DNA of 62,176 nucleotides, taken from positions 1 through 62,176 of the IMG/VR virus record IMGVR_UViG_3300025137_003955, one strand, 5' to 3'. The stretch's first letter is position 1; every line of letters starts with the position of its first letter. The stretch comes from a virus. Taxonomy: Duplodnaviria; Caudoviricetes. The position numbers were made by a program, and so were the translations under genes. The notes below the pieces were generated by a model that did not search any database, had not been told where the DNA came from, and saw only the letters and a list, made by a program, of their open reading frames with translations. This document shows, piece by piece, positions 1 to 62,176 of this stretch.

Positions 1-578
1 CAAGTGGACATACAGGAATGTATCCACTAGCAATGAACATAGAGCAGGGTATTAGAACAGGTGGTACAACACTTGTTGCTGATATAAGTGGCAGAGATTC
101 ATTAGCCGCAATGGCAGGCGATCAAGCATACGTTACTAACAAAGGTGACGGTGAGTGGGGACTATACATGTATGACGGAAGTGCATGGGTACAAATATCA
201 GACCAAGACAGCTCAACTGTAGATGCTAAAACATTAACAGTTACATTTACAATGCCTGTTAGTGGATTTGGAACAAGCACAACAACTAACATGGGTAATA
301 TATCTCCTGGCAGAAAAATACAAAGTATTAGTGTTGATGTGCAGACACAATTTACAGGACACTCAGGTGGCTCACCAAATATAGAAGTAGGAACTGTATC
401 AGACCCAGATGCATATTGTGACAGTCCTAATAACGATCTTACTGAAACAGGTTCATACATTGTTAATCCAGAGTATATATACCCTGCATCAGAAACGCAA
501 GACCAACTTATACGAGCACGTTGTAATCATTACAATGCCAGTGCTGGAAACGTAACAGTCAAACTTACCTACGTTTAA
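1..578 (+). CDS. Virion structural protein, C-terminal part (probably truncated at window start)
   Basis: The frame of the ATG at 18 is open back to the window edge. G/S/T-rich composition; C-terminal beta-rich domain resembles the C-terminus of the next ORF. Confidence 0.55.
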   Translation, partial: SGHTGMYPLAMNIEQGIRTGGTTLVADISGRDSLAAMAGDQAYVTNKGDGEWGLYMYDGSAWVQISDQDSSTVDAKTLTVTFTMPVSGFGTSTTTNMGNISPGRKIQSISVDVQTQFTGHSGGSPNIEVGTVSDPDAYCDSPNNDLTETGSYIVNPEYIYPASETQDQLIRARCNHYNASAGNVTVKLTYV

Positions 579-595
579 CAAAAATCCTAAAAAAC

Positions 596-603
596 GATAA
601 ATA
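596..603 (+). promoter_or_regulatory. T4-like late promoter (GATAAATA)
   Basis: GATAAATA upstream of the fibre gene. The same 8-mer recurs upstream of genes at 5269, 6980, 23971 and on the - strand at 48895 and 57055. T4 late consensus is TATAAATA. Confidence 0.6.
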
Positions 604-673
604 CAAGTAACGTTCAGCGAAAGCGAAAACGTTATCGATAACGAATTAGAACATAAGTATTAGGAGATACAAC

Positions 674-3600
674 ATGGCTGATATTAAAAACTTTGGTATC
701 AAAGGTATAGCGGCTGATGTACAAATGGGCAAATCAGGCGGACGTTTAATTTACGACGCAGGTAACGGAAGATTTGACTTAACTCAAAGTAACGGAACTA
801 CTCTAGAAGATATTAGATTAGGAACGGTTACGGCGGGAGCCTGGAATGGTAGTGCAATCAGTAGTCAATACGGTGGTACAGGACAAGATTTCAGTAGTTC
901 GTCAGGTGTTATTAAGGTTTCAAGTGGAACTATGTCAGCAGGCTCGATTGCCTTGGCATCAGATGTAAGTGGTACATTACCAATTGCAAATGGTGGTACG
1001 GGTGCAACTTCGGCTTCTGCGGCAAGAACCTCTTTAGGACTTGGTAACTTGGCAGTTCAAGCAAGTAATGATGTAAACATAGATGGCGGTGCCATCGATG
1101 GAGCAATTATTGGTGCGAACTCAAAGGCGGCTATTGGCGGAACAACAATCACAGCAACAACGGCATTCGTTGGTGATTTAACAGGAAATTCAGATACAGC
1201 AACAGCACTGGCAACCGGTAGAACAATCGGTATGACAGGTGACATGACATGGACATCAGCATCGTTTGATGGTACAGGTAATGTAACAGGTGCTGGAACT
1301 TTAGCAACAGTAAACAGTAACGTAGGATCATTTGGTAGTACAAGTGCAATTCCAGTTGTTACAGTTAATGCTAAAGGTTTAGTTACAGCAGTAACTACAG
1401 CAAGTATCGTAACTTCTTTAACAGTAGACGGTGATTCAGGAACACAAAACGTAGATTTATCAGCAGATGATTTACAGTTCTTGGGTACAGCAAATGAAAT
1501 AGAAACAGCAGTTACTAAAGACGGAACAGACGTTAAAGTAACTTTAGGTTTACCTAACGACGTAACAATAGGTAATAACCTAAGTGTTACTGGTAGTTTC
1601 TTATCAGATGATATTACAGCGGCTACAGTTACAATTAACGGTAACTTAACAGTTACAGGTACGCAAACAACTACAGATTCTACAGTTGTTACTATTGCAG
1701 ACCCACTATTCCAAGTAGGTTCAAATACTAACGATAACTTAGACAGAGGTGTTACTTATCTACATAACGATGGATCAGCAAAAACTGGTTTCTTTGGTAT
1801 GGACGAAGGTACAGGCGTATTTACATATATTCCAGATGCAACAGACAGCTCATCAGTAATTACTGGTAGTGCAGGTGCTGTTAAATTTGGTGCAGTAGAA
1901 GGTACATCATTTAGTGATGGTACTATTTCAGGTGTAACATTTGTAGATGAAGACAATATGTCCTCAAACTCTGCAACTAAAATACCTACACAGCAATCAG
2001 TTAAAGCATACGTTGACACTCAGATTACAGCACAAGATTTAGATTTTGCGGCTGATTCAGGTGGAGCTCTTGCTATTGATTTAGATAGTGAAGCATTAAC
2101 TATTGCAGGTGGAACAGGACTTACTACAGCAGGTAGTGGAAACACAGTAACAGTAAACCTAGACGACACGGCTGTATCAGCCGCTAGTTATGGTAGCAGT
2201 ACTGCAATTCCAGTATTAACTGTAGATGCACAAGGAAGAATTACAGCGGCTTCAACAGCCTCTATTAGTACTTCTTTCACTAGTGCGGCAGATTCAGGTT
2301 CGTCAAATACTATAGACGGTGGTGACACTTTTACTATAGCAGGTGGAACTGGTATGTCTTCCGTAGCAAGTGCTACAGATACAATCACAATGAACTTGGA
2401 CAATACAGCAGTATCGGCCGGTTCATATGGTAGTGCAACAGCAATTCCAACTTTTACAGTTGACGCACAAGGACGTTTAACAGCGGCCGGAACAGCGGCT
2501 ATTAGCTCAGATTTAACAATCGGTGCTGACAGTGGTTCAGATGACGTTGTAAGAGTAGGAACTGATACATTAAACTTTATAGGTACTTCAAACGAAACTA
2601 CAACAACAGTTAGTAACAATACTATTGCTGTTGGACTAGCAAGTTCGATTAGTGGCTTAACAAGTTTAAGTGCAACAACATTAAGTGATGGCGTAGCAAG
2701 TATGAACTCAGGTGCCCTAACAGGAGTAACAAACGTTACTGCTTCAGGTACAGTACAATATGGTTCATTAAGCGACGGCACAATTACTGTAACAGGTTTT
2801 GCAGATGAAGATAACATGGCATCAGATAGTGCTACACTTATCCCAACTCAACAATCTGTTAAAGCATACGTTGACTCAGTAGCAACAGCGGCCGACTTGG
2901 ACTTCCAAGGCGACTCAGGTGGTGCATTAAGTATTGATCTTGACAGTGAAGTCCTTGACATCGCAGGTGGTACTAACATTACTACTGCAGGTTCAAGTAA
3001 CACATTAACAGTAAACCTAGACGCAACATTATCAGGAATGACAGCAGGTACTTTCTCAGGACAAGTATCAGCAGGTACATTAACTGATGGCGTAGCAAGT
3101 ATGAACAGTGGTGCATTAACAGGTGTTACAACTATTGCTACATCAGGTGATGTAACAGTTGGTGGTAACTTAACAGTTAGTGGTACACAAACTAGTGTTA
3201 ATTCAACTAACACAACTATAACTGACACCTTAATTACACTACAAAGTGGATTAACAGGTGCTAACCCTAATGACATTGGTCACATTTATGAAAGAGGAAC
3301 AGATGGTAACAACGGTTTCTTAGGATGGGATCAAAACGTTGATAGATTTGTAGCGGCGACTACAACTGCAGACGGATCAACTGCTGGTGATTTAACACTA
3401 GCGGCAACTGATTTTGAAGCGGCTGGATTCCTTGGTACAAGTGCTACAATTAGTGGTGCTGTAAGTTTTGGTACATTAACAGATTCAGGTGAGAGCATTG
3501 CTGTTACTAAATTTGTTGATGAAGCAGACGGAATTTCAAGTAACGATAACGATACTACAATTCCAACTTCAGCGGCAGTTGTTGACTATGTTGAAAACAA

Positions 3601-3970
3601 TGGTGGTGACGGACTATTACTAAGAGCGGCAATAACAAGTGGAGCAACAACGGCTTCAATTGGTACTGTCCCTAACGTTTCTAGCAGAACATATTATGCA
3701 GAAAAGATAGTAATCAAAGTCAGCACAGCATTTAGTGGTAACAGTATTAATTACATTACTATTAAAGAAAATGCTGGTTCAGGTAGTACACTTGTTGCTA
3801 AAGCAGACGCAGATGCGGCTACAGTAGGTAACTATATTATAGAACTAGATGGCGACATAGCACTTACAAAAAATGCGGCGGTAACGTTAGCATTCTTTGA
3901 CGCAAGTGATAACGCAGTGGCTCCTTCAGCCGGTGCGGCAGTGGCTTCAGTTCACTACAATTGGGTTTAA
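674..3970 (+). CDS. Long tail fibre / virion fibre protein with internal repeats
   Basis: 1098 aa, rich in G/S/T/A/D. Repeats S[FY]GSxxAIPxxTVxAxG x3 and F[VA]DE...IPTxxxVxxYV x3; GTLPIANGGTGA fibre motif. SD AGGAG upstream, terminator downstream. Confidence 0.75.
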   Translation: MADIKNFGIKGIAADVQMGKSGGRLIYDAGNGRFDLTQSNGTTLEDIRLGTVTAGAWNGSAISSQYGGTGQDFSSSSGVIKVSSGTMSAGSIALASDVSGTLPIANGGTGATSASAARTSLGLGNLAVQASNDVNIDGGAIDGAIIGANSKAAIGGTTITATTAFVGDLTGNSDTATALATGRTIGMTGDMTWTSASFDGTGNVTGAGTLATVNSNVGSFGSTSAIPVVTVNAKGLVTAVTTASIVTSLTVDGDSGTQNVDLSADDLQFLGTANEIETAVTKDGTDVKVTLGLPNDVTIGNNLSVTGSFLSDDITAATVTINGNLTVTGTQTTTDSTVVTIADPLFQVGSNTNDNLDRGVTYLHNDGSAKTGFFGMDEGTGVFTYIPDATDSSSVITGSAGAVKFGAVEGTSFSDGTISGVTFVDEDNMSSNSATKIPTQQSVKAYVDTQITAQDLDFAADSGGALAIDLDSEALTIAGGTGLTTAGSGNTVTVNLDDTAVSAASYGSSTAIPVLTVDAQGRITAASTASISTSFTSAADSGSSNTIDGGDTFTIAGGTGMSSVASATDTITMNLDNTAVSAGSYGSATAIPTFTVDAQGRLTAAGTAAISSDLTIGADSGSDDVVRVGTDTLNFIGTSNETTTTVSNNTIAVGLASSISGLTSLSATTLSDGVASMNSGALTGVTNVTASGTVQYGSLSDGTITVTGFADEDNMASDSATLIPTQQSVKAYVDSVATAADLDFQGDSGGALSIDLDSEVLDIAGGTNITTAGSSNTLTVNLDATLSGMTAGTFSGQVSAGTLTDGVASMNSGALTGVTTIATSGDVTVGGNLTVSGTQTSVNSTNTTITDTLITLQSGLTGANPNDIGHIYERGTDGNNGFLGWDQNVDRFVAATTTADGSTAGDLTLAATDFEAAGFLGTSATISGAVSFGTLTDSGESIAVTKFVDEADGISSNDNDTTIPTSAAVVDYVENNGGDGLLLRAAITSGATTASIGTVPNVSSRTYYAEKIVIKVSTAFSGNSINYITIKENAGSGSTLVAKADADAATVGNYIIELDGDIALTKNAAVTLAFFDASDNAVAPSAGAAVASVHYNWV

Positions 3971-3997
3971 TATAACCTAGGGTAGGGAGTAACTTTA

Positions 3998-4025
3998 AAG
4001 GGCAGTTTTTTACTGCCCTTTTTTT
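3998..4025 (+). terminator. Rho-independent terminator (possibly bidirectional)
   Basis: AAGGGCAGT-ttttt-ACTGCCCTT followed by a T-run, between convergent genes. Confidence 0.85.
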
Positions 4026-4030
4026 GAGTT

Positions 4031-4603
4031 TTATTTCTGAGCGTCTGCTCTGAACGAGCATATAAGCATGGTTGTTTCAACCATTGACATATTAGGAGTT
4101 AAACTCCAGGGTATATGACTAGGCCAGTATATTACTTTAAACTGTTTGGGTTTAATAAAGTGTGACGTTTCTTGTGTGTTTTGACTGGCATATATTTTAG
4201 ATGTATAATTATCTAATTTTAAATGACTGCCTTTGTTTGTTGTTTGTAGGTATATTCCAGCATTGTACCATCTTTGATGCTCTATTGTAGTAGGGAAAGA
4301 GTGGTGAGGATTAGTTGAAATAATCCAAGGATTAAGTAAATTTATATCTCTAGCAACTTGTAAGTCAAAGTGTTGTACTACATTTGAAACAAAATTAGTT
4401 GCTAATAAATTTGCTATATTTCCTATAACACCTTCACATGGAAATTGTTTGTTAGTAAACCACCCATAAACTGTCTCAGTTGTGATACCGGATTCTTTAT
4501 TAAGTTTTAGGCTGTCCTGGATTTGCCTATTTAACTCTTTAGGAACCTCTATCTGAGTTTCAAATACATAGTCTGGAAATACTGTCGTCTTTTTAACTGC
4601 CAT
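4031..4603 (-). CDS. Putative 2OG-Fe(II) oxygenase-like (DSBH) protein, probably degenerate
   Basis: W...YNAGIYL...IYWPSHIPW layout resembles phage TIGR02466-like oxygenases; metal ligands are not clearly conserved. Confidence 0.4.
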   Translation of the reverse strand: MAVKKTTVFPDYVFETQIEVPKELNRQIQDSLKLNKESGITTETVYGWFTNKQFPCEGVIGNIANLLATNFVSNVVQHFDLQVARDINLLNPWIISTNPHHSFPTTIEHQRWYNAGIYLQTTNKGSHLKLDNYTSKIYASQNTQETSHFIKPKQFKVIYWPSHIPWSLTPNMSMVETTMLICSFRADAQK

Positions 4604-4625
4604 ACTACTATTTACCTTATATTGC

Positions 4626-4653
4626 TTGACATTCGTATGAAAACCAGTATAAT
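4626..4653 (+). promoter_or_regulatory. Sigma70-type early promoter
   Basis: TTGACA-16 nt-TATAAT. Confidence 0.8.
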
Positions 4654-4676
4654 AGTATTGTAACTAGGAGAACGGT

Positions 4677-5267
4677 ATGAAAAAAGATAAAGTTATACTC
4701 ACAGACATAGATGGTGTAGTATTAGATTGGGAAGAAGGATTTAATGTCTGGATGCAACATCACGGACATAATTTAACTGAAGGCTATCAGTTTGTGTATG
4801 ATGTAGGTACAAGATATGGAATTACTAAACAAATCAGTCGCAGTTTAATAAAACAATTTAATGAAAGTGCGGCTATAGGGTTTTTACCTCCACTCAGAGA
4901 CGCACAATGGTATATTAACTTGCTACATGAAAAGTATGGCTATAAGTTTGTTGCTATAACAAGTCTTAGTTTAGATCCTTATGCAAAAGAATTAAGAGAA
5001 AGGAATCTTAAAAAATTAATGGGCGATGCATTTATAGAGGTTGTATGTTTAGATACAGGTGCAGATAAAGATGAGATTCTAGCAGACTATGGACACAAAT
5101 ATCCTGGTGCATACTGGATAGAAGACAAACCAGAAAACTTAATGGCTGGTGTTAATGTTGGGCTTAAAGGCATACTAATGGAGCATGGTCACAACATGGA
5201 ATCGCCTGTCGAAGGTACTGTCGTTAAGAATTGGGAACAAATACACCAATATATTACCTCAAAATAA
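4677..5267 (+). CDS. HAD-superfamily 5'(3')-deoxyribonucleotidase-like phosphatase
   Basis: Motif I DIDGVVLD, motif II ITS, motif IV WIEDKPEN. Confidence 0.8.
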   Translation: MKKDKVILTDIDGVVLDWEEGFNVWMQHHGHNLTEGYQFVYDVGTRYGITKQISRSLIKQFNESAAIGFLPPLRDAQWYINLLHEKYGYKFVAITSLSLDPYAKELRERNLKKLMGDAFIEVVCLDTGADKDEILADYGHKYPGAYWIEDKPENLMAGVNVGLKGILMEHGHNMESPVEGTVVKNWEQIHQYITSK

Positions 5268-5351
5268 AGATAAATATAAGTACCATCCAATAATACCTTT
5301 TAGGTATATTATCCATAATAAATATTACTTAAATAATATATGGAGAACTAA

Positions 5352-5969
5352 ATGTTTAAATTATTAAAATCGACTGTAGCAGTCGCAGTATTGTCATTTA
5401 TGGCAGTTCCAGCCTTTGCAGGTGTTAGCGGCGGTGTAAGTTATGCCAATGATTATATCTTTAGAGGACAATCACAAACTATGGGCGAAGCAAGTCTATC
5501 TGGTCAGTTTGACTGGAATCATGACAGTGGAGTTTATGCTGGTGTTTGGACTGGAGAGGTTGATATAGACGGTGCAGATAGAGAAACAGATATGTACTTT
5601 GGCTATGCTATGGACTTAGGATCAATAGGTATAGACGTTGCGTATGTTGACTATGCTTATAGCGGAAACGATGCTCTTGACGGATCTGAAATTTGGCTAT
5701 CAGGCAGTATGGGCGATATGTCAGTATTGCATGTTATGGGTCAAGACGACTGGAACGACTACACAGAATTTTCATACTCATTATCAATGGGTGTAGATCT
5801 TTCTTTTGGTATGTGGGATAATGTTGGAGACAACATGAAGATATCCAAGTCTTTTGATCTTCCAATGGGTCTTGAAGGTAGTTTGGCTTATGTAGACTTT
5901 ACTGCTGATGATGATTCAGGAATGATGGACGAAGATACAGTAGTATTTTCTTTATCCAAATCATTCTAA
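5352..5969 (+). CDS. Outer-membrane beta-barrel, TorF/TIGR02001 putative porin family
   Basis: Sec signal ending AVPAFA, NDYIFRGQSQT signature, GVYAGVW, C-terminal FSLSKSF beta-signal. Confidence 0.8.
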   Translation: MFKLLKSTVAVAVLSFMAVPAFAGVSGGVSYANDYIFRGQSQTMGEASLSGQFDWNHDSGVYAGVWTGEVDIDGADRETDMYFGYAMDLGSIGIDVAYVDYAYSGNDALDGSEIWLSGSMGDMSVLHVMGQDDWNDYTEFSYSLSMGVDLSFGMWDNVGDNMKISKSFDLPMGLEGSLAYVDFTADDDSGMMDEDTVVFSLSKSF

Positions 5970-5985
5970 TAAGATTAGAAAATAT

Positions 5986-6013
5986 AAAATACCTCCTTTT
6001 TGGGGGTATTTTT
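5986..6013 (+). terminator. Rho-independent terminator
   Basis: AAAATACCTCC-ttttt-GGGGGTATTTT followed by T. Confidence 0.75.
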
Positions 6014-6025
6014 ATGAATAAACAC

Positions 6026-6053
6026 TTGACAAAGTTTAAACATTTGCTATAAT
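6026..6053 (+). promoter_or_regulatory. Sigma70-type early promoter
   Basis: TTGACA-16 nt-TATAAT with extended -10 TG. Confidence 0.85.
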
Positions 6054-6085
6054 ATGTATTGTAATTAGGTAAAGGAGTAGAAAGA

Positions 6086-6751
6086 ATGCAGAAATTTCCA
6101 ATAGATGAAGTACTAGCAGTTAGTTGTGCCGCTCACAGAATAAATGAGGGCTTTATTAAAAAGGACCAGGTAAGGTTCGATAAAAAGTTTGAAAAAACGA
6201 TATGTAATAGTGACTTATTATATAATTATTTTTTTACAGATAAAAAATTTAAAGTTATTGAAGAGGACAAAACTACTGCAACTGAAGTTAAAGAATATCT
6301 TGCAGGGTTAAGTTTTAAAGCATTAGAAAGACAACTTACTGAATTTGAGTCAAATGTTCTTAAGTTAGTAAGTTCTCCTGAAATTGCTAAGGATAAATTA
6401 GGCATAGCCGCTAGTTTACCTAAAGTATATCTAAATAAAGTAGATCAGGATACTTGGACTGATAGAGAAATGGAATTATCCAGAACTAGTGAAAAAATTG
6501 GTAAACTACATACTAGGGAAAAAATTAATGCTACTGTAGAGTTTACTAGGTATATACCAAGAACTATGAGTTATATTGTGACTTGTAGTGTAAATGACCA
6601 GCACATTCTAAAGTTCTTTACAGACAAAAAAATTGCACCAGGCATAGAGATTACAGTTGAAGGTTTTGTAAAAGGACAATCTAAAGGTAAATATCATGCT
6701 GGATTTGAAACTGTAATAAATCGAATTAAATTTGTTGAAGAAGGAAAATAA
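6086..6751 (+). CDS. Phage hypothetical protein (possible C-terminal OB-like fold)
   Basis: 221-aa ORF with SD AAGGAG and its own promoter. Confidence 0.6.
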   Translation: MQKFPIDEVLAVSCAAHRINEGFIKKDQVRFDKKFEKTICNSDLLYNYFFTDKKFKVIEEDKTTATEVKEYLAGLSFKALERQLTEFESNVLKLVSSPEIAKDKLGIAASLPKVYLNKVDQDTWTDREMELSRTSEKIGKLHTREKINATVEFTRYIPRTMSYIVTCSVNDQHILKFFTDKKIAPGIEITVEGFVKGQSKGKYHAGFETVINRIKFVEEGK

Positions 6752-6753
6752 TT

Positions 6754-6884
6754 TTTATAGTGTGTCTTAGGCGTCGCGTCAGGTTATACCACTTTAAACA
6801 CATAACCTAAATTGCAAGTCACACTGATCAGAGACTATAAACCAGCGATCAGTTTAGAAAGAACCTCCCTTATGGGGAGGTTTT
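6754..6884 (+). ncRNA. Candidate structured RNA upstream of tRNA
   Basis: Stems AGTGTGTCTT/AAGTCACACT, AGGTTAT/ATAACCT, ACTGATC/GATCAGT and TTTATAGT/ACTATAAA, then terminator-like AACCTCCC-ttat-GGGGAGGTTTT. Confidence 0.4.
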
Positions 6885-6895
6885 ACCTTGATAAC

Positions 6896-6972
<77 letters not shown>

Positions 6973-7017
6973 AACTTCTGATAAATAGTATATGGTAGAC
7001 ACACAAGGAGTAATACT

Positions 7018-7401
7018 ATGGCAGAGGTAGAAGGAAAAGGCAACGTACAAGTTGACTTGGAAAAATATACAGAGCTTGTCTTAAAAGTCGATGAGGCACA
7101 AGACAAGATTAACGAGATGAATAATCTCAGAAAAGAATTAGCGATAGCAACTGCGGCCGCTAAACCAGTAGAAAGGTTTTCTTTTGGTGCATTATTTAGA
7201 GATGAAAATGACATCAATGAGAAGGCAATAATTGGTTTTATGAGTTTTGGATTAATGGTTGTATTTGGTGCATGTGATTTAATTACAGCATTTTGGGATA
7301 TGGATTTAAAAATATCTGATACAATATACACATCATTTGTTGTAGTAACTTTAGGTTCATTTGGTATTAGTGAGGCAGGAAAAGCCTTTAGCAAACAGTA
7401 A
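7018..7401 (+). CDS. Membrane protein with N-terminal coiled coil and two TM helices
   Basis: Two hydrophobic segments; late promoter at 6980 and SD AAGGAG. Confidence 0.6.
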   Translation: MAEVEGKGNVQVDLEKYTELVLKVDEAQDKINEMNNLRKELAIATAAAKPVERFSFGALFRDENDINEKAIIGFMSFGLMVVFGACDLITAFWDMDLKISDTIYTSFVVVTLGSFGISEAGKAFSKQ

Positions 7402-7406
7402 GAATT

Positions 7407-7544
7407 ATGAAAGAATTAAAAGAATGGCATAAAGATTATACGTTAGACTTTATTGAAAAGTATAACTTATCTATGTATACGGTTGCTTGGATCAGTTGGA
7501 TTAAGGGAATGGTTACAATGGCTATTCTGCTTTGGATATTTTAA
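7407..7544 (+). CDS. Small membrane peptide (45 aa)
   Basis: MKELKEWHKDY...AILLWIF; its stop overlaps the next ATG (TAATG). Confidence 0.5.
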   Translation: MKELKEWHKDYTLDFIEKYNLSMYTVAWISWIKGMVTMAILLWIF

Positions 7545-7852
7545 TGTTTATTAAACACTTTGTAAGAATGTTGACACGAGAAGAACTCAGTGATGAGGAC
7601 GTTATTGTGTATTTTGATGTTGTACAAAGTGTTGTACCTACAAAACTACTGACTGCTTATGATGAAGAAAAAGCAAAGGTAGGAATTGAAGTTATGGCGT
7701 ACACCAGTGAAGATGACGATGGTGATATGTTTATATACGAAATTATTTTGCAAGACGAAATAGATGCAGATGAGGGTGATGAAATATCAGATGAACTTTT
7801 TGAAGAGTTTCCAGATATTAAATTTACATTTGAGGCATCAGTAGAAGTTTAG
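7544..7852 (+). CDS. Acidic hypothetical protein
   Basis: TAATG coupling favours the start at 7544 (MFIKHF). Confidence 0.6.
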   Translation: MFIKHFVRMLTREELSDEDVIVYFDVVQSVVPTKLLTAYDEEKAKVGIEVMAYTSEDDDGDMFIYEIILQDEIDADEGDEISDELFEEFPDIKFTFEASVEV

Positions 7853-8076
7853 TGCTAGTAGAAGTTCATTTTAATGGCAACGAATTCGTTGCTTACGACA
7901 AGCAAACCAATCAACAAATAACAGATAGTGCAATACTAAATGTTATATCCTTTGAACAATTTCCAGGAATTAAAGGTGTATTTGAAATAAATGTTGACAC
8001 CGCCGGAAGATCTGTTATAATAGAACCATTACAAATAAATATTGGTATACAGGATATAAACACAAATGGCATTTAA
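7852..8076 (+). CDS. Hypothetical protein
   Basis: GTG start overlapping the previous stop. Confidence 0.5.
   Translation: MLVEVHFNGNEFVAYDKQTNQQITDSAILNVISFEQFPGIKGVFEINVDTAGRSVIIEPLQINIGIQDINTNGI
7994..8021 (+). promoter_or_regulatory. Sigma70-type promoter inside upstream ORF
   Basis: TTGACA-16 nt-TATAAT. Confidence 0.7.
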
Positions 8077-8329
8077 TAAAACATTCAATCAAGAAGAAAT
8101 CGCAAGACTCAAAAAACTTATCAACGAAGGTGATACTGTTCTCCATGAAGTAGACGCTCTAAACGTAGGTCTTAGAGAAACTGTTAAAGCAATAGCAGAG
8201 GAAATGGACCTCAAGCCTGGAGTTTTAATGAAAGCAGTAAAAGTTGCTCATAAGGCTAAGTTCCAAGATGAGTTCGACAAATTTGACGAACTAGAAACAA
8301 TTTTAGAATCAGTCGGAAAAACACTTTAA
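8066..8329 (+). CDS. T4 DsbA/GapR-like small dsDNA-binding protein
   Basis: 87 aa, helical; LKKLINE...VKAIAEEMDLKPGVLMKAVKVAHK pattern resembles T4 DsbA. Confidence 0.55.
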   Translation: MAFNKTFNQEEIARLKKLINEGDTVLHEVDALNVGLRETVKAIAEEMDLKPGVLMKAVKVAHKAKFQDEFDKFDELETILESVGKTL

Positions 8330-8333
8330 TTAA

Positions 8334-8362
8334 TTGACTTTTAACCACTATTGCTGTATAAT
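8334..8362 (+). promoter_or_regulatory. Sigma70-type promoter for DNA polymerase
   Basis: TTGACT-17 nt-TATAAT, the only 17-bp spacer among the promoters found. Confidence 0.7.
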
Positions 8363-8385
8363 TACAGTATGAGGATAGCACATCT

Positions 8386-11061
8386 ATGAGTTACGTTGAC
8401 GCATTTTATGATCAGGGCAAGGACATTGTTACTGTAGTTGAGCGTGTCGATGGCAAACGTATTATAAAAGAAATAAGTCCCACACATAATTTTTATTATT
8501 CAGATCCTCATGGCAAACACAGAAGCATTTATGGAGACCCTGTAACTGAGCTACGGTGTGCTAACATAAAAGACTTTAAAAAGAACTTGGGTATACATAG
8601 TAGTAATAAAACATTCGAGAGCGATATAAGACCTCTTAATAAAGTAATTGCAGAACATTATAACGGAGCAGAAGTTCCAAAACTAAATGTTGCATTTTTT
8701 GATATTGAGGTAGACTTTGATCCACAACGTGGTTACAGTAGTCCATCTGATCCGTTTACTCCTATAACAGCAATAGGTGTATACATGCAATGGATGGATG
8801 CAATGATATGTTTAGCAGTACCTCCTAAAACTTTAAGTTGGGAACAAGCACAGGAAGTTGTAAAGCCTTTATCTGAAGTTATGTTGTTTAGAACAGAAAA
8901 GGAAATGTTAGATACATTTTTAGATATCATAGAAGATGCTGACGTGCTAAGTGGTTGGAATAGTGAAGGATATGATATTCCTTATACTATTAATAGGATT
9001 ACTAAAACATTAGGTAAAGCAGAAACAAGACGCATGTGTCTAATGAAAAAATTACCTAAGCGAAGAGAATATGAAAAATTTGGTAGTACTGTTTCAACAT
9101 ATGACTTAGTAGGCAGAATACACTTAGACTATTTAGAACTATACAGAAAATACAACTATGAAGAAAGACATAGTTACAGATTAGATTTTATTGGCGAAAT
9201 GGAAGTTGGTGAGAAAAAAGTTCCATATGAAGGAAGTTTAGACAGACTTTACAATCATGATTTCCTAAAGTTTTGTGAATACAATATACAAGATGTTATG
9301 TTGTTAGATAAGTTAGATAAAAAATTACAGTTTGTAGATTTAGCAAACATTATTGCACATGAAAATACAGTATTAATACCAACAACTATGGGTGCTGTTG
9401 CAACAACTGAACAAGCAATTATAAATGAAGCACACAGACGTGATATGGTAGTGCCTGATAAACCTAAAGCATCTGAAAGAGATAGTGCCGCAGGTGCCTT
9501 TGTGGCAACGCCCAAAAAAGGATATCATGACTGGGTAGGCAGTATGGATTTAAACAGCCTGTATCCAAGTGTGTTTAGGGCTCTTAATATGGCGCCTGAG
9601 ACTATTGTAGGACAATTAGATCCTAGTTATACATTGGAAGAAATTACAAATGCACAGAAGTTAGAAAAGAAAAGTTTTGCTGATGCCTGGCATGGTAAGT
9701 TTGGTACTAATGAGTTTGAATTTGTTAAGAGCAAAGATGTTGACCATATGATGAAGTTAGAAATGGAAGATGGCGGAGTACATGAAGTAACTGGTGCTGA
9801 TGTTTATAACTTAGTTTTTAATAGTGGGCAACCCTGGAACATTAGTGCTAACGGCACAATATTTACAACTGATGTACAAGGCATTGTGCCTGGCTTATTG
9901 GAACTTTGGTACACTGACAGACAAAAAATGCAGAAGAAGAAAAAGCAGTCAGAAGGCGCAGAACAAATTTATTGGGATAAGAGACAGTTAGTTAAAAAGA
10001 TTCAGTTAAACAGTTTATATGGTGCAATACTTAATCCACATTGTAGGTTCTATGACAAACGTATAGGACAGAGTACTACATTAACAGGCAGAGCTATCAC
10101 AAAACACATGGCGGCCGAAACAAACAGAATGTTTACAGGCGAGTATGACTATGAAGGCGAAACAATAATTTATGGTGATACTGACTCTGTATACTTTACT
10201 GCGGCACCTGTAATGCAGGACCAAGAACTAGATATGGATAGTGCTATTAAGTTATATGATCATGTATCTGATACAGTTAGTGATACATTCCCTAAGTTTT
10301 TAAAGGATACATTTAATGTGCCTTTAGAACGTGGTGCTGTAATGATTGCCGGCAGAGAAGTCGTAGGCAGGGCAGGATTGTTTTTAACTAAAAAGCGATA
10401 TGGTATATTATGTTTAGACATTGAGGGTTATCAGCCTGAGGGCGGCAAACTTAAAGCAATGGGTTTAGAGATTAAAAGATCTGACACACCTGAGTTTATA
10501 CAAGACTTTTTAGAAGAGTTATTGGTTGATTGCTTAAACAGTTTAGGCGAACAGCATGTCATAGACAAAATTAAAGAGTTTAAAAAGTATTTTAAAGGTT
10601 TACAACCTTGGGGTAAGGGTATGCCTAAACGTGCTAACAATGTTACTATGTATACATCTAAAATGATGGAACAAGCAAGAATGCCACAAACAAATAGTCT
10701 ACATAAATTAGATAAACTTAAAAATGAAGGTAAGAGTAATATGATACCTGGCCATGTTAGAGCTAGTATCAATTGGAATAACCTTAAAAAAGCGAATAGT
10801 GATGCATACAGTTTGACTATCACAGATGGTGCAAAAGTAGTTGTATGTAAACTTAAAAATAATCCAATGGGCTATACTAGTGTAGCATATCCCACAGACG
10901 AACTTAATTTGCCACAATGGTTTAAGGATTTACCATTTGATGAAGAGGCAATGGAAGAAACAGTATTAGATAAAAAGGTTGCTAACGTTATTGGTCCTAT
11001 GGGCTTTGATTTAAGCAGGACTACACAGAGTGAAACGTTATCGACGTTTTTTGAATTCTAA
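8386..11061 (+). CDS. polB: Family B DNA polymerase (T4 gp43-like) with 3'-5' exonuclease
   Basis: ExoI FFDIEVD, ExoII WNSEGYD, ExoIII YNIQD, motif A DLNSLYPS, motif B KIQLNSLYG, motif C YGDTDS. Confidence 0.97.
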   Translation: MSYVDAFYDQGKDIVTVVERVDGKRIIKEISPTHNFYYSDPHGKHRSIYGDPVTELRCANIKDFKKNLGIHSSNKTFESDIRPLNKVIAEHYNGAEVPKLNVAFFDIEVDFDPQRGYSSPSDPFTPITAIGVYMQWMDAMICLAVPPKTLSWEQAQEVVKPLSEVMLFRTEKEMLDTFLDIIEDADVLSGWNSEGYDIPYTINRITKTLGKAETRRMCLMKKLPKRREYEKFGSTVSTYDLVGRIHLDYLELYRKYNYEERHSYRLDFIGEMEVGEKKVPYEGSLDRLYNHDFLKFCEYNIQDVMLLDKLDKKLQFVDLANIIAHENTVLIPTTMGAVATTEQAIINEAHRRDMVVPDKPKASERDSAAGAFVATPKKGYHDWVGSMDLNSLYPSVFRALNMAPETIVGQLDPSYTLEEITNAQKLEKKSFADAWHGKFGTNEFEFVKSKDVDHMMKLEMEDGGVHEVTGADVYNLVFNSGQPWNISANGTIFTTDVQGIVPGLLELWYTDRQKMQKKKKQSEGAEQIYWDKRQLVKKIQLNSLYGAILNPHCRFYDKRIGQSTTLTGRAITKHMAAETNRMFTGEYDYEGETIIYGDTDSVYFTAAPVMQDQELDMDSAIKLYDHVSDTVSDTFPKFLKDTFNVPLERGAVMIAGREVVGRAGLFLTKKRYGILCLDIEGYQPEGGKLKAMGLEIKRSDTPEFIQDFLEELLVDCLNSLGEQHVIDKIKEFKKYFKGLQPWGKGMPKRANNVTMYTSKMMEQARMPQTNSLHKLDKLKNEGKSNMIPGHVRASINWNNLKKANSDAYSLTITDGAKVVVCKLKNNPMGYTSVAYPTDELNLPQWFKDLPFDEEAMEETVLDKKVANVIGPMGFDLSRTTQSETLSTFFEF

Positions 11062-11080
11062 AAAAATGGTTAAAAACTAC

Positions 11081-11108
11081 TTGACTTATCTAAATAACAA
11101 TGTATAAT
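11081..11108 (+). promoter_or_regulatory. Sigma70-type promoter
   Basis: TTGACT-16 nt-TATAAT; the spacer also contains TAAATA. Confidence 0.7.
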
Positions 11109-11133
11109 ATTATTTTAATCTTTGGAGATACGA

Positions 11134-11880
11134 ATGGCAATTAAAGACATAATGAAAGATGTACTTAAACATACACATGGTTTAGGCATCTTTGAGATGG
11201 TAAAGGTTACTGGTGATGTTGAAAAGACTACTATTGAAACAGTAGACGCAGACAAAACTGTAATTTTTAAAGGAGAGACACACAATCCATATCCTGAGTT
11301 TGTTGACTCTACAGTTGGGTTAAGCAGGATGGGTGTATTACACGGGTTGTTACAATATCCTGGATTTGATGGTGAAGGATCAGATACAAAAATTAACACA
11401 CAAGAGCGAAATGGTGAAACTGTTCCTGTAGAGGTAGAGTTTACTAGTGCTGATGGTAATGATGCACATTATAGATTTATGTTAGCAGATGTTATTAACC
11501 AGCAACTTAAAGCAATTAAATTTAAAGGTGCTGAGTTTGATTTAAACATTGTGCCTACAGATAAAAATTTAAAAGATTTAGCCTACTTTAATAGTGTGTT
11601 GGGTGCCTTTGAAGCAAACTTTAGTCCTAAAACTGATGGTACTAGTTTATGGTTCCATATTGGTGATGGCGTAAGTGACAGAACAAAAATTTTAATTAAT
11701 AGTGATATTGATGGTAGCATTACAGGTGACTGGAAATGGCCACTAGACATTGTTTTAAAAATATTAAGACTTAGTGACACAGGAAATTGTGTAATGAGCA
11801 TTAATGATCAAGGTTTACTACAAATTATTGTAGACAGTGGAATGGCAAAATACACATACTTATTACCTGCGAGAAGTTAA
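11134..11880 (+). CDS. Putative DNA sliding clamp (gp45/PCNA-like)
   Basis: About 248 aa directly after PolB; alpha/beta two-domain pattern; C-terminal KYTYLLPA resembles clamp termini. Confidence 0.5.
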   Translation: MAIKDIMKDVLKHTHGLGIFEMVKVTGDVEKTTIETVDADKTVIFKGETHNPYPEFVDSTVGLSRMGVLHGLLQYPGFDGEGSDTKINTQERNGETVPVEVEFTSADGNDAHYRFMLADVINQQLKAIKFKGAEFDLNIVPTDKNLKDLAYFNSVLGAFEANFSPKTDGTSLWFHIGDGVSDRTKILINSDIDGSITGDWKWPLDIVLKILRLSDTGNCVMSINDQGLLQIIVDSGMAKYTYLLPARS

Positions 11881-11883
11881 ACT

Positions 11884-13419
11884 ATGTACGATTTAGGAAA
11901 AACACAAAGAGACTACGCCTTATTCCTGCCTGCTATTAGTAGTTTTTATGTAAAGCAATTAGAAAAAATTGCTAAAGATGGTGGCAGGGTACCTGAGGGC
12001 TTTGAATTAGGCCATGAGGGTATGGATTTCCTAAAAGACAAAGACACTTATTATCATTATCCTTGGGGTTTATATTCGGCCGGTCATGCTCAGTTAGACT
12101 TAACTAAGTTAGATGGTGAGCCTATGATTACTGACAGAGATAGAAATAAAACAATGATACTAGGAGACTCAGGTGGTTTCCAGATTGCTACAGGTGTTAT
12201 TAAAATGGATTGGGCTAATGCTATTAATCCAGATGACCCTGCAAGGATAGAGCTAGTAGACAAAATACTTAAATGGGAAGAAGAACAATGTGATTGGGCA
12301 ATGACACTTGATGTACCTCCTTTTGCCGCCTTCCCTCCTTTTAATAAGAAAACAGGACTAGAAACATTTGAGCAAACTATGACAATTAGTTTGTATAACT
12401 TAGACTACTATATGAAGAACAGAACACCAGGTAAGTGTAAGTTCTTAAATGTAATGAGTGGTGTTGACCAGCCTACTTGTGACGAGTGGTATGAAAATGT
12501 TAAAAACTTTAGTGATCCTAAATTTTGTCAGGAAGCATACGGTAATAGTGAACTTGCATTAGAAGGATATGCATTTGCTGATTTGCAAAAACGTAATATG
12601 AGAATGGCACTAAGACGTATCTTAAAACTTAGGGAAGATGGCTTACTTAAAGATAAAGGTTGGATTCATTTCCTAGGTACAGGTAAATTAGATTGGGCAT
12701 GTTACTTAACTAGCATACAAAGAATGTTAAGAAAACATGACAGTCCAGAAATAAATTTAAGCATGGACGCCGCTAGTCCGTTTGTTAATAGTGCATATGG
12801 TAGTACATATACACATAACAGTTTCCATCCTAAAAAGTTTAGTTACTTAATGGACAGAGCTATAGACAATCAGGAACTTAAAGGTTCTGATATGCCTATG
12901 CCCTTTGCACACTCTCCTATAATGAGTAGGCTAACTGCTGGAGATATTTGTGCAATGGCTGAAGGAGACTTAGACAAGAACGGTAAAGCAAAAGGCCCAG
13001 ATAGTACAAGTTGGGACACACAAAGTTACTTATATTATATGGGTCATAGTGTGTACAACCATATTACTGCTGTTCAAGAAGCAAACAGATTAGCAGATGT
13101 AGAAAGGTATCGTACTAATGTACATTACAGTGATTTTATAAAAGACAAGTCAAGTGGCAAGAGCAATGAGTTTAGTCCTTATGTACCTGCAAAAGCATTA
13201 TACTTTGATAGTTTCTGTCAGGAAGTATTAGATCCTAAATTATCTATTGACGAAGCATATGACTTAATTGAGAAAAATATTAAATTATTAGACGAGTTAA
13301 GTTTTGGTGCTAAAACTAATGCAGGATTTGGTGCATTTTTTGAAGAGGAAGAGTTTGATATGGACGATGATATTGGTGCAAAGACACATGATATTATGTC
13401 TGGAGACTTTGAGGCATAG
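11884..13419 (+). CDS. dpdA: TGT-family transglycosylase, DpdA-like (7-deazaguanine insertion into DNA)
   Basis: GDSGGFQ, MTLDVPP, WIHFLGTG and SMDAAS TGT-fold motifs. No CxCxxC Zn site of bacterial tRNA TGT. Clustered with folE, queE and queD-like genes. Confidence 0.8.
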   Translation: MYDLGKTQRDYALFLPAISSFYVKQLEKIAKDGGRVPEGFELGHEGMDFLKDKDTYYHYPWGLYSAGHAQLDLTKLDGEPMITDRDRNKTMILGDSGGFQIATGVIKMDWANAINPDDPARIELVDKILKWEEEQCDWAMTLDVPPFAAFPPFNKKTGLETFEQTMTISLYNLDYYMKNRTPGKCKFLNVMSGVDQPTCDEWYENVKNFSDPKFCQEAYGNSELALEGYAFADLQKRNMRMALRRILKLREDGLLKDKGWIHFLGTGKLDWACYLTSIQRMLRKHDSPEINLSMDAASPFVNSAYGSTYTHNSFHPKKFSYLMDRAIDNQELKGSDMPMPFAHSPIMSRLTAGDICAMAEGDLDKNGKAKGPDSTSWDTQSYLYYMGHSVYNHITAVQEANRLADVERYRTNVHYSDFIKDKSSGKSNEFSPYVPAKALYFDSFCQEVLDPKLSIDEAYDLIEKNIKLLDELSFGAKTNAGFGAFFEEEEFDMDDDIGAKTHDIMSGDFEA

Positions 13420-13422
13420 TAA

Positions 13423-13929
13423 GTGAAAGATAAACCTAATTTTAATGATGTAAGATTTTTTGTAGGCAAAGAAGTTGAGCATACCGTTGCACAAGGTGAG
13501 AATACTTTGTTTGTAGCAGGTTGGCAACCAGTAGAAGAAATTTTAAGTAGAGCATTAAATGAGCAATGTACTCACATACATCTATGTTACTTTGACGCAG
13601 AACGTTTTGATCAATGGAAACTTTGGGAAGAACTGTTACTACATTTATGTGATAACGGTGTTAAGGTAACTTTAGAGTTTGAAGTTAAGTACGCAGAAGA
13701 TATATTTAAAATGGGTTTACACGATTACAGTAATTTTATACCTATAATAACTGCTGTTTTGCCTAATTCTTCTAAATACAATTTCAATACAGCATTTAAA
13801 ATTGCAGATAAAGGATTTGATAAGACTAATGAAGGTACTTGGTCCATGCAATTACAAGATGTATTAGATAAGGAACATTTTATTCCTTGGTCTAAATACT
13901 CCGATGGAGGCGATAAACCAGTAGAATGA
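13423..13929 (+). CDS. Hypothetical protein coupled to the dpdA-like gene
   Basis: 168 aa, starts 4 nt after the dpdA stop; FFVGKEVEHT...TLFVAG. Confidence 0.6.
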   Translation: MKDKPNFNDVRFFVGKEVEHTVAQGENTLFVAGWQPVEEILSRALNEQCTHIHLCYFDAERFDQWKLWEELLLHLCDNGVKVTLEFEVKYAEDIFKMGLHDYSNFIPIITAVLPNSSKYNFNTAFKIADKGFDKTNEGTWSMQLQDVLDKEHFIPWSKYSDGGDKPVE

Positions 13930-14102
13930 GAATAGATATTAGAGCAACAGACGATGATGGAATTCAAACATCAGCCTCATATGAAGGAGATTTTCAATAT
14001 GAGGAAGATATACAGGGACTAGTAGTTCTATTGTTTAAATTTCTCGTAAAAAATGGTGCGGAAATACCAGAAGAACTGGTTGAAGAACTTGATAAACTGT
14101 AA
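13926..14102 (+). CDS. Small acidic hypothetical protein (58 aa)
   Basis: ATGA overlap with the previous gene; MRIDIRATDD...ELDKL. Confidence 0.5.
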   Translation: MRIDIRATDDDGIQTSASYEGDFQYEEDIQGLVVLLFKFLVKNGAEIPEELVEELDKL

Positions 14103-14130
14103 ATAAAGTATGAAGAAGGCAGATTTTGTA

Positions 14131-14158
14131 TTGACAAACAAACATGAGGTGTTACAAT
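14131..14158 (+). promoter_or_regulatory. Sigma70-type promoter
   Basis: TTGACA-16 nt-TACAAT. Confidence 0.6.
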
Positions 14159-14223
14159 AATATTATGAATGAACAAGATTTAAATGATTGGATTAAAGGA
14201 CAATTAGGATTTGGTAGTTAATT

Positions 14224-14598
14224 ATGAGAAGTATTTGGGTAACATTTAGTAAAGAAGGCATACATTTTTATCCTGGAGCAGATACAAATCCTGCTACAGC
14301 AACGGGTGATGAGTATGACGTAAGTTTTTTAGGGTATAAACACAGACACATATTCCACTTTAAAGTGTGGATAGAAGTGTTTCATGATGACAGAGATATT
14401 GAGTTTATACAGTTTAAAAGATGGCTTGAGAGTTTATACAACGAAGATGTTGTACAACTTAATAACAAGTCATGCGAGATGATCGCAGACAATTTGGCGG
14501 CAGAGATACAATCAAGATATCCAGGTCGTTATGTAAAAATTTCGGTAGCCGAGGACAACGAGAACGGTTGCGAAATGGACTATCCAGTAAACAATTAA
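14224..14598 (+). CDS. queD: QueD/PTPS-like T-fold protein (6-carboxytetrahydropterin synthase-like)
   Basis: N-terminal His (EGIH), HRH Zn motif, SCEMIA (cf. TAENIA) and VAED C-terminal Glu; pathway context. Confidence 0.65.
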   Translation: MRSIWVTFSKEGIHFYPGADTNPATATGDEYDVSFLGYKHRHIFHFKVWIEVFHDDRDIEFIQFKRWLESLYNEDVVQLNNKSCEMIADNLAAEIQSRYPGRYVKISVAEDNENGCEMDYPVNN

Positions 14599-14608
14599 GG
14601 AGATATAC

Positions 14609-14785
14609 ATGGAAACACATTTACAGTTAAAGGTAGCATTTGAAACATATTTGGCAGAGCATGAAAAGTTCGAAGTCAACGGTGTTAAGGCTAGTTCAAC
14701 AAGAGCCAGAAAGGCACTTATGGAATTAACCAAACTTGCTAAAGCAAGAAGAACAGAGATTCAAGATAAAAGAAACTCAATGTAA
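14609..14785 (+). CDS. Histone H1-like Hc1-family small DNA-binding protein (58 aa)
   Basis: GVKASSTRARKALMELTKLAKARRTEIQ matches the Hc1-type motif; strong SD AAGGAG. Confidence 0.7.
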   Translation: METHLQLKVAFETYLAEHEKFEVNGVKASSTRARKALMELTKLAKARRTEIQDKRNSM

Positions 14786-14931
14786 TGACAGAACAAAACA
14801 ATAAAAGTAATACTGCTACCCAGCCTAATAAAATTAGTAAGGAAGAAGCAGACAGAAAGCAGGACTTTGCACAAGGTCTAGATGATGTAATTACTGATGT
14901 TGTTGATTATGGAGACTTAGGAGATGAGTAA
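14785..14931 (+). CDS. Small hypothetical protein (48 aa)
   Basis: TAATG-coupled ORF MTEQNNK...GDLGDE overlapping the next start. Confidence 0.4.
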   Translation: MTEQNNKSNTATQPNKISKEEADRKQDFAQGLDDVITDVVDYGDLGDE

Positions 14932-15928
14932 ATTAATTTATGTGCCACTAGAGCATATTGAAGGTAGATACACTATTCATATGGATGCCGCTATTGAGGA
15001 ATACCTTACTCGCGAAAACATTGAGTATATTAAGATTATGCCTACATATGATACTCCTCCGTTGCCTGCAGGACAGTTTTTAAACTCTGCTTTTACAAGT
15101 AAGTTTAAGGCTTTACAAATGGCAGAAATATCAGACTTAATAGAACGAGGTGTCATTGAAGATGGAGACACCTTATTCTTTAGTGATATATGGTTCCCAG
15201 GAATTGAAAGTATTGCCTACATGAAATATTTTAACAAGATGGATAATCTTAAAATTACAGGCATGATACATGCAGGTAGTTTTACTGATACAGATTTTGT
15301 TAGAGATATGGAACGTTGGGCAAATAAATTTGAAGATATTATATTTGATATTAGTGATACAATTTATTGTGCAAGTAACTTTATTAAAAATGATATTGTA
15401 AAGAAAAGAGTTGTAGATCCTAACAAGTTAGTTGTGTCAGGTTTGCCTGTAGACTATACAGGTTTAGATCCACATAAAGGACAAATTAAGAAAAACATTG
15501 TAATCTTTAATGGCAGGATTTGTGATGAAAAGCAACCTTGGTTATTTAAAGAACTAGGCAAGCAAGTTAATGCAAAAGTTTCTGAACATGTTGAGTTTAT
15601 TAGAACGCAAGATATGAATTTAAGTAAGGAAGAATATTACAGCCTACTTGGTAAAAGTAAAGCAGTAGTAAGTTACGCCCTACAAGAAAACTTTGGCTTT
15701 GGTGTTGCAGAAGCCGTATACTTAGGTTGTACTCCGGTACTGCCTAACAGATTAGTTTATCCAGAACTATATCCAAACACAAAACTATTTGATAGATTTG
15801 ATGAAAGTGTTGATATGGTTGTTGATGCTATAAACAATTATCAAGAGCAACAAATAGTACTAGATACAGACAAGGTTATGGAAACCTGGTTTAGTGGTAC
15901 AGTAAAAACAGGCGAAAGAAATGAGTAG
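14924..15928 (+). CDS. GT-B (GT4-like) glycosyltransferase
   Basis: FNGRICDEKQP and QENFGFGVAEAVYLG (E-x7-E) motifs. Confidence 0.85.
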   Translation: MSKLIYVPLEHIEGRYTIHMDAAIEEYLTRENIEYIKIMPTYDTPPLPAGQFLNSAFTSKFKALQMAEISDLIERGVIEDGDTLFFSDIWFPGIESIAYMKYFNKMDNLKITGMIHAGSFTDTDFVRDMERWANKFEDIIFDISDTIYCASNFIKNDIVKKRVVDPNKLVVSGLPVDYTGLDPHKGQIKKNIVIFNGRICDEKQPWLFKELGKQVNAKVSEHVEFIRTQDMNLSKEEYYSLLGKSKAVVSYALQENFGFGVAEAVYLGCTPVLPNRLVYPELYPNTKLFDRFDESVDMVVDAINNYQEQQIVLDTDKVMETWFSGTVKTGERNE

Positions 15929-16886
15929 TAATGAAGATAAAACAATACTTGTAACGGGTGGAAGTGGATTTATAGGTAGTGTTACTTGTAAACTACTTGT
16001 TGATTCCGGTTACAACGTTATTAATGTAGACAGGGTTAAACGAGTAATTGAAGGTGTAACCCAATATCCATTTGATATCAACAACTCTCAAATCAAAGGC
16101 GTCATTGAAATGACTAAGCCTGATGCAATTATACATTTAGCCGCACTTCATAGTGTTCCTAAAAGTATTGCAGAAGCAAAACAATACTATGTAAACAATG
16201 TAGAGAATTCAATTAAATTGTTAGATCATGCGATTGATGGTGGTGTTAAGCACATAGTATTCAGTAGTTCAAGTTCTGTTTATGGCGACTCAGAAAACTT
16301 ATTGAACTCAGAAATAGATTCTATTAGTCCTAAAACACCTTATGGTAGAACTAAGGCTATGGTAGAAACTATTTTAGAAGACCTATCAGCAGTACATGAC
16401 TTTACTTTTAATAGTTTAAGATATTTTTGTGCCGCAGGTAGTTACGAAGGTTTTGGATATCAATTAGATCCAAAAGAACACATAATGCCTATCTTAGTAG
16501 ATAAGGCACTTAATGGAGGTCAGTTTATTGTAAACGGAGACGATTACGACACAATAGACGGAACCTGTATTAGGGATTATACTCATGTACTAGATATAGC
16601 AACGGCTCATTTAGCGTCACTTAACTATCTGTTTGATGGTGGTGAGAGTGGTATTTTTAATATCGGAGCAGGCTCACCTAAAAGTATAAAACAAGTCATA
16701 GCAGAAGTAGAAGCACAAACTGGCAATACAGTTGATGTGGAATACGGTCCTAAAAGAGAAGGCGATGCGGCAAAAACAGATGCAAATATTTCCAAAGCAA
16801 TGGATTTATTTGGATGGGAACCTATTAACTCTTTAGAGGACATTGTAAGGACAGAAATTGAGTATCAAACATCCAAGAAAAAATAA
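15921..16886 (+). CDS. galE: UDP-glucose 4-epimerase (extended SDR)
   Basis: TGGSGFIG, HLAA, FSSSSSVYG, YGRTK, DGTCIRDYTHVLDIA. Confidence 0.9.
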   Translation: MSSNEDKTILVTGGSGFIGSVTCKLLVDSGYNVINVDRVKRVIEGVTQYPFDINNSQIKGVIEMTKPDAIIHLAALHSVPKSIAEAKQYYVNNVENSIKLLDHAIDGGVKHIVFSSSSSVYGDSENLLNSEIDSISPKTPYGRTKAMVETILEDLSAVHDFTFNSLRYFCAAGSYEGFGYQLDPKEHIMPILVDKALNGGQFIVNGDDYDTIDGTCIRDYTHVLDIATAHLASLNYLFDGGESGIFNIGAGSPKSIKQVIAEVEAQTGNTVDVEYGPKREGDAAKTDANISKAMDLFGWEPINSLEDIVRTEIEYQTSKKK

Positions 16887-16887
16887 C

Positions 16888-16915
16888 TTGACTTAATACT
16901 CTTTTCTGCTATAAT
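16888..16915 (+). promoter_or_regulatory. Sigma70-type promoter (leaderless mRNA likely)
   Basis: TTGACT-16 nt-TATAAT with ATG only 6 nt downstream. Confidence 0.7.
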
Positions 16916-16921
16916 ACTATT

Positions 16922-17413
16922 ATGGCAAAACTATACTATTCTAACAAAGATCTTGAGAAAGATCTAAGCGAAATAACAAGACAAATCCATGTAAGTGGTT
17001 TTAAACCCGACGTAGTAATTGGTCCTGGCAGAGGCGCCTATATAATGGGTGTAATGCTAAGTCATTATTTTGAAGTTCCCTTTCATGGCTTTGAATGGCA
17101 AACTAGAGATCATGAAATGATCAAGGAATCCACTAGGTTGGAAACAATTTTGTCTAAATACAGTAGTGAAGATATTTTACTTGTTGATGATATAAATGAT
17201 TCAGGACATACTTTAAATGGTATTAAAGGCGTAGTTGATGAATGGGACGAAAAAGAAAATAATAACTTATTGGCATTGCATGAAGGCATAAAGTATGCTA
17301 CACTATTTGATAAAGAGAGTAGTGACTTCTCTCATGTTAGTTTTACAGGTAATGTAGTAACACCAGAAGAAGAAAAATGGATTGTATTTCCTTATGAGGA
17401 GTGGTGGAAATGA
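16922..17413 (+). CDS. Type I phosphoribosyltransferase (Gpt-like)
   Basis: RG loop, LLVDDINDSGHT PRPP-binding motif, WIVFPYE C-terminus. Confidence 0.85.
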   Translation: MAKLYYSNKDLEKDLSEITRQIHVSGFKPDVVIGPGRGAYIMGVMLSHYFEVPFHGFEWQTRDHEMIKESTRLETILSKYSSEDILLVDDINDSGHTLNGIKGVVDEWDEKENNNLLALHEGIKYATLFDKESSDFSHVSFTGNVVTPEEEKWIVFPYEEWWK

Positions 17414-17610
17414 GTACTGTTCAAAGTCTAAGTAATCACTTGAAACACTTAGAAGAACTGCACCGCGAACTAGATGAGAAAATTACAAGACATTGGGAAC
17501 ATCATGATAGTGATGATAAGATTAGGCAGGAGAAGTTAGAAAAACTTACTCTTAAACGAGAAATAGAATTGTTAAAGATAAGAATCAAGGAAATGGAAGA
17601 TGAAGGTTAG
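17410..17610 (+). CDS. YdcH/DUF465-like coiled-coil protein
   Basis: LEELHRELDEKI...EKLTLKREI pattern. Confidence 0.65.
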   Translation: MSTVQSLSNHLKHLEELHRELDEKITRHWEHHDSDDKIRQEKLEKLTLKREIELLKIRIKEMEDEG

Positions 17611-18289
17611 TGATAAAATTACACAAAGAATTAAAGAAGCAGGTCATAAGTATTGGGCTAGTGATAATGTTTCAGAATTTATGGATGAAGGTGATGATCA
17701 GGCACTTATTGAAGAACTTATCCCACACTTTGAAGGTGTATTAGATACATTAATTATTGATAGGTTTAATGATCCTAACAGTCAAGGTACTGCTAGACGT
17801 CTTGCTAAGATGTATATCAATGAGCTTATGTGGGGCAGATATAATAACATGCCTAATGCTACAGCATTTCCTAATGATATAGAAGAAGGTTATAAAGGCA
17901 TGTTGGTTGTAAGAAGTGAAATACTAAGTATGTGTTCACACCATCATCAGCCAGTTAAAGGTATTGCCTACATAGGTATTATTGCAGGAGAAACTCTTAT
18001 CGGGCTTTCTAAGTACACTAGAATAGCACAATGGTGTGCTAGACGTGGTACATTACAAGAAGAACTTGCTAATGATATTGCTAGAGAAATTAAAAAAGCA
18101 ACTGGTAGTGTAAACTTAGGTGTATACATACAAGCAACACATGGTTGCGTAGAGAACAGAGGTGTTTTAGCACACAGCAGTTTAACACAAACAACTGTTT
18201 TAGAAGGTAGATTTATGGAAGATCAAAGTACTAAGAAGGAGTTTTTTGATAATATTAAACTACAGCAACAACATTCTTGTGGTACATAA
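17600..18289 (+). CDS. folE: GTP cyclohydrolase I
   Basis: SMCSHHHQP, GLSKYTR, LQEEL, ATHGCVENRGV. Confidence 0.95.
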   Translation: MKVSDKITQRIKEAGHKYWASDNVSEFMDEGDDQALIEELIPHFEGVLDTLIIDRFNDPNSQGTARRLAKMYINELMWGRYNNMPNATAFPNDIEEGYKGMLVVRSEILSMCSHHHQPVKGIAYIGIIAGETLIGLSKYTRIAQWCARRGTLQEELANDIAREIKKATGSVNLGVYIQATHGCVENRGVLAHSSLTQTTVLEGRFMEDQSTKKEFFDNIKLQQQHSCGT

Positions 18290-18292
18290 ATA

Positions 18293-18802
18293 ATGATTGA
18301 TACTCGTAACGGCCATTTAGTTGTAGGGAAAGTTGCTGTTCCTGTAAGGGAAGTAACTGCTTCTGTCTGTGATAGAATGAGTATGGAATGGATATGTAAT
18401 AGGTATCCCCTTACCAAACAAGAAGTAATTGAATGTATAGATTGCGTAGCAGACTTAGATAATATAGATGCTGGTGTACATTTGTCACTTACAAACGGTA
18501 GTAGTGATATAGGACAACTTACTGTAGAAACAAGTATGATGTCAGACACATTTTTCCTTAAAACAATACAATATGGAAAAGTATTTTTAGAAAATGAGGA
18601 CGACTTTAACATTTTATATGACAAAGGTTTTAGAATGTGTGCTATCGAATCATTTGAAGATGACTTAAATGGTAGTATAGGTTATGAGAGTAGTGACTTG
18701 CATATTATAGTATATAATGCTATAATGGATATTGTAGATACAGAATTTGATAAACAGGAATTTGTAAATTTCTTAAAGGGAGAAGATGAGTCTCAAGTAT
18801 AG
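18293..18802 (+). CDS. Hypothetical protein with DUF433-like N-terminus
   Basis: VPVREV...MSMEWICNRYPLTKQEVIECI resembles the DUF433 HTH. Confidence 0.45.
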   Translation: MIDTRNGHLVVGKVAVPVREVTASVCDRMSMEWICNRYPLTKQEVIECIDCVADLDNIDAGVHLSLTNGSSDIGQLTVETSMMSDTFFLKTIQYGKVFLENEDDFNILYDKGFRMCAIESFEDDLNGSIGYESSDLHIIVYNAIMDIVDTEFDKQEFVNFLKGEDESQV

Positions 18803-19667
18803 CGAAACATTTTATTCAGCACAAGGCGAAGGCCAGTATGTTGGTATACCTAGTCTATGGATGAGATTCTTTTTATGTAATTTACAATGTAATGGCTTTG
18901 GGCAGAAAGACCCAACAGATGTCAGTACATATGAGTTACCGTACGAAACAATTGATATAACAAACATAGACAATGTGTTTGATTTACCCGTTTTTGATAA
19001 GGGGTGTGACAGTAGTTACACTTGGGCCAAGAGGTACAAGCACCTTATAACCGATAAGACGGTGGAGGAGGCAGTAGACGAACTTACAGCCCTTCTGCCG
19101 CACGGTAACTTTACACATCCTGCAACTGGACAAAGTTCGCACATGGTGTTTACAGGCGGTGAGCCAATGCTTAAAAAGACACAGCCGGGCATGATGGATA
19201 TATTAGAAGAGTTTGGTAAAAGAGATAATATGCCTAGCAACGTAACAATAGAAACTAACGGCACTAGACCTATTGAAGATGACTTTGCTAATTATATACA
19301 GAATTGGTCAGCAGGTGGTAGAGAATGGTACTGGAGCCTTAGTCCTAAACTATGGGCTACTGCTGGAGAGATGAGCAAGAAAGCAATCAAGCCAGAAGTA
19401 ATAGGGCAGTATGCAGAAGTATCTCCACATGGACAGTTAAAGTTTGTTGTCAACGGAACTGACGAGAGTTGGAAAGAAGTTGAAGAGAATACAAAATTAT
19501 TTAGAGATGCAGGATGTAAATTTCCTGTATGGATTATGGGTGTAGGCGGAACGTTTGAAGGACTTGTACAAACAGAAGCCACAATAGCCGACGAAGCATT
19601 GCAACGTGGGTATAATTATACAAGTAGAGTTCACGTACATATATACGGAAACGCAATAGGAAAATAA
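18786..19667 (+). CDS. queE: 7-carboxy-7-deazaguanine synthase (radical SAM)
   Basis: ETFYSAQGEG, CNLQC...(insertion)...CDS, TGGEP, IETNG, SLSPK. Confidence 0.9.
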   Translation: MSLKYSETFYSAQGEGQYVGIPSLWMRFFLCNLQCNGFGQKDPTDVSTYELPYETIDITNIDNVFDLPVFDKGCDSSYTWAKRYKHLITDKTVEEAVDELTALLPHGNFTHPATGQSSHMVFTGGEPMLKKTQPGMMDILEEFGKRDNMPSNVTIETNGTRPIEDDFANYIQNWSAGGREWYWSLSPKLWATAGEMSKKAIKPEVIGQYAEVSPHGQLKFVVNGTDESWKEVEENTKLFRDAGCKFPVWIMGVGGTFEGLVQTEATIADEALQRGYNYTSRVHVHIYGNAIGK

Positions 19668-19668
19668 A

Positions 19669-20187
19669 ATGAATAAACACGATAAAAACTTTTTAATCAA
19701 CTTTAGTCCGTTATTAATGGCGGCAGTTGTTATGTTTTTAATGCTAGTAGCATTTGAAACAAAAGCACAAGATAAAACAGTAGGATATACATCAGACGGT
19801 ATACCTATTCTAATGGAAGACTTGTCTGCTGAAGCACGACAAGAACTATTAGAAAAAGAAATGGCAGAAGCCGATACACTTCTAGAAGAAGCAACAGCAT
19901 CAACTAAGCCTGTACTAGTTAGTATACCTTATACAGTTGTTGATAATGAGGTTATAGTGGCATTTGGTTATGGTATAAGATTAATAGCAACATATCCGTG
20001 TAATGTTACACCTGGTGACGTAGTAGTGCCAGAGCCAGGACTTACAGAAATAGGTATTAGTACAAAGTTTCTGGTACAACGAACCTTACCTGATGGTAAA
20101 ACAATGAACTATCTATGTAGAGTTGTTGGGTTAGAGCCTGTAGCAAATATGGATATATTAGAGGAAAAAAATGACAAAGAAGACTAA
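19669..20187 (+). CDS. Hypothetical exported/membrane protein
   Basis: N-terminal hydrophobic segment. Confidence 0.5.
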   Translation: MNKHDKNFLINFSPLLMAAVVMFLMLVAFETKAQDKTVGYTSDGIPILMEDLSAEARQELLEKEMAEADTLLEEATASTKPVLVSIPYTVVDNEVIVAFGYGIRLIATYPCNVTPGDVVVPEPGLTEIGISTKFLVQRTLPDGKTMNYLCRVVGLEPVANMDILEEKNDKED

Positions 20188-20677
20188 ATTACCCTTTAGT
20201 ATGATGCCTGCCAGTTGGGGTCTTAAGGGTAAGACTCGTGCAATAGCAGAAGCAGAATATTATTATGAAGGTAACGAGCTAGAAGAAGTATTAGCAACTT
20301 TAAATGCTGATACTGATACTGATAAAGAACTTGCTAAACTAGATGTACAACTTAAAAATGGTGACATTGGAAAATATGAACATGAAAAAGCAGTTGCTGA
20401 TATTAAAAAGGCACCTTATATTAATGTTCTTAAATTAGATGTCAATCCTGAAAATGCAAAAGCAGGGTATATGGAACTTGATTGGAACGATCACTTTGTT
20501 GCATTTTTACATGAGAATGGATATACTGCTGAAAATGATGAAGCAGTGGTAAACAAATGGTTTAATGATGTGTGCAGAACAGTTTTAGTACAAGAAATAC
20601 AGGACCAAGATTACGGATTACAAGAACAAGGAGGAACTGATGTCATCAGAGCAGATGGAGACACAGGCCAAGACTAA
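20171..20677 (+). CDS. Phage hypothetical protein
   Basis: 168 aa; ELDWN...F...GY motif; SD GAGG. Confidence 0.6.
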   Translation: MTKKTKLPFSMMPASWGLKGKTRAIAEAEYYYEGNELEEVLATLNADTDTDKELAKLDVQLKNGDIGKYEHEKAVADIKKAPYINVLKLDVNPENAKAGYMELDWNDHFVAFLHENGYTAENDEAVVNKWFNDVCRTVLVQEIQDQDYGLQEQGGTDVIRADGDTGQD

Positions 20678-20888
20678 ACTAGCAATCCTAGTTAAGTCAA
20701 TAGAACCTATAGTGGAACAGCAATTATCAGAGTTTACACCTGCTGAAATAGAGTTCGTGTTGGCTAACTTCCGTAAACATTTAAAATACGATTTAACAAG
20801 AGATTTTGAAAAAAATAGAGAAAAACACTTGAAAGAATCGCCTTTTGATGCTATAATAAATGACGACTTAGGATTAAACAATGGATAA
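20640..20888 (+). CDS. Hypothetical protein
   Basis: SD GGAGG upstream; overlaps both neighbours. Confidence 0.55.
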   Translation: MSSEQMETQAKTKLAILVKSIEPIVEQQLSEFTPAEIEFVLANFRKHLKYDLTRDFEKNREKHLKESPFDAIINDDLGLNNG

Positions 20889-21873
20889 AAAAACATACAT
20901 ATTGGTAGATAGTTTAAACATGTTCTTCCGTGCTAAACACGTAGGCAATGGCAGAGATATTGACATGCGAGTTGGTATGGCAATGCATATTATGTTTAAC
21001 AGCATTAAAAAAGTTTGGAAAGACTTTGATGGTGATCATGTTGTTATGTGTTTAGAAGGTCGTTCATGGCGTAAGGACTTTTATACGCCTTACAAAGCAA
21101 ACAGAAAAGTTACAATGGACAAGAGAAGTGTCAGAGAGCAAGAAGATGACGAATTGTTTTTTGAGTCTTATAATGACATGGTAGAGTTTTTAGATAAACG
21201 TACAAATTGTAGTGTAGTTCAACAGCCTAATGCGGAAGCAGATGACTTGATTGCTACATGGATACAGCAACATCCAGAAGATAACCATGTTATAATTAGT
21301 ACAGACAGTGACTTTTATCAGCTCTTAGCACCTAATGTCACGCAGTATAACGGCACAACAGATCAAATAGTTAGTCTTGAAGGGTTTAAAAATGCAAAGA
21401 CAGGCGAATGGGTTATAGATAAAAAGACTAATGAAGTAAAGACTCCAATTGTTCCTGAATGGGTATTGTTTGAGAAGTGTGTTAGAGGAGATAGCAGTGA
21501 TAATGTGTTTAGTGCATATCCAGGAGCAAGGCTTAAAGGTACTAAGAACAAAACAGGTATAACAGAAGCATACGAAGATAGGCACACAGGTGGCTATAAT
21601 TATAATAACTTTATGCTACAACGTTGGGTAGATCATGAGGAAGAGGAACACAGAGTTAAAGATGACTTTGAGCGAAATATGACTCTAATAGATTTAACTA
21701 AGCAACCTGATGATGTTAAGGCAGAATGTAAAGCAAGGATAGAAGAAGCAAAACAACAGGAAACAAGACAACAAGTTGGGATATACTTTATGAAGTTTTG
21801 TGCTAAATGGAACTTAGAACGTATGAGCCAGAATCCAGGAGACTATGCGGAGTTTATGAATGGAAAAGCCTGA
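20881..21873 (+). CDS. rnh: 5'-3' exonuclease / T4 RNase H-like flap endonuclease
   Basis: LVD, SWRK..Y..YKANR, EADD, STDSDFYQL, GDSSDNV. Confidence 0.92.
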   Translation: MDKKTYILVDSLNMFFRAKHVGNGRDIDMRVGMAMHIMFNSIKKVWKDFDGDHVVMCLEGRSWRKDFYTPYKANRKVTMDKRSVREQEDDELFFESYNDMVEFLDKRTNCSVVQQPNAEADDLIATWIQQHPEDNHVIISTDSDFYQLLAPNVTQYNGTTDQIVSLEGFKNAKTGEWVIDKKTNEVKTPIVPEWVLFEKCVRGDSSDNVFSAYPGARLKGTKNKTGITEAYEDRHTGGYNYNNFMLQRWVDHEEEEHRVKDDFERNMTLIDLTKQPDDVKAECKARIEEAKQQETRQQVGIYFMKFCAKWNLERMSQNPGDYAEFMNGKA

Positions 21874-22102
21874 TCCTGTAGAAGAAGCAATGAAAAGAAT
21901 TTGCTTGGATTGGCCTAAAAAACCGTATTGGATATTTACAAGTCCAGATCAACACAAAGTATACAGACAAATGAGACAAGATGTGTGCCCAGAGTTATTT
22001 AAAAATGCAAAAGGCACCCCAAACAAACAACTTTATTCCATAGGTGGAGTTGTAGTTGGTAAAGATGAAGACTATGGAAACAAGGAGAATAAAGCATGGT
22101 AA
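21860..22102 (+). CDS. Hypothetical protein
   Basis: ORF within the operon. Confidence 0.45.
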   Translation: MEKPDPVEEAMKRICLDWPKKPYWIFTSPDQHKVYRQMRQDVCPELFKNAKGTPNKQLYSIGGVVVGKDEDYGNKENKAW

Positions 22103-22644
22103 AGGATAAAGGAAAAAAAGCATCGCTACAGCAAATATCAGATGTAGCATGGCTTGTACGACAAGGAAAAAATAAACTAGGCATACTTAATAAAGATGTG
22201 CAAAATCATTTTTTCTACATTAATGGTTCTAAAGGTATTTCTTTAGATAACGAAGAAGAAGTAGAACAGTTTTTTGGTAATGCAGATATCTTTAATGAGC
22301 AAATTACTGACTCGATGACAGAGCCTGAAGCATTTTATATCAAAGGGCACCTTATAGATTATGAAACTCCTTATCCGTTAGATCCAGGTGAGCCTAACTA
22401 TGATCCTGATGTTCCTTTATATACTAAAACTCCTGACAGTGATATATATTATGCGGCAGGTTGGTATTGCATAAACTTTGATAAATGTTGGAAGCATGGA
22501 CATGGTCCTAAATACAGTACTCTAATCAAATACGGATTTAGAGGTCCCTATAAAACTGAGGACGAGTGTAAAGTTATTCTTAAAAAGATTAACAAGGAAA
22601 GGAAGTTAGATGAACGAACTGGACAAACTGAAGTTACATCTTAA
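22096..22644 (+). CDS. Phage hypothetical protein
   Basis: YTKT...YYAAGWY...PK...Y.F.GPYKT conserved-looking motifs; SD AAGGAG. Confidence 0.6.
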   Translation: MVKDKGKKASLQQISDVAWLVRQGKNKLGILNKDVQNHFFYINGSKGISLDNEEEVEQFFGNADIFNEQITDSMTEPEAFYIKGHLIDYETPYPLDPGEPNYDPDVPLYTKTPDSDIYYAAGWYCINFDKCWKHGHGPKYSTLIKYGFRGPYKTEDECKVILKKINKERKLDERTGQTEVTS

Positions 22645-22757
22645 AAACCTAAAGGAAAGCGGTAACCAGGAATTTACAATTAACGTAAAGTACCTGTCAG
22701 ATATATTAAATCAACTTCCTGAACAATCTGATAACTCTGCGCCTATTAATATAGATT

Positions 22758-23045
22758 TTGATGGTGGCAAGTTTGATAGTAAGTGAAGATTTCCAATTAC
22801 CCGATGATTGTGGATACAATAAAATATTTAGACACAACTGGATAACTCCAGTATATGGTCTCTCCATGGGGCATATACCTATTATACATAATATATGTAG
22901 TGCAAAGTGGGGTTGGCATTTTAAGCCACATAAAGATATGAATTATCACTCAGATCAGTGGTATGAGAAACAAAATATGGTATTATCATTTGAACGGCAA
23001 ATTGACCTTATTATAGTAAAGTTATCGATAGATATACATAAATAA
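22758..23045 (+). CDS. Hypothetical protein
   Basis: ORF track; WGWHF motif. Confidence 0.45.
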   Translation: MMVASLIVSEDFQLPDDCGYNKIFRHNWITPVYGLSMGHIPIIHNICSAKWGWHFKPHKDMNYHSDQWYEKQNMVLSFERQIDLIIVKLSIDIHK

Positions 23046-23049
23046 AAGC

Positions 23050-23262
23050 ATGAAAACAGGCACACTTAATTTTTGGAATAGCAGACGACAATACGGAATT
23101 GTTTCTGCTGGTAAATCAAACATATATCTTAAACGTCATCACGTTACCAGTCCATCTGCTCCAGCAGAATTAACTGGCGGTATGGAAGTAGAGTTCGATA
23201 CAGAAGTAAATGGTATGGAAATAAAATCAACATGTGACTTAACACCTAGGATAAAAATATAA
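23050..23262 (+). CDS. Cold-shock-domain-like protein
   Basis: MKTGTLNFWNSRRQYGIV...IYL...LTGGMEVEF parallels CspA (GTVKWFN..KGFGFI...L.EG..VEF). Confidence 0.65.
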   Translation: MKTGTLNFWNSRRQYGIVSAGKSNIYLKRHHVTSPSAPAELTGGMEVEFDTEVNGMEIKSTCDLTPRIKI

Positions 23263-23492
23263 TGAAAGTAGAAATTTATAGCAAACCACAATGCCCTTTC
23301 TGTGTACAAGCAAAAGCATTAGCAGAAAGAGAAGGACACGAACTAACATACAAAATGTTAGATGAAGATTTTGATAGAGAAGCATTAATGGAAACATTTC
23401 CAGGTGCTAGAACATTCCCTCAAATAATTGTTGACGGTGAAAAAATTGGCGGATTTACTGAATTTAAGGCATTAGTCGAATCAAGTAAATAA
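23262..23492 (+). CDS. grx: Glutaredoxin
   Basis: CPFC active site, TFPQI, IGGF. Confidence 0.95.
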   Translation: MKVEIYSKPQCPFCVQAKALAEREGHELTYKMLDEDFDREALMETFPGARTFPQIIVDGEKIGGFTEFKALVESSK

Positions 23493-23938
23493 TGAAAGAA
23501 TTAGGAATGGTGTTAGGAGGCTGTTTAATAATAGCCTTATTTTTTGGATTAAAAATCTATCCCTCTTTAGAGTATACTGGGTACAGCAGTAACAGTTCAT
23601 GCTACGGAGAATGCTACGAAGAGTATGTAGCATTAAATGGTACATCAGTAGATATACTAAGAGCAAAACAAGCCTTAGCCGCAGGTGATCCATTCAGTGA
23701 TATCAGAAGTTTATGGAGTGGTTGTGCCGCATGTCATGGCGCAGACGGAGGAGGAGGCGTAGGACCTAAACTCTCTGGACAAACAGCAGATTATATTACT
23801 GGTAGACTTTATACCTATAAAGATAGAGGTACTGTTGGAGCTCAAAGTGCCTTAATGTGGGGACAAGCCGCAATGCTTTCAGACAAAGAAATTACTCAGA
23901 TTGGTGAGTTTATTAAAGAAGGTCTTCCCGGCAAATAA
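23492..23938 (+). CDS. Membrane-anchored class I cytochrome c (c553/c4-like)
   Basis: N-terminal TM helix, CAACHG heme motif, PKLSGQ...Y, distal Met in SALMW...LSDKEI. Confidence 0.85.
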   Translation: MKELGMVLGGCLIIALFFGLKIYPSLEYTGYSSNSSCYGECYEEYVALNGTSVDILRAKQALAAGDPFSDIRSLWSGCAACHGADGGGGVGPKLSGQTADYITGRLYTYKDRGTVGAQSALMWGQAAMLSDKEITQIGEFIKEGLPGK

Positions 23939-23999
23939 CAGTATTAACAACTGTTTTAATCTCATAAAAAGATAAATATGTGTATAGGAGATTACACAT

Positions 24000-24299
24000 A
24001 TGAGTAGACCAAAGCCAACAATTTTACTAGAAGCGGTAAACAAGCAAACATATAAAGCAGAACAAATACTTTCTGCAGATGCCATTTTTAGTGTTTTTTA
24101 TGATGGTAAACCAATTAACTTGAGGACCTTACACACACTTTTATCCTATCCAGGGCCTAAATACAAGAAAGTATCATTTAGTAATAGTGGACATGCCTTC
24201 AACTTAGCAGAGCGATTAAATAAAACTTTTACAACAGACTTGTTTACAGTAGTCATGCTTACCGAAGGTAAAGTGGTTACTGAAGATGACGTCAAGTAA
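24000..24299 (+). CDS. Phage hypothetical protein
   Basis: MSRPKPTILL...GPKYKKVSFSNSGHA; late promoter at 23971 and SD AGGAG. Confidence 0.65.
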   Translation: MSRPKPTILLEAVNKQTYKAEQILSADAIFSVFYDGKPINLRTLHTLLSYPGPKYKKVSFSNSGHAFNLAERLNKTFTTDLFTVVMLTEGKVVTEDDVK

Positions 24300-24717
24300 T
24301 AAACATATACAATACCAAATTTTAGATAAAATTATATCTTTTATCGAAGAAGGCTTATTGGAAAGCAAATCCAGGCGACCTGGATATAATAAAATGAATA
24401 AGTTTTATGGGCAGTTCTTAGAAGACAGCAGGATACAACTAGCATATAAAATCTTTAATAACTTCAGAATAGACAATGGTGTTCCTAAAGGTATTCGCTT
24501 GACATACCTAGGAAATGAATTACTTAAAAGACAATTCACAGCATATGATTATAGTCATAGTGTTGAGCCCACCCCCAAAATGTATTTGGTATTAGACTCT
24601 CAAATGAAGTGGCCTTATTACTTTACTAAGAAAAAAATGGTATTTTACGACCAAGAAGATTCTGCATGGTTTAAACTTAACGGTTCAGATATTTCGGCCT
24701 TTATTGATGTAATTTAG
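24286..24717 (+). CDS. Hypothetical protein
   Basis: ORF overlapping the previous gene. Confidence 0.55.
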   Translation: MTSSNKHIQYQILDKIISFIEEGLLESKSRRPGYNKMNKFYGQFLEDSRIQLAYKIFNNFRIDNGVPKGIRLTYLGNELLKRQFTAYDYSHSVEPTPKMYLVLDSQMKWPYYFTKKKMVFYDQEDSAWFKLNGSDISAFIDVI

Positions 24718-24719
24718 GC

Positions 24720-24747
24720 TTGACAATATTTTACTTTAGTGTATAAT
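24720..24747 (+). promoter_or_regulatory. Sigma70-type promoter
   Basis: TTGACA-16 nt-TATAAT. Confidence 0.8.
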
Positions 24748-24803
24748 AGTTGCATGTCCAGTAATAATACTGGGCTCAAATAAGTAAATAATAGGAGAGT
24801 CAT

Positions 24804-25064
24804 ATGACAACTACTACTAAAGAAGCCAAAGTGCTATCAGCACTTCAATCCGGCAGAACTCTAAGTTCAGCCCAACTAAGAGCTCAATTCGGAGCAGGTA
24901 ACCCACAAGCAGTGATTCAAGCACTAAGATTCAAAGGATACTCAATCTATTTGAATGTTGTGACTGACACAAAAGGAAGAAGCAGAAACGTTTATCGTTT
25001 AGGTACTCCTTCAAGAGCAATTATTGCCGCTGGTTACAAAGCAATGGCTAACGGTACTGTCTAA
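24804..25064 (+). CDS. Winged-HTH DNA-binding protein
   Basis: VLSALQSGRTLSSAQLRAQFG..NPQAVIQALR..GYSI...YRLG; monocistronic, with promoter and terminator. Confidence 0.7.
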   Translation: MTTTTKEAKVLSALQSGRTLSSAQLRAQFGAGNPQAVIQALRFKGYSIYLNVVTDTKGRSRNVYRLGTPSRAIIAAGYKAMANGTV

Positions 25065-25083
25065 TCTAGATAATACTTTTATT

Positions 25084-25112
25084 AAAAGGGTACTTTTAGT
25101 ACCCTTTTTTTT
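25084..25112 (+). terminator. Rho-independent terminator
   Basis: AAAAGGGTAC-tttta-GTACCCTTTT followed by a T-run. Confidence 0.85.
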
Positions 25113-25115
25113 GGC

Positions 25116-25143
25116 TTGACAAAATTAATTTTTATATTATAAT
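25116..25143 (+). promoter_or_regulatory. Sigma70-type promoter
   Basis: TTGACA-16 nt-TATAAT. Confidence 0.8.
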
Positions 25144-25171
25144 AGTGGAATATTTAATAAAGGAGTAATAT

Positions 25172-25351
25172 ATGGTTATTGTAGATGCAGGGGGATATAA
25201 ATTCACATATGACAATTCAATGTCATTCGAAAGCAATTTTTCATTGTGGGCACAAATAAACACAGAAGAAAAATTAGCATTTAATGAGCAACCTTACAGC
25301 AGAGAAGAACAAGAAGAAATTTTTTCTAAACTTTTCTCAAATAAGGCTTGA
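25172..25351 (+). CDS. Small hypothetical protein (59 aa)
   Basis: SD AAGGAG and promoter upstream; MVIVDAGDIKFTYD... Confidence 0.6.
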   Translation: MVIVDAGGYKFTYDNSMSFESNFSLWAQINTEEKLAFNEQPYSREEQEEIFSKLFSNKA

Positions 25352-25375
25352 CTTAGATCAATTTTTTGTTATACT
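25348..25375 (+). promoter_or_regulatory. Sigma70-type promoter
   Basis: TTGACT-16 nt-TATACT. Confidence 0.7.
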
Positions 25376-25407
25376 ATTTGTATAGGTTAAATTAAGGAGT
25401 AACTAAT

Positions 25408-26514
25408 ATGGAAACATTAAACGTAAGAGCAAAATCAGTAAAGCCAATTATTTTAAGGGCTTTAAAGGTTAACAGACCAATTTTTATCTGGGGAGCACCT
25501 GGAATTGGTAAATCAGAATTAGTACAAGGACTAGTTGACGAAGGTGAACTAGGAAATGCATTAATGATTGATATGAGGTTGGCATTATTAGAGCCAACAG
25601 ATCTAAGAGGATATCCTTTTAGAAACCCTGAAAACAATCAAATGGAATGGAGCCCACCAAGTGACTTGCCTAGTCAAGACCTTGCCGCTTCATATGACAA
25701 TGTGGTATTGTTTTTGGACGAACTTAATTCAGCACCTCCTAGTGTACAGGCGGCGGCTTATCAATTAGTTCTTAACAGACGTATTGGACAATACATATTG
25801 CCTGACAATGTTAAGATTGTAGCCGCAGGTAACCGTGAGACTGATAGAGGTGTTACTTACAGAATGCCGGCACCGTTGGCTAACAGGTTTAGACATGTTA
25901 ATATGGAAGTAAACTTTGAAGACTGGTCTCAATGGGCTATGAAGAATACAGTACATCCTGATGTAATTGGGTATCTTAGTTTTTCTAAAGGCGATCTTTT
26001 TGACTTTGATCCTAAAAGTAGTTCACAATCATTTGCAACACCAAGAAGTTGGACTTTTGTAAGTGAGATGTTAGCCGCAGATGGATTTGATAGTGCTGAT
26101 GGCTTTGAACAAAAAGCCGAGATAGCAGGTGCTATTGGTGAAGGAATGGCAATTAAGTTTGTAGAACACAGAAGGATTGCTTCTAAACTTCCTAACCCTG
26201 ATCAAATTATTGGCGGAGAAGTTAAGAACTTAGACAATAAGTTGTCTAAAGAGATTTCAGCCAAGTATTCACTTGTAGTTGGACTTGCATATGAACTAAA
26301 CGAAATGTTTAAAGATGCTGGTATTGACGACAAGTTCAGAAAGGCACTTAATAATGTTGTTAGATTTAGTTATGACAACTTTGAGCCTGAAATGGTTGTG
26401 TTTTTGTTTAAAACAATCATGAAGGATTATCAGATCAGGTTCAACGTAAGAACTGATCTTGATAAAGAACTTCATAAAACATTTAGTGAGAGGTACACAA
26501 AATATATAGCCTAA
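25408..26514 (+). CDS. MoxR-like AAA+ ATPase
   Basis: Walker A GAPGIGKS, Walker B LFLDE, sensor AAGN, Arg finger LANRF, TPRSW. Confidence 0.9.
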   Translation: METLNVRAKSVKPIILRALKVNRPIFIWGAPGIGKSELVQGLVDEGELGNALMIDMRLALLEPTDLRGYPFRNPENNQMEWSPPSDLPSQDLAASYDNVVLFLDELNSAPPSVQAAAYQLVLNRRIGQYILPDNVKIVAAGNRETDRGVTYRMPAPLANRFRHVNMEVNFEDWSQWAMKNTVHPDVIGYLSFSKGDLFDFDPKSSSQSFATPRSWTFVSEMLAADGFDSADGFEQKAEIAGAIGEGMAIKFVEHRRIASKLPNPDQIIGGEVKNLDNKLSKEISAKYSLVVGLAYELNEMFKDAGIDDKFRKALNNVVRFSYDNFEPEMVVFLFKTIMKDYQIRFNVRTDLDKELHKTFSERYTKYIA

Positions 26515-26532
26515 GGGAGAGGCCTATTTCAA

Positions 26533-26608
26533 AAACTTGAGACCTACCTATGTTACTCCCTACCTAAGAATCTCAAGTTTCATCCCCCAGGCAACTGGGG
26601 GATTTTTT
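26533..26608 (+). ncRNA. Candidate 3'UTR-derived sRNA: 10-bp hairpin with anti-SD loop plus terminator
   Basis: AAACTTGAGA/TCTCAAGTTT stem with 28-nt C/T-rich loop CCTACCTATGTTACTCCCTACCTAAGAA, then ATCCCCCAG-gcaa-CTGGGGGAT-TTTTT. Confidence 0.5.
26582..26608 (+). terminator. Rho-independent terminator
   Basis: 9-bp GC-rich stem, GCAA (GNRA) tetraloop, T-run. Confidence 0.9.
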
Positions 26609-26748
26609 ATTGAACCGCGTAGTAGAGCGCCTGAAAACAGTAGGGCCAGATGTTACTACAATAAGGCAATAGCCTAGTTGACTGATCCGTTAGTATAGTA
26701 TGTCCTAGAAAGCGGATTTTCTTATATAAAAGGACAATAAATATTAGC

Positions 26749-27402
26749 ATGAATAAGATTTGGTTTTTTGGAGATAGTTGGTGTTGTAGTGCAGAACCAG
26801 GAACATGGGTTGACGAGTTGGCAATACGAACAAACTCGCATATTGCTCATTTGGGATTTGCTGGTAAATCACTTCATACAACTATGCAGGACTTTGTTGA
26901 TAACATACAATTTATTCAGAGCGATGATATTGTAGTTTTTGTTTACACTTCTGTTTTTAGGTGGAGGTTCCAAAATAATTGTTTTAGACAAGGCGTATCA
27001 ACTCGCGAGGACCAAAATCAAGCACATCAAAATATTACAAAAGAGCAATTTGATGCTTATAACAGATACTTGTTATACCTTAGCGACCCACAAGAAGAAG
27101 AGCTTAGGGCGGCTTCTTACATAAGTTATATGTATAATTACCCACTTCCCTGTAAAACAATACATTTACCTGCCTTTGGAGATTTTCCTATAGACTATAT
27201 CCCAGGTTTTAAGACTTTAGAAAACATTGACGCCTCTAATACAGGGAATTTTACTAGTCTTATATGGCAGTTTGAGAAAGATAATAACTTAACATCAGGA
27301 GCAACAAGTAGTTCAATAGACAATCATATGGGAGAGCCCGGCACACCAACAGATGCAGTACCCTATATACTAAAAAATATAGAACATTTACTTGACAAAT
27401 AA
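26749..27402 (+). CDS. SGNH/GDSL-hydrolase-like protein
   Basis: FFGDSW block I, G..G.S block II, C-terminal DNH. Confidence 0.6.
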   Translation: MNKIWFFGDSWCCSAEPGTWVDELAIRTNSHIAHLGFAGKSLHTTMQDFVDNIQFIQSDDIVVFVYTSVFRWRFQNNCFRQGVSTREDQNQAHQNITKEQFDAYNRYLLYLSDPQEEELRAASYISYMYNYPLPCKTIHLPAFGDFPIDYIPGFKTLENIDASNTGNFTSLIWQFEKDNNLTSGATSSSIDNHMGEPGTPTDAVPYILKNIEHLLDK

Positions 27403-27419
27403 TACTTTTTTGCTATAAT
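27392..27419 (+). promoter_or_regulatory. Sigma70-type promoter
   Basis: TTGACA-16 nt-TATAAT with extended -10. Confidence 0.85.
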
Positions 27420-27448
27420 AGTTGTATAGTTAAATTAAGGAGTAACTA

Positions 27449-28771
27449 ATGTCAGATACAAAACAAGCAAAAGCAGAACAGCCTAAAGATAGAGTTGCAG
27501 AAGCACTTTATGAAATACCTGAAACTTCGCTTACATCTACAGAAATAGAAGATAAACTTATTAAAGCAAGGATTGAAATGCTTATTTCAGCACCCTTCTT
27601 TGGTAACTTAGCAACTAGACTTAGATTTAAAGATGCAACAGAATGGTGCCCTACTCTTGCTACTGACGGCAGATACTTTTACTATAACAGGAACTTTGTT
27701 GCCGCAATGAGCGACGCTGAAATTGTATTTGGAATTGGACACGAAGTATTACATTGTGTTTATGATCATTTCGACGTTATCAGACGTGGCGACAGAGACC
27801 CACGTTTATGGAATATTGCTAACGACTATGTTATTAATGCAGACTTAATTGATGCTAAGATAGGCGAGGAGATTAAGTTAGTTAAAATTTGTTTTGATTG
27901 GAAATATCGAGGTATGGTATCAGAAGAAGTTTATGACGACTTATTTGAACAAGCAAAAGAAGAAGGCAGAGTTATGGATATGGAGTCTTTTGATATTCAC
28001 TTAGACAGAGATGACGGTGACGATGACGGAGCAACTGGAGAAGGCGGAGAAGCAAATTCTGAAGGTGGCGATAAAGACGGTCCTGCAAAATATACTGCTG
28101 AAGAGAAAGAAAAGATTTCGCAAGAGTTTAAAAATGCTACAATGCAGGCGGCCAAAGCCGCAGGTGCTGGTAACTTACCCGGTGGAGTTAAAAGAGCATT
28201 AGATCATTTGCTAAACCCTCAGTTAGATTGGAGACAACTAATTGCTATGCAAATCCAAAGTACTATTAGAAGTGACTATACATATCAAACACCAAGCCGT
28301 AAAGGACTTAATGAAGGGTTTTACTTACCTGGTATGGACAGAGAAACAACTATAGACGTTGCAATATCCATGGACGTGTCAGGCTCTATATATGATACAA
28401 TGTTACGTGACTTCCTTTCAGAAGTTAAAGGCATTATGGATCAGTATACAGACTTTAGAATACATTTGTTCTGTTTTGATACTGAAGTACATAATCCAGT
28501 TACATTTACACCACATAATATGGAAGAGTTTTTAGAATACGATATCCAAGGTGGTGGCGGTACTGAGTTTGATTGTGTATTTGATTACATGAAAGAAGCA
28601 GGTATTGTTCCTAAGAAGCACATTATGTTTACAGACGGCTATCCTTGGGGTAGTTGGGGTGACGAAAACTACTGTGATACATTGTTTATTGTGCATGGTT
28701 CCGGATATGGTGGCAAAAGTCCAGTAGCACCGTTTGGAATCACAGTACCTTATACTAGAGAAGATGATTAA
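27449..28771 (+). CDS. Metallopeptidase-like (HExxH) plus VWA domain protein (DUF2201-type), MoxR partner
   Basis: ATDG, HEVLH, WNIANDYVIN, MIDAS DVSGS, GGGGTEF, FTDG. Confidence 0.9.
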   Translation: MSDTKQAKAEQPKDRVAEALYEIPETSLTSTEIEDKLIKARIEMLISAPFFGNLATRLRFKDATEWCPTLATDGRYFYYNRNFVAAMSDAEIVFGIGHEVLHCVYDHFDVIRRGDRDPRLWNIANDYVINADLIDAKIGEEIKLVKICFDWKYRGMVSEEVYDDLFEQAKEEGRVMDMESFDIHLDRDDGDDDGATGEGGEANSEGGDKDGPAKYTAEEKEKISQEFKNATMQAAKAAGAGNLPGGVKRALDHLLNPQLDWRQLIAMQIQSTIRSDYTYQTPSRKGLNEGFYLPGMDRETTIDVAISMDVSGSIYDTMLRDFLSEVKGIMDQYTDFRIHLFCFDTEVHNPVTFTPHNMEEFLEYDIQGGGGTEFDCVFDYMKEAGIVPKKHIMFTDGYPWGSWGDENYCDTLFIVHGSGYGGKSPVAPFGITVPYTREDD

Positions 28772-29120
28772 ATTTACAAGTATTCTTAGCGACAGAGATT
28801 GGAAAAATCTAGGTGGCAACGAAGTATATGTTGCTATGTTAAGAAACAAAGTAAAGATTGATATACATAAGGGTACTAAAGTAGCAACAAATTCAGACGA
28901 TTTTAGGATTAAATCATCTATAAAAGATGAAAAGCCTTATAAGATGTTTGATATGGTTCTGGATTATCTGAATGAAGTACCTGAAGACCTTGTTTATTAT
29001 GATATAGAAGATGTATATGGACATAAAACTATATATGTATATTTTCATAGTCCCATAGACAAGGAAAACTTTTATCATTACTATAATATGCAATCAGGCA
29101 TAGAAGAAGTAACAAAATAG
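28764..29120 (+). CDS. Hypothetical protein
   Basis: Overlapping start MIKFT. Confidence 0.5.
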   Translation: MIKFTSILSDRDWKNLGGNEVYVAMLRNKVKIDIHKGTKVATNSDDFRIKSSIKDEKPYKMFDMVLDYLNEVPEDLVYYDIEDVYGHKTIYVYFHSPIDKENFYHYYNMQSGIEEVTK

Positions 29121-29196
29121 ACCATTTTTTTAAACTACGAATTAAGTATAGTGTTAAATAGTGGTATATAAAAAATAATTTTTATTGGAGAATAAA

Positions 29197-29517
29197 ATGG
29201 CTAATAGCAAAAAAACAGAAGCAGAAGCAGTAAACGAAGAAGTTGCTACTGCAGAAACAGAAGCACCAGCAGAAGGTTCAACACCTGAAAGCATTGGATT
29301 ACAAGATCTACAACTCTTAGCACAGATAGTAGACCTTGCTTCACAAAGAGGCGCCTTTAGAGGTAATGAAATGACACAGGTTGGAACAGTTTTTGATAAA
29401 TTAACTACGTTCTTAAACTTTGTAGCAGAGCAAAATGCGGCTAATGAAGAAGCGGAAGCAGATTCAGAAGCAGAAGCACCAGCAGAAGCACCAGCAGAGG
29501 CTCCAACAGGAGAATAA
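29197..29517 (+). CDS. Acidic hypothetical protein with EAPA repeats
   Basis: SD GGAG; conserved-looking core DLASQRGAFRGNEM. Confidence 0.65.
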   Translation: MANSKKTEAEAVNEEVATAETEAPAEGSTPESIGLQDLQLLAQIVDLASQRGAFRGNEMTQVGTVFDKLTTFLNFVAEQNAANEEAEADSEAEAPAEAPAEAPTGE

Positions 29518-29518
29518 A

Positions 29519-30103
29519 ATGGCAGTATTAAAACACGTCGGCAAATATGGTGAAAAACCATGTGTAGTAGTTTTCAGAGAAGTACCTAACGAAACTGAAA
29601 ACTGTTTAATTGTTGAAACAACTTCATTAGATGATCAAAAACATGACGATTTAATGAATATTGTGCAAAGTTTAGAAGCTCAGGAATCAAATGAGATTTC
29701 AGAAGTACTAAGCAGAAGACAATTTTCAGATGGTAGTAATGTATTAAATGACTTACATTTTACTAAAAAACTTATTAAAGTTGCTAGTAATTTAGTATTT
29801 TTAACACCTACACCTACTGATAAAATCGCACTATCAGAAGTCAACAGGGAAATAAAAAAAATTGACAGCGGTTCTAATCCACCACTAAACACAGAAGTAA
29901 ATCCTGATGTTGTTATGCAAGAGCAACAAGCAGTTACTTCAGACAGTGGAATGGCAGAAGGATTATTGCAACAAGCAGAACTTATTGAAGGTGATGCAAA
30001 AGCAATGATGGAAGATGCGGCGGCTAAAAAGGCTAAAGCATATGAACTAGACCCTAGCCTAGCACCTAAAAAAGGACCAGGCAGACCACCAAAGCAGTCG
30101 TAG
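29519..30103 (+). CDS. Hypothetical protein with C-terminal AT-hook-like motif
   Basis: SD AGGAG before MAVLKHVG; C-terminal KKGPGRPPK. Confidence 0.65.
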   Translation: MAVLKHVGKYGEKPCVVVFREVPNETENCLIVETTSLDDQKHDDLMNIVQSLEAQESNEISEVLSRRQFSDGSNVLNDLHFTKKLIKVASNLVFLTPTPTDKIALSEVNREIKKIDSGSNPPLNTEVNPDVVMQEQQAVTSDSGMAEGLLQQAELIEGDAKAMMEDAAAKKAKAYELDPSLAPKKGPGRPPKQS

Positions 30104-30432
30104 TGTCACAGGGTCCTGCCCGAATTATAGTACTCGGGAGATCTAAAAATAGATCCAAACAGATCAATAATTTCCTGAGTGAGATATTTACTCAGGAGAT
30201 TCCTGCTGAGTTTGTTAGTACTGTTACATTACGATATGAGGACGGTACTGAATCACAAATAAAAAACATAGAAAATGATATAATTATTGAGGATCTTAAC
30301 TGGATACTTAAAAAAACTGATGTAGACAGAGTTGTAGAAGAGATAGAAATAATTGTAGAATTAGATGTTATTCAAAATAAAATCACTAGCCAAGCAAACA
30401 CGTTGCTTAATAAATATTTCACAGACGAGTAG
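30103..30432 (+). CDS. Hypothetical protein
   Basis: GTG start overlapping the previous stop. Confidence 0.55.
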   Translation: MSQGPARIIVLGRSKNRSKQINNFLSEIFTQEIPAEFVSTVTLRYEDGTESQIKNIENDIIIEDLNWILKKTDVDRVVEEIEIIVELDVIQNKITSQANTLLNKYFTDE

Positions 30433-30460
30433 TTGACAAATCATATAAATTTGCTATAAT
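30433..30460 (+). promoter_or_regulatory. Sigma70-type promoter
   Basis: TTGACA-16 nt-TATAAT with extended -10. Confidence 0.85.
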
Positions 30461-30485
30461 ATATAGTAAATGTTAGGAGTAACAT

Positions 30486-30815
30486 ATGATTGAGATACTA
30501 CAAGAAGTCACTGATTGGGGCAAATATAAAGTAAATAATGGTGTATACCACATTAATGGTGCTGGTAAACTTATAGCCTATCAACGTAACAAAGATTCAG
30601 AGGTACAAATATTAAATGTGCCTAGTAACCAATTTAGTAAATCGAGACGTAAATTTGTTAAGATAGGCGAACGTGCTGAAGAGTTGGCTAGCCATATTGT
30701 TAAAGTAGAAGGTTCTAATGGTGCTGTTTATCTAATTGATACAGATAAAAAGACTTGTACTTGTCCTGGTTTTACATTTAGAGGTACTTGTAAACATATT
30801 AAAGAATATCTTTAA
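30486..30815 (+). CDS. SWIM zinc-finger protein
   Basis: CTCPGFTFRGTCKH (CxC-x8-CKH). Confidence 0.8.
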   Translation: MIEILQEVTDWGKYKVNNGVYHINGAGKLIAYQRNKDSEVQILNVPSNQFSKSRRKFVKIGERAEELASHIVKVEGSNGAVYLIDTDKKTCTCPGFTFRGTCKHIKEYL

Positions 30816-31656
30816 TTTTAGGAATAGCAATTTCCGTTGCCCACCTTTTATGTGCATCTGCACTTAAATGATGACAATGATTATGATTAGGATTACCAAC
30901 AGGGTCTTCCATAGTCTCAAAATCCCAAGCCAAAGCATCAGCAATACCTGTATATAATTGTAAGCTCTTCTCTGGCACAAAATCGTAAGTTAAACCGTCT
31001 ATGTAATACTGATGTTTCTGCTCATCAGTTAGTTTATAACGTTCTTGTATGTTTTGTTTCCAGTTAAATGTATTTGGACAAAATAGGAACGGTACATTTG
31101 CTCTTTGCATTTGATTTACAGCACTTTCCATCATATAGTATTGTTTGTGTGCCTCTAGATCTGTATCATATAAATTTATATAGAAAGTTTTCATACTTTC
31201 CCATTGTGCCTTGTTCATATGAGCAGGTAAATCGTCCCACCAAACACAGGCTTCTTCATATGTTCTAGAGAAGTCATCATATGTAACTAATCCAGTCATA
31301 CTTTGATGCATTATAGTAGGCTCTATATCTGGATAGCAAGGGTGGTTCCATTCGTTAGTAAAAAACTTATCAACATTATAGTCTGATTGTTTTAAGCCTT
31401 TTTCTATTTCGTATAAGTTGCCACGGTGGTTCCAATCAAATCTGTCTGGCGTTGTCCAATTAACAACTATAAAGTCAGGATTTAAATTTTTAATTGCATA
31501 GTCTATTTGTAATCTTATATTAAAATTACTTCCGCCTACTCTTGCAATGTTTTGATATTCCCAGCCAAGTTCGTTAGATATAAAATAGCCATATTCTGTA
31601 TCAGGATATGCATAATCTCTACTACTCCAACTGCAACCGCAAACTACTAATTTCAT
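30799..31656 (-). CDS. SGNH-hydrolase-like protein (GCS variant)
   Basis: VCGCSWS, NIARVGGSN, NWT..DR, C-terminal HHLSADAH; paralogue of 32761-33612. Confidence 0.6.
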   Translation of the reverse strand: MKLVVCGCSWSSRDYAYPDTEYGYFISNELGWEYQNIARVGGSNFNIRLQIDYAIKNLNPDFIVVNWTTPDRFDWNHRGNLYEIEKGLKQSDYNVDKFFTNEWNHPCYPDIEPTIMHQSMTGLVTYDDFSRTYEEACVWWDDLPAHMNKAQWESMKTFYINLYDTDLEAHKQYYMMESAVNQMQRANVPFLFCPNTFNWKQNIQERYKLTDEQKHQYYIDGLTYDFVPEKSLQLYTGIADALAWDFETMEDPVGNPNHNHCHHLSADAHKRWATEIAIPKIKDIL

Positions 31657-31683
31657 ACTACTATTTACTTAAATATATGTATG
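31654..31683. promoter_or_regulatory. Back-to-back late promoters, each TAAATA-N5-ATG
   Basis: CAT-actac-TATTTA-ct-TAAATA-tatgt-ATG. Confidence 0.6.
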
Positions 31684-32793
31684 GACAAAATTTATATTGG
31701 TTATGACCAGCATAACAAATTCACTATGGAAGACAATCTTTCCAGGTGTTTTGGTAATACTGATTACTTTACCTCTACAGATGTAATAATGATAGAGGGC
31801 AAGTATATATACCATTTAATACTGACTGCTATGTTAGACGCAGACTATGTGTTTGATATAAGCGATAAAGTTGTGCAAGATATACAAGATGACAAGTGTT
31901 TCCTGCTCTTTGATTACACTTTTGAGAGCAGGAACACTAGCATACAGCATGAGTACGACCAGTATAAAAGCATAATAGACAACACTTTAAGCAAGTATAA
32001 CATACAAAAACCCTACATATATGTAGACGGTAATCCCTATAACAGGCACGAGCTTGACTTATATTTTAACAGATTTGTTGTTGAAGTAGGCAGGGCATGT
32101 TTACACTCTGTTACAGACGATAGTGATGTTATGGTGTTTGAAGCGGACCAATCTTTTGCAGAACGTGAGTATAAAGTGTCTAGTTTTAACAGACGTCCGG
32201 ATGAAAACAGAGCAAACTTTGTTGATGCATTTAAAAACAATGCTGATGTATTATGTACACTGGGCAAACCAGATATTCAAGACATAGATTATTATTCAGA
32301 ACGGTTTCCTGACTTAGTTCCTATGTTACCCATGGAATATGATTTAAGTTTAGACTTAGATGTACCTAATTTAGTAAGCATAATGGGTTGGGAGTTACAG
32401 CAAGTAAGTTATATACAAGTAGTAAATGAAAGTTTGTTCCATTATGACAAGTATCACATGTTTATAAACGAAAAAACATTAAAGCCTATTGCTTGTTTGC
32501 AACCTTTTATTATAAACGGTATGCCTGGTAGTTTAGCTCACTTACATGAGTTAGGATTTAAAACTTTTAGTAATTGGTGGGACGAAAGTTATGATACCGA
32601 AACAGATCAAATAAAACGTTCTGATAAAATTATAGATATAGTTACTGATTTGTCTAAATTAAGTCATACAGAATTAATAGACATGTTAAAGGGTATGCAT
32701 GAAACTTTACTGCATAACAGAAGTTTGTTAGTTTCTTTACCTAGAAGCCACTCTATAGATTTATATAATCAGATCGTCAATACTGGGTATTAG
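31681..32793 (+). CDS. Putative glycosyltransferase (GT10/exostosin-like C-terminal motif)
   Basis: VVNES...FINEKTLKPIACLQPFII.G...L..LGFKTF..WWDESYD. Confidence 0.45.
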   Translation: MDKIYIGYDQHNKFTMEDNLSRCFGNTDYFTSTDVIMIEGKYIYHLILTAMLDADYVFDISDKVVQDIQDDKCFLLFDYTFESRNTSIQHEYDQYKSIIDNTLSKYNIQKPYIYVDGNPYNRHELDLYFNRFVVEVGRACLHSVTDDSDVMVFEADQSFAEREYKVSSFNRRPDENRANFVDAFKNNADVLCTLGKPDIQDIDYYSERFPDLVPMLPMEYDLSLDLDVPNLVSIMGWELQQVSYIQVVNESLFHYDKYHMFINEKTLKPIACLQPFIINGMPGSLAHLHELGFKTFSNWWDESYDTETDQIKRSDKIIDIVTDLSKLSHTELIDMLKGMHETLLHNRSLLVSLPRSHSIDLYNQIVNTGY

Positions 32794-33612
32794 TTTTTCT
32801 GCATAAGCCTTGTGAGCTAGAGGTGATATGTGACTGCTAAGGAATCTGCCAGGGTTTTCATCGTAAGTATTATACAATTTACTATCAACTTCTGATAACA
32901 TACTTGCAACACCATCAATTTTATTCTTTTCAGGTATCATATCCCATAATGGATAGTAACTATCTTTTAGTATTTTTTGTGGATCAGTCTCACCACGCAA
33001 TGTTTGTAAATCATGTAAAAAATCTAATGTGTTAGGGCTCATTAAATACGGAATATTGTGTTTTTCTAATTCGTGTATTGCACTTTGCATGATATAAATT
33101 TGTTTATGGCACTCTAATGCAGTATCATATAAATTTGTATAATAATGTCTTAATGCTTTCCAGTTTTGCTCTGTACATGTATTAGGCATAATAGGATATA
33201 CTTCGCATACTTCCTCAAAACTTAAATTTAAATCTTCACAGAATAAACTTTGGAATGTACTAAAGGCTATTGTAGGATCTATGTGTTCTCCAGCAGGATG
33301 ACGCTCATCGTCAGGAGAATGCTCACCTGTTCTATAAGTTACTTGCTTGATTCCTTGTAAGGGATTGTATTCCTTACCTGCAAAGTTCCATTCTATTCTT
33401 GCAGGATTAGTCCAATTAATAATCATTATATCTGGACTAAGATTTTCTATAGCATGTTGTATTTGTAGTCTTATAATAAAGTTACTTGCACTTATTACAG
33501 CAGTATTTTTATATTCCCAACCATAATGATCTGCAACTAATTGTCCGAATTCCACACCAGGACATTTGCGATCTCTACTGCTCCAACTACAGCCACTAAC
33601 TACTAGATTCAT
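32761..33612 (-). CDS. SGNH-hydrolase-like protein (GCS variant)
   Basis: VSGCSWSSRD, ASNFIIRLQI, NWT, C-terminal HISPLAH. Confidence 0.6.
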   Translation of the reverse strand: MNLVVSGCSWSSRDRKCPGVEFGQLVADHYGWEYKNTAVISASNFIIRLQIQHAIENLSPDIMIINWTNPARIEWNFAGKEYNPLQGIKQVTYRTGEHSPDDERHPAGEHIDPTIAFSTFQSLFCEDLNLSFEEVCEVYPIMPNTCTEQNWKALRHYYTNLYDTALECHKQIYIMQSAIHELEKHNIPYLMSPNTLDFLHDLQTLRGETDPQKILKDSYYPLWDMIPEKNKIDGVASMLSEVDSKLYNTYDENPGRFLSSHISPLAHKAYAEKLIPSIDDLII

Positions 33613-34189
33613 TCCGCGGTTTAATTCCTAAAAAGTTTCTTTTCCTTCTTTTAGACACATAACTGAGAGCATCATCTACAGCAATATAGTAAGGATCTTG
33701 TTCCATTGTTGGTGCTTTTAAATGATAAAAAGGTATTTTTTCGTCTCTAAACATTTCCAAAATTGCTTGGTCTATGTTTATACTGTCCTCTAAGTTTTGT
33801 GCTCTGCCTGTTTGTTCGAAATTGTCTGGTCGCTCTAACATAAAGTTTATGTTATCATATTTGTCATAACATTCACGAGCTAGTTTGTCTATTAGATTGC
33901 TATATAAAGGTCCGTCATATAGTTCTCTATATATGCCACTCAACATTACAGGAGAATCTGTTATTACATAGTCAACTTTACCGACAAGTCTTAATATCTT
34001 TCTGTGTTGGTGTGCTAACATGTATAATTGATCTTTAAGCATGGGTACATTATCTTCCCATACACATTCTTTTGCAAACTCATTATTGAGTTCAACACTA
34101 TATCCTGCCATATTCATTTTATAATATAGTCCTGCGGCTTTAGTGCTCTTGCCAGAGTTTGGTCCACCATAAAAATTTATAACTTTCAT
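33596..34189 (-). CDS. P-loop kinase/ATPase (NadR/AAA_28-like)
   Basis: GGPNSGKST, EFAKE, VITDSP, GR.Q. Confidence 0.8.
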   Translation of the reverse strand: MKVINFYGGPNSGKSTKAAGLYYKMNMAGYSVELNNEFAKECVWEDNVPMLKDQLYMLAHQHRKILRLVGKVDYVITDSPVMLSGIYRELYDGPLYSNLIDKLARECYDKYDNINFMLERPDNFEQTGRAQNLEDSINIDQAILEMFRDEKIPFYHLKAPTMEQDPYYIAVDDALSYVSKRRKRNFLGIKPRNESSS

Positions 34190-34193
34190 TTAC

Positions 34194-34352
34194 TCACCAA
34201 TTGTGTATATTTCCTGCTATAATAAAGAAGCATGTAATAAAATTAACACCAACAATAATTGTTCGTATCATTGCAATCTTATCTGCTTCTGCATCTGTTG
34301 TTCCTTCTTTCTCGCCTATGGCTTTGGCCCATAGCCTCCATAAGTTTTTCAT
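34194..34352 (-). CDS. Small membrane protein (52 aa) of a type common in T4-like aquatic phages
   Basis: MKNLWRLWAKAIGEKEGTTDAEADKIAMIRT...IAGNIHNW. Confidence 0.7.
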   Translation of the reverse strand: MKNLWRLWAKAIGEKEGTTDAEADKIAMIRTIIVGVNFITCFFIIAGNIHNW

Positions 34353-35017
34353 TTATACCCTATTTGCATGTGTCTTGTGTAACTTGGTGTTTTTAAACTT
34401 CCTACGAAATGTGTTTTACTAAGTGGATACTTTTCCTGCATTTCTTCCGCAGTATAGCACACATTTATATGACCGTCAAACTCTTCTGAGTCATTTGTTT
34501 GCATAATTATTAATTGATCGCTACCTGCTGATTCAAACCAATTTGTACTCATATGTTCACAACTGGTATTAATAACTATATCTGGAGATACTTTAATTAG
34601 CTCACCTCCAGTCTCAAATTCCATATGATTTATATCAAGCAAATCTAAATCTGCAACTACACCTTTAAACTTCCATCCGTTTGCTACATGTTTTTGATTA
34701 AACTTTTCCGCCATCTCAATACTTTCTGCGTCTATATCTATTCCATATATACGTTTTATGTTTAAAGCATTTAACATTGGCTCTACAATACTTCCTATCC
34801 AGCACCCTAATAATGCTACAGTTGTATTACTGGGCAATGGTGTTACTTTATATAGTTCTCCCAGCAACCAACTTTTACTTGCTAATTGACCTTTGCTAAA
34901 AGCATCACGTGGATAACGTCTATCCATTACTGCTCTTTCAAAATAACTTGGTGGAATTCTCAGAAAACTATTATCAATATAATCTTCTACATCGTTCCAT
35001 GTTTTAAGATCTATCAT
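34349..35017 (-). CDS. Class I SAM-dependent methyltransferase-like protein
   Basis: LLGCWIG (motif I), GIDID (motif II), DIVINTSCEH. Confidence 0.7.
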   Translation of the reverse strand: MIDLKTWNDVEDYIDNSFLRIPPSYFERAVMDRRYPRDAFSKGQLASKSWLLGELYKVTPLPSNTTVALLGCWIGSIVEPMLNALNIKRIYGIDIDAESIEMAEKFNQKHVANGWKFKGVVADLDLLDINHMEFETGGELIKVSPDIVINTSCEHMSTNWFESAGSDQLIIMQTNDSEEFDGHINVCYTAEEMQEKYPLSKTHFVGSLKTPSYTRHMQIGYK

Positions 35018-38000
35018 ACTGCTCCCTTAACCAAGTAAAGTCATTTATTTTATCTAGTTTTGCTAGATTGTCTTTGTTCGCTTCCGCAAACTGGTTCCCC
35101 GCTAGTGCTCCGTTTACTGCTTCTGCTGTAAACTCCTCCTCGCCCCTAGTGTTTATCCAGGCATCTAAACGTTGTTTACTTTCAGCATCATCATTAAGTG
35201 TGAGTTTTACACACTCTCTGAAAGCACTCCTCCAAGTGCTAAATGCATCAGTATTAAATTTAGTAATGCAACTTATTTGTGGCATTGACTTAAATCTATT
35301 GCTTAGACCTGTTGTAAAGTCTAATCCCCAAGATGTAGCATTTCTTACCATATCTGTTGGGAATAGTTTTACTCCTCCATATCCATATTCATCTTGTGTG
35401 ATAGGATTTTTACTAGACCATACATGTACAACTTCTTGGTCGTATACATCTGGAATATAGTCAAATTCAAATTCTTCTGTTATTTCTGCATCTGCATCTA
35501 CTACCCAAAACATTTGGCTTGTTGCTCTAGTAGATGCAACCTTATGAGCTTCAAAAATACCTTCTACATCTCTAACCCATATTAAATTAATATTTAAACT
35601 TTTTGTTCTTATATGGTCTTGTAATTTTCTAAATCCTGCATCAGCATTGGGCTCTTTATAACTTAAGAATATAATATCATAAGGTACAGTTGTACTACCT
35701 ACTTCCCTTACATAGTTTAAATTCTTTATTCTGTTTAATTTTAAGTCATCAGATTTGATGTCTGAATAGTCATTACTTGTAGGCCATAATCTTAAGCCAC
35801 CATATGCATGTACTTTCTTACTGATAGGATTTAACTTTTGCCATGCATGTACTTTACTTGTACTAGTTATTGCAGGCAGATATCCACGATCAAGCAACTT
35901 TTCATCCACTTTCACATCTGGGTCCACAGTCCAAACAAAGGGGGTTTTGATGTCCTTTGTCGCGTTTATGAACTCGTTCTTTTCTAAACTTTGCAAGTGG
36001 ATAACTGGCCATACAGGCCTTAGACTTGCAATAGTATTTATTTGTTTTAAGTGTTCAAAACTATTGTTCTCTATCTCTTTGTCAGTGTATTCGTTGTCTA
36101 AGAACAGATGCTTAGGCACTAATCTGACGCTCGTATATGCGTTGTCTTGGTTAAGAAATACATGTATATACTTTTGATCCCATTGTGTCGGGTAATAATC
36201 AAACTTAAATTCAGGGTCTATTTGTGTAAAAGCGTCTACAACCCAGTACATATTACTGTCAGACTGGGCAGATAGACGCTCATAGACGCTCTGTAAGCCA
36301 TTTTCATAGTCAGATGCCTGTAAGTAATATATAGGATATTCTTTTTGTGTACAAGAAGGTTCTCTAATATATTTAGGTCTGCCTTTAGTTTGAGGCACTT
36401 TAGGGTATAGTGTTACACCACCGTAATCGTACTGCCTATTAGTTATAGGGTTAAGTTTTTGCCATACATGTGTTTTTCCATTATCCCAAATTTTAGGTAC
36501 AAACCCAAAATCAAATGTTTCAAGTACATTTACATCTGGATCTATTACCCAAAACCAACTAGTTGGAGTTTTCATCCGGCCCAGTTCTTCAGATTCAAAT
36601 ACAGGAAATGTAAGTTGCTCTCCAAATGGTGTTGTATTATGAATATTTAATCCGCTATCCTTATGATTAGCAGGTACCCAATATATACCACCCATCTCAT
36701 CTGGGTACTTATGCTCTAACTGTCCTCTAACTTGATAAACATGTATTTGATCTTTTTCGTTTTCGTTCTGCCATGGGACAAATTCAAAATCATTGTCATC
36801 TAACACATACTCTTTATCCACTAACCAGCAATCTTCTGTAATATCGTTATAGTCACTTGGATCACTTACTCTGTATACTGAGAATGTTTTAGCATTTATT
36901 ACTAAAGGGTCTTTATGTATTTTTAATTCATCTGTACTACTATCAGGATACCAATATAAGCCTCCCATTTCTTCTGGGTATTTGTTTGTTAATTGATTGT
37001 GTATATGGAATACATGAACTTTGTTAGTATCAAAAGAATCAGGTGCCCATTTAATACTTTCGTCCAGTCTATATGAACTATCTGCTACCCAACAACTATG
37101 ATCTTTTTTAGGATTTATTGAAGGGTTATCCACAAAGTACATAGGATACTCTGGTATAGCATTTAGCATTTCGGCATGTATAACTATGTCGCCATTCCAA
37201 TCTACTGGTACCCATCTAAGTCCACCTATGCTTTCAGGATACTTATGTCTTAGTTGGTCTCCAACATGAAATGTGTGAATACAATTTTGTTGGAACAATG
37301 GTGGCGCCCATTCTATCTTTTGATTTAACTCGTACTCGATGTCTACTATCCAACAGTCTTGAAATACTTCTGTATATTCGTCTACATTATCTACTTTAAC
37401 AACTGGATAACTTCTATCGCTTGTTGGATTTTTAGCAATGTATTTTATTGTTTCTGTATTATATGCTTTAGGTACTAACTTAACACCGCCACATCTATTG
37501 TCACTTATATTAGTAATACTTTTTGGGTACTTATGTTCTAATTGATTAGGTATTTTAAACACTTGTATTGTTTTTTGGTCGTACTTAGCAGGAACATATT
37601 TAAAAACATCATTAAGTTCGTGTTCGTCGTCTACTAACCAAAACATTTTGGATCTACTTTTCCTAGCAGAAGATTCATAATCATTAATATTATTTGTATA
37701 AAAAATATCATATCTTATAGGTACAATATCTTTTTGGTATTTGTGTTTTGTAAAATCAAATTGTTTATGTACCAGCCTTATACCGCCACAACGGTTATCC
37801 CATGCATCTGTATAATCTGTTGGATATCTTTCCTCTAAATGACCAGGTAATTTAAATACATGTATAAATTCTCTTTCGTGTATTGCAGGAACATATAACA
37901 GTTTACCATTAAACTGAAACTCTCGATCAACTACCCAAAACCAATCTGTTTTACTGCGTTCTGCATATTCACTGTATGCATCTGCTGTAAATTCATCGTC

Positions 38001-38864
38001 ATCTACATAAAATACATCGTAACTTTCATCTTCTATAGGGCAGGCAGGGTGTATTTTTACTTCTGCTTCTTGCCATTTCTTAGGAACTAGTCTTATACCT
38101 CCCATTGCCATAGGATATTTTTCTTGTAACTGGTATGGCATTTTAAAAACATGTATCATACCGTCTTCAAAAGGATTTGGTACCCAATCAAATGTTTTTA
38201 AATTTGTTTTATATTGTGCATCAACTAACCAAACATATTCATCTGCAAATGTATTTCTTTGTCTGTAGTTTTCTACGTCTGTAACAAGCATAACAGGATA
38301 GGATATTTTTATATCTAAAAAGTTATGAAATTTAATATCAGCATCTTTCCATTCTTTAGGATAAAGTTTTATACCACCTTCTTTATCAGGATACTTATGC
38401 TCTAATTGTCCACGTAAATGAAAACTATGTATAAAGTTAGGTTCAAAGTTATTTGGAGCCCAATTAATATCTTGTGGGATTTTGTAATCTTTATCTATAC
38501 ACCATACATGACTAGCATAAGGATTATTATCAAAATATTTGCCTGGAGTTTTAGTATGTAATTTTTCAAAACTTTTTTTACATACTACTTTGTTAATTTC
38601 TTTAGTGCCTTCTGATTTTGTTTTTGGTAAAAGGGTTACACCACCGTAGTTTTGATTGTCCCATTTCCATACATGAGTGTATCCCATGTCATAAGATTCG
38701 GGTCTGTAGTCAAATATGTCTATATCAGTAACTTGTATATTTGGTTCAATAAACCAAAACATTTTTGTATTGGATTTAGCGTCACCTATATTATCTACTT
38801 GTTTTGCAAAAGGTAAACTCTCTTGCAATTCGGTATTATTTCCCATGTAAAATATATCAAACAT
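35004..38864 (-). CDS. 1286-aa protein of 12 tandem GT-A-like modules
   Basis: Twelve copies of W-x-x-D/E...HV[WF]...GG[VIL]xLxP. The last module is complete (DIIFLSYKEPNA...FWVVDAD...AFSTWRSAFRECVKL) and homologous to 56025-57020. Confidence 0.8.
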   Translation of the reverse strand: MFDIFYMGNNTELQESLPFAKQVDNIGDAKSNTKMFWFIEPNIQVTDIDIFDYRPESYDMGYTHVWKWDNQNYGGVTLLPKTKSEGTKEINKVVCKKSFEKLHTKTPGKYFDNNPYASHVWCIDKDYKIPQDINWAPNNFEPNFIHSFHLRGQLEHKYPDKEGGIKLYPKEWKDADIKFHNFLDIKISYPVMLVTDVENYRQRNTFADEYVWLVDAQYKTNLKTFDWVPNPFEDGMIHVFKMPYQLQEKYPMAMGGIRLVPKKWQEAEVKIHPACPIEDESYDVFYVDDDEFTADAYSEYAERSKTDWFWVVDREFQFNGKLLYVPAIHEREFIHVFKLPGHLEERYPTDYTDAWDNRCGGIRLVHKQFDFTKHKYQKDIVPIRYDIFYTNNINDYESSARKSRSKMFWLVDDEHELNDVFKYVPAKYDQKTIQVFKIPNQLEHKYPKSITNISDNRCGGVKLVPKAYNTETIKYIAKNPTSDRSYPVVKVDNVDEYTEVFQDCWIVDIEYELNQKIEWAPPLFQQNCIHTFHVGDQLRHKYPESIGGLRWVPVDWNGDIVIHAEMLNAIPEYPMYFVDNPSINPKKDHSCWVADSSYRLDESIKWAPDSFDTNKVHVFHIHNQLTNKYPEEMGGLYWYPDSSTDELKIHKDPLVINAKTFSVYRVSDPSDYNDITEDCWLVDKEYVLDDNDFEFVPWQNENEKDQIHVYQVRGQLEHKYPDEMGGIYWVPANHKDSGLNIHNTTPFGEQLTFPVFESEELGRMKTPTSWFWVIDPDVNVLETFDFGFVPKIWDNGKTHVWQKLNPITNRQYDYGGVTLYPKVPQTKGRPKYIREPSCTQKEYPIYYLQASDYENGLQSVYERLSAQSDSNMYWVVDAFTQIDPEFKFDYYPTQWDQKYIHVFLNQDNAYTSVRLVPKHLFLDNEYTDKEIENNSFEHLKQINTIASLRPVWPVIHLQSLEKNEFINATKDIKTPFVWTVDPDVKVDEKLLDRGYLPAITSTSKVHAWQKLNPISKKVHAYGGLRLWPTSNDYSDIKSDDLKLNRIKNLNYVREVGSTTVPYDIIFLSYKEPNADAGFRKLQDHIRTKSLNINLIWVRDVEGIFEAHKVASTRATSQMFWVVDADAEITEEFEFDYIPDVYDQEVVHVWSSKNPITQDEYGYGGVKLFPTDMVRNATSWGLDFTTGLSNRFKSMPQISCITKFNTDAFSTWRSAFRECVKLTLNDDAESKQRLDAWINTRGEEEFTAEAVNGALAGNQFAEANKDNLAKLDKINDFTWLREQYDRS

Positions 38865-39057
38865 GCTTATTTTTTTCTAGTATATATTGAACGGCTTCTT
38901 CAACATCGTCAATACCTTTATTAATGCCGTCCCATTTTTTATGTAACTCTTCGCCATACACAGGGCAAACACCTTTATGCTCAGGAAGATCTCCTCCGCA
39001 CATTTCACATCTGCCTTCTAATTTACGTTGGATTTTGTGCCAGTTAATCTCGGACAT
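38857..39057 (-). CDS. Small Zn-ribbon-like protein
   Basis: CEMCGG...H...C. Confidence 0.5.
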   Translation of the reverse strand: MSEINWHKIQRKLEGRCEMCGGDLPEHKGVCPVYGEELHKKWDGINKGIDDVEEAVQYILEKNKHV

Positions 39058-40558
39058 GTACCTTTACCCCATAATGTTTGGCAAAGGCTTTGGCATCTTC
39101 TTCGTCGTTTACAATAGGTTGTCCTTTAATGTTTAAACTTGTATTAAGTAACATTGGACAGCCTGTTTTTTTGTAAAACTCTGTGAGAAGTTTATGCAAG
39201 TCAGGATGTTCTTCTTTCCGTACTGTTTGAACACGGCTGGTGCCGTCTTCATGAATTATAGCAGGAAACTCATCTGGCTTTTTACACTTTGCAACAAATT
39301 GCATGTATGGTGCATGTGAAATACCACCCGGCATTTCAAAATAATCATGCACATATTCTTCCAAAATCATTGGTGCAAATGGTCTAAACTTTTGACGTTT
39401 TTTGATAACATTCATTTTATCTTTAACATCAGGCCCTCTTGGATCAGCACATAGGCTTCTATTGCCTAATGCACGTGGTCCAAACTCAGCTCTTCCATTT
39501 GCTATTCCAAAGAGTTCCCCCTCTTTTAAACTTTTTAATGCTTTTTTAATTGGGTATTTACCCTCTATATTATGGCCCAGATACGGTGTATCAAATTTAA
39601 CACGTTTTCCCATTGTGTTATGTAAGTGTAGTGCGGCGGCTCCCAAACTGCTACCACAATCGCCTGGGTTAGGCATTATAAAAATGTTTTTAAATATGTC
39701 TGTCAGCATACTATTGGCTACACAATTAAGTGCTACACCTCCCATATATACTAAATTATTACTACCTGTAATATCTTTGGCATATTGAGCATACGCATTT
39801 ACTCGTTGTTCTACTTGATCTTGTGCGGCCGCGGCCATATCAAATTCGTCAACACCCACAAAACTACCTTTAGGTAGTCCTCTTTGTAGGTTTTCCTTCA
39901 TCTGTATACATTGTCTGTGGCTTATCCATGGATGTTTCATTCTAAAATATCTTTCACCCATCTTTTTACTTAATGGCTTCCAATTTTCTGGTTTACCATA
40001 TGCCGCCATACCCATAAGTATGTATTCATCTTCCATGGGTTTAAGGCCTACATGGTGTGTTACAGCACTATAAAATAAACCTAAACTACTTGGATAAGAA
40101 GTTGTGTGTACTTTCTTTAAATTGCCATTATGCCACTTCCATATAGTTGCTGTATCAAATTCGCCTATGGCATCTATTACCATTACAGCACACTCGTCAA
40201 AATTACTACTTAGTACACCTGCGGCCGCATGGGTCTCATGATGTAAATAATCTTTTATAGGTATACCTTTAAGTTCAGGATAAAACTTTTTAATCCATTG
40301 CTTCTGAGTCGGCTCTCTGAATCCGTACCAGTTACGGCCATACATATTTCTTAGACGTTTAAGCCATGCTTTTTCATGTAATACTATTACGTCAGGTTTG
40401 CCACCTTCCATTGCGGCACTTATCAGTTCATGGTTTATCCAGGCATCATTCTTTACTTTACTATAACGTTCTGAATGTCCAGCAAACTCTATTTGGTCGT
40501 CCTGTAGCATACAGGCACCAGCATCGTGAAATCCAAAACTAAGTCCTAAGATTCTCAT
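39044..40558 (-). CDS. Carbamoyltransferase (NodU/CmcH/TobZ family)
   Basis: GFHDAGA, ERYSKVK, HHETHAA, MGMAAYG, GGVALN, EFGPRALGNRS, FRPFAP, LNTSLN. Confidence 0.95.
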   Translation of the reverse strand: MRILGLSFGFHDAGACMLQDDQIEFAGHSERYSKVKNDAWINHELISAAMEGGKPDVIVLHEKAWLKRLRNMYGRNWYGFREPTQKQWIKKFYPELKGIPIKDYLHHETHAAAGVLSSNFDECAVMVIDAIGEFDTATIWKWHNGNLKKVHTTSYPSSLGLFYSAVTHHVGLKPMEDEYILMGMAAYGKPENWKPLSKKMGERYFRMKHPWISHRQCIQMKENLQRGLPKGSFVGVDEFDMAAAAQDQVEQRVNAYAQYAKDITGSNNLVYMGGVALNCVANSMLTDIFKNIFIMPNPGDCGSSLGAAALHLHNTMGKRVKFDTPYLGHNIEGKYPIKKALKSLKEGELFGIANGRAEFGPRALGNRSLCADPRGPDVKDKMNVIKKRQKFRPFAPMILEEYVHDYFEMPGGISHAPYMQFVAKCKKPDEFPAIIHEDGTSRVQTVRKEEHPDLHKLLTEFYKKTGCPMLLNTSLNIKGQPIVNDEEDAKAFAKHYGVKVHVRD

Positions 40559-40704
40559 CTATATATGAAAGGGTCTCTTTTCCTTAATTCTTCTAATTTC
40601 TTTTTAAGTAATGCTTCCTCATCAGGAGTTAAGTCTAAATCATCATTAAAAACTTTGTTTTCATGTTCCTTTTGAGCATCATTTTTTTCTCTTCTTTCTG
40701 TCAT
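40555..40704 (-). CDS. Small protein ending KRDPFIYR (49 aa)
   Basis: ATGA-coupled to both neighbours. Confidence 0.6.
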   Translation of the reverse strand: MTERREKNDAQKEHENKVFNDDLDLTPDEEALLKKKLEELRKRDPFIYR

Positions 40705-41321
40705 GTGAAGTATCTCCATTTATACATTTCTATCAGACTTTGCGCCATAGTATTGTATAATTTCTCATCTTTTATATGCATTGTTTCACTAAAACTATCA
40801 GGCCATATATCTAAATATGTTTCTATAAAACTCTCTTGCGGCTTATAGTATTTACTAGTATCTATGCTATCCCATAGTGGTATCTGGCAGTTCTCTGGTA
40901 TACTATTAAACATGTTACAAAAAACATAATCTATATTTTTATTCTCTAAATATGTTTGCAATGCATACATATATGTAATAGTATCCTCTATTCCAGTTCG
41001 CCAATCTGCTAAATGTAAATCTGCATACCTATAAAACTTTTGTAAATCTATATTCTCACTTTGCTTATATAATGTATAATCTTTACGATCACCATCAAAA
41101 CTAAACTCAAATCTTTCGTGTGTACTCCAGCCAATTATTACTAAATCAACTGTATTGCTCTCACAATATTCCATTGTTGTACGGAGTATACGATGATTTC
41201 CACCACCGCCTTTAGCAATATTTGTTACATCAGAATTAAGGGTTTTTCGTAAAAAATATTTTAGTCCCTTATCACATTCACTTGCTTCAGTATGGCTACA
41301 ACCATTTAGTAAAATATTCAT
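40701..41321 (-). CDS. SGNH-hydrolase-like protein (GCS variant)
   Basis: NGCSHT, NIAKGGGGN, GWS..ER, C-terminal MH. Confidence 0.6.
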   Translation of the reverse strand: MNILLNGCSHTEASECDKGLKYFLRKTLNSDVTNIAKGGGGNHRILRTTMEYCESNTVDLVIIGWSTHERFEFSFDGDRKDYTLYKQSENIDLQKFYRYADLHLADWRTGIEDTITYMYALQTYLENKNIDYVFCNMFNSIPENCQIPLWDSIDTSKYYKPQESFIETYLDIWPDSFSETMHIKDEKLYNTMAQSLIEMYKWRYFT

Positions 41322-42622
41322 CTGTTTGATTGATACATTAATCTGTATAGTTCTGGAAGTGCTTCTTCCATACTTTCGTCTCTTTGTTTGTCTAGTAATT
41401 TTGTATACTTTTTAAATGTAATTAATTCTTGTTCCCAATTTTCTTTCCGGTTTTCTCTAAGTGCCTTAATAGTTGCTTCTATACTTTGCACATTTTCAGG
41501 TCTATTTTTTAATACCTTACTTCTTTTTAACCATTCCTCTAATCTGCCTGCGGCTACTTCCCTTACTTGCTCAGGACAGTTTCTAAAATCTAAACTAGTT
41601 GGATAATCACATATTAAGAAAGTAACAAATACCTGTCTACCATATTCTATCTCTAAACTTTCTATAAAGTCTAGTAATTTTGTTATGGTTAAAACATTAT
41701 AAATTTGTATAACAGGAGAGAATAAGACAGTTCCTACAACATCACTGGCACAATAAGTTCTTAAGTTCTTTTCAACTCTGCTCCAATGACTAGCACCACG
41801 TATGTATTCATTTTCATGCCCATAAGCATCTACACTAATACACATTAATACGTTTTTAAACTGCTCTACCAAGTCCAGAAAACGTTTCTGAATGTTGGTC
41901 ATGTTACTGTTGAACACTAGCTCTATATCTTTAGCAATGCCCATTTCCACACACTTCTCCATTATCCAATATACACGTTCAATTATAGTTGGCTCACCAC
42001 CTGTAAAGTATAATTTACTTACACCAGGTAACCATTCTTCTACTTGTCTTAAAAAATCTGGATCGTCTTCCCAATTGGTTAAATTGTCAACAAACTGACC
42101 CCAGGTAAAATTATCTTTTATAAATTGGCCTGCCCTAGGATCAGCAGTTTCTATCTTTTTGTATTCCTTCTGAATTTGACTTGAATTTTGTGGTTGGCAC
42201 ATTCTACACTTCAGGTTACACATATTGCCAAGTCTAAAATCCAAGTACATTGGGGATTCTTCTACTCTATAGTCGTTGTTTATACTACGCTCTATTATCT
42301 CATGGATTTCTTCTCCTCGTCCACTGTACTCGAACCAATCCCTAATATAGTTAGTCCTATAACTAGGGAAGCCCATATCTTCTAAATCATAACAATGCTC
42401 ACAACCTTTTACCACTTCGCCTTCGATCATCTCTTGGCGGATTTTACGCATATGATTGCTATTCCAGACACCCTCTATTTTGTGCCCACGATTTAGGTCT
42501 ACCATACTGCCATCATCATTTTTAAAATTATCACGTGCTACACAGCACCAGCTCACAGTACCTGTAGGCTGAGTCATGATAGATATCCAAGGATAAGGGC
42601 AAAATGTTTTACTGTATTCCAT
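41318..42622 (-). CDS. Radical SAM protein with N-terminal twitch/SPASM-like domain (#1)
   Basis: CPYPW...WCC...CEHC; CNLKCRMC; FTGGEP. Confidence 0.9.
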   Translation of the reverse strand: MEYSKTFCPYPWISIMTQPTGTVSWCCVARDNFKNDDGSMVDLNRGHKIEGVWNSNHMRKIRQEMIEGEVVKGCEHCYDLEDMGFPSYRTNYIRDWFEYSGRGEEIHEIIERSINNDYRVEESPMYLDFRLGNMCNLKCRMCQPQNSSQIQKEYKKIETADPRAGQFIKDNFTWGQFVDNLTNWEDDPDFLRQVEEWLPGVSKLYFTGGEPTIIERVYWIMEKCVEMGIAKDIELVFNSNMTNIQKRFLDLVEQFKNVLMCISVDAYGHENEYIRGASHWSRVEKNLRTYCASDVVGTVLFSPVIQIYNVLTITKLLDFIESLEIEYGRQVFVTFLICDYPTSLDFRNCPEQVREVAAGRLEEWLKRSKVLKNRPENVQSIEATIKALRENRKENWEQELITFKKYTKLLDKQRDESMEEALPELYRLMYQSNR

Positions 42623-43766
42623 TCCAGTCTTTCTCTATTAATTTAAAAAACTTAGGGAACACTTTATCGAACTGTTCCTTTCTAAATTTATCTATTTGTT
42701 TCGTTTGTATCAAAAAATTAGTAAATTCTGATGAATTATATTGTTCACCATTCATAAACTTCAATGTATTATTTACATGATCTGCGTTATTTCCCCCATA
42801 TAAAATGTTTATTTTTTCTTTGACTCTTTTAGGCAGTACTTTTGGAGAAATATGGCTAGGTGTAAATACCATGTTGTAGTGTATGTTTATCTCATCAAAA
42901 TGTTTTGATATAAAATCTGTTAATTCTGTCATGTGCATAATATTAAAGATACTTATAGTTTGGAAAATACCTATTGAAAATATTTCAGGATTAAGTTTAC
43001 TAAAATGTCCTAGATTAGTTATAACTTCTGCAAAGTTTCCAGGGAACCTGATGTATTCAAATCGTTCATTTATATCATCTATACTAAGAAATATTTCTAC
43101 TTTTTTAAATTTTTCCCATAAACTTATCCTGCTTTCAGGAAATATACTACCGTTTGTATTATACGATAAGGCAATATTTTTTGCAATGCCTAATTCTACA
43201 CATCTTTCCAGTATTTCATAATGCCTCTCAATCATTAAGGGCTCACCACCAAAGAATTCTAACTTTTCTATATTTTTTAAATGGCTGTCTATATCTTCCC
43301 AAAAATTTTCATTAGTTTTAGGCCACATGCCCAATTTATTAAAGAGTCTAGCACCTTCATTATTAGGATTTATTTTAAGCTCTTCAGCGGCCCATTGACT
43401 ACTAGCAAAACTACTGCATATTCTACATTTACTATTACAAATATTTCCTAATTTTAAATCTAATGCTTTAGTATTTGGTGTAAAGTCCTCTCCCCAATAA
43501 AAGTTTTCTCTTAATCTTTTACTTTGTATTCCTGCTTTTTCTTCATGCCAACAATTATTACATGCCTCTAGTTTTTCGTTATTTAAAAACTTTTGTTGTA
43601 TGTCTTTTAACCACTTACTTTCTTTAACGTCGCTTAGTGTGTCTCCATTTGCCAAATTAAATTCTGTGCCGTCATCTTTTTTAGCAGACTCCTGCATTAT
43701 GCAACACACTGACATTGTGCCATCAGTACGAGCTTCTAAATTAATAAATGGTAGAACGCAACTCAT
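42609..43766 (-). CDS. N-terminal-twitch radical SAM protein (#2)
   Basis: CVLPF...VCC...CNNC; CNSKCRIC; FFGGEP. Confidence 0.9.
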   Translation of the reverse strand: MSCVLPFINLEARTDGTMSVCCIMQESAKKDDGTEFNLANGDTLSDVKESKWLKDIQQKFLNNEKLEACNNCWHEEKAGIQSKRLRENFYWGEDFTPNTKALDLKLGNICNSKCRICSSFASSQWAAEELKINPNNEGARLFNKLGMWPKTNENFWEDIDSHLKNIEKLEFFGGEPLMIERHYEILERCVELGIAKNIALSYNTNGSIFPESRISLWEKFKKVEIFLSIDDINERFEYIRFPGNFAEVITNLGHFSKLNPEIFSIGIFQTISIFNIMHMTELTDFISKHFDEINIHYNMVFTPSHISPKVLPKRVKEKINILYGGNNADHVNNTLKFMNGEQYNSSEFTNFLIQTKQIDKFRKEQFDKVFPKFFKLIEKDWNGIQ

Positions 43767-44986
43767 ATGCCCGCCAACTCTGGATATACTTCATCAAAGT
43801 CCTCATCTCTTAATTTATCGAATTCAATATTAAATGCCTTAAACTCTTCCAGTAAATGTGTATGATCATCGTCTAAAAATAACATAGAACTTTTATAGCC
43901 TTCTGTTGCCCTGCCTATATTATCCTGAGGCTCTAACCAACGTAAATGTTTTTGCCATTTTGCTTTTATTTCTGCTCTCAATCTTTGTGGCAGTACACTC
44001 ATTCTAAACCTTTCATTGTTTAGTAGTACATTCATATACCAGTCTGCTGGTTTTATATAGCCTTTATCTACCCAACTTCTATGAAAGTCAGTAATATGCC
44101 AGGCGTTATAGGCACTAACTGTGGCACTAATATAAAAATCAACTTCAGGAGATGTTTCTTTTAATTGTTTTATGTTGTTCTCAACATCAGCCCATACAGT
44201 TCCTTTACGTTGATATTCTCCTCGTAAACCTTCTGCATCTAAACTAGCACCAACACTTATATTATCAAAGTTTTTCCACAAGTCTAATACATTATGTTTC
44301 TTATATGTTAATGTTGTGAAGTTTGTATTATAAAAAATGCGTATATCTGTTTTACCCATCTCAACAAGCCTGTTCATAATGCCCCAATGCTCGTCCATCA
44401 TTATAGGTTCACCACCTGCCCAGTATATTTGCTCTATGTGTTCCAGCATAGGGTCAAACTCTTCCATAAAGTTGTCAACGTCCTTACGGATTTGTATGAC
44501 ACGTTCTGTTGGACTTATATTAAATGTACTTGCTTTTGCATCAGCATACCAATTACTGCTTAGTTCCGGGCCACAGTACCTGCAACGTAAGTTACATACA
44601 TTACTGAAACGAAAGTCTAAGTAAACTATATGTAAATCATCTAAACTTCCGTCTGCATTTGTTTTTGCAACTTTATCCCAATGTGGCCCTAACCAGTCTC
44701 GATTACTTCTTACTCTTAAACTGTCATGACCTTTATCTTCTTTTTCATAACAACGTACACATTCTTTACATTTTTTTCCGTTTAGCATATTTAAGCGAAC
44801 TTGTTTCATTCTTTCGCTATTCCATACTTCTTCTAAACTATTTTCCCTTAGATCTCCTACATGGTTTTCCCATGGAGAGTCACAGCAAAGCATAGTTTTG
44901 CCATTTGGCCAAGGGTGCATATGAATCCAGGGCAGGATACACATTACATCATCTTCGTGATCCTCAATATTTGTGCTGAATTCCAT
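43763..44986 (-). CDS. N-terminal-twitch radical SAM protein (#3)
   Basis: CILPW...LCC...CVRC; CNLRCRYC; WAGGEP. Start chosen at MEFST (ORF track extends to 45004). Confidence 0.9.
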   Translation of the reverse strand: MEFSTNIEDHEDDVMCILPWIHMHPWPNGKTMLCCDSPWENHVGDLRENSLEEVWNSERMKQVRLNMLNGKKCKECVRCYEKEDKGHDSLRVRSNRDWLGPHWDKVAKTNADGSLDDLHIVYLDFRFSNVCNLRCRYCGPELSSNWYADAKASTFNISPTERVIQIRKDVDNFMEEFDPMLEHIEQIYWAGGEPIMMDEHWGIMNRLVEMGKTDIRIFYNTNFTTLTYKKHNVLDLWKNFDNISVGASLDAEGLRGEYQRKGTVWADVENNIKQLKETSPEVDFYISATVSAYNAWHITDFHRSWVDKGYIKPADWYMNVLLNNERFRMSVLPQRLRAEIKAKWQKHLRWLEPQDNIGRATEGYKSSMLFLDDDHTHLLEEFKAFNIEFDKLRDEDFDEVYPELAGI

Positions 44987-46211
44987 GTCTATCCAATATT
45001 TCAATTAATTCAGGGAATACTTCCCTCCAACCTTCTTCGTGGTTGCGTATTTTATCTAGCTCGTCATTGTACCGACAAAAGTGTTCCCACTTAACTTCGT
45101 CCCAATCATCGTCATTATACATGCTCAACAATGTTCCGAGCTCATGTCTGTTACCCATCGTTTTTCTAAACTTGGTATGGGCCTCGTGTCTCACGACAGG
45201 AGGTAGTATTCCAGGCGATAGGTAATCAGGGTCGTATACAAAGTTCATATCTACAGGCACTGGTGCCCAGTCTAAAAATTTATCTAGATAGATATAACTG
45301 TATGCACTTACAGTTTGTGTTATTCTTACTGTAAGTTCAGGTACTTGCATAATTTTTTCTAAATTTTGCTCTACGTCTGACCATTCCGTAGGGTATCTGA
45401 TATATTTGTTTCTATGATCAAAGTCGTCTATACTAGGACATACTCTGGCTTCTTTAAATTCTTTCCATAATGGTATTGCTTTGTCCGGAACTTGGGTCAT
45501 ATTAATATTATACCACAGTATAATGTTTTTACTACGTCCACTTTCCACAAGCATTTCCAAAAACTTCCAATGTGCTTTAATTAATGTGGGCTCACCACCA
45601 TTAATGTATAATACTTCCATGTTAGGAGCACATTTAAATAGGTCCTCATAAAAGTTTTCATCTTCTGGCCATTGAAAATCATGCTTATGATCTAACCAAC
45701 TGTATCCGTCATTTACGAACTCCAGGGAATCCACAATTTTTTTATAGTCCGCCACCCAACGTGAACTACTTGCTGGATTACAAGTGCGACAGCGGACATT
45801 ACAAACGTTACCAAGACGAAGTTCAACAAAGCGAAGATCCATAGGTATGCTACCATCCTCACTTGTAAGTCTGGATGCGTAATCGGGGTTAAAGTCCTTA
45901 TAAATCTTGGACTCGTAGACTCGTTTGCTCTCAATTCCTTTTCTTTCTTCATCGTAGCATCTTTTACATGCTTTAGGCTCCAAATCATTTAACATCTCCT
46001 TTCTAATCTCTTTGAAATAATCACTATTCATATGTGTATTAATATCATGATCATTTAAGTTGAAGAATTCCTCTCGTTCTTCTCCATAATTTCTTGCTCT
46101 ATTCTTTCCTGCAGTCATATCTGATATACAGCAAGGTGTAACACCGCCATGCGGATGTGTACCTAAATGTAACCAGGGTAGCGGACAAAAAGTATCGTTT
46201 TCAATACTCAT
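44964..46211 (-). CDS. N-terminal-twitch radical SAM protein (#4)
   Basis: CPLPW...PCC...CKRC; CNVRCRTC; INGGEP. Confidence 0.9.
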   Translation of the reverse strand: MSIENDTFCPLPWLHLGTHPHGGVTPCCISDMTAGKNRARNYGEEREEFFNLNDHDINTHMNSDYFKEIRKEMLNDLEPKACKRCYDEERKGIESKRVYESKIYKDFNPDYASRLTSEDGSIPMDLRFVELRLGNVCNVRCRTCNPASSSRWVADYKKIVDSLEFVNDGYSWLDHKHDFQWPEDENFYEDLFKCAPNMEVLYINGGEPTLIKAHWKFLEMLVESGRSKNIILWYNINMTQVPDKAIPLWKEFKEARVCPSIDDFDHRNKYIRYPTEWSDVEQNLEKIMQVPELTVRITQTVSAYSYIYLDKFLDWAPVPVDMNFVYDPDYLSPGILPPVVRHEAHTKFRKTMGNRHELGTLLSMYNDDDWDEVKWEHFCRYNDELDKIRNHEEGWREVFPELIEILDRHGIQHKY

Positions 46212-47536
46212 ATAATCGTGCCTGCTTGTAAGTTTCCAAAGTTTGGTATGTTTTCAATATTGTACTTAAACGTATCGTAATTAAAAACTCTATGTTTTAC
46301 TAATATTTCAAATAGTTCAGGAAAACATTCTCTAAAATTTTCTTTTCTATACAAATCACCTGCAACGATTTCTTTGCAAAACATAAACCAACGTTTTTCT
46401 ATTTCTGCTTCTACTGTATCTTCACCACTAGTGCCATATGGTAGTGTTGTAAGAGTACGTGGCGTCATTACATGGTGAAATATTCCTTGTATTTCACTTT
46501 GATATTCTGGTCTAAAATTAGTTGGGTCTTCTAAACTTTTTACTATCTCTGGTTTACATTCTTCTGGAAAAACATTGCAATTAAACCATGTTGGAAAGTT
46601 AGCCATATTATGAAATATAATAAAATTGGGCCAACGTTCTTCAAATGTTTTATGTAACTCTGCCAAGTACATTACATTTAATGCTGTAATCGTACAAGTT
46701 ACACCTATACTTACATTTTCTAAATCTATTAGATTATGGAACCAGTCTAAATTACTTGCTACTTCGCCCTTCCAATCAGCACCATGTCTTAAATAGTCAA
46801 ATCTTTTTTGTGCGGCGGCATCTATACTCACATTAAATCCAACAGATTTAAAGTTTCTTAACATTTTTTCAATAAAAGGCTTATTTACAGTGGTACCATT
46901 TGTGCTAAAAGATATCTCTAAATCTTTTGAGATACCATCTGCCATTAGTTTATCTGCAAATACTCTGAACTCTTTCATATACAATGGATCGCCACCCATT
47001 ACTTCTAAAAATCTTATATTAGGTAACCACTGATCCATCTGAGTCCAAAATTTAGACGCAGAATCGTTCATTCCTATTTTAACTTTTTCTTCAATGTATG
47101 GCAGTTTTCTGTCTTTTGCTTCTTTTACCCATTTACTGCTGTAATTGGGATTACAACTTCTACATTTTAGGTTACAAGTATTACTTAAAATAAGTTGAAA
47201 GTCTTCCGGCAAATCAGGTTCATTAGCATAATCTATTTCACCGTATCGCTGTACAGCAATTTCATTATATAATTCACGTTTAGACTTTTTACCATTTCGT
47301 TCATCTTGCCAACAAGGCTCACAATTTTTAGGTCTTTCACCGTCACGTATTGCTTGTCTTATTTCTTTGTAATATTTACTATGAAAAATATCTTCCACAG
47401 ATGTTTGACCCAAAGTAAATTCTCTACCTGTTTCATCAGGTACTCTATCTCTGGCAATACAACATGTCCTAACATGCCCTAACGGCTCGTTACTTATGTG
47501 TTTCCAGAGTAGTGAACAATATTTTGGGTCTGACAT
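46208..47536 (-). CDS. N-terminal-twitch radical SAM protein (#5)
   Basis: CSLLW...TCC...CEPC; CNLKCRSC; VMGGDP. Confidence 0.9.
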   Translation of the reverse strand: MSDPKYCSLLWKHISNEPLGHVRTCCIARDRVPDETGREFTLGQTSVEDIFHSKYYKEIRQAIRDGERPKNCEPCWQDERNGKKSKRELYNEIAVQRYGEIDYANEPDLPEDFQLILSNTCNLKCRSCNPNYSSKWVKEAKDRKLPYIEEKVKIGMNDSASKFWTQMDQWLPNIRFLEVMGGDPLYMKEFRVFADKLMADGISKDLEISFSTNGTTVNKPFIEKMLRNFKSVGFNVSIDAAAQKRFDYLRHGADWKGEVASNLDWFHNLIDLENVSIGVTCTITALNVMYLAELHKTFEERWPNFIIFHNMANFPTWFNCNVFPEECKPEIVKSLEDPTNFRPEYQSEIQGIFHHVMTPRTLTTLPYGTSGEDTVEAEIEKRWFMFCKEIVAGDLYRKENFRECFPELFEILVKHRVFNYDTFKYNIENIPNFGNLQAGTII

Positions 47537-47537
47537 T

Positions 47538-48854
47538 TTACTTCCTGGTATTGCCGTAATGTATTACTGTGACACCTTCAACGTCTGGAGTTTTTCTCCA
47601 TGGATCTACAACAATACTTTCCGGTGCAAATTTTAATTCTGTACCGTTTCCTGTTGCTACTGTTAAAGCAGTATCACAATCTGTTACACTATGCTCACCA
47701 TTGTACCAACCTGGTACTGTGTCTAGTTGATCACCATATGTAATACTTGGATTATGTGCTAACAGATAAACTGCTGGATTTTCTAACACTTCCTGTGGTG
47801 GAATATCACCAGTTTTTTCATCATAATAGTATAAAGCAAAACCTTGTTTTTCTATGTAATGACCTACTAGCATACTACTAGAGCCTGATTCGTACTCTAC
47901 CAGAGGCTTATATGCCTTACCAACTATTATAATTGGTAACTCCGGCACTAACCCAAAATGGTGTTCATGTCCTGCTAGTTGCATTAATCGTTTTGCCATA
48001 TTTTCTGCTTGTACTTCTCTACTAAGCATCACAGCATCAAATAAATCATATCCTAGATCAAGTTCTTCTGCCATCCAACGTAAAGCGATATTATCTCTAG
48101 GGTGACAAGCACCACCATCGCCCATACCTGGAATCATATAACCTGGTCCCATAATACGCCTATCTGATGTTGCTAAGGCATCACAAACTACTTCTGCGTT
48201 TATATTACCTGACTTTTCTGCAACATCTTGTATCATGTTTACTAGCGATACTTTCGCTGATATAAATGTATTGTAAAATACTTTAATGCATTCTGTTTCG
48301 TCCCAAGTACCTATGATGTATCTTGGTGTGTTCTGCATAATTGTTTTATAGAAGTCTACAAGTTCCAATGCGTCACCTGTTTCACTTCCATCTTCCGTTC
48401 CAATCATTACCATTTCTGGATTAACCATATCCCATTTTACTGTACCCATAGCAATTAAGTATGGATTGTAAACGAATCTGGCGTTTGGAATTAAATCAAT
48501 AAACTCTCTCCTGGTTGTTCCAGGGAGAACTGTTGATATAAGGACTACTAATTGGTCTTTGGTTGCAACCGCATTTACTTTTGAAAGGACTTCTTTAACT
48601 AAACTATAGTCAAAGTCCTTGTTTGGTAAATGGCTGGTTGGTGCTTTTCCATCATATTGTGGGTCATGCGGTGTAGGTACAGCAATAAAAACAATATCTT
48701 GTCCTTTAACTGCTCCTTCCAACGTGTCGCTCATTGTAAAGTTTTCAGGCTCTACAGGATTAACATCATAACCAACAACATCATGTACTTCAGCGACCAT
48801 CTCGGCGCAGGCTTGTCCTAACTTGCCAACTCCGATAAATCCGACTGAGGCCAT
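47538..48854 (-). CDS. ugd: UDP-glucose/GDP-mannose 6-dehydrogenase family
   Basis: GVGKLG, AVPTP, STVLPGTT, ETECIKVFYN, GGACHPRD. Confidence 0.9.
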   Translation of the reverse strand: MASVGFIGVGKLGQACAEMVAEVHDVVGYDVNPVEPENFTMSDTLEGAVKGQDIVFIAVPTPHDPQYDGKAPTSHLPNKDFDYSLVKEVLSKVNAVATKDQLVVLISTVLPGTTRREFIDLIPNARFVYNPYLIAMGTVKWDMVNPEMVMIGTEDGSETGDALELVDFYKTIMQNTPRYIIGTWDETECIKVFYNTFISAKVSLVNMIQDVAEKSGNINAEVVCDALATSDRRIMGPGYMIPGMGDGGACHPRDNIALRWMAEELDLGYDLFDAVMLSREVQAENMAKRLMQLAGHEHHFGLVPELPIIIVGKAYKPLVEYESGSSSMLVGHYIEKQGFALYYYDEKTGDIPPQEVLENPAVYLLAHNPSITYGDQLDTVPGWYNGEHSVTDCDTALTVATGNGTELKFAPESIVVDPWRKTPDVEGVTVIHYGNTRK

Positions 48855-48881
48855 CTCTATCTCCTGTGTTGTTGTGTAGTT

Positions 48882-49640
48882 TTATCTACTTGTATATTTA
48901 TCAGGTAGTCTTTTATACTCTTCTGTTTCATGACTGAGGTATTCCTCTAAAACAAAGTATAAATTTAAATTTTTAATAATTTGTTCTAAAGAATTTTTTA
49001 GGTCTTTATTAGTGATATTTTGGTATTCCACTGGCATAAATCCTAGTTCTTGTGTAAACCTATCTATATTTTTACTATCTATAATTACTTTATTTTTAAA
49101 ATGACTAATTTCTTTTAACCAGTTTCTAGTATGATAATTATCATTAATAGCATAGGACTTTACAAACTTGTAATTATATTTAGATAAATTTACAGCATCG
49201 TATTCTGTTAGGTAAATAAACCTGTTTAATAAGTCTTCACATTTTAAAGGAGATTTAAGTATTAGCTCATTAAGTTTTATACCATTTTCACTACCGTATA
49301 AAGGCTCAAGTAAATCTGATAGTATTTCTTTTACCCCACTAACGTATCTTTGCCATGGGTCTCTAATTACAAAATGCGGTACTGCACCTTTTTCAATTAA
49401 TCGTTTCAATCCTTCATATTGATCTATATAGTCATGATCGTCTTTATCAATTAAATCGAAATGCTCTAAAATTACTCTTGCGGAACCTTCTCCTACCCCA
49501 ACATAATCTAAACTAGTATATAACGTTGCATCTGCAAATGGTGGAGGATTAAAACCTAGTATACTCTTAAGTAAAGATGTAGTGCCTGTTTTGCCCACAC
49601 TATATACTAGCATACTGCAATCTTTTTTAACTAATAACAT
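48882..49640 (-). CDS. Sulfotransferase (Sulfotransfer_2 family)-like protein
   Basis: 5'-PSB KTGTTSL and 3'-PB VIRDPWQRYVSG. Confidence 0.7.
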   Translation of the reverse strand: MLLVKKDCSMLVYSVGKTGTTSLLKSILGFNPPPFADATLYTSLDYVGVGEGSARVILEHFDLIDKDDHDYIDQYEGLKRLIEKGAVPHFVIRDPWQRYVSGVKEILSDLLEPLYGSENGIKLNELILKSPLKCEDLLNRFIYLTEYDAVNLSKYNYKFVKSYAINDNYHTRNWLKEISHFKNKVIIDSKNIDRFTQELGFMPVEYQNITNKDLKNSLEQIIKNLNLYFVLEEYLSHETEEYKRLPDKYTSR

Positions 49641-51043
49641 TATCTTTCATTGTCCTTAAAGTCTACTCTCATCCACCAATCATATAATTCGCTGTCTAAT
49701 TTATAGACGTCCTCAATAGTAATCTTTTGGTCCGGTCTCATTTCTGCAATTCTGCGTTGCCATTTTCTGCCTCTAAAGAAGTTATCCTCATGCTCATCAG
49801 GCCATTGTTCCTCAAATGTAGGAACAGTAAGCATATTCTCTAATTCTCTTATAAGTGTTTCTTGCTTATGTGTTGCACGTGGACGTATGTAGTCTAAATT
49901 CTCATGTATAATTCTGTCTAATATATGTCTCGGCCATGCCATAGGACTAAAAACTATATCACTATGGAATGCAAACATCCTTTTTGTTTCAATTTTAACA
50001 TCTAGCTCTATTGCATAATCAAAAAAGTTTTTTAAGTCCAGCATACCAGGGCCGGTTAGTGTTAAGTCCATTAGCATTTTATCATGTCCGCCTGGTAATG
50101 CTACACCTTCTCTGAAGTTTTTATCCCACTGATCCCATTTAAGTCCTGTACGAATAAATTCTCCTATCCAACCTGTGCCATCTATACTTGCACACATTGT
50201 CCAATCTTTTGCTTGTGGTAACCAGTCATATAAGTAATGCTTACCTAATCTCACACGACTTAAATTACTATTATAACGTAAGTGTACAAGTTTTAGTGTA
50301 TCATCTTGTGCTAATCTATCCATTGCTCGCCAATGTATATCATACATAAGTGGTTCACCACCTACCCAGTATAATTCCTCAACTGTACCCGAACAAATGT
50401 ATTCCCAAAACTCTTCTTCTACAACTTCTTTTTGGAACTTGTCTATTATCTTTTTATTCTCTGGAACCATGAACGGTTGGTTCTCAGGCGACCATTGATC
50501 ATGCTTTCGCTTCTCGGCCTCCCATGCTGAACTGAGCGGCTCACCACACATACGGCATTTAAAATTGCATAAATTACTAACCCTATAATCAAAAGAGATA
50601 GGTTCCATTGTAGTGAATCCATTTGCATCTGTCTCCTCAAAACATTTATCTATTTTATTTTCAAACAAGTAACCTGTAAACCATTGTCTATATGTACTTT
50701 GGCTTAACACACTATCATTACATACATTACATTGCGGTATCTCTTCACCTGCCATAAGTTTTCTTCTTATGTCCATCATATAAGGAGAATTCCAATGCTC
50801 TTTTAATGTAACTGGTTTATAATCTGCAATAGTTCCCACTGGTCTAAACATGCCTGTACTTTCATCATTACTAGCATCTATATATTGCTTTTGCATCATA
50901 TGATCTTCACGTGAAGCACAGCACATACGCCTTTCTGATTGCGGAGAAATATAGGTATGGGTCCAGGGTGCTGTACAAAACACCCTGTTTTCTGAATCTG
51001 GGTGCATAGCACCGTGTTCCCATTTAGGTTTTATTTTACTCAT
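49640..51043 (-). CDS. N-terminal-twitch radical SAM protein (#6)
   Basis: CTAPW...MCC...CNVC; CNFKCRMC; WVGGEP. Confidence 0.9.
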   Translation of the reverse strand: MSKIKPKWEHGAMHPDSENRVFCTAPWTHTYISPQSERRMCCASREDHMMQKQYIDASNDESTGMFRPVGTIADYKPVTLKEHWNSPYMMDIRRKLMAGEEIPQCNVCNDSVLSQSTYRQWFTGYLFENKIDKCFEETDANGFTTMEPISFDYRVSNLCNFKCRMCGEPLSSAWEAEKRKHDQWSPENQPFMVPENKKIIDKFQKEVVEEEFWEYICSGTVEELYWVGGEPLMYDIHWRAMDRLAQDDTLKLVHLRYNSNLSRVRLGKHYLYDWLPQAKDWTMCASIDGTGWIGEFIRTGLKWDQWDKNFREGVALPGGHDKMLMDLTLTGPGMLDLKNFFDYAIELDVKIETKRMFAFHSDIVFSPMAWPRHILDRIIHENLDYIRPRATHKQETLIRELENMLTVPTFEEQWPDEHEDNFFRGRKWQRRIAEMRPDQKITIEDVYKLDSELYDWWMRVDFKDNER

Positions 51044-51192
51044 ATTTCTTCAGGATTGTATAAACAGTCTTTATGTAATTCTTCCATTTGAATATCTTCT
51101 TCGGTAACGTCACACCAATTACACGGTTCACCTTTAAGTGTTCCTGTAGTGCCTTGATCTTTACAATCATGAGTCCAAAACTTATTTTCCAT
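51040..51192 (-). CDS. Small Cys-rich peptide (50 aa)
   Basis: MENKFWTHDC...PCNWC...KDC; overlaps both neighbours. Confidence 0.5.
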   Translation of the reverse strand: MENKFWTHDCKDQGTTGTLKGEPCNWCDVTEEDIQMEELHKDCLYNPEEI

Positions 51193-51931
51193 TTGCTATT
51201 TCTATTTGATTTAAATTTATGAACATGTCATAAAATCTTTCTGGTGTTAAAACAGCCTCCCCAAGATCTCCTGCTTCATCGCCTAAATATTTTTCTATAA
51301 ATTTAACATTTTTTAATTCTACAGCACAGTCAGGATATATGTCAGCACTTCTTCCTTCATATCCTACATTATCATTATACTCTTTACAAAGTTCTAATTT
51401 ATCTAAACCCAGATCTTCTATTGAGCTTGGCATTTTATATGCGGCATGATATAGTGTAATGTTTTCTTTTAACTTCCAATGCTTGGGCTTACCTATTTCT
51501 ACTATACTGCCGAAAGGTACAGTAATGTGATTAAATCTTTGCTCACAAAATTGCCATAAGTCTAAATTATTTCTGGAATCAAAATGTATTTTAATTTCCT
51601 TGCAGTCAGTATTTTCTAACACCCATGCACCTGCTTCAGTATCTGTAATACTCCATATAACTGGTATGCCTATATCTTCTGTTAAATTATTTAGTTTTTT
51701 TACAGTTAATTGATCTATTTCACTTTTATTAGCAACTTCTAAATATGGTAAATTACCCCACTTACTGTTAATACTAATATATTTTTTGTTCTCTGGTATG
51801 CTTAAACTTGGAGTTGATTTAGAAATAATAATAGCATCGCTATGGCATTGAGCCGCGGCTATAATTCTATTTTCTAATGTATTCCAATCATTTTCATGAC
51901 CTATACTTATGTTAGCATATAGATCAGCCAT
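51182..51931 (-). CDS. NeuB/SpsE (N-acetylneuraminate synthase)-like TIM barrel, degenerate
   Basis: ANISIGHEND (cf. AEIGxNHNG), TLYH, VGY, FIEK; SD GGAGG-like GGTGG before MADLY. Confidence 0.55.
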   Translation of the reverse strand: MADLYANISIGHENDWNTLENRIIAAAQCHSDAIIISKSTPSLSIPENKKYISINSKWGNLPYLEVANKSEIDQLTVKKLNNLTEDIGIPVIWSITDTEAGAWVLENTDCKEIKIHFDSRNNLDLWQFCEQRFNHITVPFGSIVEIGKPKHWKLKENITLYHAAYKMPSSIEDLGLDKLELCKEYNDNVGYEGRSADIYPDCAVELKNVKFIEKYLGDEAGDLGEAVLTPERFYDMFINLNQIEIANGK

Positions 51932-53594
51932 CGTCTGCACCACCTAAACCATCTGTTTCTGTGTCCCAGCCTATACTACTTCCTGAACCTGCCTTAGGTT
52001 TATAGTCAGGCTCAAATGCAAATAGATCACTATCGTAATCCTCATCACTCTCACCTGTTTTACGTCCACGCATTTTCATTTCAACAACTTTAACTTCCCC
52101 ATCTTCAGTAACAATACGTTTAGCATATAAACTATCAGTAACACCATGTGTTTTAGGTGCTTGAATATCCTGCTCATTTAAGTCTATTGGTTGTATAGTA
52201 ATGCCATCGTAAAACTCTGCCAGTCTAGGAAATGTTTCTTTAAAGTTAAAGCCACGTCTTGCATCATATTGCTCATAAAATAATTTAAAATCATGCTCTA
52301 ACAAAGTCATATCAGCAGTATTTCTGTGAGGCGTTTTAACAACGTCTAAATATTCTATTAGTCTACTTAACTGGTCTTGTTCCCACGGTTGCACCAATGC
52401 TAACCCGTCTTTATCCTTTTCGTCTCGCTCTCTAACACCGTCCAACCATGTACTTATTTCATCATGATATATTTTACGCAAGTTATCAGGTAATGTCAAG
52501 GGCGATTGGAAACTAGGAAAACGTAAAATATTACAGGTAAATCCAGGACGATTATGGCCGTATTTACGTTTCATTCCTAGCATCCAATCTAAAAATTCCA
52601 CTATGGAGTCTAAGCATAGTGCATTAATTGTCATCATCATATGTAGTCCTTCTATGTTTGCTTCACTACATATTCTTTCAAAATTTTGTGTCCAGGTATC
52701 CCACTCTAAACCATCTCTAATATATTCAAGTTGAGGACCAAATGCCTCGCCACTAGAATATAAATGAAATTTGTTTATATTTTGTGTACCTTTAATAAGT
52801 TTATCTAACAGACCTTTCTTCGCCATTAGATTACTATTAATAGCAAATCTCATATTTTGTGCATTGGGTTCATCGGTTTTTTCAAACCAATCAAACAATT
52901 GATATATGTCTGGAGTCATAAGTGGTTCACCACCTGTAACTCTAATCTCTTCCAAATCTTTACTAAGTTCCGGCCACCATCTCCAGAATGCATCTACATA
53001 TGGATTCTGTTGACCCTCATCAAAAGGTTCGGCGTAGGGGGCATCATCAATAAAGTGCCCTCTTGCATCTGATTTAATACCTTGGTATCCACCGTTAGTA
53101 CGAATATCTTTTACCCATGTGCTACTAAAAGCAGGGTTACAATAACTACATGCAAGTTGGCAAGTTCTATTGAAAGCAATCTCTAATGTTTTTAAATTTA
53201 CATCAAAAGATGGTTCTAAATTTGCCGCAGTTTCTAAGTCTTTATCCTCATAGATAACTGTTTTGTAAACTCTGTCCGATACAGGCTCATTGCCGTCTGA
53301 GTCCTTTTCCATGTCCTCAATTTTCCAACAGTACTCACACTCTTTTGGTCTGTCACCTTTTTGCATCATATCACGCATTTTCTTTTTATGACGTGTATTA
53401 TGAATCGCAGACGGATTAGTTTTGATCTCTTCTAAATCAATTTGGTGTGCAGGAGGGTGATGGCAACTAGTTGTTCCACCGTGCCCTAACCATATGGTAG
53501 CATTGTACCACTTAGCACCACAAAAAGAATCACTTACAGGATCAATCATCCTTGCTTTATATTCTCTGTGACTTTCGCCTTGTTTCCTTCCCAT
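51924..53594 (-). CDS. N-terminal-twitch radical SAM protein (#7) with acidic C-terminal extension
   Basis: CGAKW...SCHHP...CEYC; CQLACSYC; VTGGEP. Confidence 0.9.
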   Translation of the reverse strand: MGRKQGESHREYKARMIDPVSDSFCGAKWYNATIWLGHGGTTSCHHPPAHQIDLEEIKTNPSAIHNTRHKKKMRDMMQKGDRPKECEYCWKIEDMEKDSDGNEPVSDRVYKTVIYEDKDLETAANLEPSFDVNLKTLEIAFNRTCQLACSYCNPAFSSTWVKDIRTNGGYQGIKSDARGHFIDDAPYAEPFDEGQQNPYVDAFWRWWPELSKDLEEIRVTGGEPLMTPDIYQLFDWFEKTDEPNAQNMRFAINSNLMAKKGLLDKLIKGTQNINKFHLYSSGEAFGPQLEYIRDGLEWDTWTQNFERICSEANIEGLHMMMTINALCLDSIVEFLDWMLGMKRKYGHNRPGFTCNILRFPSFQSPLTLPDNLRKIYHDEISTWLDGVRERDEKDKDGLALVQPWEQDQLSRLIEYLDVVKTPHRNTADMTLLEHDFKLFYEQYDARRGFNFKETFPRLAEFYDGITIQPIDLNEQDIQAPKTHGVTDSLYAKRIVTEDGEVKVVEMKMRGRKTGESDEDYDSDLFAFEPDYKPKAGSGSSIGWDTETDGLGGADDG

Positions 53595-53845
53595 TATTTC
53601 TCCTTAGGATAACCTACATACCAATCTTTTATGGTTTCTACCCGTACATCTCTCCATGCTTTAACATCTAATCCCCACATAATTAAACTGTCTGGACTAT
53701 TGTATCCACCTATTTTCATCTCAATACCTGAGATGTCATTATTTAATGTGCAAGGCATAGTTCTTATCTCGCCTGTACCTATTTTTTCAAATACAACTGT
53801 AACTACACTCTTTTTTAAAGCATCTACTATTGGCTTTGTGTTCAT
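53594..53845 (-). CDS. WYL_2/DUF2693-like SH3-fold phage protein
   Basis: VVTVVFEKIGTGEIRTMPCTL...WRDVRVE. Confidence 0.6.
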   Translation of the reverse strand: MNTKPIVDALKKSVVTVVFEKIGTGEIRTMPCTLNNDISGIEMKIGGYNSPDSLIMWGLDVKAWRDVRVETIKDWYVGYPKEK

Positions 53846-55374
53846 AATAATGCCTCTGCTTCCTGACAAATACTCCACCAATCTTCCATTTCGGGAAATG
53901 TAGATAAAAAATCTGTATCTCTACGCTCATCATGTTGCGTAAAAAATTTATAAAAATTTGCTCTTGCTTTTGTAAGTTCTTCTTTATCCATATTACACCC
54001 TGCTTTCATCCATTCTAGGTTTCTACGAACTTTATCAATTTCAAAATCTTTAAATCCTCTATAGTCTATATTTACTTCATCTGCCCTATTTAACTCCATA
54101 AATGCTATTGCTTCTTCCAAATAACTCTGATAATATTCAGGCATTATTTGTATACATTGCCAAAGTGGCGCTCTAAGTAAAGGTATATCAAACCATATAC
54201 GTTGTTTAGGCCTAACTTCATAATCATCATGTTTATGTCCACCATTATCTGGTATAGGAATATATTTAATACCCTGTCTGTCTTTAGCATACTCGTCACG
54301 CAAGTCTAAAATCCACTGTAAGTAATCCCTTAAACTGGGTAAACTTAGTACGTTAAAAGTATTAATAAATGTAATTGTGCTATTGTCTGATTCTTGTAAT
54401 ATACGTTTTACATTCTTTTGTAACATTGCAAAATCCATACCATTACGCATATACTCTGCTTGAGGTCCATAGCCATCTAAACTTACAAATGTGGCAAAGT
54501 TCTTACATGCTGGTGCTACATACCAGTTATTTCCAGAGTTTGGATTAAACTTTTCTGGATCTTCCCATATTTGTATCTCTTCTAATCTTTGTAGTTTATC
54601 TAAAAACATATCCATTAAGATAGGTTTAGGTGGACACATATTAGATGTTAGTGACATCTCAAGCCAAGCATTTGGATTTTCGTATACATAGTCTAATACT
54701 TTAAATGTATTAACATCCATTAATGGTTCACCACCTGTCATACGAAAAACTTCTAAATTTTTATATAACTCCGGCCACCATTTCCAAAATGCTTCCACAT
54801 ATGGATTTTCATTTTGTGCAAGTTTTTTTGGAAGTAGTCTCTGGTTACTTAAACTATCTAAGTTATTATGTTCACCATTAGCAATAGTGTAAGGGCCATA
54901 TTCTTTTACTTCTTTTTCCCATGACGTACTTAAATGTGGACTGCAATAACTACATTTTAAATTACATGCTTGATTAAAATTTACTTCTACATAACGTGGA
55001 TTTATATTACCTTCTGCACCTGCTTCTGCTATTTCTTCTCTGGCATTTTGAGCCCAGTACTCTCCACTACGATAAACTCGGTCACTTCTTCCACCTACAT
55101 CTTCTATACGCCAACAGTAACTACATCCTTCTGGTCTTTCGCCTTTTAACATTTGAGCACGTTGCTCTTTCTTTTCTGCTGTATTATGTAATGCAGAAGG
55201 ATTAGTTTTTATTTCTTCAACATCTATATCATGTGTGGGAGGATGATAGCAACTATGAGTTTTGCCGTTTGTTAAGTGCATAGAAACTTGTGTCCATTTT
55301 GCGTAACACATTGTTTCGCTTATGACATCTAGTTGTTCCTTGGCCTTATCTGCGGCTTGATCATATATACTCAT
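53842..55374 (-). CDS. N-terminal-twitch radical SAM protein (#8)
   Basis: CYAKW...SCYHP...CSYC; CNLKCSYC; MTGGEP. Confidence 0.9.
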   Translation of the reverse strand: MSIYDQAADKAKEQLDVISETMCYAKWTQVSMHLTNGKTHSCYHPPTHDIDVEEIKTNPSALHNTAEKKEQRAQMLKGERPEGCSYCWRIEDVGGRSDRVYRSGEYWAQNAREEIAEAGAEGNINPRYVEVNFNQACNLKCSYCSPHLSTSWEKEVKEYGPYTIANGEHNNLDSLSNQRLLPKKLAQNENPYVEAFWKWWPELYKNLEVFRMTGGEPLMDVNTFKVLDYVYENPNAWLEMSLTSNMCPPKPILMDMFLDKLQRLEEIQIWEDPEKFNPNSGNNWYVAPACKNFATFVSLDGYGPQAEYMRNGMDFAMLQKNVKRILQESDNSTITFINTFNVLSLPSLRDYLQWILDLRDEYAKDRQGIKYIPIPDNGGHKHDDYEVRPKQRIWFDIPLLRAPLWQCIQIMPEYYQSYLEEAIAFMELNRADEVNIDYRGFKDFEIDKVRRNLEWMKAGCNMDKEELTKARANFYKFFTQHDERRDTDFLSTFPEMEDWWSICQEAEALL

Positions 55375-55377
55375 TTA

Positions 55378-56028
55378 CTAGAATGTAATACCAAAGTTTA
55401 TAGATTTCGTATCTCTGTCTTGAAATCCCTCGTCAATCATTCTCCATGAAATACCTACTGTGATGTTATCTGCAAGTTGGTAATCCAAGTTAAATTCGTT
55501 CCTAGTATAAGAATCGTTTCCTGACTCGTATAAAAACTTATTAGTGGCACTTAGTTTGTCAGCAATTTTGTAAGTTATCCATGTACTGTTCCTAATAATT
55601 GCTTCACTACTATCACTTTCTAAATATGCAACTGAGTATTCGTTGCTGACTTTTATACGTTCTGAACGGTATACTTTATAACCAAAACCTGCACCAATAA
55701 CTGTTCTTGTTTTATATTTAGATCTATACTTGTCATTATCAACCTGTACTAAACCTAGAAAGTACATTTTATCTGTCTTTTCATAATTTTGTTTAAGGTT
55801 AAAATATGTTAAATTTTCTTCTTCTTCGCCATCGTTTTCTTCTGTAACAAAATCAAATTCTATATTTGTTTGCCATGGCCCAACTTCTCTACTCCAATCT
55901 ATACTTAGATCTAATTCCATGTCACCGTCGTCTACTTCTGCGCCGAAGCCAACATCTATTGCATAGGCATTAATACTTAATAGTAATAATACTACTCCTG
56001 TTACAATACCTAATACCCATTTTTTCAT
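55378..56028 (-). CDS. Outer-membrane beta-barrel (YdiY/DUF481-like)
   Basis: Signal peptide MKKWVLG...AYA, alternating beta strands, GAGFGYK, C-terminal FGITF. Confidence 0.7.
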   Translation of the reverse strand: MKKWVLGIVTGVVLLLLSINAYAIDVGFGAEVDDGDMELDLSIDWSREVGPWQTNIEFDFVTEENDGEEEENLTYFNLKQNYEKTDKMYFLGLVQVDNDKYRSKYKTRTVIGAGFGYKVYRSERIKVSNEYSVAYLESDSSEAIIRNSTWITYKIADKLSATNKFLYESGNDSYTRNEFNLDYQLADNITVGISWRMIDEGFQDRDTKSINFGITF

Positions 56029-57020
56029 AATAATCCCTTCTCTAATAATTCTTGTATTTGTTTTTCTCTTATCATGGCACCCCATCTTTTAGGATTAACA
56101 TAAGTTAATTTAAAAAATTTACACATTTGAGGATTAGGGTCAAACAACATCATTTCGTTAATGCTTTCGTTTAGTTTATGGCCTAGATCTTTAATAGCAA
56201 TCTCTAACATGTCACGGTCCCATTTAACTTTAGAATATTTACATACTTCATCTCCTGGAAAACGAGGTAGTATAGTGTTATCAAAGAAGTCTTTAAACCA
56301 ATCATAATCTGATATTAGATTTGTATTCCATGTACTATTAACGGTCATGTCACACCCTAGTCTCGCTCCGTAGAGAGCCCATAAGCCATTATCTACATCG
56401 CTACCAATATTACACCATGTTTGTAATCTGTTATAGTTTTGCCACCAAATTTTTTCTTTAAATTCATCTGGTCTAACACGGGCACCTTGATCAGTACTCA
56501 TTTTAACACCTTCTCTAAACCCTGCTCTAAAGGCTTGAAACGGACTTGCTGTTTGATGTACTTCGCTAAACGTGTCGTTAAGTTGTATGTAATCTAACTT
56601 CCAGCAAAATTCCATACCCTCGCCATCTTCAGCGGCTTCATGAGTGTTCATGTCTTTAACATATTCTGTGGGCCAACATTTAAGTCCGCCGTTACCATAT
56701 ACTAAGCCATTTAAAATATTTTTTGCATTCCAACTAAAGATACATTCACTAATAACTTTACCGTCATGATCAGTATCAGGAACATCTAATGTTTGTTCAA
56801 AGAAGTCGTCCATGACAATGTTATCGCCATCTACGGTTATAAATCTATCTGTTTCGGATTGATTGGCACATTCTTTGTGTGCGGCATCAAAGCCTTTCAC
56901 ACCGTGTACACGTTTAGCCCAAGGGACCTTGTTTAATAAGTCAGCCCAATGCTCTTCCGCATTTGGTTCGTCATAAGAAATATAGAATATGTCTAATTCT
57001 GTAACATCGATCTTCGCCAT
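56025..57020 (-). CDS. GT-A fold glycosyltransferase-like protein
   Basis: DIFYISYDEPNA, VKGFDAAHK, TVDGD (DxD), YGNGGLKCWP, AFRAGFREGVKM. Confidence 0.75.
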   Translation of the reverse strand: MAKIDVTELDIFYISYDEPNAEEHWADLLNKVPWAKRVHGVKGFDAAHKECANQSETDRFITVDGDNIVMDDFFEQTLDVPDTDHDGKVISECIFSWNAKNILNGLVYGNGGLKCWPTEYVKDMNTHEAAEDGEGMEFCWKLDYIQLNDTFSEVHQTASPFQAFRAGFREGVKMSTDQGARVRPDEFKEKIWWQNYNRLQTWCNIGSDVDNGLWALYGARLGCDMTVNSTWNTNLISDYDWFKDFFDNTILPRFPGDEVCKYSKVKWDRDMLEIAIKDLGHKLNESINEMMLFDPNPQMCKFFKLTYVNPKRWGAMIREKQIQELLEKGLL

Positions 57021-57041
57021 ATATGTCGTCCTGTGTATTTT

Positions 57042-57719
57042 TTAAGTACGCACATATTTATCAAAAATCTCTAGGGTATATACACTACATCGATCCAGAT
57101 CTTTTGGTGTATCAGAAGTTACAGACCCTTCTTGTATAAGGTCTTTTAGTGGAACTTTTACAATGTATATCATAAAATGTGGATCATTAACACTTGTAAA
57201 ATAAAAAGTTAGCTCTTTTTGTCCTTTTGCTGTAATAGTGTCAAGATCTTTTCCTTTATATTTATTCTTAGTTTTAGCACTTGCTGTGACAGTAAATTTA
57301 TTACCTTTAAATCCTACTTTAATATTATATGTTCTACTTTTGTCGTACTCAATAAGTTGCACAAAAGCATCTTCACTTCTAACATAGAGACTTTCTATAG
57401 GTCGTAATTCAATATGATAAGTGTTTTCATCATCAGGATTTTGTGCTACTCTATATAAATCTAAGTTTTTACCGTCTAAAATGGTTACTTGTTCTTTTGT
57501 AAATGTATAAGACTTCCAGCCTTTAAGTACTTCTACATCTTCCTTAGTAATACAAGTAATAGTACCGTCTTCTAAAAAGTAAACAGTATGGTCTTTTTCA
57601 TACTCTGCTTTTTGCATAGCATAATAATTACCTTCAAATTTTTCTTTATTTTCTAAAAATCGTTGCCGTCTTAGTTCTGCTTGACTAAGTTCTTGTTTTT
57701 TTAATTTTTTAGATGCCAT
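57042..57719 (-). CDS. Hypothetical protein
   Basis: 225-aa ORF within the operon. Confidence 0.6.
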   Translation of the reverse strand: MASKKLKKQELSQAELRRQRFLENKEKFEGNYYAMQKAEYEKDHTVYFLEDGTITCITKEDVEVLKGWKSYTFTKEQVTILDGKNLDLYRVAQNPDDENTYHIELRPIESLYVRSEDAFVQLIEYDKSRTYNIKVGFKGNKFTVTASAKTKNKYKGKDLDTITAKGQKELTFYFTSVNDPHFMIYIVKVPLKDLIQEGSVTSDTPKDLDRCSVYTLEIFDKYVRT

Positions 57720-58572
57720 AATCTTGTTCCATTTGCTTTATCATACTTATACTCATCCAGTCTTTTTCTACATAATGGAATGGATATAGTTGTTGGAAGT
57801 TTCCTATTTTAAAATCTTTATATGTATTATAATATGTGGGTAGTGTTTCAGACCATATTTCACTTATTCGTGTATCAGGAATATTTTGCACATGGCTTTT
57901 CATATGTATAAATGTAGGAACCTCATCAATATTTTCCTGTGTACATAAATGTTCTATACCTAATATATTCATTGCAAGAGCAAAAGCAACATCGCCACTC
58001 AACCAAGTAGGTTTTCCGTTAGGCATAAATTTATAAAACATTCTCTGCCAATGCTGGAAAATTATTTCTATCATAGCAAATAATTCACTCGCTAATTCGC
58101 TCTTTTTAAAGTAGAAAAATGCAGTATATACATTAGGTAAATTGTTTGCCGCAAAATATTTTCTATAATAATTACTGCTCACAACCTCACCTCTATATGT
58201 TCTAACTTTAGTAGTTGCCCACACATCACGTTGCGACATTATATTCCACCAATGACTCACGTCTGTAGGAAATATCATATCAGTATCTAGTATTACTGTT
58301 TCATCATATGGTGACATGTAATAATACTTCCATTTGTTATTAATTTTCCATTCTTCTCTTAGGGCATCATCTTGCCATGGTATATCTACTATGTGGTCAA
58401 ATATTTTTTTATGTTTTTGTTTAATAAGTTTTTTAGTTTTAGCGTCAACACATACTGTCAGGTTATTGACCGTGCTCTGTGTTAGTTTTAAATTAAGTGC
58501 AAGAGCATACGCCTGCTCTAAATAATCAGTAGTATCATTGTTTTGTGCTATTACTATGTAACCTTTACTCAT
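57709..58572 (-). CDS. GT-A glycosyltransferase-like protein
   Basis: SPYDETVILDTD (DxD), FFYFKK, SGDVAFALA, C-terminal HY; paralogue of 60572-61471. Confidence 0.7.
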   Translation of the reverse strand: MSKGYIVIAQNNDTTDYLEQAYALALNLKLTQSTVNNLTVCVDAKTKKLIKQKHKKIFDHIVDIPWQDDALREEWKINNKWKYYYMSPYDETVILDTDMIFPTDVSHWWNIMSQRDVWATTKVRTYRGEVVSSNYYRKYFAANNLPNVYTAFFYFKKSELASELFAMIEIIFQHWQRMFYKFMPNGKPTWLSGDVAFALAMNILGIEHLCTQENIDEVPTFIHMKSHVQNIPDTRISEIWSETLPTYYNTYKDFKIGNFQQLYPFHYVEKDWMSISMIKQMEQDYGI

Positions 58573-58753
58573 TTATATATTTCCAATCTTCTCTAAAAAG
58601 GCAATGTCTATGATATCCTTCTTTTGTTTCATAAACAAATTGCATACCCAAAAGTTCAGTAACTTTACCCTGAAACTTTCCGTTCAAGCGACAAGTATGC
58701 TCAATTTGATCTCCTAACTCAGGAGCCTTCTTGCTCTTCTTTTTTATACTCAT
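58565..58753 (-). CDS. Small hypothetical protein
   Basis: 62 aa; overlaps both neighbours. Confidence 0.5.
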   Translation of the reverse strand: MSIKKKSKKAPELGDQIEHTCRLNGKFQGKVTELLGMQFVYETKEGYHRHCLFREDWKYINE

Positions 58754-58943
58754 ACATCTCTTCCCAATAATCGTATGCTTCAGGTTCTAACCTCTGTATA
58801 CTTTCTTGTAAAATTTCTGCTCTACGTTCTTCAGTAGCATCAAACCATTCTTGTATCTCATCATTTGTTCTACCACAACTTGGACAATTAAATCCATTTG
58901 TAAAACACTTACTAATACACGGTGATAAAACTCTTTTAGACAT
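58719..58943 (-). CDS. DUF1289-family Cys-rich protein
   Basis: SPCISKC...CPSCGRTNDEIQEW. Confidence 0.75.
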   Translation of the reverse strand: MSKRVLSPCISKCFTNGFNCPSCGRTNDEIQEWFDATEERRAEILQESIQRLEPEAYDYWEEMYEYKKEEQEGS

Positions 58944-59517
58944 AACATTGTGATGTGTTTTGCCAAACTCCTTTGTCAACAAAATTAATTATCATAATAG
59001 TTCTTATTCCTTCATATTGTATAGGAGCAAAACCGTGCCATTTTTCATCACTTGGAATAAACAATAGTCCTCTATTATCCTGCCATTCTGTTTTTGCGTA
59101 ATGTGTTTCTTTATTAACATATATGTCTGTTGCTAAATTTTTATCGTCTTCTTTGTCTATGTTTACAATTAAAGTTAATTTCTTTTCAGGTGTGTCAGTA
59201 TGTATTGCATGAAAGAAAGGATACCTATCATGTATCATTTCAGGCCTACAATAGGTATTAGCCAAGTCACAGTCAAATTTTTCTTCAAACATTTTATGAT
59301 CGTTTAAAAACTCTGCAACTGGTTTTAGTGCAGGAAATTCCTCACAATATTCGTTTCCTAAAAAGGTCCTACCTTTTATAATGTCTCTGAATCCGTTTGC
59401 ATTAGAGTAGTCAGCATCGTTTACTTTGTGATCTTTTAATGCCTTAAAGTGTTCATCACTAAAAACATTGTCTATAATCCAATGTTCCCACGGCTCATTA
59501 TATTTTATCGGGACCAT
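58936..59517 (-). CDS. 2OG-Fe(II) oxygenase
   Basis: PWEHWIIDN, HTD (HxD), WHG, R.x motif. Confidence 0.75.
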   Translation of the reverse strand: MVPIKYNEPWEHWIIDNVFSDEHFKALKDHKVNDADYSNANGFRDIIKGRTFLGNEYCEEFPALKPVAEFLNDHKMFEEKFDCDLANTYCRPEMIHDRYPFFHAIHTDTPEKKLTLIVNIDKEDDKNLATDIYVNKETHYAKTEWQDNRGLLFIPSDEKWHGFAPIQYEGIRTIMIINFVDKGVWQNTSQCYV

Positions 59518-60575
59518 AGTTCACCTCCAATTTCGTTAGGTATTATACTTACTTTACTGGCCCAGTAAAAGTTTTGTAAATACTCATCTGTCGATTCGTT
59601 TACTATTTCTTCTATTAAATTTTTACAATTATGTGTGCTGTTGTTAAATAAAATTACATCTTTTTCTTTAACATAACATACATCATCATTTATATCTAAA
59701 TATAAAACTATATGCGAAAAATCGTCCTTTACTAAGTTTTCCTCTCCTATATAGATACCAACTCCTTTAAAATCCATTCTACTTGGTATTAAAAATTTAT
59801 TATCAATAATAGCAAAATTATATAAAGTGGGCGTATCTAAAACAGATTCTATTTTATTTAATATTTCTATTGTGGGACAAAAAATTGTTGGTTGCTCATT
59901 ATTAAACATTTTTCTTAATGATGTGTCTTGATTTATAATACAGTGATCATGATGATTTTTTGTTTCATGTATTTCTAAAAATCTAACTTGTGACATTCTG
60001 TTTTCATCTGGTATATCATCTGTCTTAATTGTTATATGTCTATTTTTCCTCACAAATCCATTACTACAATAATCTATCCATTCTCTTAATTTTAATCCAC
60101 GACCTGGAAAAATATCATCTATATCCCATACACATATTTCTGTATTAATTTGTTGAGCAAAAGCGGCTAAAAATCTATATGTACCAGGATGACAAACAAA
60201 TAATTCGTCTTGCATATAGCCTTGAGGTGGATAACTTATACCATTCTTTTTAATATCATTTACTAACCAATGTAATTTACTGCCATTAAATTGAGCAGTA
60301 AGGCCAGGAGAGCCGTCATCTCTCCAGAATATGTTACTTTTCTCGTAAGTTAATTTTTCTGATAACGGAGAGCTTTTTAAATTAGATAATATATTCTTAC
60401 CTCCATTTGTTAAGGAGCGTAATGCAGGATAAAATGTTTCTGAAAATTTAAAAACTGTTCTGCTTGTAATAATTTTTACATCTGGTGCATTGTCAAAAAA
60501 ATTATTTAACTCTGTATCCTGAGCAAGAGCATCTAAATTTTGTGTAGTGGATTTCATATGTTCTACAAATTTCAT
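59505..60575 (-). CDS. Hypothetical protein (possible ParB/Srx-like segment)
   Basis: LVNDIKKNG...P...HPGTYRFLAA resembles the ParB GxxR motif. Confidence 0.45.
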   Translation of the reverse strand: MKFVEHMKSTTQNLDALAQDTELNNFFDNAPDVKIITSRTVFKFSETFYPALRSLTNGGKNILSNLKSSPLSEKLTYEKSNIFWRDDGSPGLTAQFNGSKLHWLVNDIKKNGISYPPQGYMQDELFVCHPGTYRFLAAFAQQINTEICVWDIDDIFPGRGLKLREWIDYCSNGFVRKNRHITIKTDDIPDENRMSQVRFLEIHETKNHHDHCIINQDTSLRKMFNNEQPTIFCPTIEILNKIESVLDTPTLYNFAIIDNKFLIPSRMDFKGVGIYIGEENLVKDDFSHIVLYLDINDDVCYVKEKDVILFNNSTHNCKNLIEEIVNESTDEYLQNFYWASKVSIIPNEIGGELWSR

Positions 60576-61471
60576 TTTGCATACTCCAGCAAATTATCAC
60601 TAACTCTGTTTATAGCCCATTTATTCATAATATGCAAGTCCATGCTTTGCCACTTAGTTAGCATAAAGTCTCCAGGGCTTCTGGGCTTCTCTAAGTACAT
60701 GACAATAGTGTTCTCATCTATTGCACTATGTATATCGTCTGTATCAAAACTCTTGTAAAGGGTGGTAGGCAACTGTGGTATTCCTTTATCTACAAAACCA
60801 CTCATCATATGTGCGGCAATACTAAAACTGTAATCGTTTCTGTATAGTGTACCCTGCCACTTATATAAATCTTTATAGAATTGTGGATTATTTTTAACAT
60901 GCTTGACTATGTTAAAAAAACTTTCCACATATTCTGTCTTGCGGAAGTAAACCACAGTTGCCCAATACATTGTTATACCCATGTCATATAGTCTTGCTAA
61001 TGACGGGTCTTTTCGTTCGTACATGATATCCTGGTACTTCCAGTTCATCATAAGTTCGTTATTATGTCCCCAACAATGATTTAATGTATCACTTAGTATC
61101 AAATAGTCTACGTCTATTAATAATGTTTCATCATATGGGGAGATGTCGTATGCATCACATCTGTTTACATTATAAAAAGGTAAATGCTTTGCATTATGGC
61201 TAGTGTCTTTATATAGCCTTAAATTTCTTGCTTTAAAATCTTTGTCTTTATCTACTACAACTATGTTGTTAATTGCTTTTTTAATTAGACGTTTGCCTAA
61301 TGTTTTCTCGCCTTGTGCTAAACTATGTGGGTCTGTAACCACTGTAATGTTTTTAATGCCTAAATTCTTTTGTACTAGTAATGCATTAACCACAGCCAAA
61401 CGGAAGTAATCTATCTCCGTGTTGTTATGTGCGAACATTATTACGCCGCGAGTATTACTTTCCTTCTTCAT
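60572..61471 (-). CDS. GT-A glycosyltransferase-like protein
   Basis: SPYDETLLIDVD (DxD), WATVVYFRK, RNDYSFSIA, H.MNK. Confidence 0.7.
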   Translation of the reverse strand: MKKESNTRGVIMFAHNNTEIDYFRLAVVNALLVQKNLGIKNITVVTDPHSLAQGEKTLGKRLIKKAINNIVVVDKDKDFKARNLRLYKDTSHNAKHLPFYNVNRCDAYDISPYDETLLIDVDYLILSDTLNHCWGHNNELMMNWKYQDIMYERKDPSLARLYDMGITMYWATVVYFRKTEYVESFFNIVKHVKNNPQFYKDLYKWQGTLYRNDYSFSIAAHMMSGFVDKGIPQLPTTLYKSFDTDDIHSAIDENTIVMYLEKPRSPGDFMLTKWQSMDLHIMNKWAINRVSDNLLEYAK

Positions 61472-61814
61472 TTAGATCTAATATTTTATGTACTTTTCTT
61501 GCTTTACGAAGTTTTTCGTATTCAGCATAATAGTCGTTGGTTACTTCAAAATATCTACTTTGTATTTCTTCGTAGAATAATTCAACATCAACTTTTATAG
61601 GATTATTATGTATATCCAAGAGTACAACATCTTTTTGACCGTCATCAATTAGTTGTTTACAAAATGTAATTAAGGGAATGTCTATCGTAAAAGTACCACC
61701 ATTAATGCTGTAACTTAATAGACTTTGTGTTTTGGCCTTCAGTTGGGCCTGCTGATTGTTTAGTGTTACTCTGTAATTAGCAAATTCCAGAGCCTTTGTC
61801 AAGCGAGTACTCAT
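61455..61814 (-). CDS. Phage hypothetical protein
   Basis: First gene of the - strand operon, preceded by TAAATA-N5-ATG. Confidence 0.65.
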   Translation of the reverse strand: MSTRLTKALEFANYRVTLNNQQAQLKAKTQSLLSYSINGGTFTIDIPLITFCKQLIDDGQKDVVLLDIHNNPIKVDVELFYEEIQSRYFEVTNDYYAEYEKLRKARKVHKILDLNEEGK

Positions 61815-61833
61815 GTGTATATTTATTAGTCAG

Positions 61834-61861
61834 AAAAAAGCCAGTCACTATGAACTGGCTT
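61834..61861 (-). terminator. Rho-independent terminator
   Basis: On the - strand: AAGCCAGT...ACTGGCTT followed by a T-run. Confidence 0.75.
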
Positions 61862-61867
61862 GTTAAA

Positions 61868-62176
61868 TTACTTGGGTAACTTACCGTATGGGTTTTTGTA
61901 TTTTAAGTACTTAGGTGTGTCTTTAGCACTTCTTACCAACCAATAGATTACTATAAAGTTTAATCCTGGTACTATAAACATTAACTGCCACCAACCACTA
62001 TGACCTCTGTCATGTAATCTTCTTGCAGTTAGTGTTATGCTTTGTACGAGAGTTCCTAGTGTAAACAATGCTACTAACACTCCACTGTCTTTCATTTCTC
62101 CCCATGGTTCTAATATACTAAAGAATGTAAATCCTAGTACATAGTTATCCACTAGAGCCAATAGTCCAAATACTAT
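61868..62176 (-). CDS. DUF805 (YhaH-like) membrane protein, N-terminus outside window
   Basis: RRLHDRGHSGWW signature, TM helices, NPYG; frame open to the window end. Confidence 0.85.
   Translation of the reverse strand: MVFGLLALVDNYVLGFTFFSILEPWGEMKDSGVLVALFTLGTLVQSITLTARRLHDRGHSGWWQLMFIVPGLNFIVIYWLVRSAKDTPKYLKYKNPYGKLPK

Follow-up and report, generated by a model that had tools for sequence, protein, structure and literature searches.

The MoxR mRNA of a marine giant phage carries a conserved regulatory hairpin in its 3′UTR, and the open loop of this hairpin probably pairs with the translation start regions of the MoxR and VWA genes, with a likely repressive effect. The probability given to this reading as a whole is about 60%. 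The element itself is a conserved structured RNA that is under selection and not a product of chance. The window, which is the whole stretch of DNA analysed (62,176 nt), is an IMG/VR viral contig with a G+C content of 35%. Its completeness was estimated at 17% and its source is therefore a giant phage. All window features given below are on the + strand.

The parent mRNA of the hairpin encodes a MoxR-like AAA+ ATPase of 368 aa (25408–26514) with a TAA stop at 26512–26514, and the stem P1 begins 18 bases past this stop. The 5′ arm AAACTTGAGA (26533–26542) and the 3′ arm TCTCAAGTTT (26571–26580) form a perfect 10-bp stem that encloses a C/U-rich loop of 28 nt with the conserved anti-leader sequence, CCTACCTATGTTACTCCCTACCTAAGAA (26543–26570; CCUACCUAUGUUACUCCCUACCUAAGAA as RNA), made up of CCUACCUA-UGUUACUC-CCUACCUA-AGAA. 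One base beyond P1 lies an intrinsic terminator (26582–26608) with a G+C-rich 9-bp stem at 26582–26603, 6 G-C pairs, a GCAA loop and a T6 run, the sequence after the stem being TTTTTATT. The 3′UTR has a length of ~95 nt. Stem, loop and immediate terminator at 26533–26608 are thus as the initial annotation had described them. The two copies of CCTACCTA that it had counted in the loop were also present and are the only copies in the window, but at least two were found in 61 of 100 shuffles as well, so that this count is not unusual.

An SD-like GGGAGAGG is located just past the MoxR stop codon (26515–26522) and can pair with CUCCC of the loop in an alternative fold. In the minimum free energy (MFE) fold of the whole 3′UTR of the window, CUCC of the loop pairs with GGGAGAGG, which is 3.1 kcal/mol better than the P1 hairpin. 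This type of fold was the MFE structure in just 3 of 49 distinct 3′UTRs of relatives, and the post-stop GGGAG as a conserved switch was rejected as a general feature. An internal promoter in the 3′ end of MoxR is not established, as a by-eye look found no −35 element at the right spacing. TATAAT overlaps the MoxR stop codon in some relatives.

A MoxR protein search produced 29 related viral loci with 66–100% identity. All 27 loci that reached beyond the MoxR stop had a stem of different sequence, a near-identical loop and a second hairpin downstream. The exact 20-mer of the loop was found in 32 viral contigs with one copy each, directly downstream of MoxR in 31 of them, while the 32nd locus begins within the element. 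A profile search, in which the loci were ascertained by protein alone, extended the set to 80 loci, 79 of them with a full-length MoxR. The element was directly 3′ of MoxR in 67 of these 79 loci, down to a protein identity of 52%. The exact 24-nt core of the loop was present in 32 loci, a UUACUCC variant in 27 and an ACUCC variant in 8. The 12 loci where the element was absent were L130 and L131 (53–54% identity) and the G+C-rich group L135–L144 (48–50%), in which the lone ACTCC match, in L135, sits in apparent coding sequence. Downstream of the MoxR homologue of Pseudomonas phage PA5oct, only a terminator was found and no hairpin element. Among 37 non-redundant relatives, 36 folded into a stem of 9–15 bp that closes the conserved open loop, with another hairpin downstream; the region of the 37th was cut short by the chosen coordinates.

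Conservation of the loop in relatives was expected if the initial annotation was right, and it was observed in strict form. The 24-nt core was 100% identical in 25 distinct protein-ascertained relatives, whereas third codon positions within the final 90 coding nt of MoxR were 44% identical in these carriers of the 24-mer. A parallel codon comparison on a loop-selected set is biased because the loop itself chose that set. The stem showed the opposite behaviour and covaried. In an alignment of 27 distinct sequences based on covariance model R1, all 11 stem pairs were changed on both sides, with 69 double-change cells, whereas shuffles had 19.4 ± 3.4 (none of 500 reached 69) and slid controls had 5–17. 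The stem covariation score was 0.651, compared to 0.226 in shuffles and 0.05–0.16 in slid controls. The U-G and G-U pairs of the stem are compatible with the + strand only. The R1 model, built from six type-A sequences only, recognised 33 of 58 sources with a single match in each. It detected no further copy within the window, and five whole records (74–250 kb) each yielded one copy. It misses type C, L092 and L014, where the hairpins rest on a stem search and folds.

The MoxR, VWA and SWIM genes of the window are each preceded by a consensus sigma-70-type promoter and a short leader. The MoxR promoter (25348–25375) consists of TTGACT, a 16-nt spacer and TATACT with TG ahead of the −10 element, and matched 10 of 12 consensus positions. 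The promoter spacing predicts a transcript start near A25382, and the predicted mRNA leader derived from this start has 26 nt (25382–25407). Its GGAGTAAC at 25396–25403 is complementary to loop nucleotides 26552–26559, and TAGGT at 25383–25387 is complementary to ACCTA of the loop (26562–26566). No terminator was found between the promoter at 25348 and the loop, which falls between the stop at 26514 and the terminator at 26582, so the loop would lie on the same inferred transcript as the Shine-Dalgarno (SD) sequence that it targets. For metatranscriptomes, 24 runs each contained under half of the sampled words. Four RNA runs were examined and showed low-depth contigs over MoxR and VWA with no cover at 26760–26903. 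The contigs of run X6 overlap 26377–26559 and 26535–26701; such contigs cannot show RNA ends, and DNA carry-over is possible in them.

The evidence that carries the proposed pairing comes from the comparison of each loop with its own MoxR leader. All 44 distinct loop/leader pairs had a contiguous complement of 7–11 nt; it reached at least 8 nt in 32 of them and at least 10 nt in 17. The corresponding numbers (at least 7, 8 and 10 nt) were 60, 29 and 4 for 400 other leaders from these loci, and 43, 27 and 4 for their GGAG-bearing subset (n = 148). The match was just 7 nt in L013, L015, L017, L021 and L075. In the common register, GGAGUAAC of the leader pairs with GUUACUCC of the loop, and positions 0–7 are paired in 27–33 of 33 distinct pairs; five further pairs use a AAGGUAGG:CCUACCUU register. 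Own pairs had a mean match of 8.64 nt and −17.5 kcal/mol compared to 7.74 nt and −15.4 kcal/mol for swapped pairs, and none of 20,000 permutations reached the observed values, although the swap test ignores phylogeny.

Where the loop differs from type A, the leader differs with it. In L092, the loop (AUCACUCC / UCCUACAUCACUCC) and the leader (GGAGTGATGTA) can form a helix of 11 bp; compared with the type-A helix of L006 and L083, which is also 11 bp long, it contains three compensated positions. Two such positions are seen in L014 (loop UACUACUCCU, leader AGGAGTAGTA), and in type C both partners were changed to match (loop UUACUCCUAC, leader GTAGGAGTAA). These complements are rare elsewhere in the same records. 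GGAGTGAT has two copies in a 122-kb record, one in the leader and one in the loop, and GGAGTAGTA has two copies only in 63 kb. Of 5 records examined for GTAGGAGTAA, 3 have it nowhere but in leader and loop; one exception has an extra site that is not ahead of a gene and the other has two divergent genes sharing the leader. The permutation and enrichment tests ignore shared ancestry, and the independent support amounts to approximately three lineages with compensatory change. Overall, the comparison supports the view that loop-leader complementarity has been kept in evolution through compensatory changes. RNAcofold of the leader with the 3′UTR gave mixed results and was left unused, because a loop-leader helix in a closed hairpin is a pseudoknot for that algorithm.

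The second conserved partner is the leader of the VWA-like protein gene (27449–28771), whose product has an N-terminal putative metallopeptidase domain (DUF2201_N and DUF2201, E-values 8e-39 and 3e-14) and is presumed to be the partner of MoxR. Its promoter and leader (27392–27448) match 12 of 12 consensus positions, and GGAGTAAC at 27439–27446 complements the loop. In the window, this leader is almost a copy of the MoxR leader. The initial annotation had pointed to GGAGTAAC in both leaders, at 25396 and 27439, and both sites were present. Of 38 distinct VWA leader/loop pairs from the relatives, 30 had a match of at least 7 nt, 19 of at least 8 nt and 14 of at least 9 nt. In type C the VWA leaders have UUGUAGGAG, a 9-nt match that pairs with the type-specific ACAA of the loop. 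The other 8 pairs had a poor match of 5–6 nt, including L092, whose MoxR leader co-varied.

Other complementary sites were less constant. The promoter and leader of the SWIM zinc-finger gene (30433–30486; 12 of 12 consensus positions) contain GGAGTAACATA at 30476–30486, an exact 11-nt complement of the loop that had been proposed from the window as a ribosome-binding site target. The match is real, but it was retained in just 4 of 25 distinct orthologue leaders; 3 more had 7 nt and the remaining 18 had at most 6 nt, most of them visibly without the promoter cassette. This comparison assumed a type-A loop throughout. The longest loop complement in the window outside the loop is GGTAGGGAGTAAC at 3981–3993, a perfect 13-nt match in the 3′UTR of a 1098-aa fibre-like gene (674–3970), 7 nt ahead of a terminator at 4000–4025, and it is a candidate trans partner or sponge. 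A match of 13 nt anywhere was reached by 10 of 500 shuffled loops. Among 12 contigs with both the fibre-like gene and the MoxR element, 5 showed 10–13 nt (p ≤ 0.001 each vs shuffles) and 7 were at the null level. These 5 contigs belong to two clades whose sites address different segments of the loop: GGTAGGGAGTAAC is used in the clade of the window and CATAGGTAGGC in L022/L023 (10–11 nt). A contig without a known loop, L150, has a fibre 3′UTR complement of 17 nt.

In the window, GGAGTAAC occurs at 25396, 27439, 30476, 2723 and 3986. With both strands counted there were 6 matches compared to 1.42 expected, and none of 100 shuffles reached 6. Type-A records had 5–11 copies per record compared to 0–2 for a reversed control. 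The other sites listed by the initial annotation were also confirmed, namely matches of 7 nt where genes 7018 and 25172 start and a partial one in the leader of gene 6086. Tests over all start regions of the window gave a different picture. For the loop against 79 roughly called start regions, RNAduplex gave p values of 0.11 for the mean energy, 0.28 for the count at or below −10 kcal/mol and 0.057 for the top-5 mean, and of 0.2–0.45 against CTCC-keeping shuffles. In energy rank, MoxR was 5th and VWA 14th. Contiguous matches of at least 7 nt were present at 8 genes (p 0.14–0.25), and matches of at least 8 nt at 3 start regions compared to 1.2–1.5 for shuffled loops (p about 0.15–0.18); the maximum of 11 nt had a p of about 0.02. 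Among 8 gene leaders with consensus-type promoters, matched by eye, 4 reached at least 7 nt. Start-region pairing across the window was hence no better than that of shuffled loops, and since these window-only statistics were not significant, the claim of a general anti-RBS loop that shuts off early genes was dropped. The part of the claim that holds is the complementarity to the own MoxR leader and to the VWA leader, which evolution has kept. In the window by itself, the target pattern does not clearly exceed chance; across relatives it clearly does. For sequences outside the phages, a 21-nt loop pattern was searched on both strands of 185,579 species genomes, with a prior guess of ~2 chance matches. 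The single match came from a Salinimicrobium contig, where it is part of a coding frame and lacks a hairpin, and therefore none of these bacterial genomes has the loop or its full-length complement at the level of the 21-nt pattern.

The proposed course of events is as follows. Transcription from the 25348 promoter would yield a MoxR mRNA of ~1.23 kb ending at the terminator 26582–26608, and P1, just 5′ of this terminator, would display an open C/U-rich loop of about 25 nt. On the same mRNA species, the SD region GGAGUAAC would be bound by the loop sequence GUUACUCC, and UAGGU at the 5′ end by ACCUA. Since the pairing would cover the SD sequence, the most likely effect is blocked 30S binding. 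The loop would also pair with the closely similar leader of the VWA/peptidase gene, in trans or on read-through transcripts, and synthesis of the MoxR-VWA pair would be limited or timed as soon as full-length transcripts are present. Additional partners may take part in some clades, namely other genes with the same promoter-leader cassette and the site in the 3′UTR of the fibre-like gene. From these complementarities we infer both the pairing in the cell and the repression. Action in cis on the same mRNA would account for the most consistent evidence no less well than action in trans would.

The main alternative is the original proposal of a discrete trans-acting small RNA of about 75–100 nt, derived from the 3′UTR and using an anti-SD seed for a global shut-off of early genes. 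It would explain the seed-plus-terminator anatomy, and an AU-rich stretch 5′ of the stem could conceivably be an RNase E site that releases it. Partners on other transcripts also speak for it: the VWA leader, which reaches 7 nt or more in 30 of 38 pairs, the 11-nt SWIM complement, the fibre 3′UTR sites (13 nt for the window, 10–11 nt for L022/L023 and 17 nt for L150) and the 5–11 copies of GGAGTAAC in type-A records against 0–2 for the reversed control. Against it, the window-wide shuffled-loop tests were not significant, and only half of the consensus-promoter leaders (4 of 8) reach 7 nt. Of 25 orthologue leaders, 4 retain the SWIM match, the fibre site is present in 5 of 12 contigs, and within 58–122 kb the MoxR leader alone carries the complement in L092, L014 and most of the type C phages. 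Several clades are also without a proper U tail past the second hairpin. This proposal is considered rather unlikely. A network in which the hairpin is a hub of phage RNA-RNA contacts is more doubtful than that. In such a network the MoxR mRNA would be its own timer, translatable for as long as its own 3′ end has yet to be synthesised and folded onto the leader, trans action would keep the separately transcribed VWA partner in step, and late in infection the loop would be titrated by a leader-mimic sponge in the 3′UTR of a structural (fibre-like) gene at 3981–3993.

The same pairing may also act with the opposite sign, if the loop on the 5′ end or leader protects the mRNA from 5′-end-dependent decay. 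The complementarity of the loop to the predicted 5′-terminal UAGGU or UUAGGUA of the leaders would agree with this, and the 5′/3′-UTR contact of the hbs mRNA of Bacillus subtilis, for which such protection has been proposed, offers a precedent (PMC5737220). The 5′-end match is short (5–7 nt) and variable, though, and the longest and best-conserved helix covers the SD sequence and should compete with the ribosome, which makes stabilisation an improbable outcome. An own-leader pairing of 8–11 nt leaves the invariance of all 24 loop nucleotides unexplained. These invariant nucleotides and the repeated CCUACCUA exceed the needs of one helix of 8–11 bp and would be accounted for if the hairpin was a binding or cleavage site of a protein, such as an RNase or an RNA-binding protein of phage or host, and its anti-SD likeness incidental. 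Alternatively, leader and loop may be DNA operators for one protein, as on dsDNA both sites are the same sequence in opposite orientation. Both versions are very improbable: the former does not predict co-variation between complementary RNA with a register anchored on GGAG:CUCC, and the latter needs no covarying stem, let alone one with G-U pairs that are valid only in + strand RNA. Pairing with the MoxR and VWA start regions, probably with a repressive effect, is the preferred reading.

To our knowledge, bacterial-type mRNAs regulated by pairing of their own 3′UTR with the RBS comprise very few experimental cases (icaR and, in a different manner, hbs). The icaR 3′UTR has roughly 390 nt, and RsaE/RoxS and RNAIII are examples of small RNAs with C-rich or anti-SD seeds. 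In Staphylococcus aureus, UCCCCUG in the icaR 3′UTR, which is described as long, pairs with the SD of its own mRNA, blocks the initiation complex and forms an RNase III substrate (PMC3868564; Ruiz de los Mozos et al. 2013). The phage element shares with it a C-rich anti-SD motif in the 3′UTR that is complementary to the SD region of the own mRNA. This own-SD complementarity is kept in relatives of the phage in all 44 distinct pairs, and the location of the loop on the same inferred transcript as the SD is also what the icaR-type class requires. There is no sequence relation between the two, and the setting is bacterial for one and phage for the other. The phage motif is a loop of 25–28 nt on a covarying stem in a UTR of ~95 nt, its translational effect is predicted only, and unlike icaR it has the VWA gene as a further match.

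Small RNAs derived from 3′UTRs form a class of their own, which is outlined in a review (PMC5502269). With this class, the phage element has in common a conserved single-stranded C/U-rich seed adjoining the parent terminator and RBS complementarity on other transcripts. The seed of the phage is conserved with MoxR and VWA leaders as conserved targets, others being clade-specific and the window-wide target test not significant, but in contrast to the class its most constant partner is the leader of the parent mRNA itself. Its U tail is also poor in several clades. Hfq-type small RNA terminators have a U tail of 7 or more U according to PMC5558911. The tail past the window terminator is U6-A-UU, and several clades have GGUUCACCUUAU or CCCAUCCUUUU in place of a U tail. 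In hbs of B. subtilis, a contact between 5′- and 3′-UTR controls ribonuclease access and stabilises the mRNA (PMC5737220). Long-range pairing of both ends of one mRNA would be shared, while the predicted phage helix is centred on the SD and the hbs contact acts on ribonuclease access.

A scan of the window with Rfam 15 gave nothing at gathering score except a tRNA at 6896–6969. The best match at the locus was RF02837 anti-hemB, a Burkholderia sRNA, at 26545–26610 with 22.9 bits compared to a gathering score of 49.5; both have a small hairpin followed by a terminator, but with a score below gathering the element is not a member. Among the literature matches listed, neither a phage 5′–3′ UTR anti-SD pairing nor this motif was found. 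The class of mechanism is already known; the RNA family and the phage setting are new. If the network described above was true, it would be the first 5′–3′ UTR feedback loop and the first 3′UTR–3′UTR pairing described for a phage.

The MoxR-like protein had Pfam matches to AAA_5 and AAA_3 only, both under the cut-off, and its closest cultured relative was the ATPase of Pseudomonas phage PA5oct with 47.6% identity. For group 2.2 jumbo phages, a MoxR-vWA (peptidase-fused) pair has been proposed as a virion-assembly chaperone system (PMC7824862). The conserved pairing potential at both genes suggests that the dose or timing of this MoxR-VWA/peptidase chaperone pair matters to these phages. As a new structured RNA family, the hairpin can be used for the annotation of giant-phage genomes. 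It is shared by dozens of uncultured marine giant phages, and the joint changes of loop and leader in several of their lineages amount to a natural mutagenesis of the element.

Unrelated early genes were found to be preceded by a recurring promoter-plus-leader cassette, located in the window at 25348-25407, 27392-27448 and 30433-30485 and also present in the related loci L224-L234. The cassette consisted of TTGACA, 16 nt and TATAAT followed by a leader of approximately 25 nt with TTAGGAGTAACA or TAAGGAGTAAC at its end. Among related phages the cassette shifted from gene to gene; for example, the leader of the VWA/metallopeptidase (VWA) gene in L005 and L009 was that of the SWIM zinc-finger gene in the window. 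In a phage with a type-C loop (L253, G006:C1:66400-67000, positions ~250-325), two divergently transcribed genes both carried a GTAGGAGTAAT leader, a 10-mer identical to the leader of the MoxR-like ATPase (MoxR) gene of the same phage.

A site complementary to the C/U-rich loop of the MoxR 3'UTR hairpin was also found in the 3'UTR (3971-4027) of a fibre-like gene (1098 aa). Here CCTAGGGTAGGGAGTAAC was a perfect 13-nt complement to the loop and was single-stranded, immediately 5' of the fibre-like gene's terminator (GGGCAGT...ACTGCCC + T7). The complement was present in 5 of the 12 contigs which had both genes, in two clades, and extended to 17 nt in L150. The site looks like a leader mimic or a partner RNA.

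Purine-rich SD-like runs (GGGAGAGG, GGGAGTAAGGG, TAGGAGG) which are able to pair with the loop abutted the MoxR stop codon in approximately half of the relatives with the window's loop class, type A (window 26515-26522; post-stop regions of L013, L083, L084, L094 and L006). In fold predictions, structures with this pairing ranked first for the window, L082 and L083 alone. A translation-sensitive switch is conceivable. In some type-C relatives (L025, L026, L114-L117), the 3'UTR loop retained its UUACUCCUACAACCUA part but had its 5' CCUACCUA repeat replaced or interrupted by an extra small internal hairpin.

Directly 3' of the MoxR terminator, a second non-coding block of approximately 115 nt (26612-26725) was nearly identical in L004, L005, L012 and L032, whose MoxR proteins were 80-95% identical. 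L009 had a diverged copy in which the terminal hairpin (ATCCG...CGGAT + T run) was kept despite the different sequence. The block had no match in an Rfam search and a fold z-score of only -1.0, and was restricted to loci with additional, variable genes separating MoxR from VWA. The block could represent a further small RNA; alternatively, it could form the boundary of a mobile cassette. A 217-aa gene between MoxR and VWA (26749-27402), without a match in a Pfam search, was confined to the nearest relatives of the window; the MoxR-to-VWA distance in most relatives was 146-220 nt. Finally, a tRNA-Arg(TCT) gene was identified at 6896-6972 of the window.

Follow-up and report, generated by a model that had tools for sequence, protein, structure and literature searches.

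A 31-kb operon of sugar-transfer, radical SAM and sugar-decoration genes in a large marine phage

The DNA analysed here (62,176 nt, IMG/VR record IMGVR_UViG_3300025137_003955; below, the window) comes from a large marine phage and carries a 31-kb operon of sugar-transfer and sugar-decoration enzymes. This raises the question of what such an operon builds, and on which acceptor. An initial annotation, made from the sequence alone, had read the island as a pathway for a heavily decorated glycan, and the gene content does amount to a sugar-building and sugar-tailoring pathway. It had also been aware of no characterised pathway with this composition, and our literature searches turned up none.

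Layout of the island and signals at its head

Positions 30799-61814 hold 31 listed ORFs of at least 60 aa, 30 on the - strand and one (31681-32793) on the + strand. Non-coding DNA is nearly absent: 21 of the 30 ORF-to-ORF junctions overlap, and the remainder leave gaps of 1-159 nt. Inspection of the three largest gaps revealed clear small - strand ORFs in two and an open frame in the third, so the true gene total is about 33-34, close to the "about 35" first proposed. Locus counts here and below refer to 80 IMG/VR loci, in which the head of a conserved core was found with the GT8-like gene 57709-58572 as query, or to the eight close IMG/VR relatives, all of which are collinear over 33596-53594. 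ORFs that are small or lack a family match are:

34194-34352, - strand: small ORF of 52 aa with a hydrophobic C-terminal half, occupying an apparent gap
38857-39057, - strand: 66-aa protein containing Cys, kept in 8/8 close loci
40555-40704, - strand: small ORF of 49 aa, occupying an apparent gap
57042-57719, - strand: u225, no family match, in 39/80 loci
58565-58753, - strand: u62, 62 aa, from the ORF listing, in 26/80 loci
59505-60575, - strand: u356, accessory, no family match, in 4/80 loci

Three features mark the head of the operon:

61868-62176: gene for a small membrane protein with three TM-like segments, upstream of the island
61838-61861, - strand: terminator-like hairpin (9-bp stem and T run) closing the upstream gene
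61820-61826, - strand: ATAAATA motif from a 7-mer search, candidate promoter

The motif lies 5 nt 5' of the ATG (61814), directly past the hairpin (61861-61838). Its copies number 15 against 39.8 expected, and every one is co-oriented with the genes; further copies within the island lie at 57055, 57259, 48895 and 36035. The late-type promoter proposed near 61820 stands as a 7-mer but not as a late-only signal. The exact T4 late box, TATAAATA, has 0 occurrences in the whole window, and ATAAATA is also found 5' of a short ORF at 8066 heading the DNA-polymerase block and overlapping the start of an ORF (18293) flanked by the FolE and QueE-like genes, so that it is not readable as late-only. Sigma-70-like sites occur at chance level (99 found vs. 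92 expected), which demonstrates neither the presence nor the absence of sigma70 promoters. The argument that late promoters and missing sigma70 promoters favour virion decoration is thus weak, and late timing of the island based on motifs is not secure.

A conserved core and its glycosyltransferase-like proteins

A conserved, collinear core underlies the island, which is an expanded version of it; the core order is u119, GT8, GT8, GT-A, one or more twitch radical SAM genes, GT-A' and methyltransferase. Core genes and the other GT-like proteins are:

61455-61814, - strand: u119, 119 aa, first gene of the core; no Pfam match; in 77/78 loci that include 3 kb or more of upstream DNA
60572-61471, - strand: GT8-like glycosyltransferase b, paralogue of 57709-58572; in 78/78 loci
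57709-58572, - strand: GT8-like glycosyltransferase a, core; the query used above
56025-57020, - strand: GT-A-fold GT-like protein with a helical C-terminal domain (model), core
35004-38864, - strand: 1286-aa protein built from 12 GT-A-like modules in tandem, each about 90-100 aa (repeat alignment)
34349-35017, - strand: class-I methyltransferase-like protein, core; Pfam E 1.4e-3, below cut-off
31681-32793, + strand: GT-B-fold GT-like protein; its family has no Pfam model

The core frames the island at both ends: GT-A (56025-57020) marks one, and the GT-A' of 35004-38864 plus 34349-35017 the other. Sixty loci extend 6 kb or more beyond the GT8-like gene on its downstream side; GT-A is present in 60/60 of them and one or more twitch radical SAM genes in 56/60. 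The core order is constant down to 26-50% identity, 340-385 kb contigs included, and the complete core occurs as adjacent genes (ORF354-347) in a single cultured jumbo phage (Ralstonia phage RsoM2USA), ORF354 being the homologue of u119. The genes thus co-occur in related phages, which was the synteny check suggested at the outset. Because the two island ends are fused elsewhere in single polypeptides (GT-A, GT-A' and methyltransferase in P0121, P0128, P0146 and P0244) and the same genes adjoin in RsoM2USA, the island would be one functional unit, building an oligosaccharide in the cytoplasm and then tailoring it heavily. Between the core ends, the marine lineage has gained extra twitch radical SAM paralogues (eight in all), an NDP-sugar dehydrogenase, a NeuB-like protein, a carbamoyltransferase, the GT-B protein and candidate sulfo-, hydroxyl- and acyl-editing enzymes.

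None of the GT-like proteins reached a Pfam or PHROGs GT family. Five (one GT-A, one GT-B, two GT8-like and the 1286-aa multi-module protein) are supported in other ways, by fold, glycogenin profile or paralogy, in keeping with the "at least four" originally counted; the structural matches are at fold level only (Z about 10, identities 5-17%). With a five-sequence profile (A6), the GT8-like pair matches glycogenin (GT8) at E 9e-4. Residues 3-157 of the GT-A model (pLDDT 91.4) align with GT-A enzymes at VIA Z 8.3-10.2; the best Foldseek match is SunS, a peptide (glycocin S-) glycosyltransferase (6.7e-4), and the ESM Atlas label is "Glycosyltransferase 2-like". Homologues of this protein occur fused to GT1/GT28-type GT-B and EryCIII-like/GT1 domains, and some carry Sel1 repeats. 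The final module of the 1286-aa protein is part of a complete GT-A' domain, and its C-terminus is paralogous to the GT-A protein (E 6e-15). Its counterparts in seven relatives (997-1364 aa, 8-12 motif copies) are 49-55% identical, the adjacent genes there being mostly far more conserved. For the GT-B model (pLDDT 86.6), Foldseek gave 87 matches at E<=1e-3, all GT-B-fold proteins among the matches listed, and the best 50 VIA-wide matches are likewise all GT-B-fold (Z 8.6-12.1). There are 243 homologues, with a Pfam domain in none of the 120 listed; L012 has five copies interleaved with radical SAM genes. The methyltransferase label is a lead, to which TIGR03587 (Pse-associated methylase) adds a match at E 0.002, under its cut-off.

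The radical SAM array and the decoration genes

The array comprises eight N-terminal-twitch radical SAM genes:

41318-42622, - strand: rS1, NF033640 8e-106
42609-43766, - strand: rS2, NF033640 2.2e-97
43763-45004, - strand: rS3, NF033640 1.1e-117, clade support 97%
44964-46211, - strand: rS4, NF033640 1.8e-107, clade support 99%
46208-47536, - strand: rS5, NF033640 3.5e-84
49640-51043, - strand: rS6, NF033640 1.2e-86, clade support 100%
51924-53594, - strand: rS7, NF033640 1e-90, clade support 99%
53842-55374, - strand: rS8, core ortholog group, NF033640 2.4e-97, clade support 99%

All eight radical SAM enzymes first proposed prove to belong to one family: each matches NF033640 (radical SAM, N-terminal twitch domain) at 283-393 bits, above the curated cut-off of 170 bits, and retains the CX3CX2C motif and four N-terminal Cys as invariant alignment columns. 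At least five of the paralogues each belong to a distinct ortholog clade with strong support, and 1:1 orthologues occur in clusters with a DNA polymerase just 53% identical to that of the window, so the array is old and differentiated rather than recently amplified. Between five and eight family members above cut-off were found in 5/5 related contigs searched. By profile, the nearest solved relatives are an unnamed radical SAM (8vpo, 1e-6), BlsE (1.5e-5) and MoaA (2e-4); BlsE is a sugar-nucleoside decarboxylase. Many of the secondary NCBIfam matches are peptide maturases, all far under their cut-offs. Our literature search turned up no characterised NF033640 member, so we infer a sugar substrate from the neighbour genes only. 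The family also occurs, with mixed neighbours, in five contigs labelled bacterial MAGs: only in L021 is the gene flanked by an AT3-SGNH acyltransferase and, on the other side, a sugar C-methyltransferase, while in the others it adjoins ion-channel, EEP or protease genes.

Donor-sugar, decoration and accessory genes are:

30799-31656, - strand: "SGNH-like" paralogue at the left end of the island; paralogy and alignment, no HMM match
32761-33612, - strand: "SGNH-like" paralogue with a GCSWSS motif, 38% identical to 30799-31656; no HMM match
33596-34189, - strand: P-loop NTPase or kinase-like protein (AAA_28), Pfam 9.2e-11
39044-40558, - strand: NodU/CmcH-family carbamoyltransferase, Pfam Carbam_trans_C 3.1e-54, Carbam_trans_N 1.1e-34
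40701-41321, - strand: DUF6071 protein with a GCSH N-terminal motif, Pfam 2.1e-7; short paralogue of the "SGNH-like" trio
47538-48854, - strand: NDP-sugar dehydrogenase, Ugd-like, UDPG_MGDP_dh central 9e-18, N domain 3.3e-15
48882-49640, - strand: possible sulfotransferase, ESM Atlas neighbour cluster (59% Sulfotransfer_2, score 0.96)
51182-51943, - strand: short NeuB-like protein, 253 aa, Pfam NeuB 7.3e-10
53594-53881, - strand: WYL_2 small beta-barrel protein, Pfam 7.1e-6, at cut-off; in 18/80 loci
55378-56085, - strand: DUF481 outer-membrane beta-barrel, accessory, Pfam 5.1e-17; in 4/80 loci
58719-58982, - strand: DUF1289 small Cys-rich protein, Pfam 1.6e-11; putative Fe-S electron carrier
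58936-59517, - strand: possible 2OG-Fe(II) oxygenase, accessory, PF13640 E 0.042, under cut-off; in 4/80 loci

HMM matches uphold the earlier labels of carbamoyltransferase (80-97% identity in 8/8 close loci), P-loop protein, outer-membrane barrel and NeuB-like protein, though the last is short and scores 28 bits against the 399.65 cut-off of the NeuB_NnaB equivalog. The enzyme once called a UDP-Glc dehydrogenase is backed as an NDP-sugar dehydrogenase (TIGR03026 2e-42, under its cut-off; NCBIfam NDP-sugar-dehydrogenase 145 bits, below its 189.8 cut-off). On the other hand, the sulfotransferase label, with one ESM Atlas cluster and no HMM match in Pfam, PHROGs and NCBIfam searches, is a lead, as is that of the 2OG-Fe oxygenase. 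The three "SGNH-like" proteins do form a single paralogous family; with a DUF6071 match in one of them, the SGNH label itself is likewise a lead. In a hydrophobicity scan of the island, we read as real only the signal- or TM-like segment of the DUF481 protein (N-terminal, residues 17-49); rS1 has one short hydrophobic stretch, taken as a buried strand. No family search of the island found a flippase, polymerase or polyprenyl-phosphate priming transferase, and family and TM searches found no membrane-embedded GT. The single signal-bearing protein and the lack of flippase, polymerase and priming transferase in these searches argue for a cytoplasmic acceptor.

Position beside virion genes and the possible acceptor

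A link to the virion is supported independently by synteny rather than by promoters. The core of RsoM2USA comes immediately after tail-sheath, baseplate and ORF361/ORF356 genes that share its strand. Mass spectrometry confirmed both ORF361 and ORF356 as virion proteins, in proteomics described as covering 10 abundant bands only, with glycosylation outside its scope (PMC8504454). Many IMG/VR loci likewise have the core directly downstream of same-strand structural genes: among the 73 with at least 9 kb upstream, an ORF355 homologue is present in 51 and an ORF361 homologue in 32, all on the core's strand. Just 362 bp of the window lie upstream of u119, so this adjacency is seen in relatives rather than on this contig. 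The Sel1 repeats on GT-A homologues and the SunS match hint at a protein acceptor.

Our preferred reading, which we hold tentatively and at somewhat under an even chance, is a cytoplasmic glycan-building and radical-tailoring system acting on a virion protein. The dehydrogenase and the NeuB-like enzyme would supply acidic sugar donors, and a soluble acceptor would receive the glycan assembled by the five GT-like proteins. Every radical SAM ortholog group, its enzymes predicted to have their own 4Fe-4S cluster and an auxiliary twitch cluster, may carry out a radical step of its own on the sugar (epimerisation, deoxygenation, decarboxylation or C-C chemistry), and carbamoyl, methyl and possibly sulfate groups would be added afterwards. 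The acceptor would most likely be a structural protein of the tail, baseplate or fibre region, and the outcome a strain-variable glycan coat on the particle.

The DUF481 barrel, the GT8-like proteins and the Ugd-like enzyme also fit host envelope modification. LPS, capsule or another surface glycan would be altered, for example to block superinfection, with DUF481 in the outer membrane. GT8-like proteins and NDP-sugar dehydrogenase are typical of LPS-type enzymes, the signal-bearing barrel lies within the operon, and O-chain modification has been proposed for pelagimyophages where PMC7029224 describes their "host recognition cluster" of GT8, UDP-glucose 6-dehydrogenase and radical SAM cassettes. 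We nevertheless consider this unlikely: the family searches gave none of the membrane machinery named above, the barrel is accessory, the core keeps company with same-strand structural genes, and a 31-kb surface pathway would be of little use to a lytic phage that kills its host. Decoration of modified bases in the phage genome, for restriction evasion, recalls T4, which glucosylates hmC. The GT-B model does align with the T4 alpha- and beta-glucosyltransferases (Z 11.5-11.7), but 50 GT-B matches have a similar Z and the T4 enzymes are just two of these. The island's P-loop kinase-like protein would fit such a role, GTP cyclohydrolase I and a QueE-like radical SAM on the same contig suggest base modification, and phage GTs have a precedent in DNA glycan hypermodification (Pyle et al. 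2024, as cited in PMC12619734). Yet the ORFs scanned (part of the genome, and not every + strand ORF) included no hydroxymethylase or DNA transglycosylase, and the structural-gene link and Sel1 fusions point elsewhere, making this improbable.

The twitch enzymes could also cross-link or epimerise a phage protein or small peptide, which the GTs would then glycosylate in the manner of glycocins. Most SPASM/twitch radical SAMs are peptide maturases, many such maturases are among the NCBIfam matches far under cut-off, SunS is the best match of the GT-A model, and the small conserved u119, u62 and 66-aa proteins are candidate substrates. Such RiPP-like maturation seems to us a similarly poor prospect, as island family searches found no precursor-like repeat, leader peptide, protease or exporter, none of 8vpo, BlsE and MoaA is a peptide maturase, and the sugar-nucleotide and decoration enzymes would be left without a role. 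Finally, a small diffusible aminoglycoside- or nucleoside-like metabolite, with no macromolecule decorated, would suit enzymes that are all soluble. Twitch radical SAMs such as BtrN belong to aminoglycoside/nucleoside antibiotic pathways, to which the BlsE match also points, the NodU/CmcH family includes aminoglycoside enzymes, and EryCIII-like/GT1 domains are fused to GT-A homologues. We think it very improbable all the same: family searches found no cyclase, PKS or NRPS scaffold enzyme, no resistance gene and no exporter except the rare barrel, and the constant position beside structural genes would be hard to account for.

A glycan system acting on a virion protein, as we prefer, is testable by experiment, with host-surface, DNA, peptide and small-molecule targets as further possibilities. 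The island has not gone wholly unnoticed: PMC5332604 and PMC7029224 note cassettes of radical SAM genes, and GT8/Ugd genes, among marine T4-like phages, though neither analyses them. The smaller core found in many large phages suggests a widespread, unstudied phage glycosylation system.

Gene layout and candidate promoter elements of the window

Genes in the window run on the + strand over 1-30.8 kb and on the - strand over 30.8-62.2 kb, and the GC skew flips at ~31-34 kb, the site of this change in gene orientation; GC content is 31-41%. The initial annotation had described the island at 30799-61814 as tightly packed, with all but one gene on the - strand, and this holds: of its 31 ORFs of at least 60 aa, only 31681-32793 is on the + strand and the other 30 are on the - strand, and successive ORFs overlap at 21 of 30 junctions. 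The three widest apparent gaps are not empty: clear small ORFs occupy two of them and an open frame lies in the other. CheckV completeness of the 62,176-bp window, an entire IMG/VR virus record, is 17%, which would imply a genome of ~360 kb. A relative with a GT8-like protein 84% identical to that of the island lies on a 250-kb contig, and other relatives found through their radical SAM (rSAM) genes on contigs of 154-183 kb. Jumbo myophages, among them Sinorhizobium phage Phosso, Vibrio phage 2.275.O and Agrobacterium phage Atu_ph07, have DNA polymerases that share 41-46% identity with that of the window.

Landmark genes outside the island
6896-6972, + strand: tRNA-Arg (anticodon TCT)
8386-11061: family-B DNA polymerase (PHROG 262, 8e-197)
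25408-26514, + strand: ATPase (PHROG 1297, 2e-94), near the orientation switch
27449-28771, + strand: HNH endonuclease (PHROG 1314, 1.2e-106), near the orientation switch
61868-62176, - strand: small protein with three TM-like segments, at the contig end just upstream of the island

A nucleotide search of the phage collection with 39044-47536 gave no match, and the tRNA-Arg was the only match to window positions 1-20000; it is 90-97% identical over ~57-69 nt to tRNA-Arg of many unrelated large phages (Klebsiella, Aeromonas, Acinetobacter, Salmonella). The gene at 61868-62176 terminates at a clean hairpin terminator. Homologues of its product precede u119, the island gene at 61455-61814, in 3 of 80 related loci (the best 80 of 95). 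Separately, positions 14924-19667 of the + strand hold a second, small sugar and base-modification block.

Genes of the second block
14924-15928, + strand: GT1-like protein
15921-16886, + strand: nucleotide-sugar epimerase
16922-17413, + strand: phosphoribosyltransferase
17600-18289, + strand: GTP cyclohydrolase I (FolE)
18786-19667, + strand: QueE-like radical SAM protein

Decoration of the virion had earlier been argued from late-type promoters and a lack of sigma70 promoters, and neither argument is well supported. The exact T4 late box, TATAAATA, occurs 0 times in the window against 12.9 expected, and the number of sigma-70-like matches is what chance would give, which speaks neither for nor against such promoters. 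For the 7-mer ATAAATA there are 15 copies where 39.8 are expected, all of them co-oriented with local genes and 12 lying 0-75 nt upstream of an ORF start; examples are at 597, 5318, 8035, 23972 and 26737 on the + strand and at 61826, 57061 and 48901 on the - strand. Because of this depletion, strand bias and position, ATAAATA is probably a functional phage promoter element and looks like one that has been purged elsewhere. The copy at 61826-61820 (- strand) closely follows a terminator-like hairpin. Further copies stand ahead of the first ORF of the DNA-polymerase block and across the start of the ORF flanked by the FolE and QueE-like genes, and the presence of the motif before replication-type genes means that it provides no evidence for late timing.

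Radical SAM, glycosyltransferase-like and accessory proteins

The claim of eight radical SAM enzymes is borne out by a curated model: all eight island proteins (rS1 to rS8) fall into one NCBIfam subfamily, NF033640 (N_Twi_rSAM, twitch domain-containing radical SAM protein), at 283-393 bits against a cut-off of 170 (E-values 3.5e-84 to 1.1e-117), and no member above the cut-off was present in any of 14 control genomes. The three cysteines of the CX3CX2C motif (C137, C141 and C144 of the first sequence) and four N-terminal cysteines are invariant in the alignment of the eight paralogues. In six of the eight, Pfam SPASM matches at residues ~3-109, upstream of the Radical_SAM match, placing a Cys-rich SPASM-type domain N-terminal to the core, whereas in BlsE, BtrN and SPASM enzymes the Cys-rich domain is C-terminal. 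The closest solved structures to the eight-paralogue profile are the unnamed radical SAM protein 8vpo (1e-6), BlsE (1.5e-5) and MoaA (2e-4), and the likeness to all three is at the level of the core only. BlsE, a cytosylglucuronate decarboxylase (PDB 7vob), combines a radical SAM core and an auxiliary Fe-S cluster with a carbohydrate substrate, but its match to the profile covers only ~80 core residues. BtrN is a further twitch/SPASM radical SAM enzyme that acts on a sugar. Our literature search found no characterised member of NF033640 and no paper on the family.

The family is large, with 5871 matches at E<=1e-5 to one island paralogue in public protein data, mostly metagenomic among those listed. 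Recent tandem amplification of one gene was considered as the origin of the array and rejected, as pairwise identity between the paralogues is no more than 20-31% and their orthologues in distant clusters are distinct. With 31 members, a maximum-likelihood tree resolves at least five ortholog clades (SH-aLRT 97-100), each comprising one window paralogue and members from distant clusters. NF033640 genes number 5-8 in each of five related contigs searched, and 1-3 in five MAG-labelled contigs (L014, L018, L019, L021, L022), where their neighbours are mixed: one is flanked by an AT3-SGNH O-acyltransferase and a sugar C-methyltransferase, and others adjoin ion-channel, EEP or protease genes. This survey, a Pfam tally of 91 neighbours plus a scan of 10 chosen immediate neighbours, does not settle the rSAM substrate. 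Since these neighbours are mixed and the solved relatives resemble the core only, we infer a carbohydrate substrate for the island enzymes from their phage gene context. Four distant family members (21-27% identity) are encoded by the cultured, KVP40-like Vibrio phage K566 (locus 13977-20713), three on one strand among hypothetical genes and the fourth just beyond on the opposite strand; no other island genes are present in this phage.

As none of the glycosyltransferase (GT)-like island proteins matched a Pfam or PHROGs GT family, their folds were tested. The protein at 56025-57020 (GT-A) was modelled from a 40-sequence alignment drawn from 1207 representatives, giving a pLDDT of 91.4. Its first ~157 residues match GT-A glycosyltransferases (VIA Z 8.3-10.2; rmsd 3.1 over 139 residues), a fold that also matches nucleotidyltransferases, and in the Asp-x-Asp motif D64 is nearly invariant and D66 invariant across 40 homologues. 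A PDB sequence search with the family profile returned empty or meaningless results. On the basis of the model, this protein is a predicted GT-A fold glycosyltransferase. The single + strand gene, 31681-32793, has 243 homologues, with no Pfam domain in any of the 120 listed. Its model (pLDDT 86.6) has a full-length GT-B fold over residues 1-370; the top 50 of 48,161 chains in the VIA comparison are all GT-B-fold proteins (Z 8.6-12.1), and Foldseek gives 87 matches at E<=1e-3. We predict a GT-B fold glycosyltransferase with two Rossmann domains. The proteins at 57709-58572 (GT8a) and 60572-61471 (GT8b) are paralogues and, in a five-sequence profile with three orthologues, match glycogenin (GT8) at E ~9e-4 over positions 17-109; neither matches Pfam Glyco_transf_8.

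A second GT-A-like protein, encoded at 35004-38864 (- strand, 1286 aa), consists of 12 tandem modules of ~90-100 aa with the motifs W-x-V-D, H-x-F/W and G-G-x-x-L-x-P. The last module belongs to a complete domain (GT-A') paralogous to the GT-A protein (E 6e-15), and the D-x-D is kept in just 4 of the 12 modules. This is by far the most divergent island gene among close relatives (L002-L010), where most neighbours are 76-96% identical: in eight close loci, the module protein is 49-55% identical in seven and 98% in the other, L009. Its orthologues are 997-1364 aa long and contain 8-12 copies of the motifs. Divergence combined with length change is typical of specificity or host-interaction determinants, and the 8-12-module protein could act as a variable scaffold or specificity element.

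The enzymes listed in the initial annotation were confirmed in part. HMM matches back the carbamoyltransferase, NDP-sugar dehydrogenase, NeuB domain, AAA_28 and DUF481, with DUF6071, DUF1289 and WYL_2 as further supported families. The protein at 39044-40558 is assigned by sequence to the NodU/CmcH carbamoyltransferase family, with Carbam_trans_N (120.8 bits) and Carbam_trans_C (183.5 bits) both above Pfam cut-offs; it scores 132 bits against the NodU equivalog (cut-off 1000). The dehydrogenase has N-terminal and central domains above Pfam cut-offs, no C-terminal UDP-binding domain being reported, and scores 145.4 bits with TIGR03026 (cut-off 189.8). The 253-aa NeuB-like protein matches Pfam NeuB at 39.1 bits (cut-off 22.1), with no SAF domain reported, and TIGR03569 at 28 bits (cut-off 399.65). 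The methyltransferase (34349-35017) and 2OG-Fe(II) oxygenase (58936-59517) labels have HMM matches, but under cut-offs; for the oxygenase candidate this is PF13640 at E 0.042 (15.2 bits, cut-off 27). The sulfotransferase label has no HMM support: the candidate at 48882-49640 has no match in Pfam, PHROGs, NCBIfam or the PDB, its label rests on one ESM Atlas neighbour cluster, and it carries what we take to be a PAPS-loop-like motif. The three 'SGNH-like' proteins (30799-31656, 32761-33612, 40701-41321) do share an invariant G-C-S near the N-terminus in an alignment of these paralogues, and one matches DUF6071, but none has an SGNH HMM or PDB match. NCBIfam gave nothing for 59505-60575 (u356), 57709-58572, 48882-49640 or 58936-59517; PHROGs gave no function for nine of ten unannotated island proteins; weak hints were all that Pfam at E up to 10 added.

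A conserved core and its structural neighbourhood

Conserved co-occurrence of the island genes in related phages is shown both by close and by distant relatives. The region 33596-53594 is collinear in eight IMG/VR loci whose rS3 orthologues show 82-98% identity, and most enzyme genes across them are 76-99% identical. A scan with the GT8-like protein at 57709-58572 reached further; its best 80 of 95 IMG/VR loci have 35-91% identity and lie on contigs of up to 385 kb. The order in these far loci is u119, GT8b, (u62), GT8a, (u225), GT-A, rS8, (WYL), rS7, (NeuB-like), rS6, (Ugd), where u62 and u225 are the ORFs at 58565-58753 and 57042-57719. Among these best 80, GT8b is present in 78/78 and u119 in 77/78 loci with at least 3 kb upstream, GT-A is present in 60/60 loci with at least 6 kb downstream, and twitch rSAM genes occur in 56 of those 60, lying downstream with the same orientation in 55. 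DUF481, DUF1289, the 2OG candidate and u356 are found in 4/80 each and the sulfotransferase candidate in 2/80, a rarity that marks all five as accessory.

Two contigs labelled as Haliscomenobacter MAG, L012 (183 kb) and L015 (148 kb), both have the complete rSAM/GT cluster: single rSAM paralogues have 1:1 orthologues there at 35-50%, the carbamoyltransferase is present at 48%, and several copies of the GT-B family, five of them counted in L012, are interspersed among the rSAMs. That these contigs show a cellular origin of the whole cluster was considered, and rejected for L012: because its contig encodes a phage-type DNA polymerase 53% identical to that of the window, L012 looks like a related large phage that binning placed in a bacterial MAG. 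As its genes stand in almost the same order, L015 is presumed to be a phage as well.

Domain fusions elsewhere tie the two ends of the island together. GT-A is fused to GT-A' and methyltransferase (P0121, P0128) or to methyltransferase alone (P0146), two GT-A' domains are fused to methyltransferase (P0244), and other GT-A homologues are fused to a GT1/GT28-type GT-B domain or Sel1 repeats. From the GT-A/GT-A'/methyltransferase fusions, we predict a functional coupling of the window genes at 56-57 kb and 34-39 kb; the 17-kb stretch that separates them, with the rSAMs, the dehydrogenase, the NeuB-like protein, the carbamoyltransferase and other genes, reads as the insertion-expanded middle of one system.

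The sole GT-A homologue carrier among 50,697 phage records, and the cultured REPRESENTATIVE, is Ralstonia phage RsoM2USA (343.8 kb; 51.6% identity). Its ORF354-347, all annotated as hypothetical, encode u119, GT8b, GT8a, a 185-aa ORF, GT-A, one twitch rSAM, a GT-A' of one module (39% identity to the 1286-aa protein's C-terminus) and the methyltransferase. This core lies directly downstream, on the same strand, of ORF356 (structural), ORF359 (tail sheath), ORF361 (2541-aa structural) and ORF362-364 (baseplate), of which ORFs 356, 359 and 361 are reported to have been detected by mass spectrometry of virions (PMC8504454). Among the IMG/VR loci with at least 9 kb upstream (from the best 80 of 95), 51/73 have a homologue of ORF355 and 32/73 one of ORF361, in each case upstream of the core and on its strand. 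The window contig ends 362 bp beyond u119, so that the structural adjacency is seen in relatives and not here. The window epimerase at 15921-16886 is 24% identical to ORF358, inside the structural module of RsoM2USA.

Possible targets and significance

A hydropathy scan of the island picked out TM- or signal-like segments only in the DUF481 barrel and, marginally, within rS1 (41318-42622), where we read the hydrophobic stretch as a buried strand. None of the family searches turned up a flippase, polymerase or polyprenyl-phosphate priming transferase. Together with the lack of TM segments outside the barrel, this argues for cytoplasmic chemistry on a soluble acceptor. Of the readings considered, a glycan-tailoring island, as initially interpreted, has the best support, and conserved co-occurrence has been shown. 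Synteny in relatives and hints from fusion domains point, tentatively, to virion proteins as the target of this system. The best functional analogy is virion glycosylation in mycobacteriophages, whose GTs, together with methyltransferases, reportedly glycosylate capsid and tail proteins (Freeman et al. 2023, cited in PMC12619734); those cassettes have 2-4 genes, occur in actinophages and are without radical SAM, carbamoyl, uronic or ulosonic-acid enzymes. Chlorovirus PBCV-1 also offers virus-encoded, cytoplasmic, host-independent glycosylation of a structural protein, but it is a eukaryotic virus without radical SAM enzymes. PBCV-1 A64R (PDB 2p6w/2p72/2p73) is among the GT-A matches (Z 8.5), a likeness at fold level only with 10-13% identity.

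Other acceptors seem less probable. The host envelope is a rather unlikely target; for envelope sugars one may point to published marine cassettes, some of them listed as O-antigen modifiers, and on the other side stands the soluble acceptor predicted here. Action on DNA is improbable: T4 glucosylates its DNA with GT-B enzymes, glycan hypermodification of phage DNA is also reported, and T4 AGT and BGT are among the structural neighbours of 31681-32793, but no sign of a hydroxymethyl-pyrimidine pathway was seen among the ORFs scanned and the genomic context is structural, not replicative. GTP cyclohydrolase I and the QueE-like protein suggest 7-deazaguanine chemistry may be encoded in the window, but QueC, QueD and DpdA were absent among the window ORFs scanned. 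We also doubt strongly that the island matures a protein or peptide directly. The glycocin S-glycosyltransferases SunS and ThuS share with 56025-57020 a GT-A domain followed by a helical domain, and SunS is its best Foldseek match (VIA Z 9.0-9.4), but at a TM-score of ~0.3 and ~10% identity, and the island encodes no glycocin-like peptide. A diffusible aminoglycoside- or nucleoside-like small molecule made by the phage, an idea to which the BlsE match lends some colour and the structural neighbourhood in relatives none, is very improbable.

It is possible, if doubtful, that NF033640 represents a new type of enzyme for the radical tailoring of glycans, and that large myophages use arrays of such enzymes to coat tail or baseplate proteins with sugars that are hypermodified and differ between strains; each of the at least five ortholog groups, represented here by eight enzymes, would contribute a different radical edit.

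The claim that the system is undescribed stands with a qualification. No paper on radical SAM plus glycosyltransferase genes in a jumbo phage was found in the literature, nor one that describes the core, the rSAM ortholog groups or the modular GT-A protein, but similar cassettes have been mentioned. A 183-kb T4-like environmental genome has 12 radical SAM genes (PMC5332604), and a pelagimyophage 'host recognition cluster' includes such cassettes (PMC7029224). As in the window, these are marine T4-like or large myophages with many radical SAM genes, GT8 and UDP-glucose dehydrogenase, and their cassettes are very probably the same kind of island; in the accessible text of both papers the genes are merely listed, as Fe-S-related AMGs or O-antigen modifiers, with no family, core, synteny or mechanism. 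Four core GT families are noted in another aquatic jumbo-phage lineage (PMC12619734).

The island is a 31-kb pathway whose most abundant component is a radical SAM family for which no characterised member was found. Phage-encoded glycosylation of virions or DNA is otherwise known from a few small cassettes. With a conserved core, old rSAM ortholog groups and a cultured phage carrying a minimal version now defined, the chemistry of the rSAM enzymes and the possible virion glycan coat of abundant marine phages can be tested directly. Should a tail or baseplate protein prove to be the acceptor, the variable module protein, together with the accessory tailoring genes, could form a layer of variation in host range or defence evasion that has so far gone unrecognised.

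Follow-up and report, generated by a model that had tools for sequence, protein, structure and literature searches.

The window, i.e., the whole 62,176-nt stretch analyzed here (IMG/VR record IMGVR_UViG_3300025137_003955), is a genome piece of an uncultured marine T4-like phage. It carries eight radical SAM (rSAM) ORFs with an N-terminal twitch module (R1–R8), all on the minus strand between positions 41,318 and 55,374 (Table 1). The eight are old orthologous types and not a phage-specific expansion, and they also travel together in bacteria. We lean towards the view that they are distinct functional members of the NF033640 (N_Twi_rSAM) family, working as a set in a phage-encoded cytoplasmic sugar-tailoring pathway.

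Table 1. Positions and properties of the rSAM ORFs and of neighboring genes in the window.
Feature	Position	Strand	Description	Profile match or further data
p370	31681..32793	+	370-aa protein	BLAST matches in L027/L045
1286-aa repeat protein	35004..38864	-	7 strict repeats H[VT][FWY]..GG[ILV].[LW].P	
Carbamoyltransferase	39044..40558	-	NodU/CmcH type	Pfam Carbam_trans_C and Carbam_trans_N
DUF6071 protein	40701..41321	-		PF19547 31.3 bits
R1	41318..42622	-	434 aa, CC type	NF033640 354.5 bits; dN/dS 0.02–0.06
R2	42609..43766	-	385 aa, CC type	NF033640 326.7 bits
R3	43763..45004	-	413 aa as listed, CC type	NF033640 393.5 bits
R4	44964..46211	-	415 aa, CC type	NF033640 359.9 bits
R5	46208..47536	-	442 aa, CC type, GGDP	NF033640 283.2 bits; dN/dS 0.08–0.32
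NDP-sugar dehydrogenase-like	47538..48854	-	heads R5–R1 run	Pfam UDPG_MGDP_dh, central and N domains
252-aa protein	48882..49640	-	between R6 and dehydrogenase	82–83% identity in relatives
R6	49640..51043	-	467 aa, CC type without G-x4 spacing	NF033640 291.3 bits
NeuB-like protein	51182..51943	-	TIM-barrel, 253 aa	Pfam NeuB 39.1 bits, E 7e-10
R7	51924..53594	-	556 aa, SC[H] subtype, acidic C-terminal tail	NF033640 304.7 bits
WYL_2 small protein	53594..53881	-	between R8 and R7	PF10902 26.7 bits, exactly at cut-off
R8	53842..55374	-	510 aa, SC[Y] subtype	NF033640 326.6 bits
DUF481 protein	55378..56085	-	outer-membrane type, N-terminal hydrophobic segment	Pfam DUF481 63 bits
331-aa protein	56025..57020	-	DGD motif	42–46% identity to genes in both Haliscomenobacter clusters
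287-aa protein	57709..58572	-	phrog_1903, function not assigned	32% identity to L027/L045 genes
299-aa protein	60572..61471	-	29 related IMG/VR loci	27% identity to L027 ORF

The preliminary description of this DNA had proposed eight paralogous enzymes with an N-terminal twitch domain, five of them in direct tandem, and had pointed to a search with the family profile. In that search, all eight proteins matched NF033640 end to end (profile positions ~1–5 to 391–398 of 398) with 283.2–393.5 bits, well above the curated cut-off of 170 bits. NF033640 is a catalog entry of the kind “subfamily”, and its arrangement, an N-terminal four-Cys module followed by the CxxxCxxC core, is common to all eight. 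A six-frame search of the record placed the same eight over the cut-off, with one further weak match (21 bits) that corresponds to a QueE-like gene. The tandem is also confirmed: R1–R5 follow one another without gaps, consecutive genes overlapping by 14, 4, 41, and 4 nt. If R3 starts at residue 7, as in its 407-aa database homologues, the third of these overlaps shrinks from 41 to 23 nt, and the true length of R3 is probably 407 aa from this residue. Pfam Radical_SAM (PF04055) exceeds its 29.5-bit cut-off in four proteins (R1, R2, R3, and R5) and scores 23–28 bits, below the cut-off, in R4, R6, R7, and R8. Clustering with NrdG, MoaA, or anSME, named earlier as evidence that would count against the proposal, was not seen: the best profile scores among R1–R8 were 21.5 bits for NrdG (TIGR02495, cut-off 131), 31.3 bits for MoaA (TIGR02666, cut-off 284), and 21.9 bits for anSME (TIGR03942, cut-off 349), with 32.4 bits for viperin (NF038283, cut-off 180). 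The eightfold array is by far beyond chance, and it recurs in related IMG/VR records (eight copies in G001, eight plus one in G006, and eight in G010). A homologue of R3 with 93% identity is located on a 183,385-bp contig.

In the alignment of R1–R8 (A1, R1 numbering), the cysteines of CxxxCxxC (C135, C139, and C142), the GG[ED]P columns G208, G209, and P211, and four N-terminal cysteines (C8, C27, C74, and C77) are invariant, so both core motifs occur in all eight as first described; C-x3-[WF] is likewise found at the first cysteine in 8/8. No conserved cysteine follows the core in A1, and the auxiliary motif is therefore N-terminal, preceding rather than following the core as had been noted. 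Indeed, the Pfam SPASM profile matches residues ~3–109, before the Radical_SAM match, in six of the eight proteins (five over the cut-off). The pattern C-x9-16-G-x4-C...CxxC...CxxxCxxC is present in 67 of 76 rows, and the canonical SPASM/twitch layout with a C-terminal auxiliary domain (anSME, BtrN, and MoaA) is not found in R1–R8. The proteins fall into two subtypes (CC versus SC[HY]HP), again as proposed. R7, with SCHHPP and NPYVDAFWRWWPEL, and R8, with SCYHPP and NPYVEAFWKWWPEL, belong to a 13-row clade of the 76-row tree (support 100), in which S-C-[HY] occurs in every row; CC occurs in 62 of the remaining 63. The further suggestion of a different auxiliary Fe-S ligand set in the second subtype was not supported. 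With the shared NGKT aligned, the lone cysteine of R7 and R8 corresponds to the first cysteine of the CC pair (the G-x4-C position), i.e., C40, which is invariant in a 60-sequence alignment, while the second (C41) is conserved only at 90% or more. Since their lone cysteine aligns to C40, R7 and R8 retain all four canonical cysteines, only the extra second cysteine being replaced by His or Tyr.

Pairwise identity among R1–R8 is only 20–30%, and for each paralogue the nearest bacterial ORF (32–56% identity) is closer than its siblings. In the 76-row tree, seven of the eight lie in separate clades with bacterial members (support 91–100). R1 clades with an L014 orthologue at 56% identity, and R2 groups with rows from L014, L018, L027, L045, L017, and L067 (support 91). 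Three-row clades (support 100) contain R4 with Bacteriovoracaceae and Porticoccaceae rows and R6 with L018 and L027 rows at 42–44% identity. R7 lies in a seven-row clade (support 99) with bacterial rows at 49–51% identity, R8 in a four-row clade (support 100), and R5 forms a long branch with a placement support of 22. Within NF033640, the eight thus belong to no fewer than seven distinct old subgroups. Against related phage contigs, dN/dS was 0.020–0.316 in 18 of 19 rSAM orthologue pairs (the 19th being saturated) and 0.018–0.279 in 13 neighbor-gene pairs, and these ratios are rough as dS is often near saturation. The relaxed selection of decaying duplicates, raised earlier as a possible objection, is thus not seen (0.02–0.32); R1–R8 are under purifying selection and are neither recent nor decaying duplicates.

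A search with R3 gave 1473 representative clusters (50%-identity level) at E ≤ 1e-30, and R8 has >100 metagenome clusters at ~60% identity. Most of the eight types recur in one Bacteriovoracaceae array (L018) and in two Haliscomenobacter clusters (L027 and L045). The order of types is R7-R6-R4-R3-R2-x-R8-R7 in the former and p287-GT331-...-R8-R7-R3-R2-R6-carbamoyltransferase in the latter, with p370-like genes interleaved. Glycan genes stand beside rSAM genes in five of the eight bacterial loci scanned; they encode GT2, GT4, UDP-GlcNAc 2-epimerase, nucleotidyltransferase, UGDH, Wzt-type ABC, or carbamoyltransferase proteins. They are absent nearby in the other three, a point against a sugar substrate; the neighbors there are obg and rplU (L018), housekeeping genes (L063), and an ABC-2 system (L016).

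The phage island is a soluble, sugar-handling set, with genes for an NDP-sugar dehydrogenase-like protein, a NeuB-like protein, a carbamoyltransferase, and GT-like proteins. The earlier link to sugars is favored by this context and by that of the five bacterial loci, and one of 32 long family representatives is fused to GT2. The dehydrogenase-like protein scores 145 bits with TIGR03026, under the cut-off of 189.8, and the NeuB-like protein only 28 bits with TIGR03569 (cut-off 400). Homologues of the carbamoyltransferase occur in 8 of 62 bacterial loci, with 48% identity in L027/L045, and a DUF6071 gene is likewise found among the rSAM genes of L027. The 331-aa protein had no Pfam, NCBIfam, or PDB match; inspection by eye suggests a GT-A-like protein. 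Residues 1063–1286 of the 1286-aa protein match it (E 2e-16), and the 1286-aa protein shows 41% identity to an L014 ORF. The C-terminal domain of p370, with the motif V.ET..F.TEKT.KPIA..PF..G (alignment A3), is present in five copies per Haliscomenobacter cluster, interleaved with rSAM genes; its reading as a glycosyltransferase is only a lead. That the GT-like partners lack a family match and that the p370 model is poor (pLDDT 51.8) also speak against the sugar reading. The 252-aa protein had no Pfam, NCBIfam, or PHROG match. GalE and a weak GT1 match are located elsewhere in the window, outside the island. TM-like segments are absent from 26 of the 29 island ORFs downstream of 30.8 kb (32 ORFs scanned), and the Pfam and TM scans detected no Wzx, Wzy, WecA, or ABC genes in the window.

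R3, the only paralogue folded, gave a confident AF2 model (pLDDT 94, pTM 0.90). Its core (residues 124–384) best matches BlsE (Z 12.6), anSME (12.5), and CteB (12.0), followed by SkfB (11.9), viperin (11.5), and MoaA (11.4). BtrN, NeoN, and BlsE are sugar-acting radical SAM relatives. The cytosylglucuronate decarboxylase BlsE (PDB 7vob) superimposes with an rmsd of 3.8 over 218 residues and ranks second among the PDB sequence matches (E 1.5e-5). Its target is a glucuronic acid moiety, and here the gene at the head of the five-gene run resembles an NDP-sugar 6-dehydrogenase. However, its Z score is tied with those of anSME, CteB, SkfB, viperin, and MoaA, its domain order is unlike that of R1–R8, and TIGR04466 is hit by R2 only, with 17 bits against a 400-bit cut-off. 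The butirosin dehydrogenase BtrN (PDB 4m7t) resembles R1–R8 in having one auxiliary cluster module and acts on a sugar-like substrate. Its twitch region (167–237) aligns to NF033640 profile positions 39–95, i.e., the N-terminal module (E 0.009–0.017), and its four cysteines have a spacing similar to that in this module. Yet the BtrN twitch is C-terminal, and BtrN does not appear in the 50-entry listing of the R3 structural search. Our searches found no assayed function for any NF033640 member, so it is from context only that a sugar substrate is argued.

In G006, a 250-kb relative, the island lies directly downstream of a baseplate wedge gene (phrog_10646), a giant structural protein gene (>4651 aa, phrog_10938), and a fibre-like gene. 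The last island gene visible in the window lies 0.7 kb from the window's end, which is on its upstream side. GATAAATA precedes the dehydrogenase gene by 41 nt, the 331-aa gene by 35 nt, and the structural gene at 674 by 71 nt. The motif is not enriched (6 found versus 5.8 expected), so its suggested role as a candidate promoter derives from position and strand only. A possibly comparable setting is the host recognition cluster (HRC) of pelagimyophages, which lies within the structural region, between the giant VrlC gene and the neck gene gp14, holds tail-fibre genes, and, in the parts of PMC7029224 available, is mentioned with radical SAM cassettes.

In the proposed pathway, SAM would bind at the [4Fe-4S] cluster of CxxxCxxC and be cleaved to a 5'-deoxyadenosyl radical. 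This radical would attack an unactivated C-H of a sugar and remove its hydrogen; the sugar would be a nucleotide sugar or else a residue that the neighboring GT-like proteins have already transferred. A second [4Fe-4S] cluster, bound by the four cysteines of the N-terminal twitch module, may take or relay the electron with which the reaction is completed. The outcome could be oxidation, epimerization, or decarboxylation, as with BtrN, NeoN, and BlsE, and each orthologous type would have its own substrate or position. The product would be made late in infection and most likely be destined for a part of the virion, less likely for the host surface. More tentatively, and with a distinctly smaller chance of being correct, the types may act on a phage-built glycan as a radical “editing line”, in which each type, with its own GT-like partner, carries out a different C-H functionalization (epimerization, oxidation, or decarboxylation) on sugars just before or after transfer. 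The result would be a rare-sugar chain on the host-recognition parts of the virion, and the second cysteine of CC (His or Tyr in the second subtype) might serve as a hydrogen donor, as in radical epimerases.

Most SPASM/twitch enzymes act on peptides, and R1–R8 might accordingly introduce cross-links, epimerized residues, or oxidized side chains into a virion protein (giant structural or fibre), another phage protein, or a host protein. The peptide or protein maturases anSME, CteB, SkfB, and TigE share the core fold and an auxiliary Cys motif with R1–R8. They match the R3 model with Foldseek E values of ~1e-5 and structural alignment Z scores of 8.9–12.5, and TigE ranks first among the PDB sequence matches (E 9e-7). 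Their auxiliary domain, however, is C-terminal and usually holds two clusters, and their NCBIfam models score R1–R8 at 15–33 bits against cut-offs of 340–855. That they are among the closest neighbors, tied with BlsE, is an observation against the sugar reading, as are the fusions to TPR (8/32) or Sel1 (1/32) repeats, usually protein-binding, in 9 of 32 long family representatives. One Elusimicrobia genome even holds 52 copies, many as long TPR-type fusions, and the place of the island behind the giant structural and fibre-like genes in G006 would suit such a target. Nevertheless, a protein substrate seems unlikely to us. In the island we noticed neither a precursor-peptide-like gene nor a RiPP recognition element, and the Pfam scans gave no PqqD-like domain. 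Moreover, the partners that are conserved belong to the sugar-type enzymes and GT-like proteins, and each of the eight conserved types would require a target site of its own.

A further reading is that the enzymes make unusual nucleotide sugars for the host machinery, so that an infected cell changes its O-antigen or capsule and other phages are blocked. Such a role has been proposed for HRC glycosyltransferases in the available parts of PMC7029224; family members at the Bacteroidota loci L023 and L032 are clustered with Wzt-type ABC exporter, GT4, and UGDH genes, and the island itself includes the DUF481 gene. This we consider less probable still than a protein substrate: membrane-bound glycan machinery was not found in the window, and the island is co-directional with the late structural genes and directly behind them in G006, so virion decoration fits at least equally well. 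Least probable is another substrate class, i.e., a lipid, an aminoglycoside-type small metabolite, a nucleotide, or a DNA base. Aminoglycoside pathways include twitch radical SAM enzymes as well as NodU/CmcH-type carbamoyltransferases like the one encoded in the island. At the Bacteroidota loci, the neighbors of family members include many PhyH dioxygenases, a UbiA prenyltransferase, and a WelO5-like halogenase, and the window carries a 7-deazaguanine module. This module, however, is 20 kb from the island on the opposite strand and has its own QueE-like enzyme, and polyketide, NRPS, and lipid genes are absent from the island in Pfam scans.

As a kind, the array is not new: the family is catalogued, and the literature already describes phages of this sort with multiple radical SAM genes, including a 183-kb T4-like environmental genome with 12 of them (Nishimura 2017, PMC5332604) and the pelagimyophages (Zaragoza-Solas 2020, PMC7029224). 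The available parts of both papers name neither the family nor its N-terminal twitch layout, orthologous types, or bacterial counterparts. NF033640 is a very large family without a known reaction. Its old subtypes keep together in fixed sets, both in phages abundant in the ocean and in bacteria, with examples in 31 of 151 sampled Bdellovibrionota genomes and in one Elusimicrobia genome with up to 52 copies. With eight intact, selected, compact genes and their likely partners, the window offers a panel for finding this chemistry. If the tentative scheme of stepwise editing were true, it would define a new functional class, radical SAM glycan editors common to phages and to predatory and filamentous bacteria. 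The set could also show how phages run eight oxygen-sensitive enzymes in seawater hosts and reveal which structures giant aquatic phages add to their particles or hosts.

All eight proteins, R1–R8, match NCBIfam NF033640 (N_Twi_rSAM, "twitch domain-containing radical SAM protein") at 283–394 bits (curated cut-off, 170 bits), and the matches cover essentially all of the 398-position profile. A six-frame search of the record recovered R1–R8 again and one 21-bit match, the QueE-like gene at 18786–19667. In six of the proteins, Pfam finds a SPASM-type match N-terminally, ahead of Radical_SAM; in R7 and R8, Radical_SAM alone is matched. Pairwise identity to R1 is 20–30% in the alignment of the eight, where four N-terminal cysteines, the CxxxCxxC triad, GG.P and a few other positions do not vary. 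The R1–R5 genes abut or overlap by 4–41 nt. The observation made in the preliminary description, namely eight N-terminal-twitch paralogues, five of them in direct tandem, with SC[HY]HP and NPYV.AFW.WWPEL signatures in R7 and R8, is thus confirmed in every detail.

Radical SAM genes (R1–R8) and neighbouring features, with the best identity of each radical SAM protein to an ORF of the bacterial loci
Feature	Position	Strand	Length	Best bacterial identity
DUF805	61868			
Protein without family	60572–61471		299 aa	
Protein without family	59505–60575		356 aa	
Protein without family	57709–58572		287 aa	
Protein with DGD motif	56025–57020		331 aa	
DUF481, outer-membrane-type, inside island (63 bits)	55378–56085	minus		
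R8	53842–55374	minus	510 aa	48%
WYL_2	53594–53881			
R7	51924–53594	minus	556 aa	51%
NeuB-like protein	51182–51943			
R6	49640–51043	minus	467 aa	44%
Protein of no assigned family	48882–49640		252 aa	
NDP-sugar dehydrogenase-like protein, heads R5–R1 run	47538–48854			
R5–R1 run	41318–47536			
R5	46208–47536	minus	442 aa	32%
R4	44964–46211	minus	415 aa	40%
R3	43763–45004	minus	413 aa	49%
R2	42609–43766	minus	385 aa	49%
R1	41318–42622	minus	434 aa	56%
DUF6071	40701–41321			
NodU-type carbamoyltransferase	39044–40558			
Repeat protein	35004–38864	minus	1286 aa	
Methyltransferase (weak match)	34349–35017			
AAA_28 protein	33596–34189			
p370	31681–32793	plus	370 aa	
Structural or baseplate-like gene	674–3970			

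An AF2 model of R3, built with a 60-sequence family alignment, has a pLDDT of 94 and a pTM of 0.90. Foldseek returned only generic radical SAM matches for this model (E about 1e-5, TM 0.27–0.41), and VIA-align against 48,161 chains gave tied Z scores for BlsE (12.6), anSME (12.5), CteB (12.0), SkfB (11.9), viperin (11.5) and MoaA (11.4), all matches being confined to the R3 core, residues about 124–384. Against PDB sequences, a profile of the eight proteins matched TigE (9e-7), BlsE (1.5e-5) and MoaA (2e-4), and the twitch region of BtrN matched the N-terminal module of R1–R8 at 0.009–0.017. Membership in the NrdG, MoaA or anSME families, raised at the outset as an alternative, was rejected together with viperin, as the model scores of R1–R8 are far below the cut-offs. 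The structure, PDB-profile and family-model scores therefore place R1–R8 in the SPASM/twitch branch, their domain order being permuted, and no characterized enzyme is near enough to lend them a function. Literature searches found no paper on NF033640 and nothing relevant on radical SAM enzymes with SPASM and O-antigen, or with polysaccharide, epimerase and twitch together; PMC11002830 mentions twitch domains in general terms only. NF033640 is a catalogued family without an assayed function in the literature found.

Among 1.84 billion cluster representatives, R3 has 10,122 matches at E ≤ 1e-3, of which 1473 reach E ≤ 1e-30. When one genome of each prokaryote species was scanned by pattern, the best 80 of 398 confirmed stretches gave 62 loci in MAGs of Bdellovibrionota, Bacteroidota, Elusimicrobiota, Gemmatimonadota and Pseudomonadota, with 128 family members among the ORFs of at least 250 aa. 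Every phage paralogue is nearer to some ORF of these loci than to any of its siblings (20–30%). The top matches of R1–R3 come from L014, a 14-kb contig of a gammaproteobacterial MAG that is syntenic with the phage: its order, R4-x-R3-R2-R1-DUF6071-carbamoyltransferase-giant repeat protein, is that of the window, at 41–61% identity, and the contig is probably a phage sequence that was assigned to a bacterial MAG in binning. The preliminary description proposed a phylogeny. In a FastTree phylogeny of 76 rows (the eight window proteins and, from 25 of the 62 loci, 68 domain rows, leaving out the other 37 loci and matches spanning <300 profile positions), seven of the eight paralogues (R1, R2, R3, R4, R6, R7 and R8) fall into separate clades with bacterial rows, with support of 91–100; R5 sits on a long branch whose place is not settled.

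The types travel together in bacteria as well. A Bacteriovoracaceae locus (L018) has the order R7-R6-R4-R3-R2-x-R8-R7-x-R8', and two clusters within one Haliscomenobacter MAG (L027 and L045) read p299/p287-GT331-...-p370-like-R8-p370-like-R7-R3-(DUF6071)-R2, followed by p370-like-R6-x-carbamoyltransferase-p370-like-p370-like, where p299, p287, GT331 and p370 denote homologues of the window's 299-, 287-, 331- and 370-aa proteins; several genes outside the radical SAM family are common to these clusters and the phage island. In contrast to such mixed sets, a 2.9-Mb Elusimicrobia MAG (loci L052 and L035) has 52 NF033640 matches, many in tandem and in 540–1220-aa fusions with long N-terminal extensions, and in the 76-row tree its copies are recent and of the R3 type alone. 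In Bdellovibrionota, 31 of 151 sampled genomes carry the family, with 1 to at least 11 matches each, these figures being lower bounds.

The division into two subtypes holds, since R7 and R8 lie inside a 13-row clade with support of 100 in the same tree. All 13 rows of this clade have S-C-[HY], and CC occupies the same place in 62 of the 63 remaining rows. MAFFT placed the single cysteine of R7/R8 on the second C of CC. Once the NGKT just upstream, common to R3 and R8, is aligned, this cysteine corresponds to the first C, at the G-x4-C position. That first cysteine, C40, is invariant in the 60-sequence alignment, whereas C41 is conserved only at 90% or more. Since the R7/R8 cysteine is the first, invariant C of CC, both subtypes retain four cysteines, and the proposal of a different auxiliary Fe-S ligand set in the second subtype is not supported: R7 and R8 keep all four canonical positions. 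The cysteine spacing of both subtypes resembles that of the BtrN twitch cluster, which we take to be fully ligated. The subtypes differ in an extra, non-canonical cysteine, and one may speculate that it would act as a hydrogen donor, as in radical epimerases.

Orthologues from four related IMG/VR records were used for Nei–Gojobori estimates. In 18 of the 19 radical SAM pairs, dN/dS is 0.020–0.316, one pair being saturated; to the closest orthologue of each gene it is 0.045–0.081, and 13 pairs of neighbouring genes gave 0.018–0.279. These ratios are rough because dS is high across the pairs (0.39–3.2). Despite this, all eight radical SAM genes are clearly under purifying selection, and the relaxed selection expected of decaying duplicates is absent. 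Copy counts per phage genome show that the array recurs: relatives G001 and G010 have eight copies each and G006 (250.5 kb) has 8 + 1, and the more distant G007–G009 have fewer, with 4, 2 and 1. A homologue of R3 with 93% identity lies on a 183,385-bp contig. In the available text of Nishimura 2017 (PMC5332604), a T4-like environmental genome of 183 kb is described with 12 radical SAM genes and Fe-S assembly genes. Megablast of the region against cultured phages gave no match. With tblastn, R3 found 16 distant records at 23–26% identity (KVP40-like Vibrio phages, K566/K567 and RsoM2USA), and RsoM2USA was the sole match of R8 (34%), in a neighbourhood where every gene is annotated "hypothetical protein". 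One KVP40-type phage has Vibrio natriegens as its listed host, and K566/K567 are matched at four places.

The island is one co-directional block, which in gene order starts at 62 kb and reaches about 32.8 kb. Its repeat protein has at least seven strict repeats (about 12 by eye) of a module ending H[VT][FWY]...GG[ILV].[LW].P, without any family match; its last 220 residues resemble the DGD-motif protein (E 2e-16), and L014 holds a 1364-aa counterpart. PDB sequence searches with the 331- and 287-aa proteins gave nothing meaningful. A hydrophobicity scan of 32 ORFs included 29 island ORFs downstream of 30.8 kb, and 26 of these showed no membrane segment; Wzx, Wzy, WecA and ABC genes were not matched in the window; the pathway therefore looks cytoplasmic. 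A second outer-membrane-type phage protein besides DUF481, Gcw_chp, is encoded at 5352–5969 (+) with 53.5 bits.

The IMG/VR record is 17% complete by CheckV. Near-identical DNA occurs in at least 14 DNA runs, which come from 13 studies with the labels marine, seawater or viral metagenome, and one of these runs may be the source. The record encodes GalE and a family B DNA polymerase of the T4 type (phrog_262, E 8e-197). The window's end lies a short distance upstream of the island. In G006, which has 84% identity to the window in the 299-aa protein, the genes directly ahead of the island encode baseplate wedge (phrog_10646, E 0), a >4651-aa structural protein of the virion (phrog_10938) and a 616-aa protein with a weak tail-fibre match. 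This setting is compatible with the "host recognition cluster" of pelagimyophages, as far as the latter is described in the available text of PMC7029224.

Elsewhere in the window, a 7-deazaguanine-type module at 17600–20677 (+), with GTP cyclohydrolase I at 17600–18289, the QueE-like radical SAM gene (weak matches to the QueE model) and small ORFs without family alongside, suggests that the phage DNA carries a modified base. A cytochrome c domain protein is encoded at 23492–23938 (+; Pfam Cytochrom_C, 34 bits), and 25408–28771 (+) holds a MoxR-type AAA ATPase gene (weak matches), a 217-aa ORF without family (26749–27402) and a DUF2201 metallopeptidase/VWA gene (134 bits).

In the whole window the late promoter of T4, TATAAATA, has no match, against 12.9 ± 4.2 expected. 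ATAAATA is rarer than expected (15 copies against 39.8 ± 6.5), and all 15 copies are on the coding strand of local genes; it has the look of a promoter word that is avoided elsewhere. GATAAATA occurs six times (5.8 expected), each 22–76 nt ahead of an ORF start, including those of the structural gene at 674, the 331-aa gene and the dehydrogenase gene heading the R5–R1 run. These positions point to a putative NATAAATA-type late promoter. Neither sigma-70-like sites (80 against 82.9 expected) nor terminator-like sites (10 against 8.4, none of the ten on the coding strand) are enriched. RNA-library contigs from four runs of three studies span 23–30 of the 30 bins of 39000–58000, with nine pieces of 180–339 nt without mismatch among those listed; as DNA carry-over is possible, this coverage gives no firm sign of transcription.

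Members of the p370 family, five per Haliscomenobacter cluster, are interleaved with the radical SAM genes there and share the C-terminal motif V.ET...F.TEKT.KPIA..PF..G..G.L..LR.LGF.TF....DESYD, of which the part V.ET...F.TEKT.KPIA is reminiscent of GT10-type transferases. An Atlas lead from p370 to Glyco_transf_10 reached only 0.78–0.79, the AF2 model has a pLDDT of 51.8, Pfam matched none of 11 family members, and a PDB search with the family gave no match. A glycosyltransferase function is no more than a lead.

For the substrate of R1–R8, the bacterial context was surveyed by Pfam on eight loci (99 proteins). Glycan genes lie beside radical SAM genes in five of them: a UDP-GlcNAc 2-epimerase, a nucleotidyltransferase and a GT2 with deacetylase in L019; GT4, UGDH, epimerase, a Wzt-type ABC, a methyltransferase, many PhyH dioxygenases and a WelO5-like protein in L023 and L032; GT2, GT4 and TPR proteins in L026; and DUF6071 with a carbamoyltransferase in L027. 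They are absent from the other three, namely L018, which adjoins obg and rplU, L063, amid housekeeping genes, and L016, which adjoins an ABC-2 system. TPR was recognized in eight of 32 long family representatives, Sel1 in one and GT2 in one; in the other 22, only SPASM, Radical_SAM and Fer4_12 domains were recognized. All told, a sugar or glycan is the favoured substrate, and a protein is a serious rival.

In the Bacteroidota MAGs that carry L023 and L032, four to eight PhyH-type dioxygenase genes, a UbiA prenyltransferase and a WelO5-like halogenase lie near family members, in the same clusters as the Wzt-type ABC exporter and methyltransferase; arrays of oxygen-dependent and oxygen-sensitive tailoring enzymes stand side by side.

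Collectively, R1–R8 form a real and conserved set, under selection, of eight old NF033640 subtypes within a sugar-handling island of the phage, and their chemistry and target deserve an enzymologist's time.
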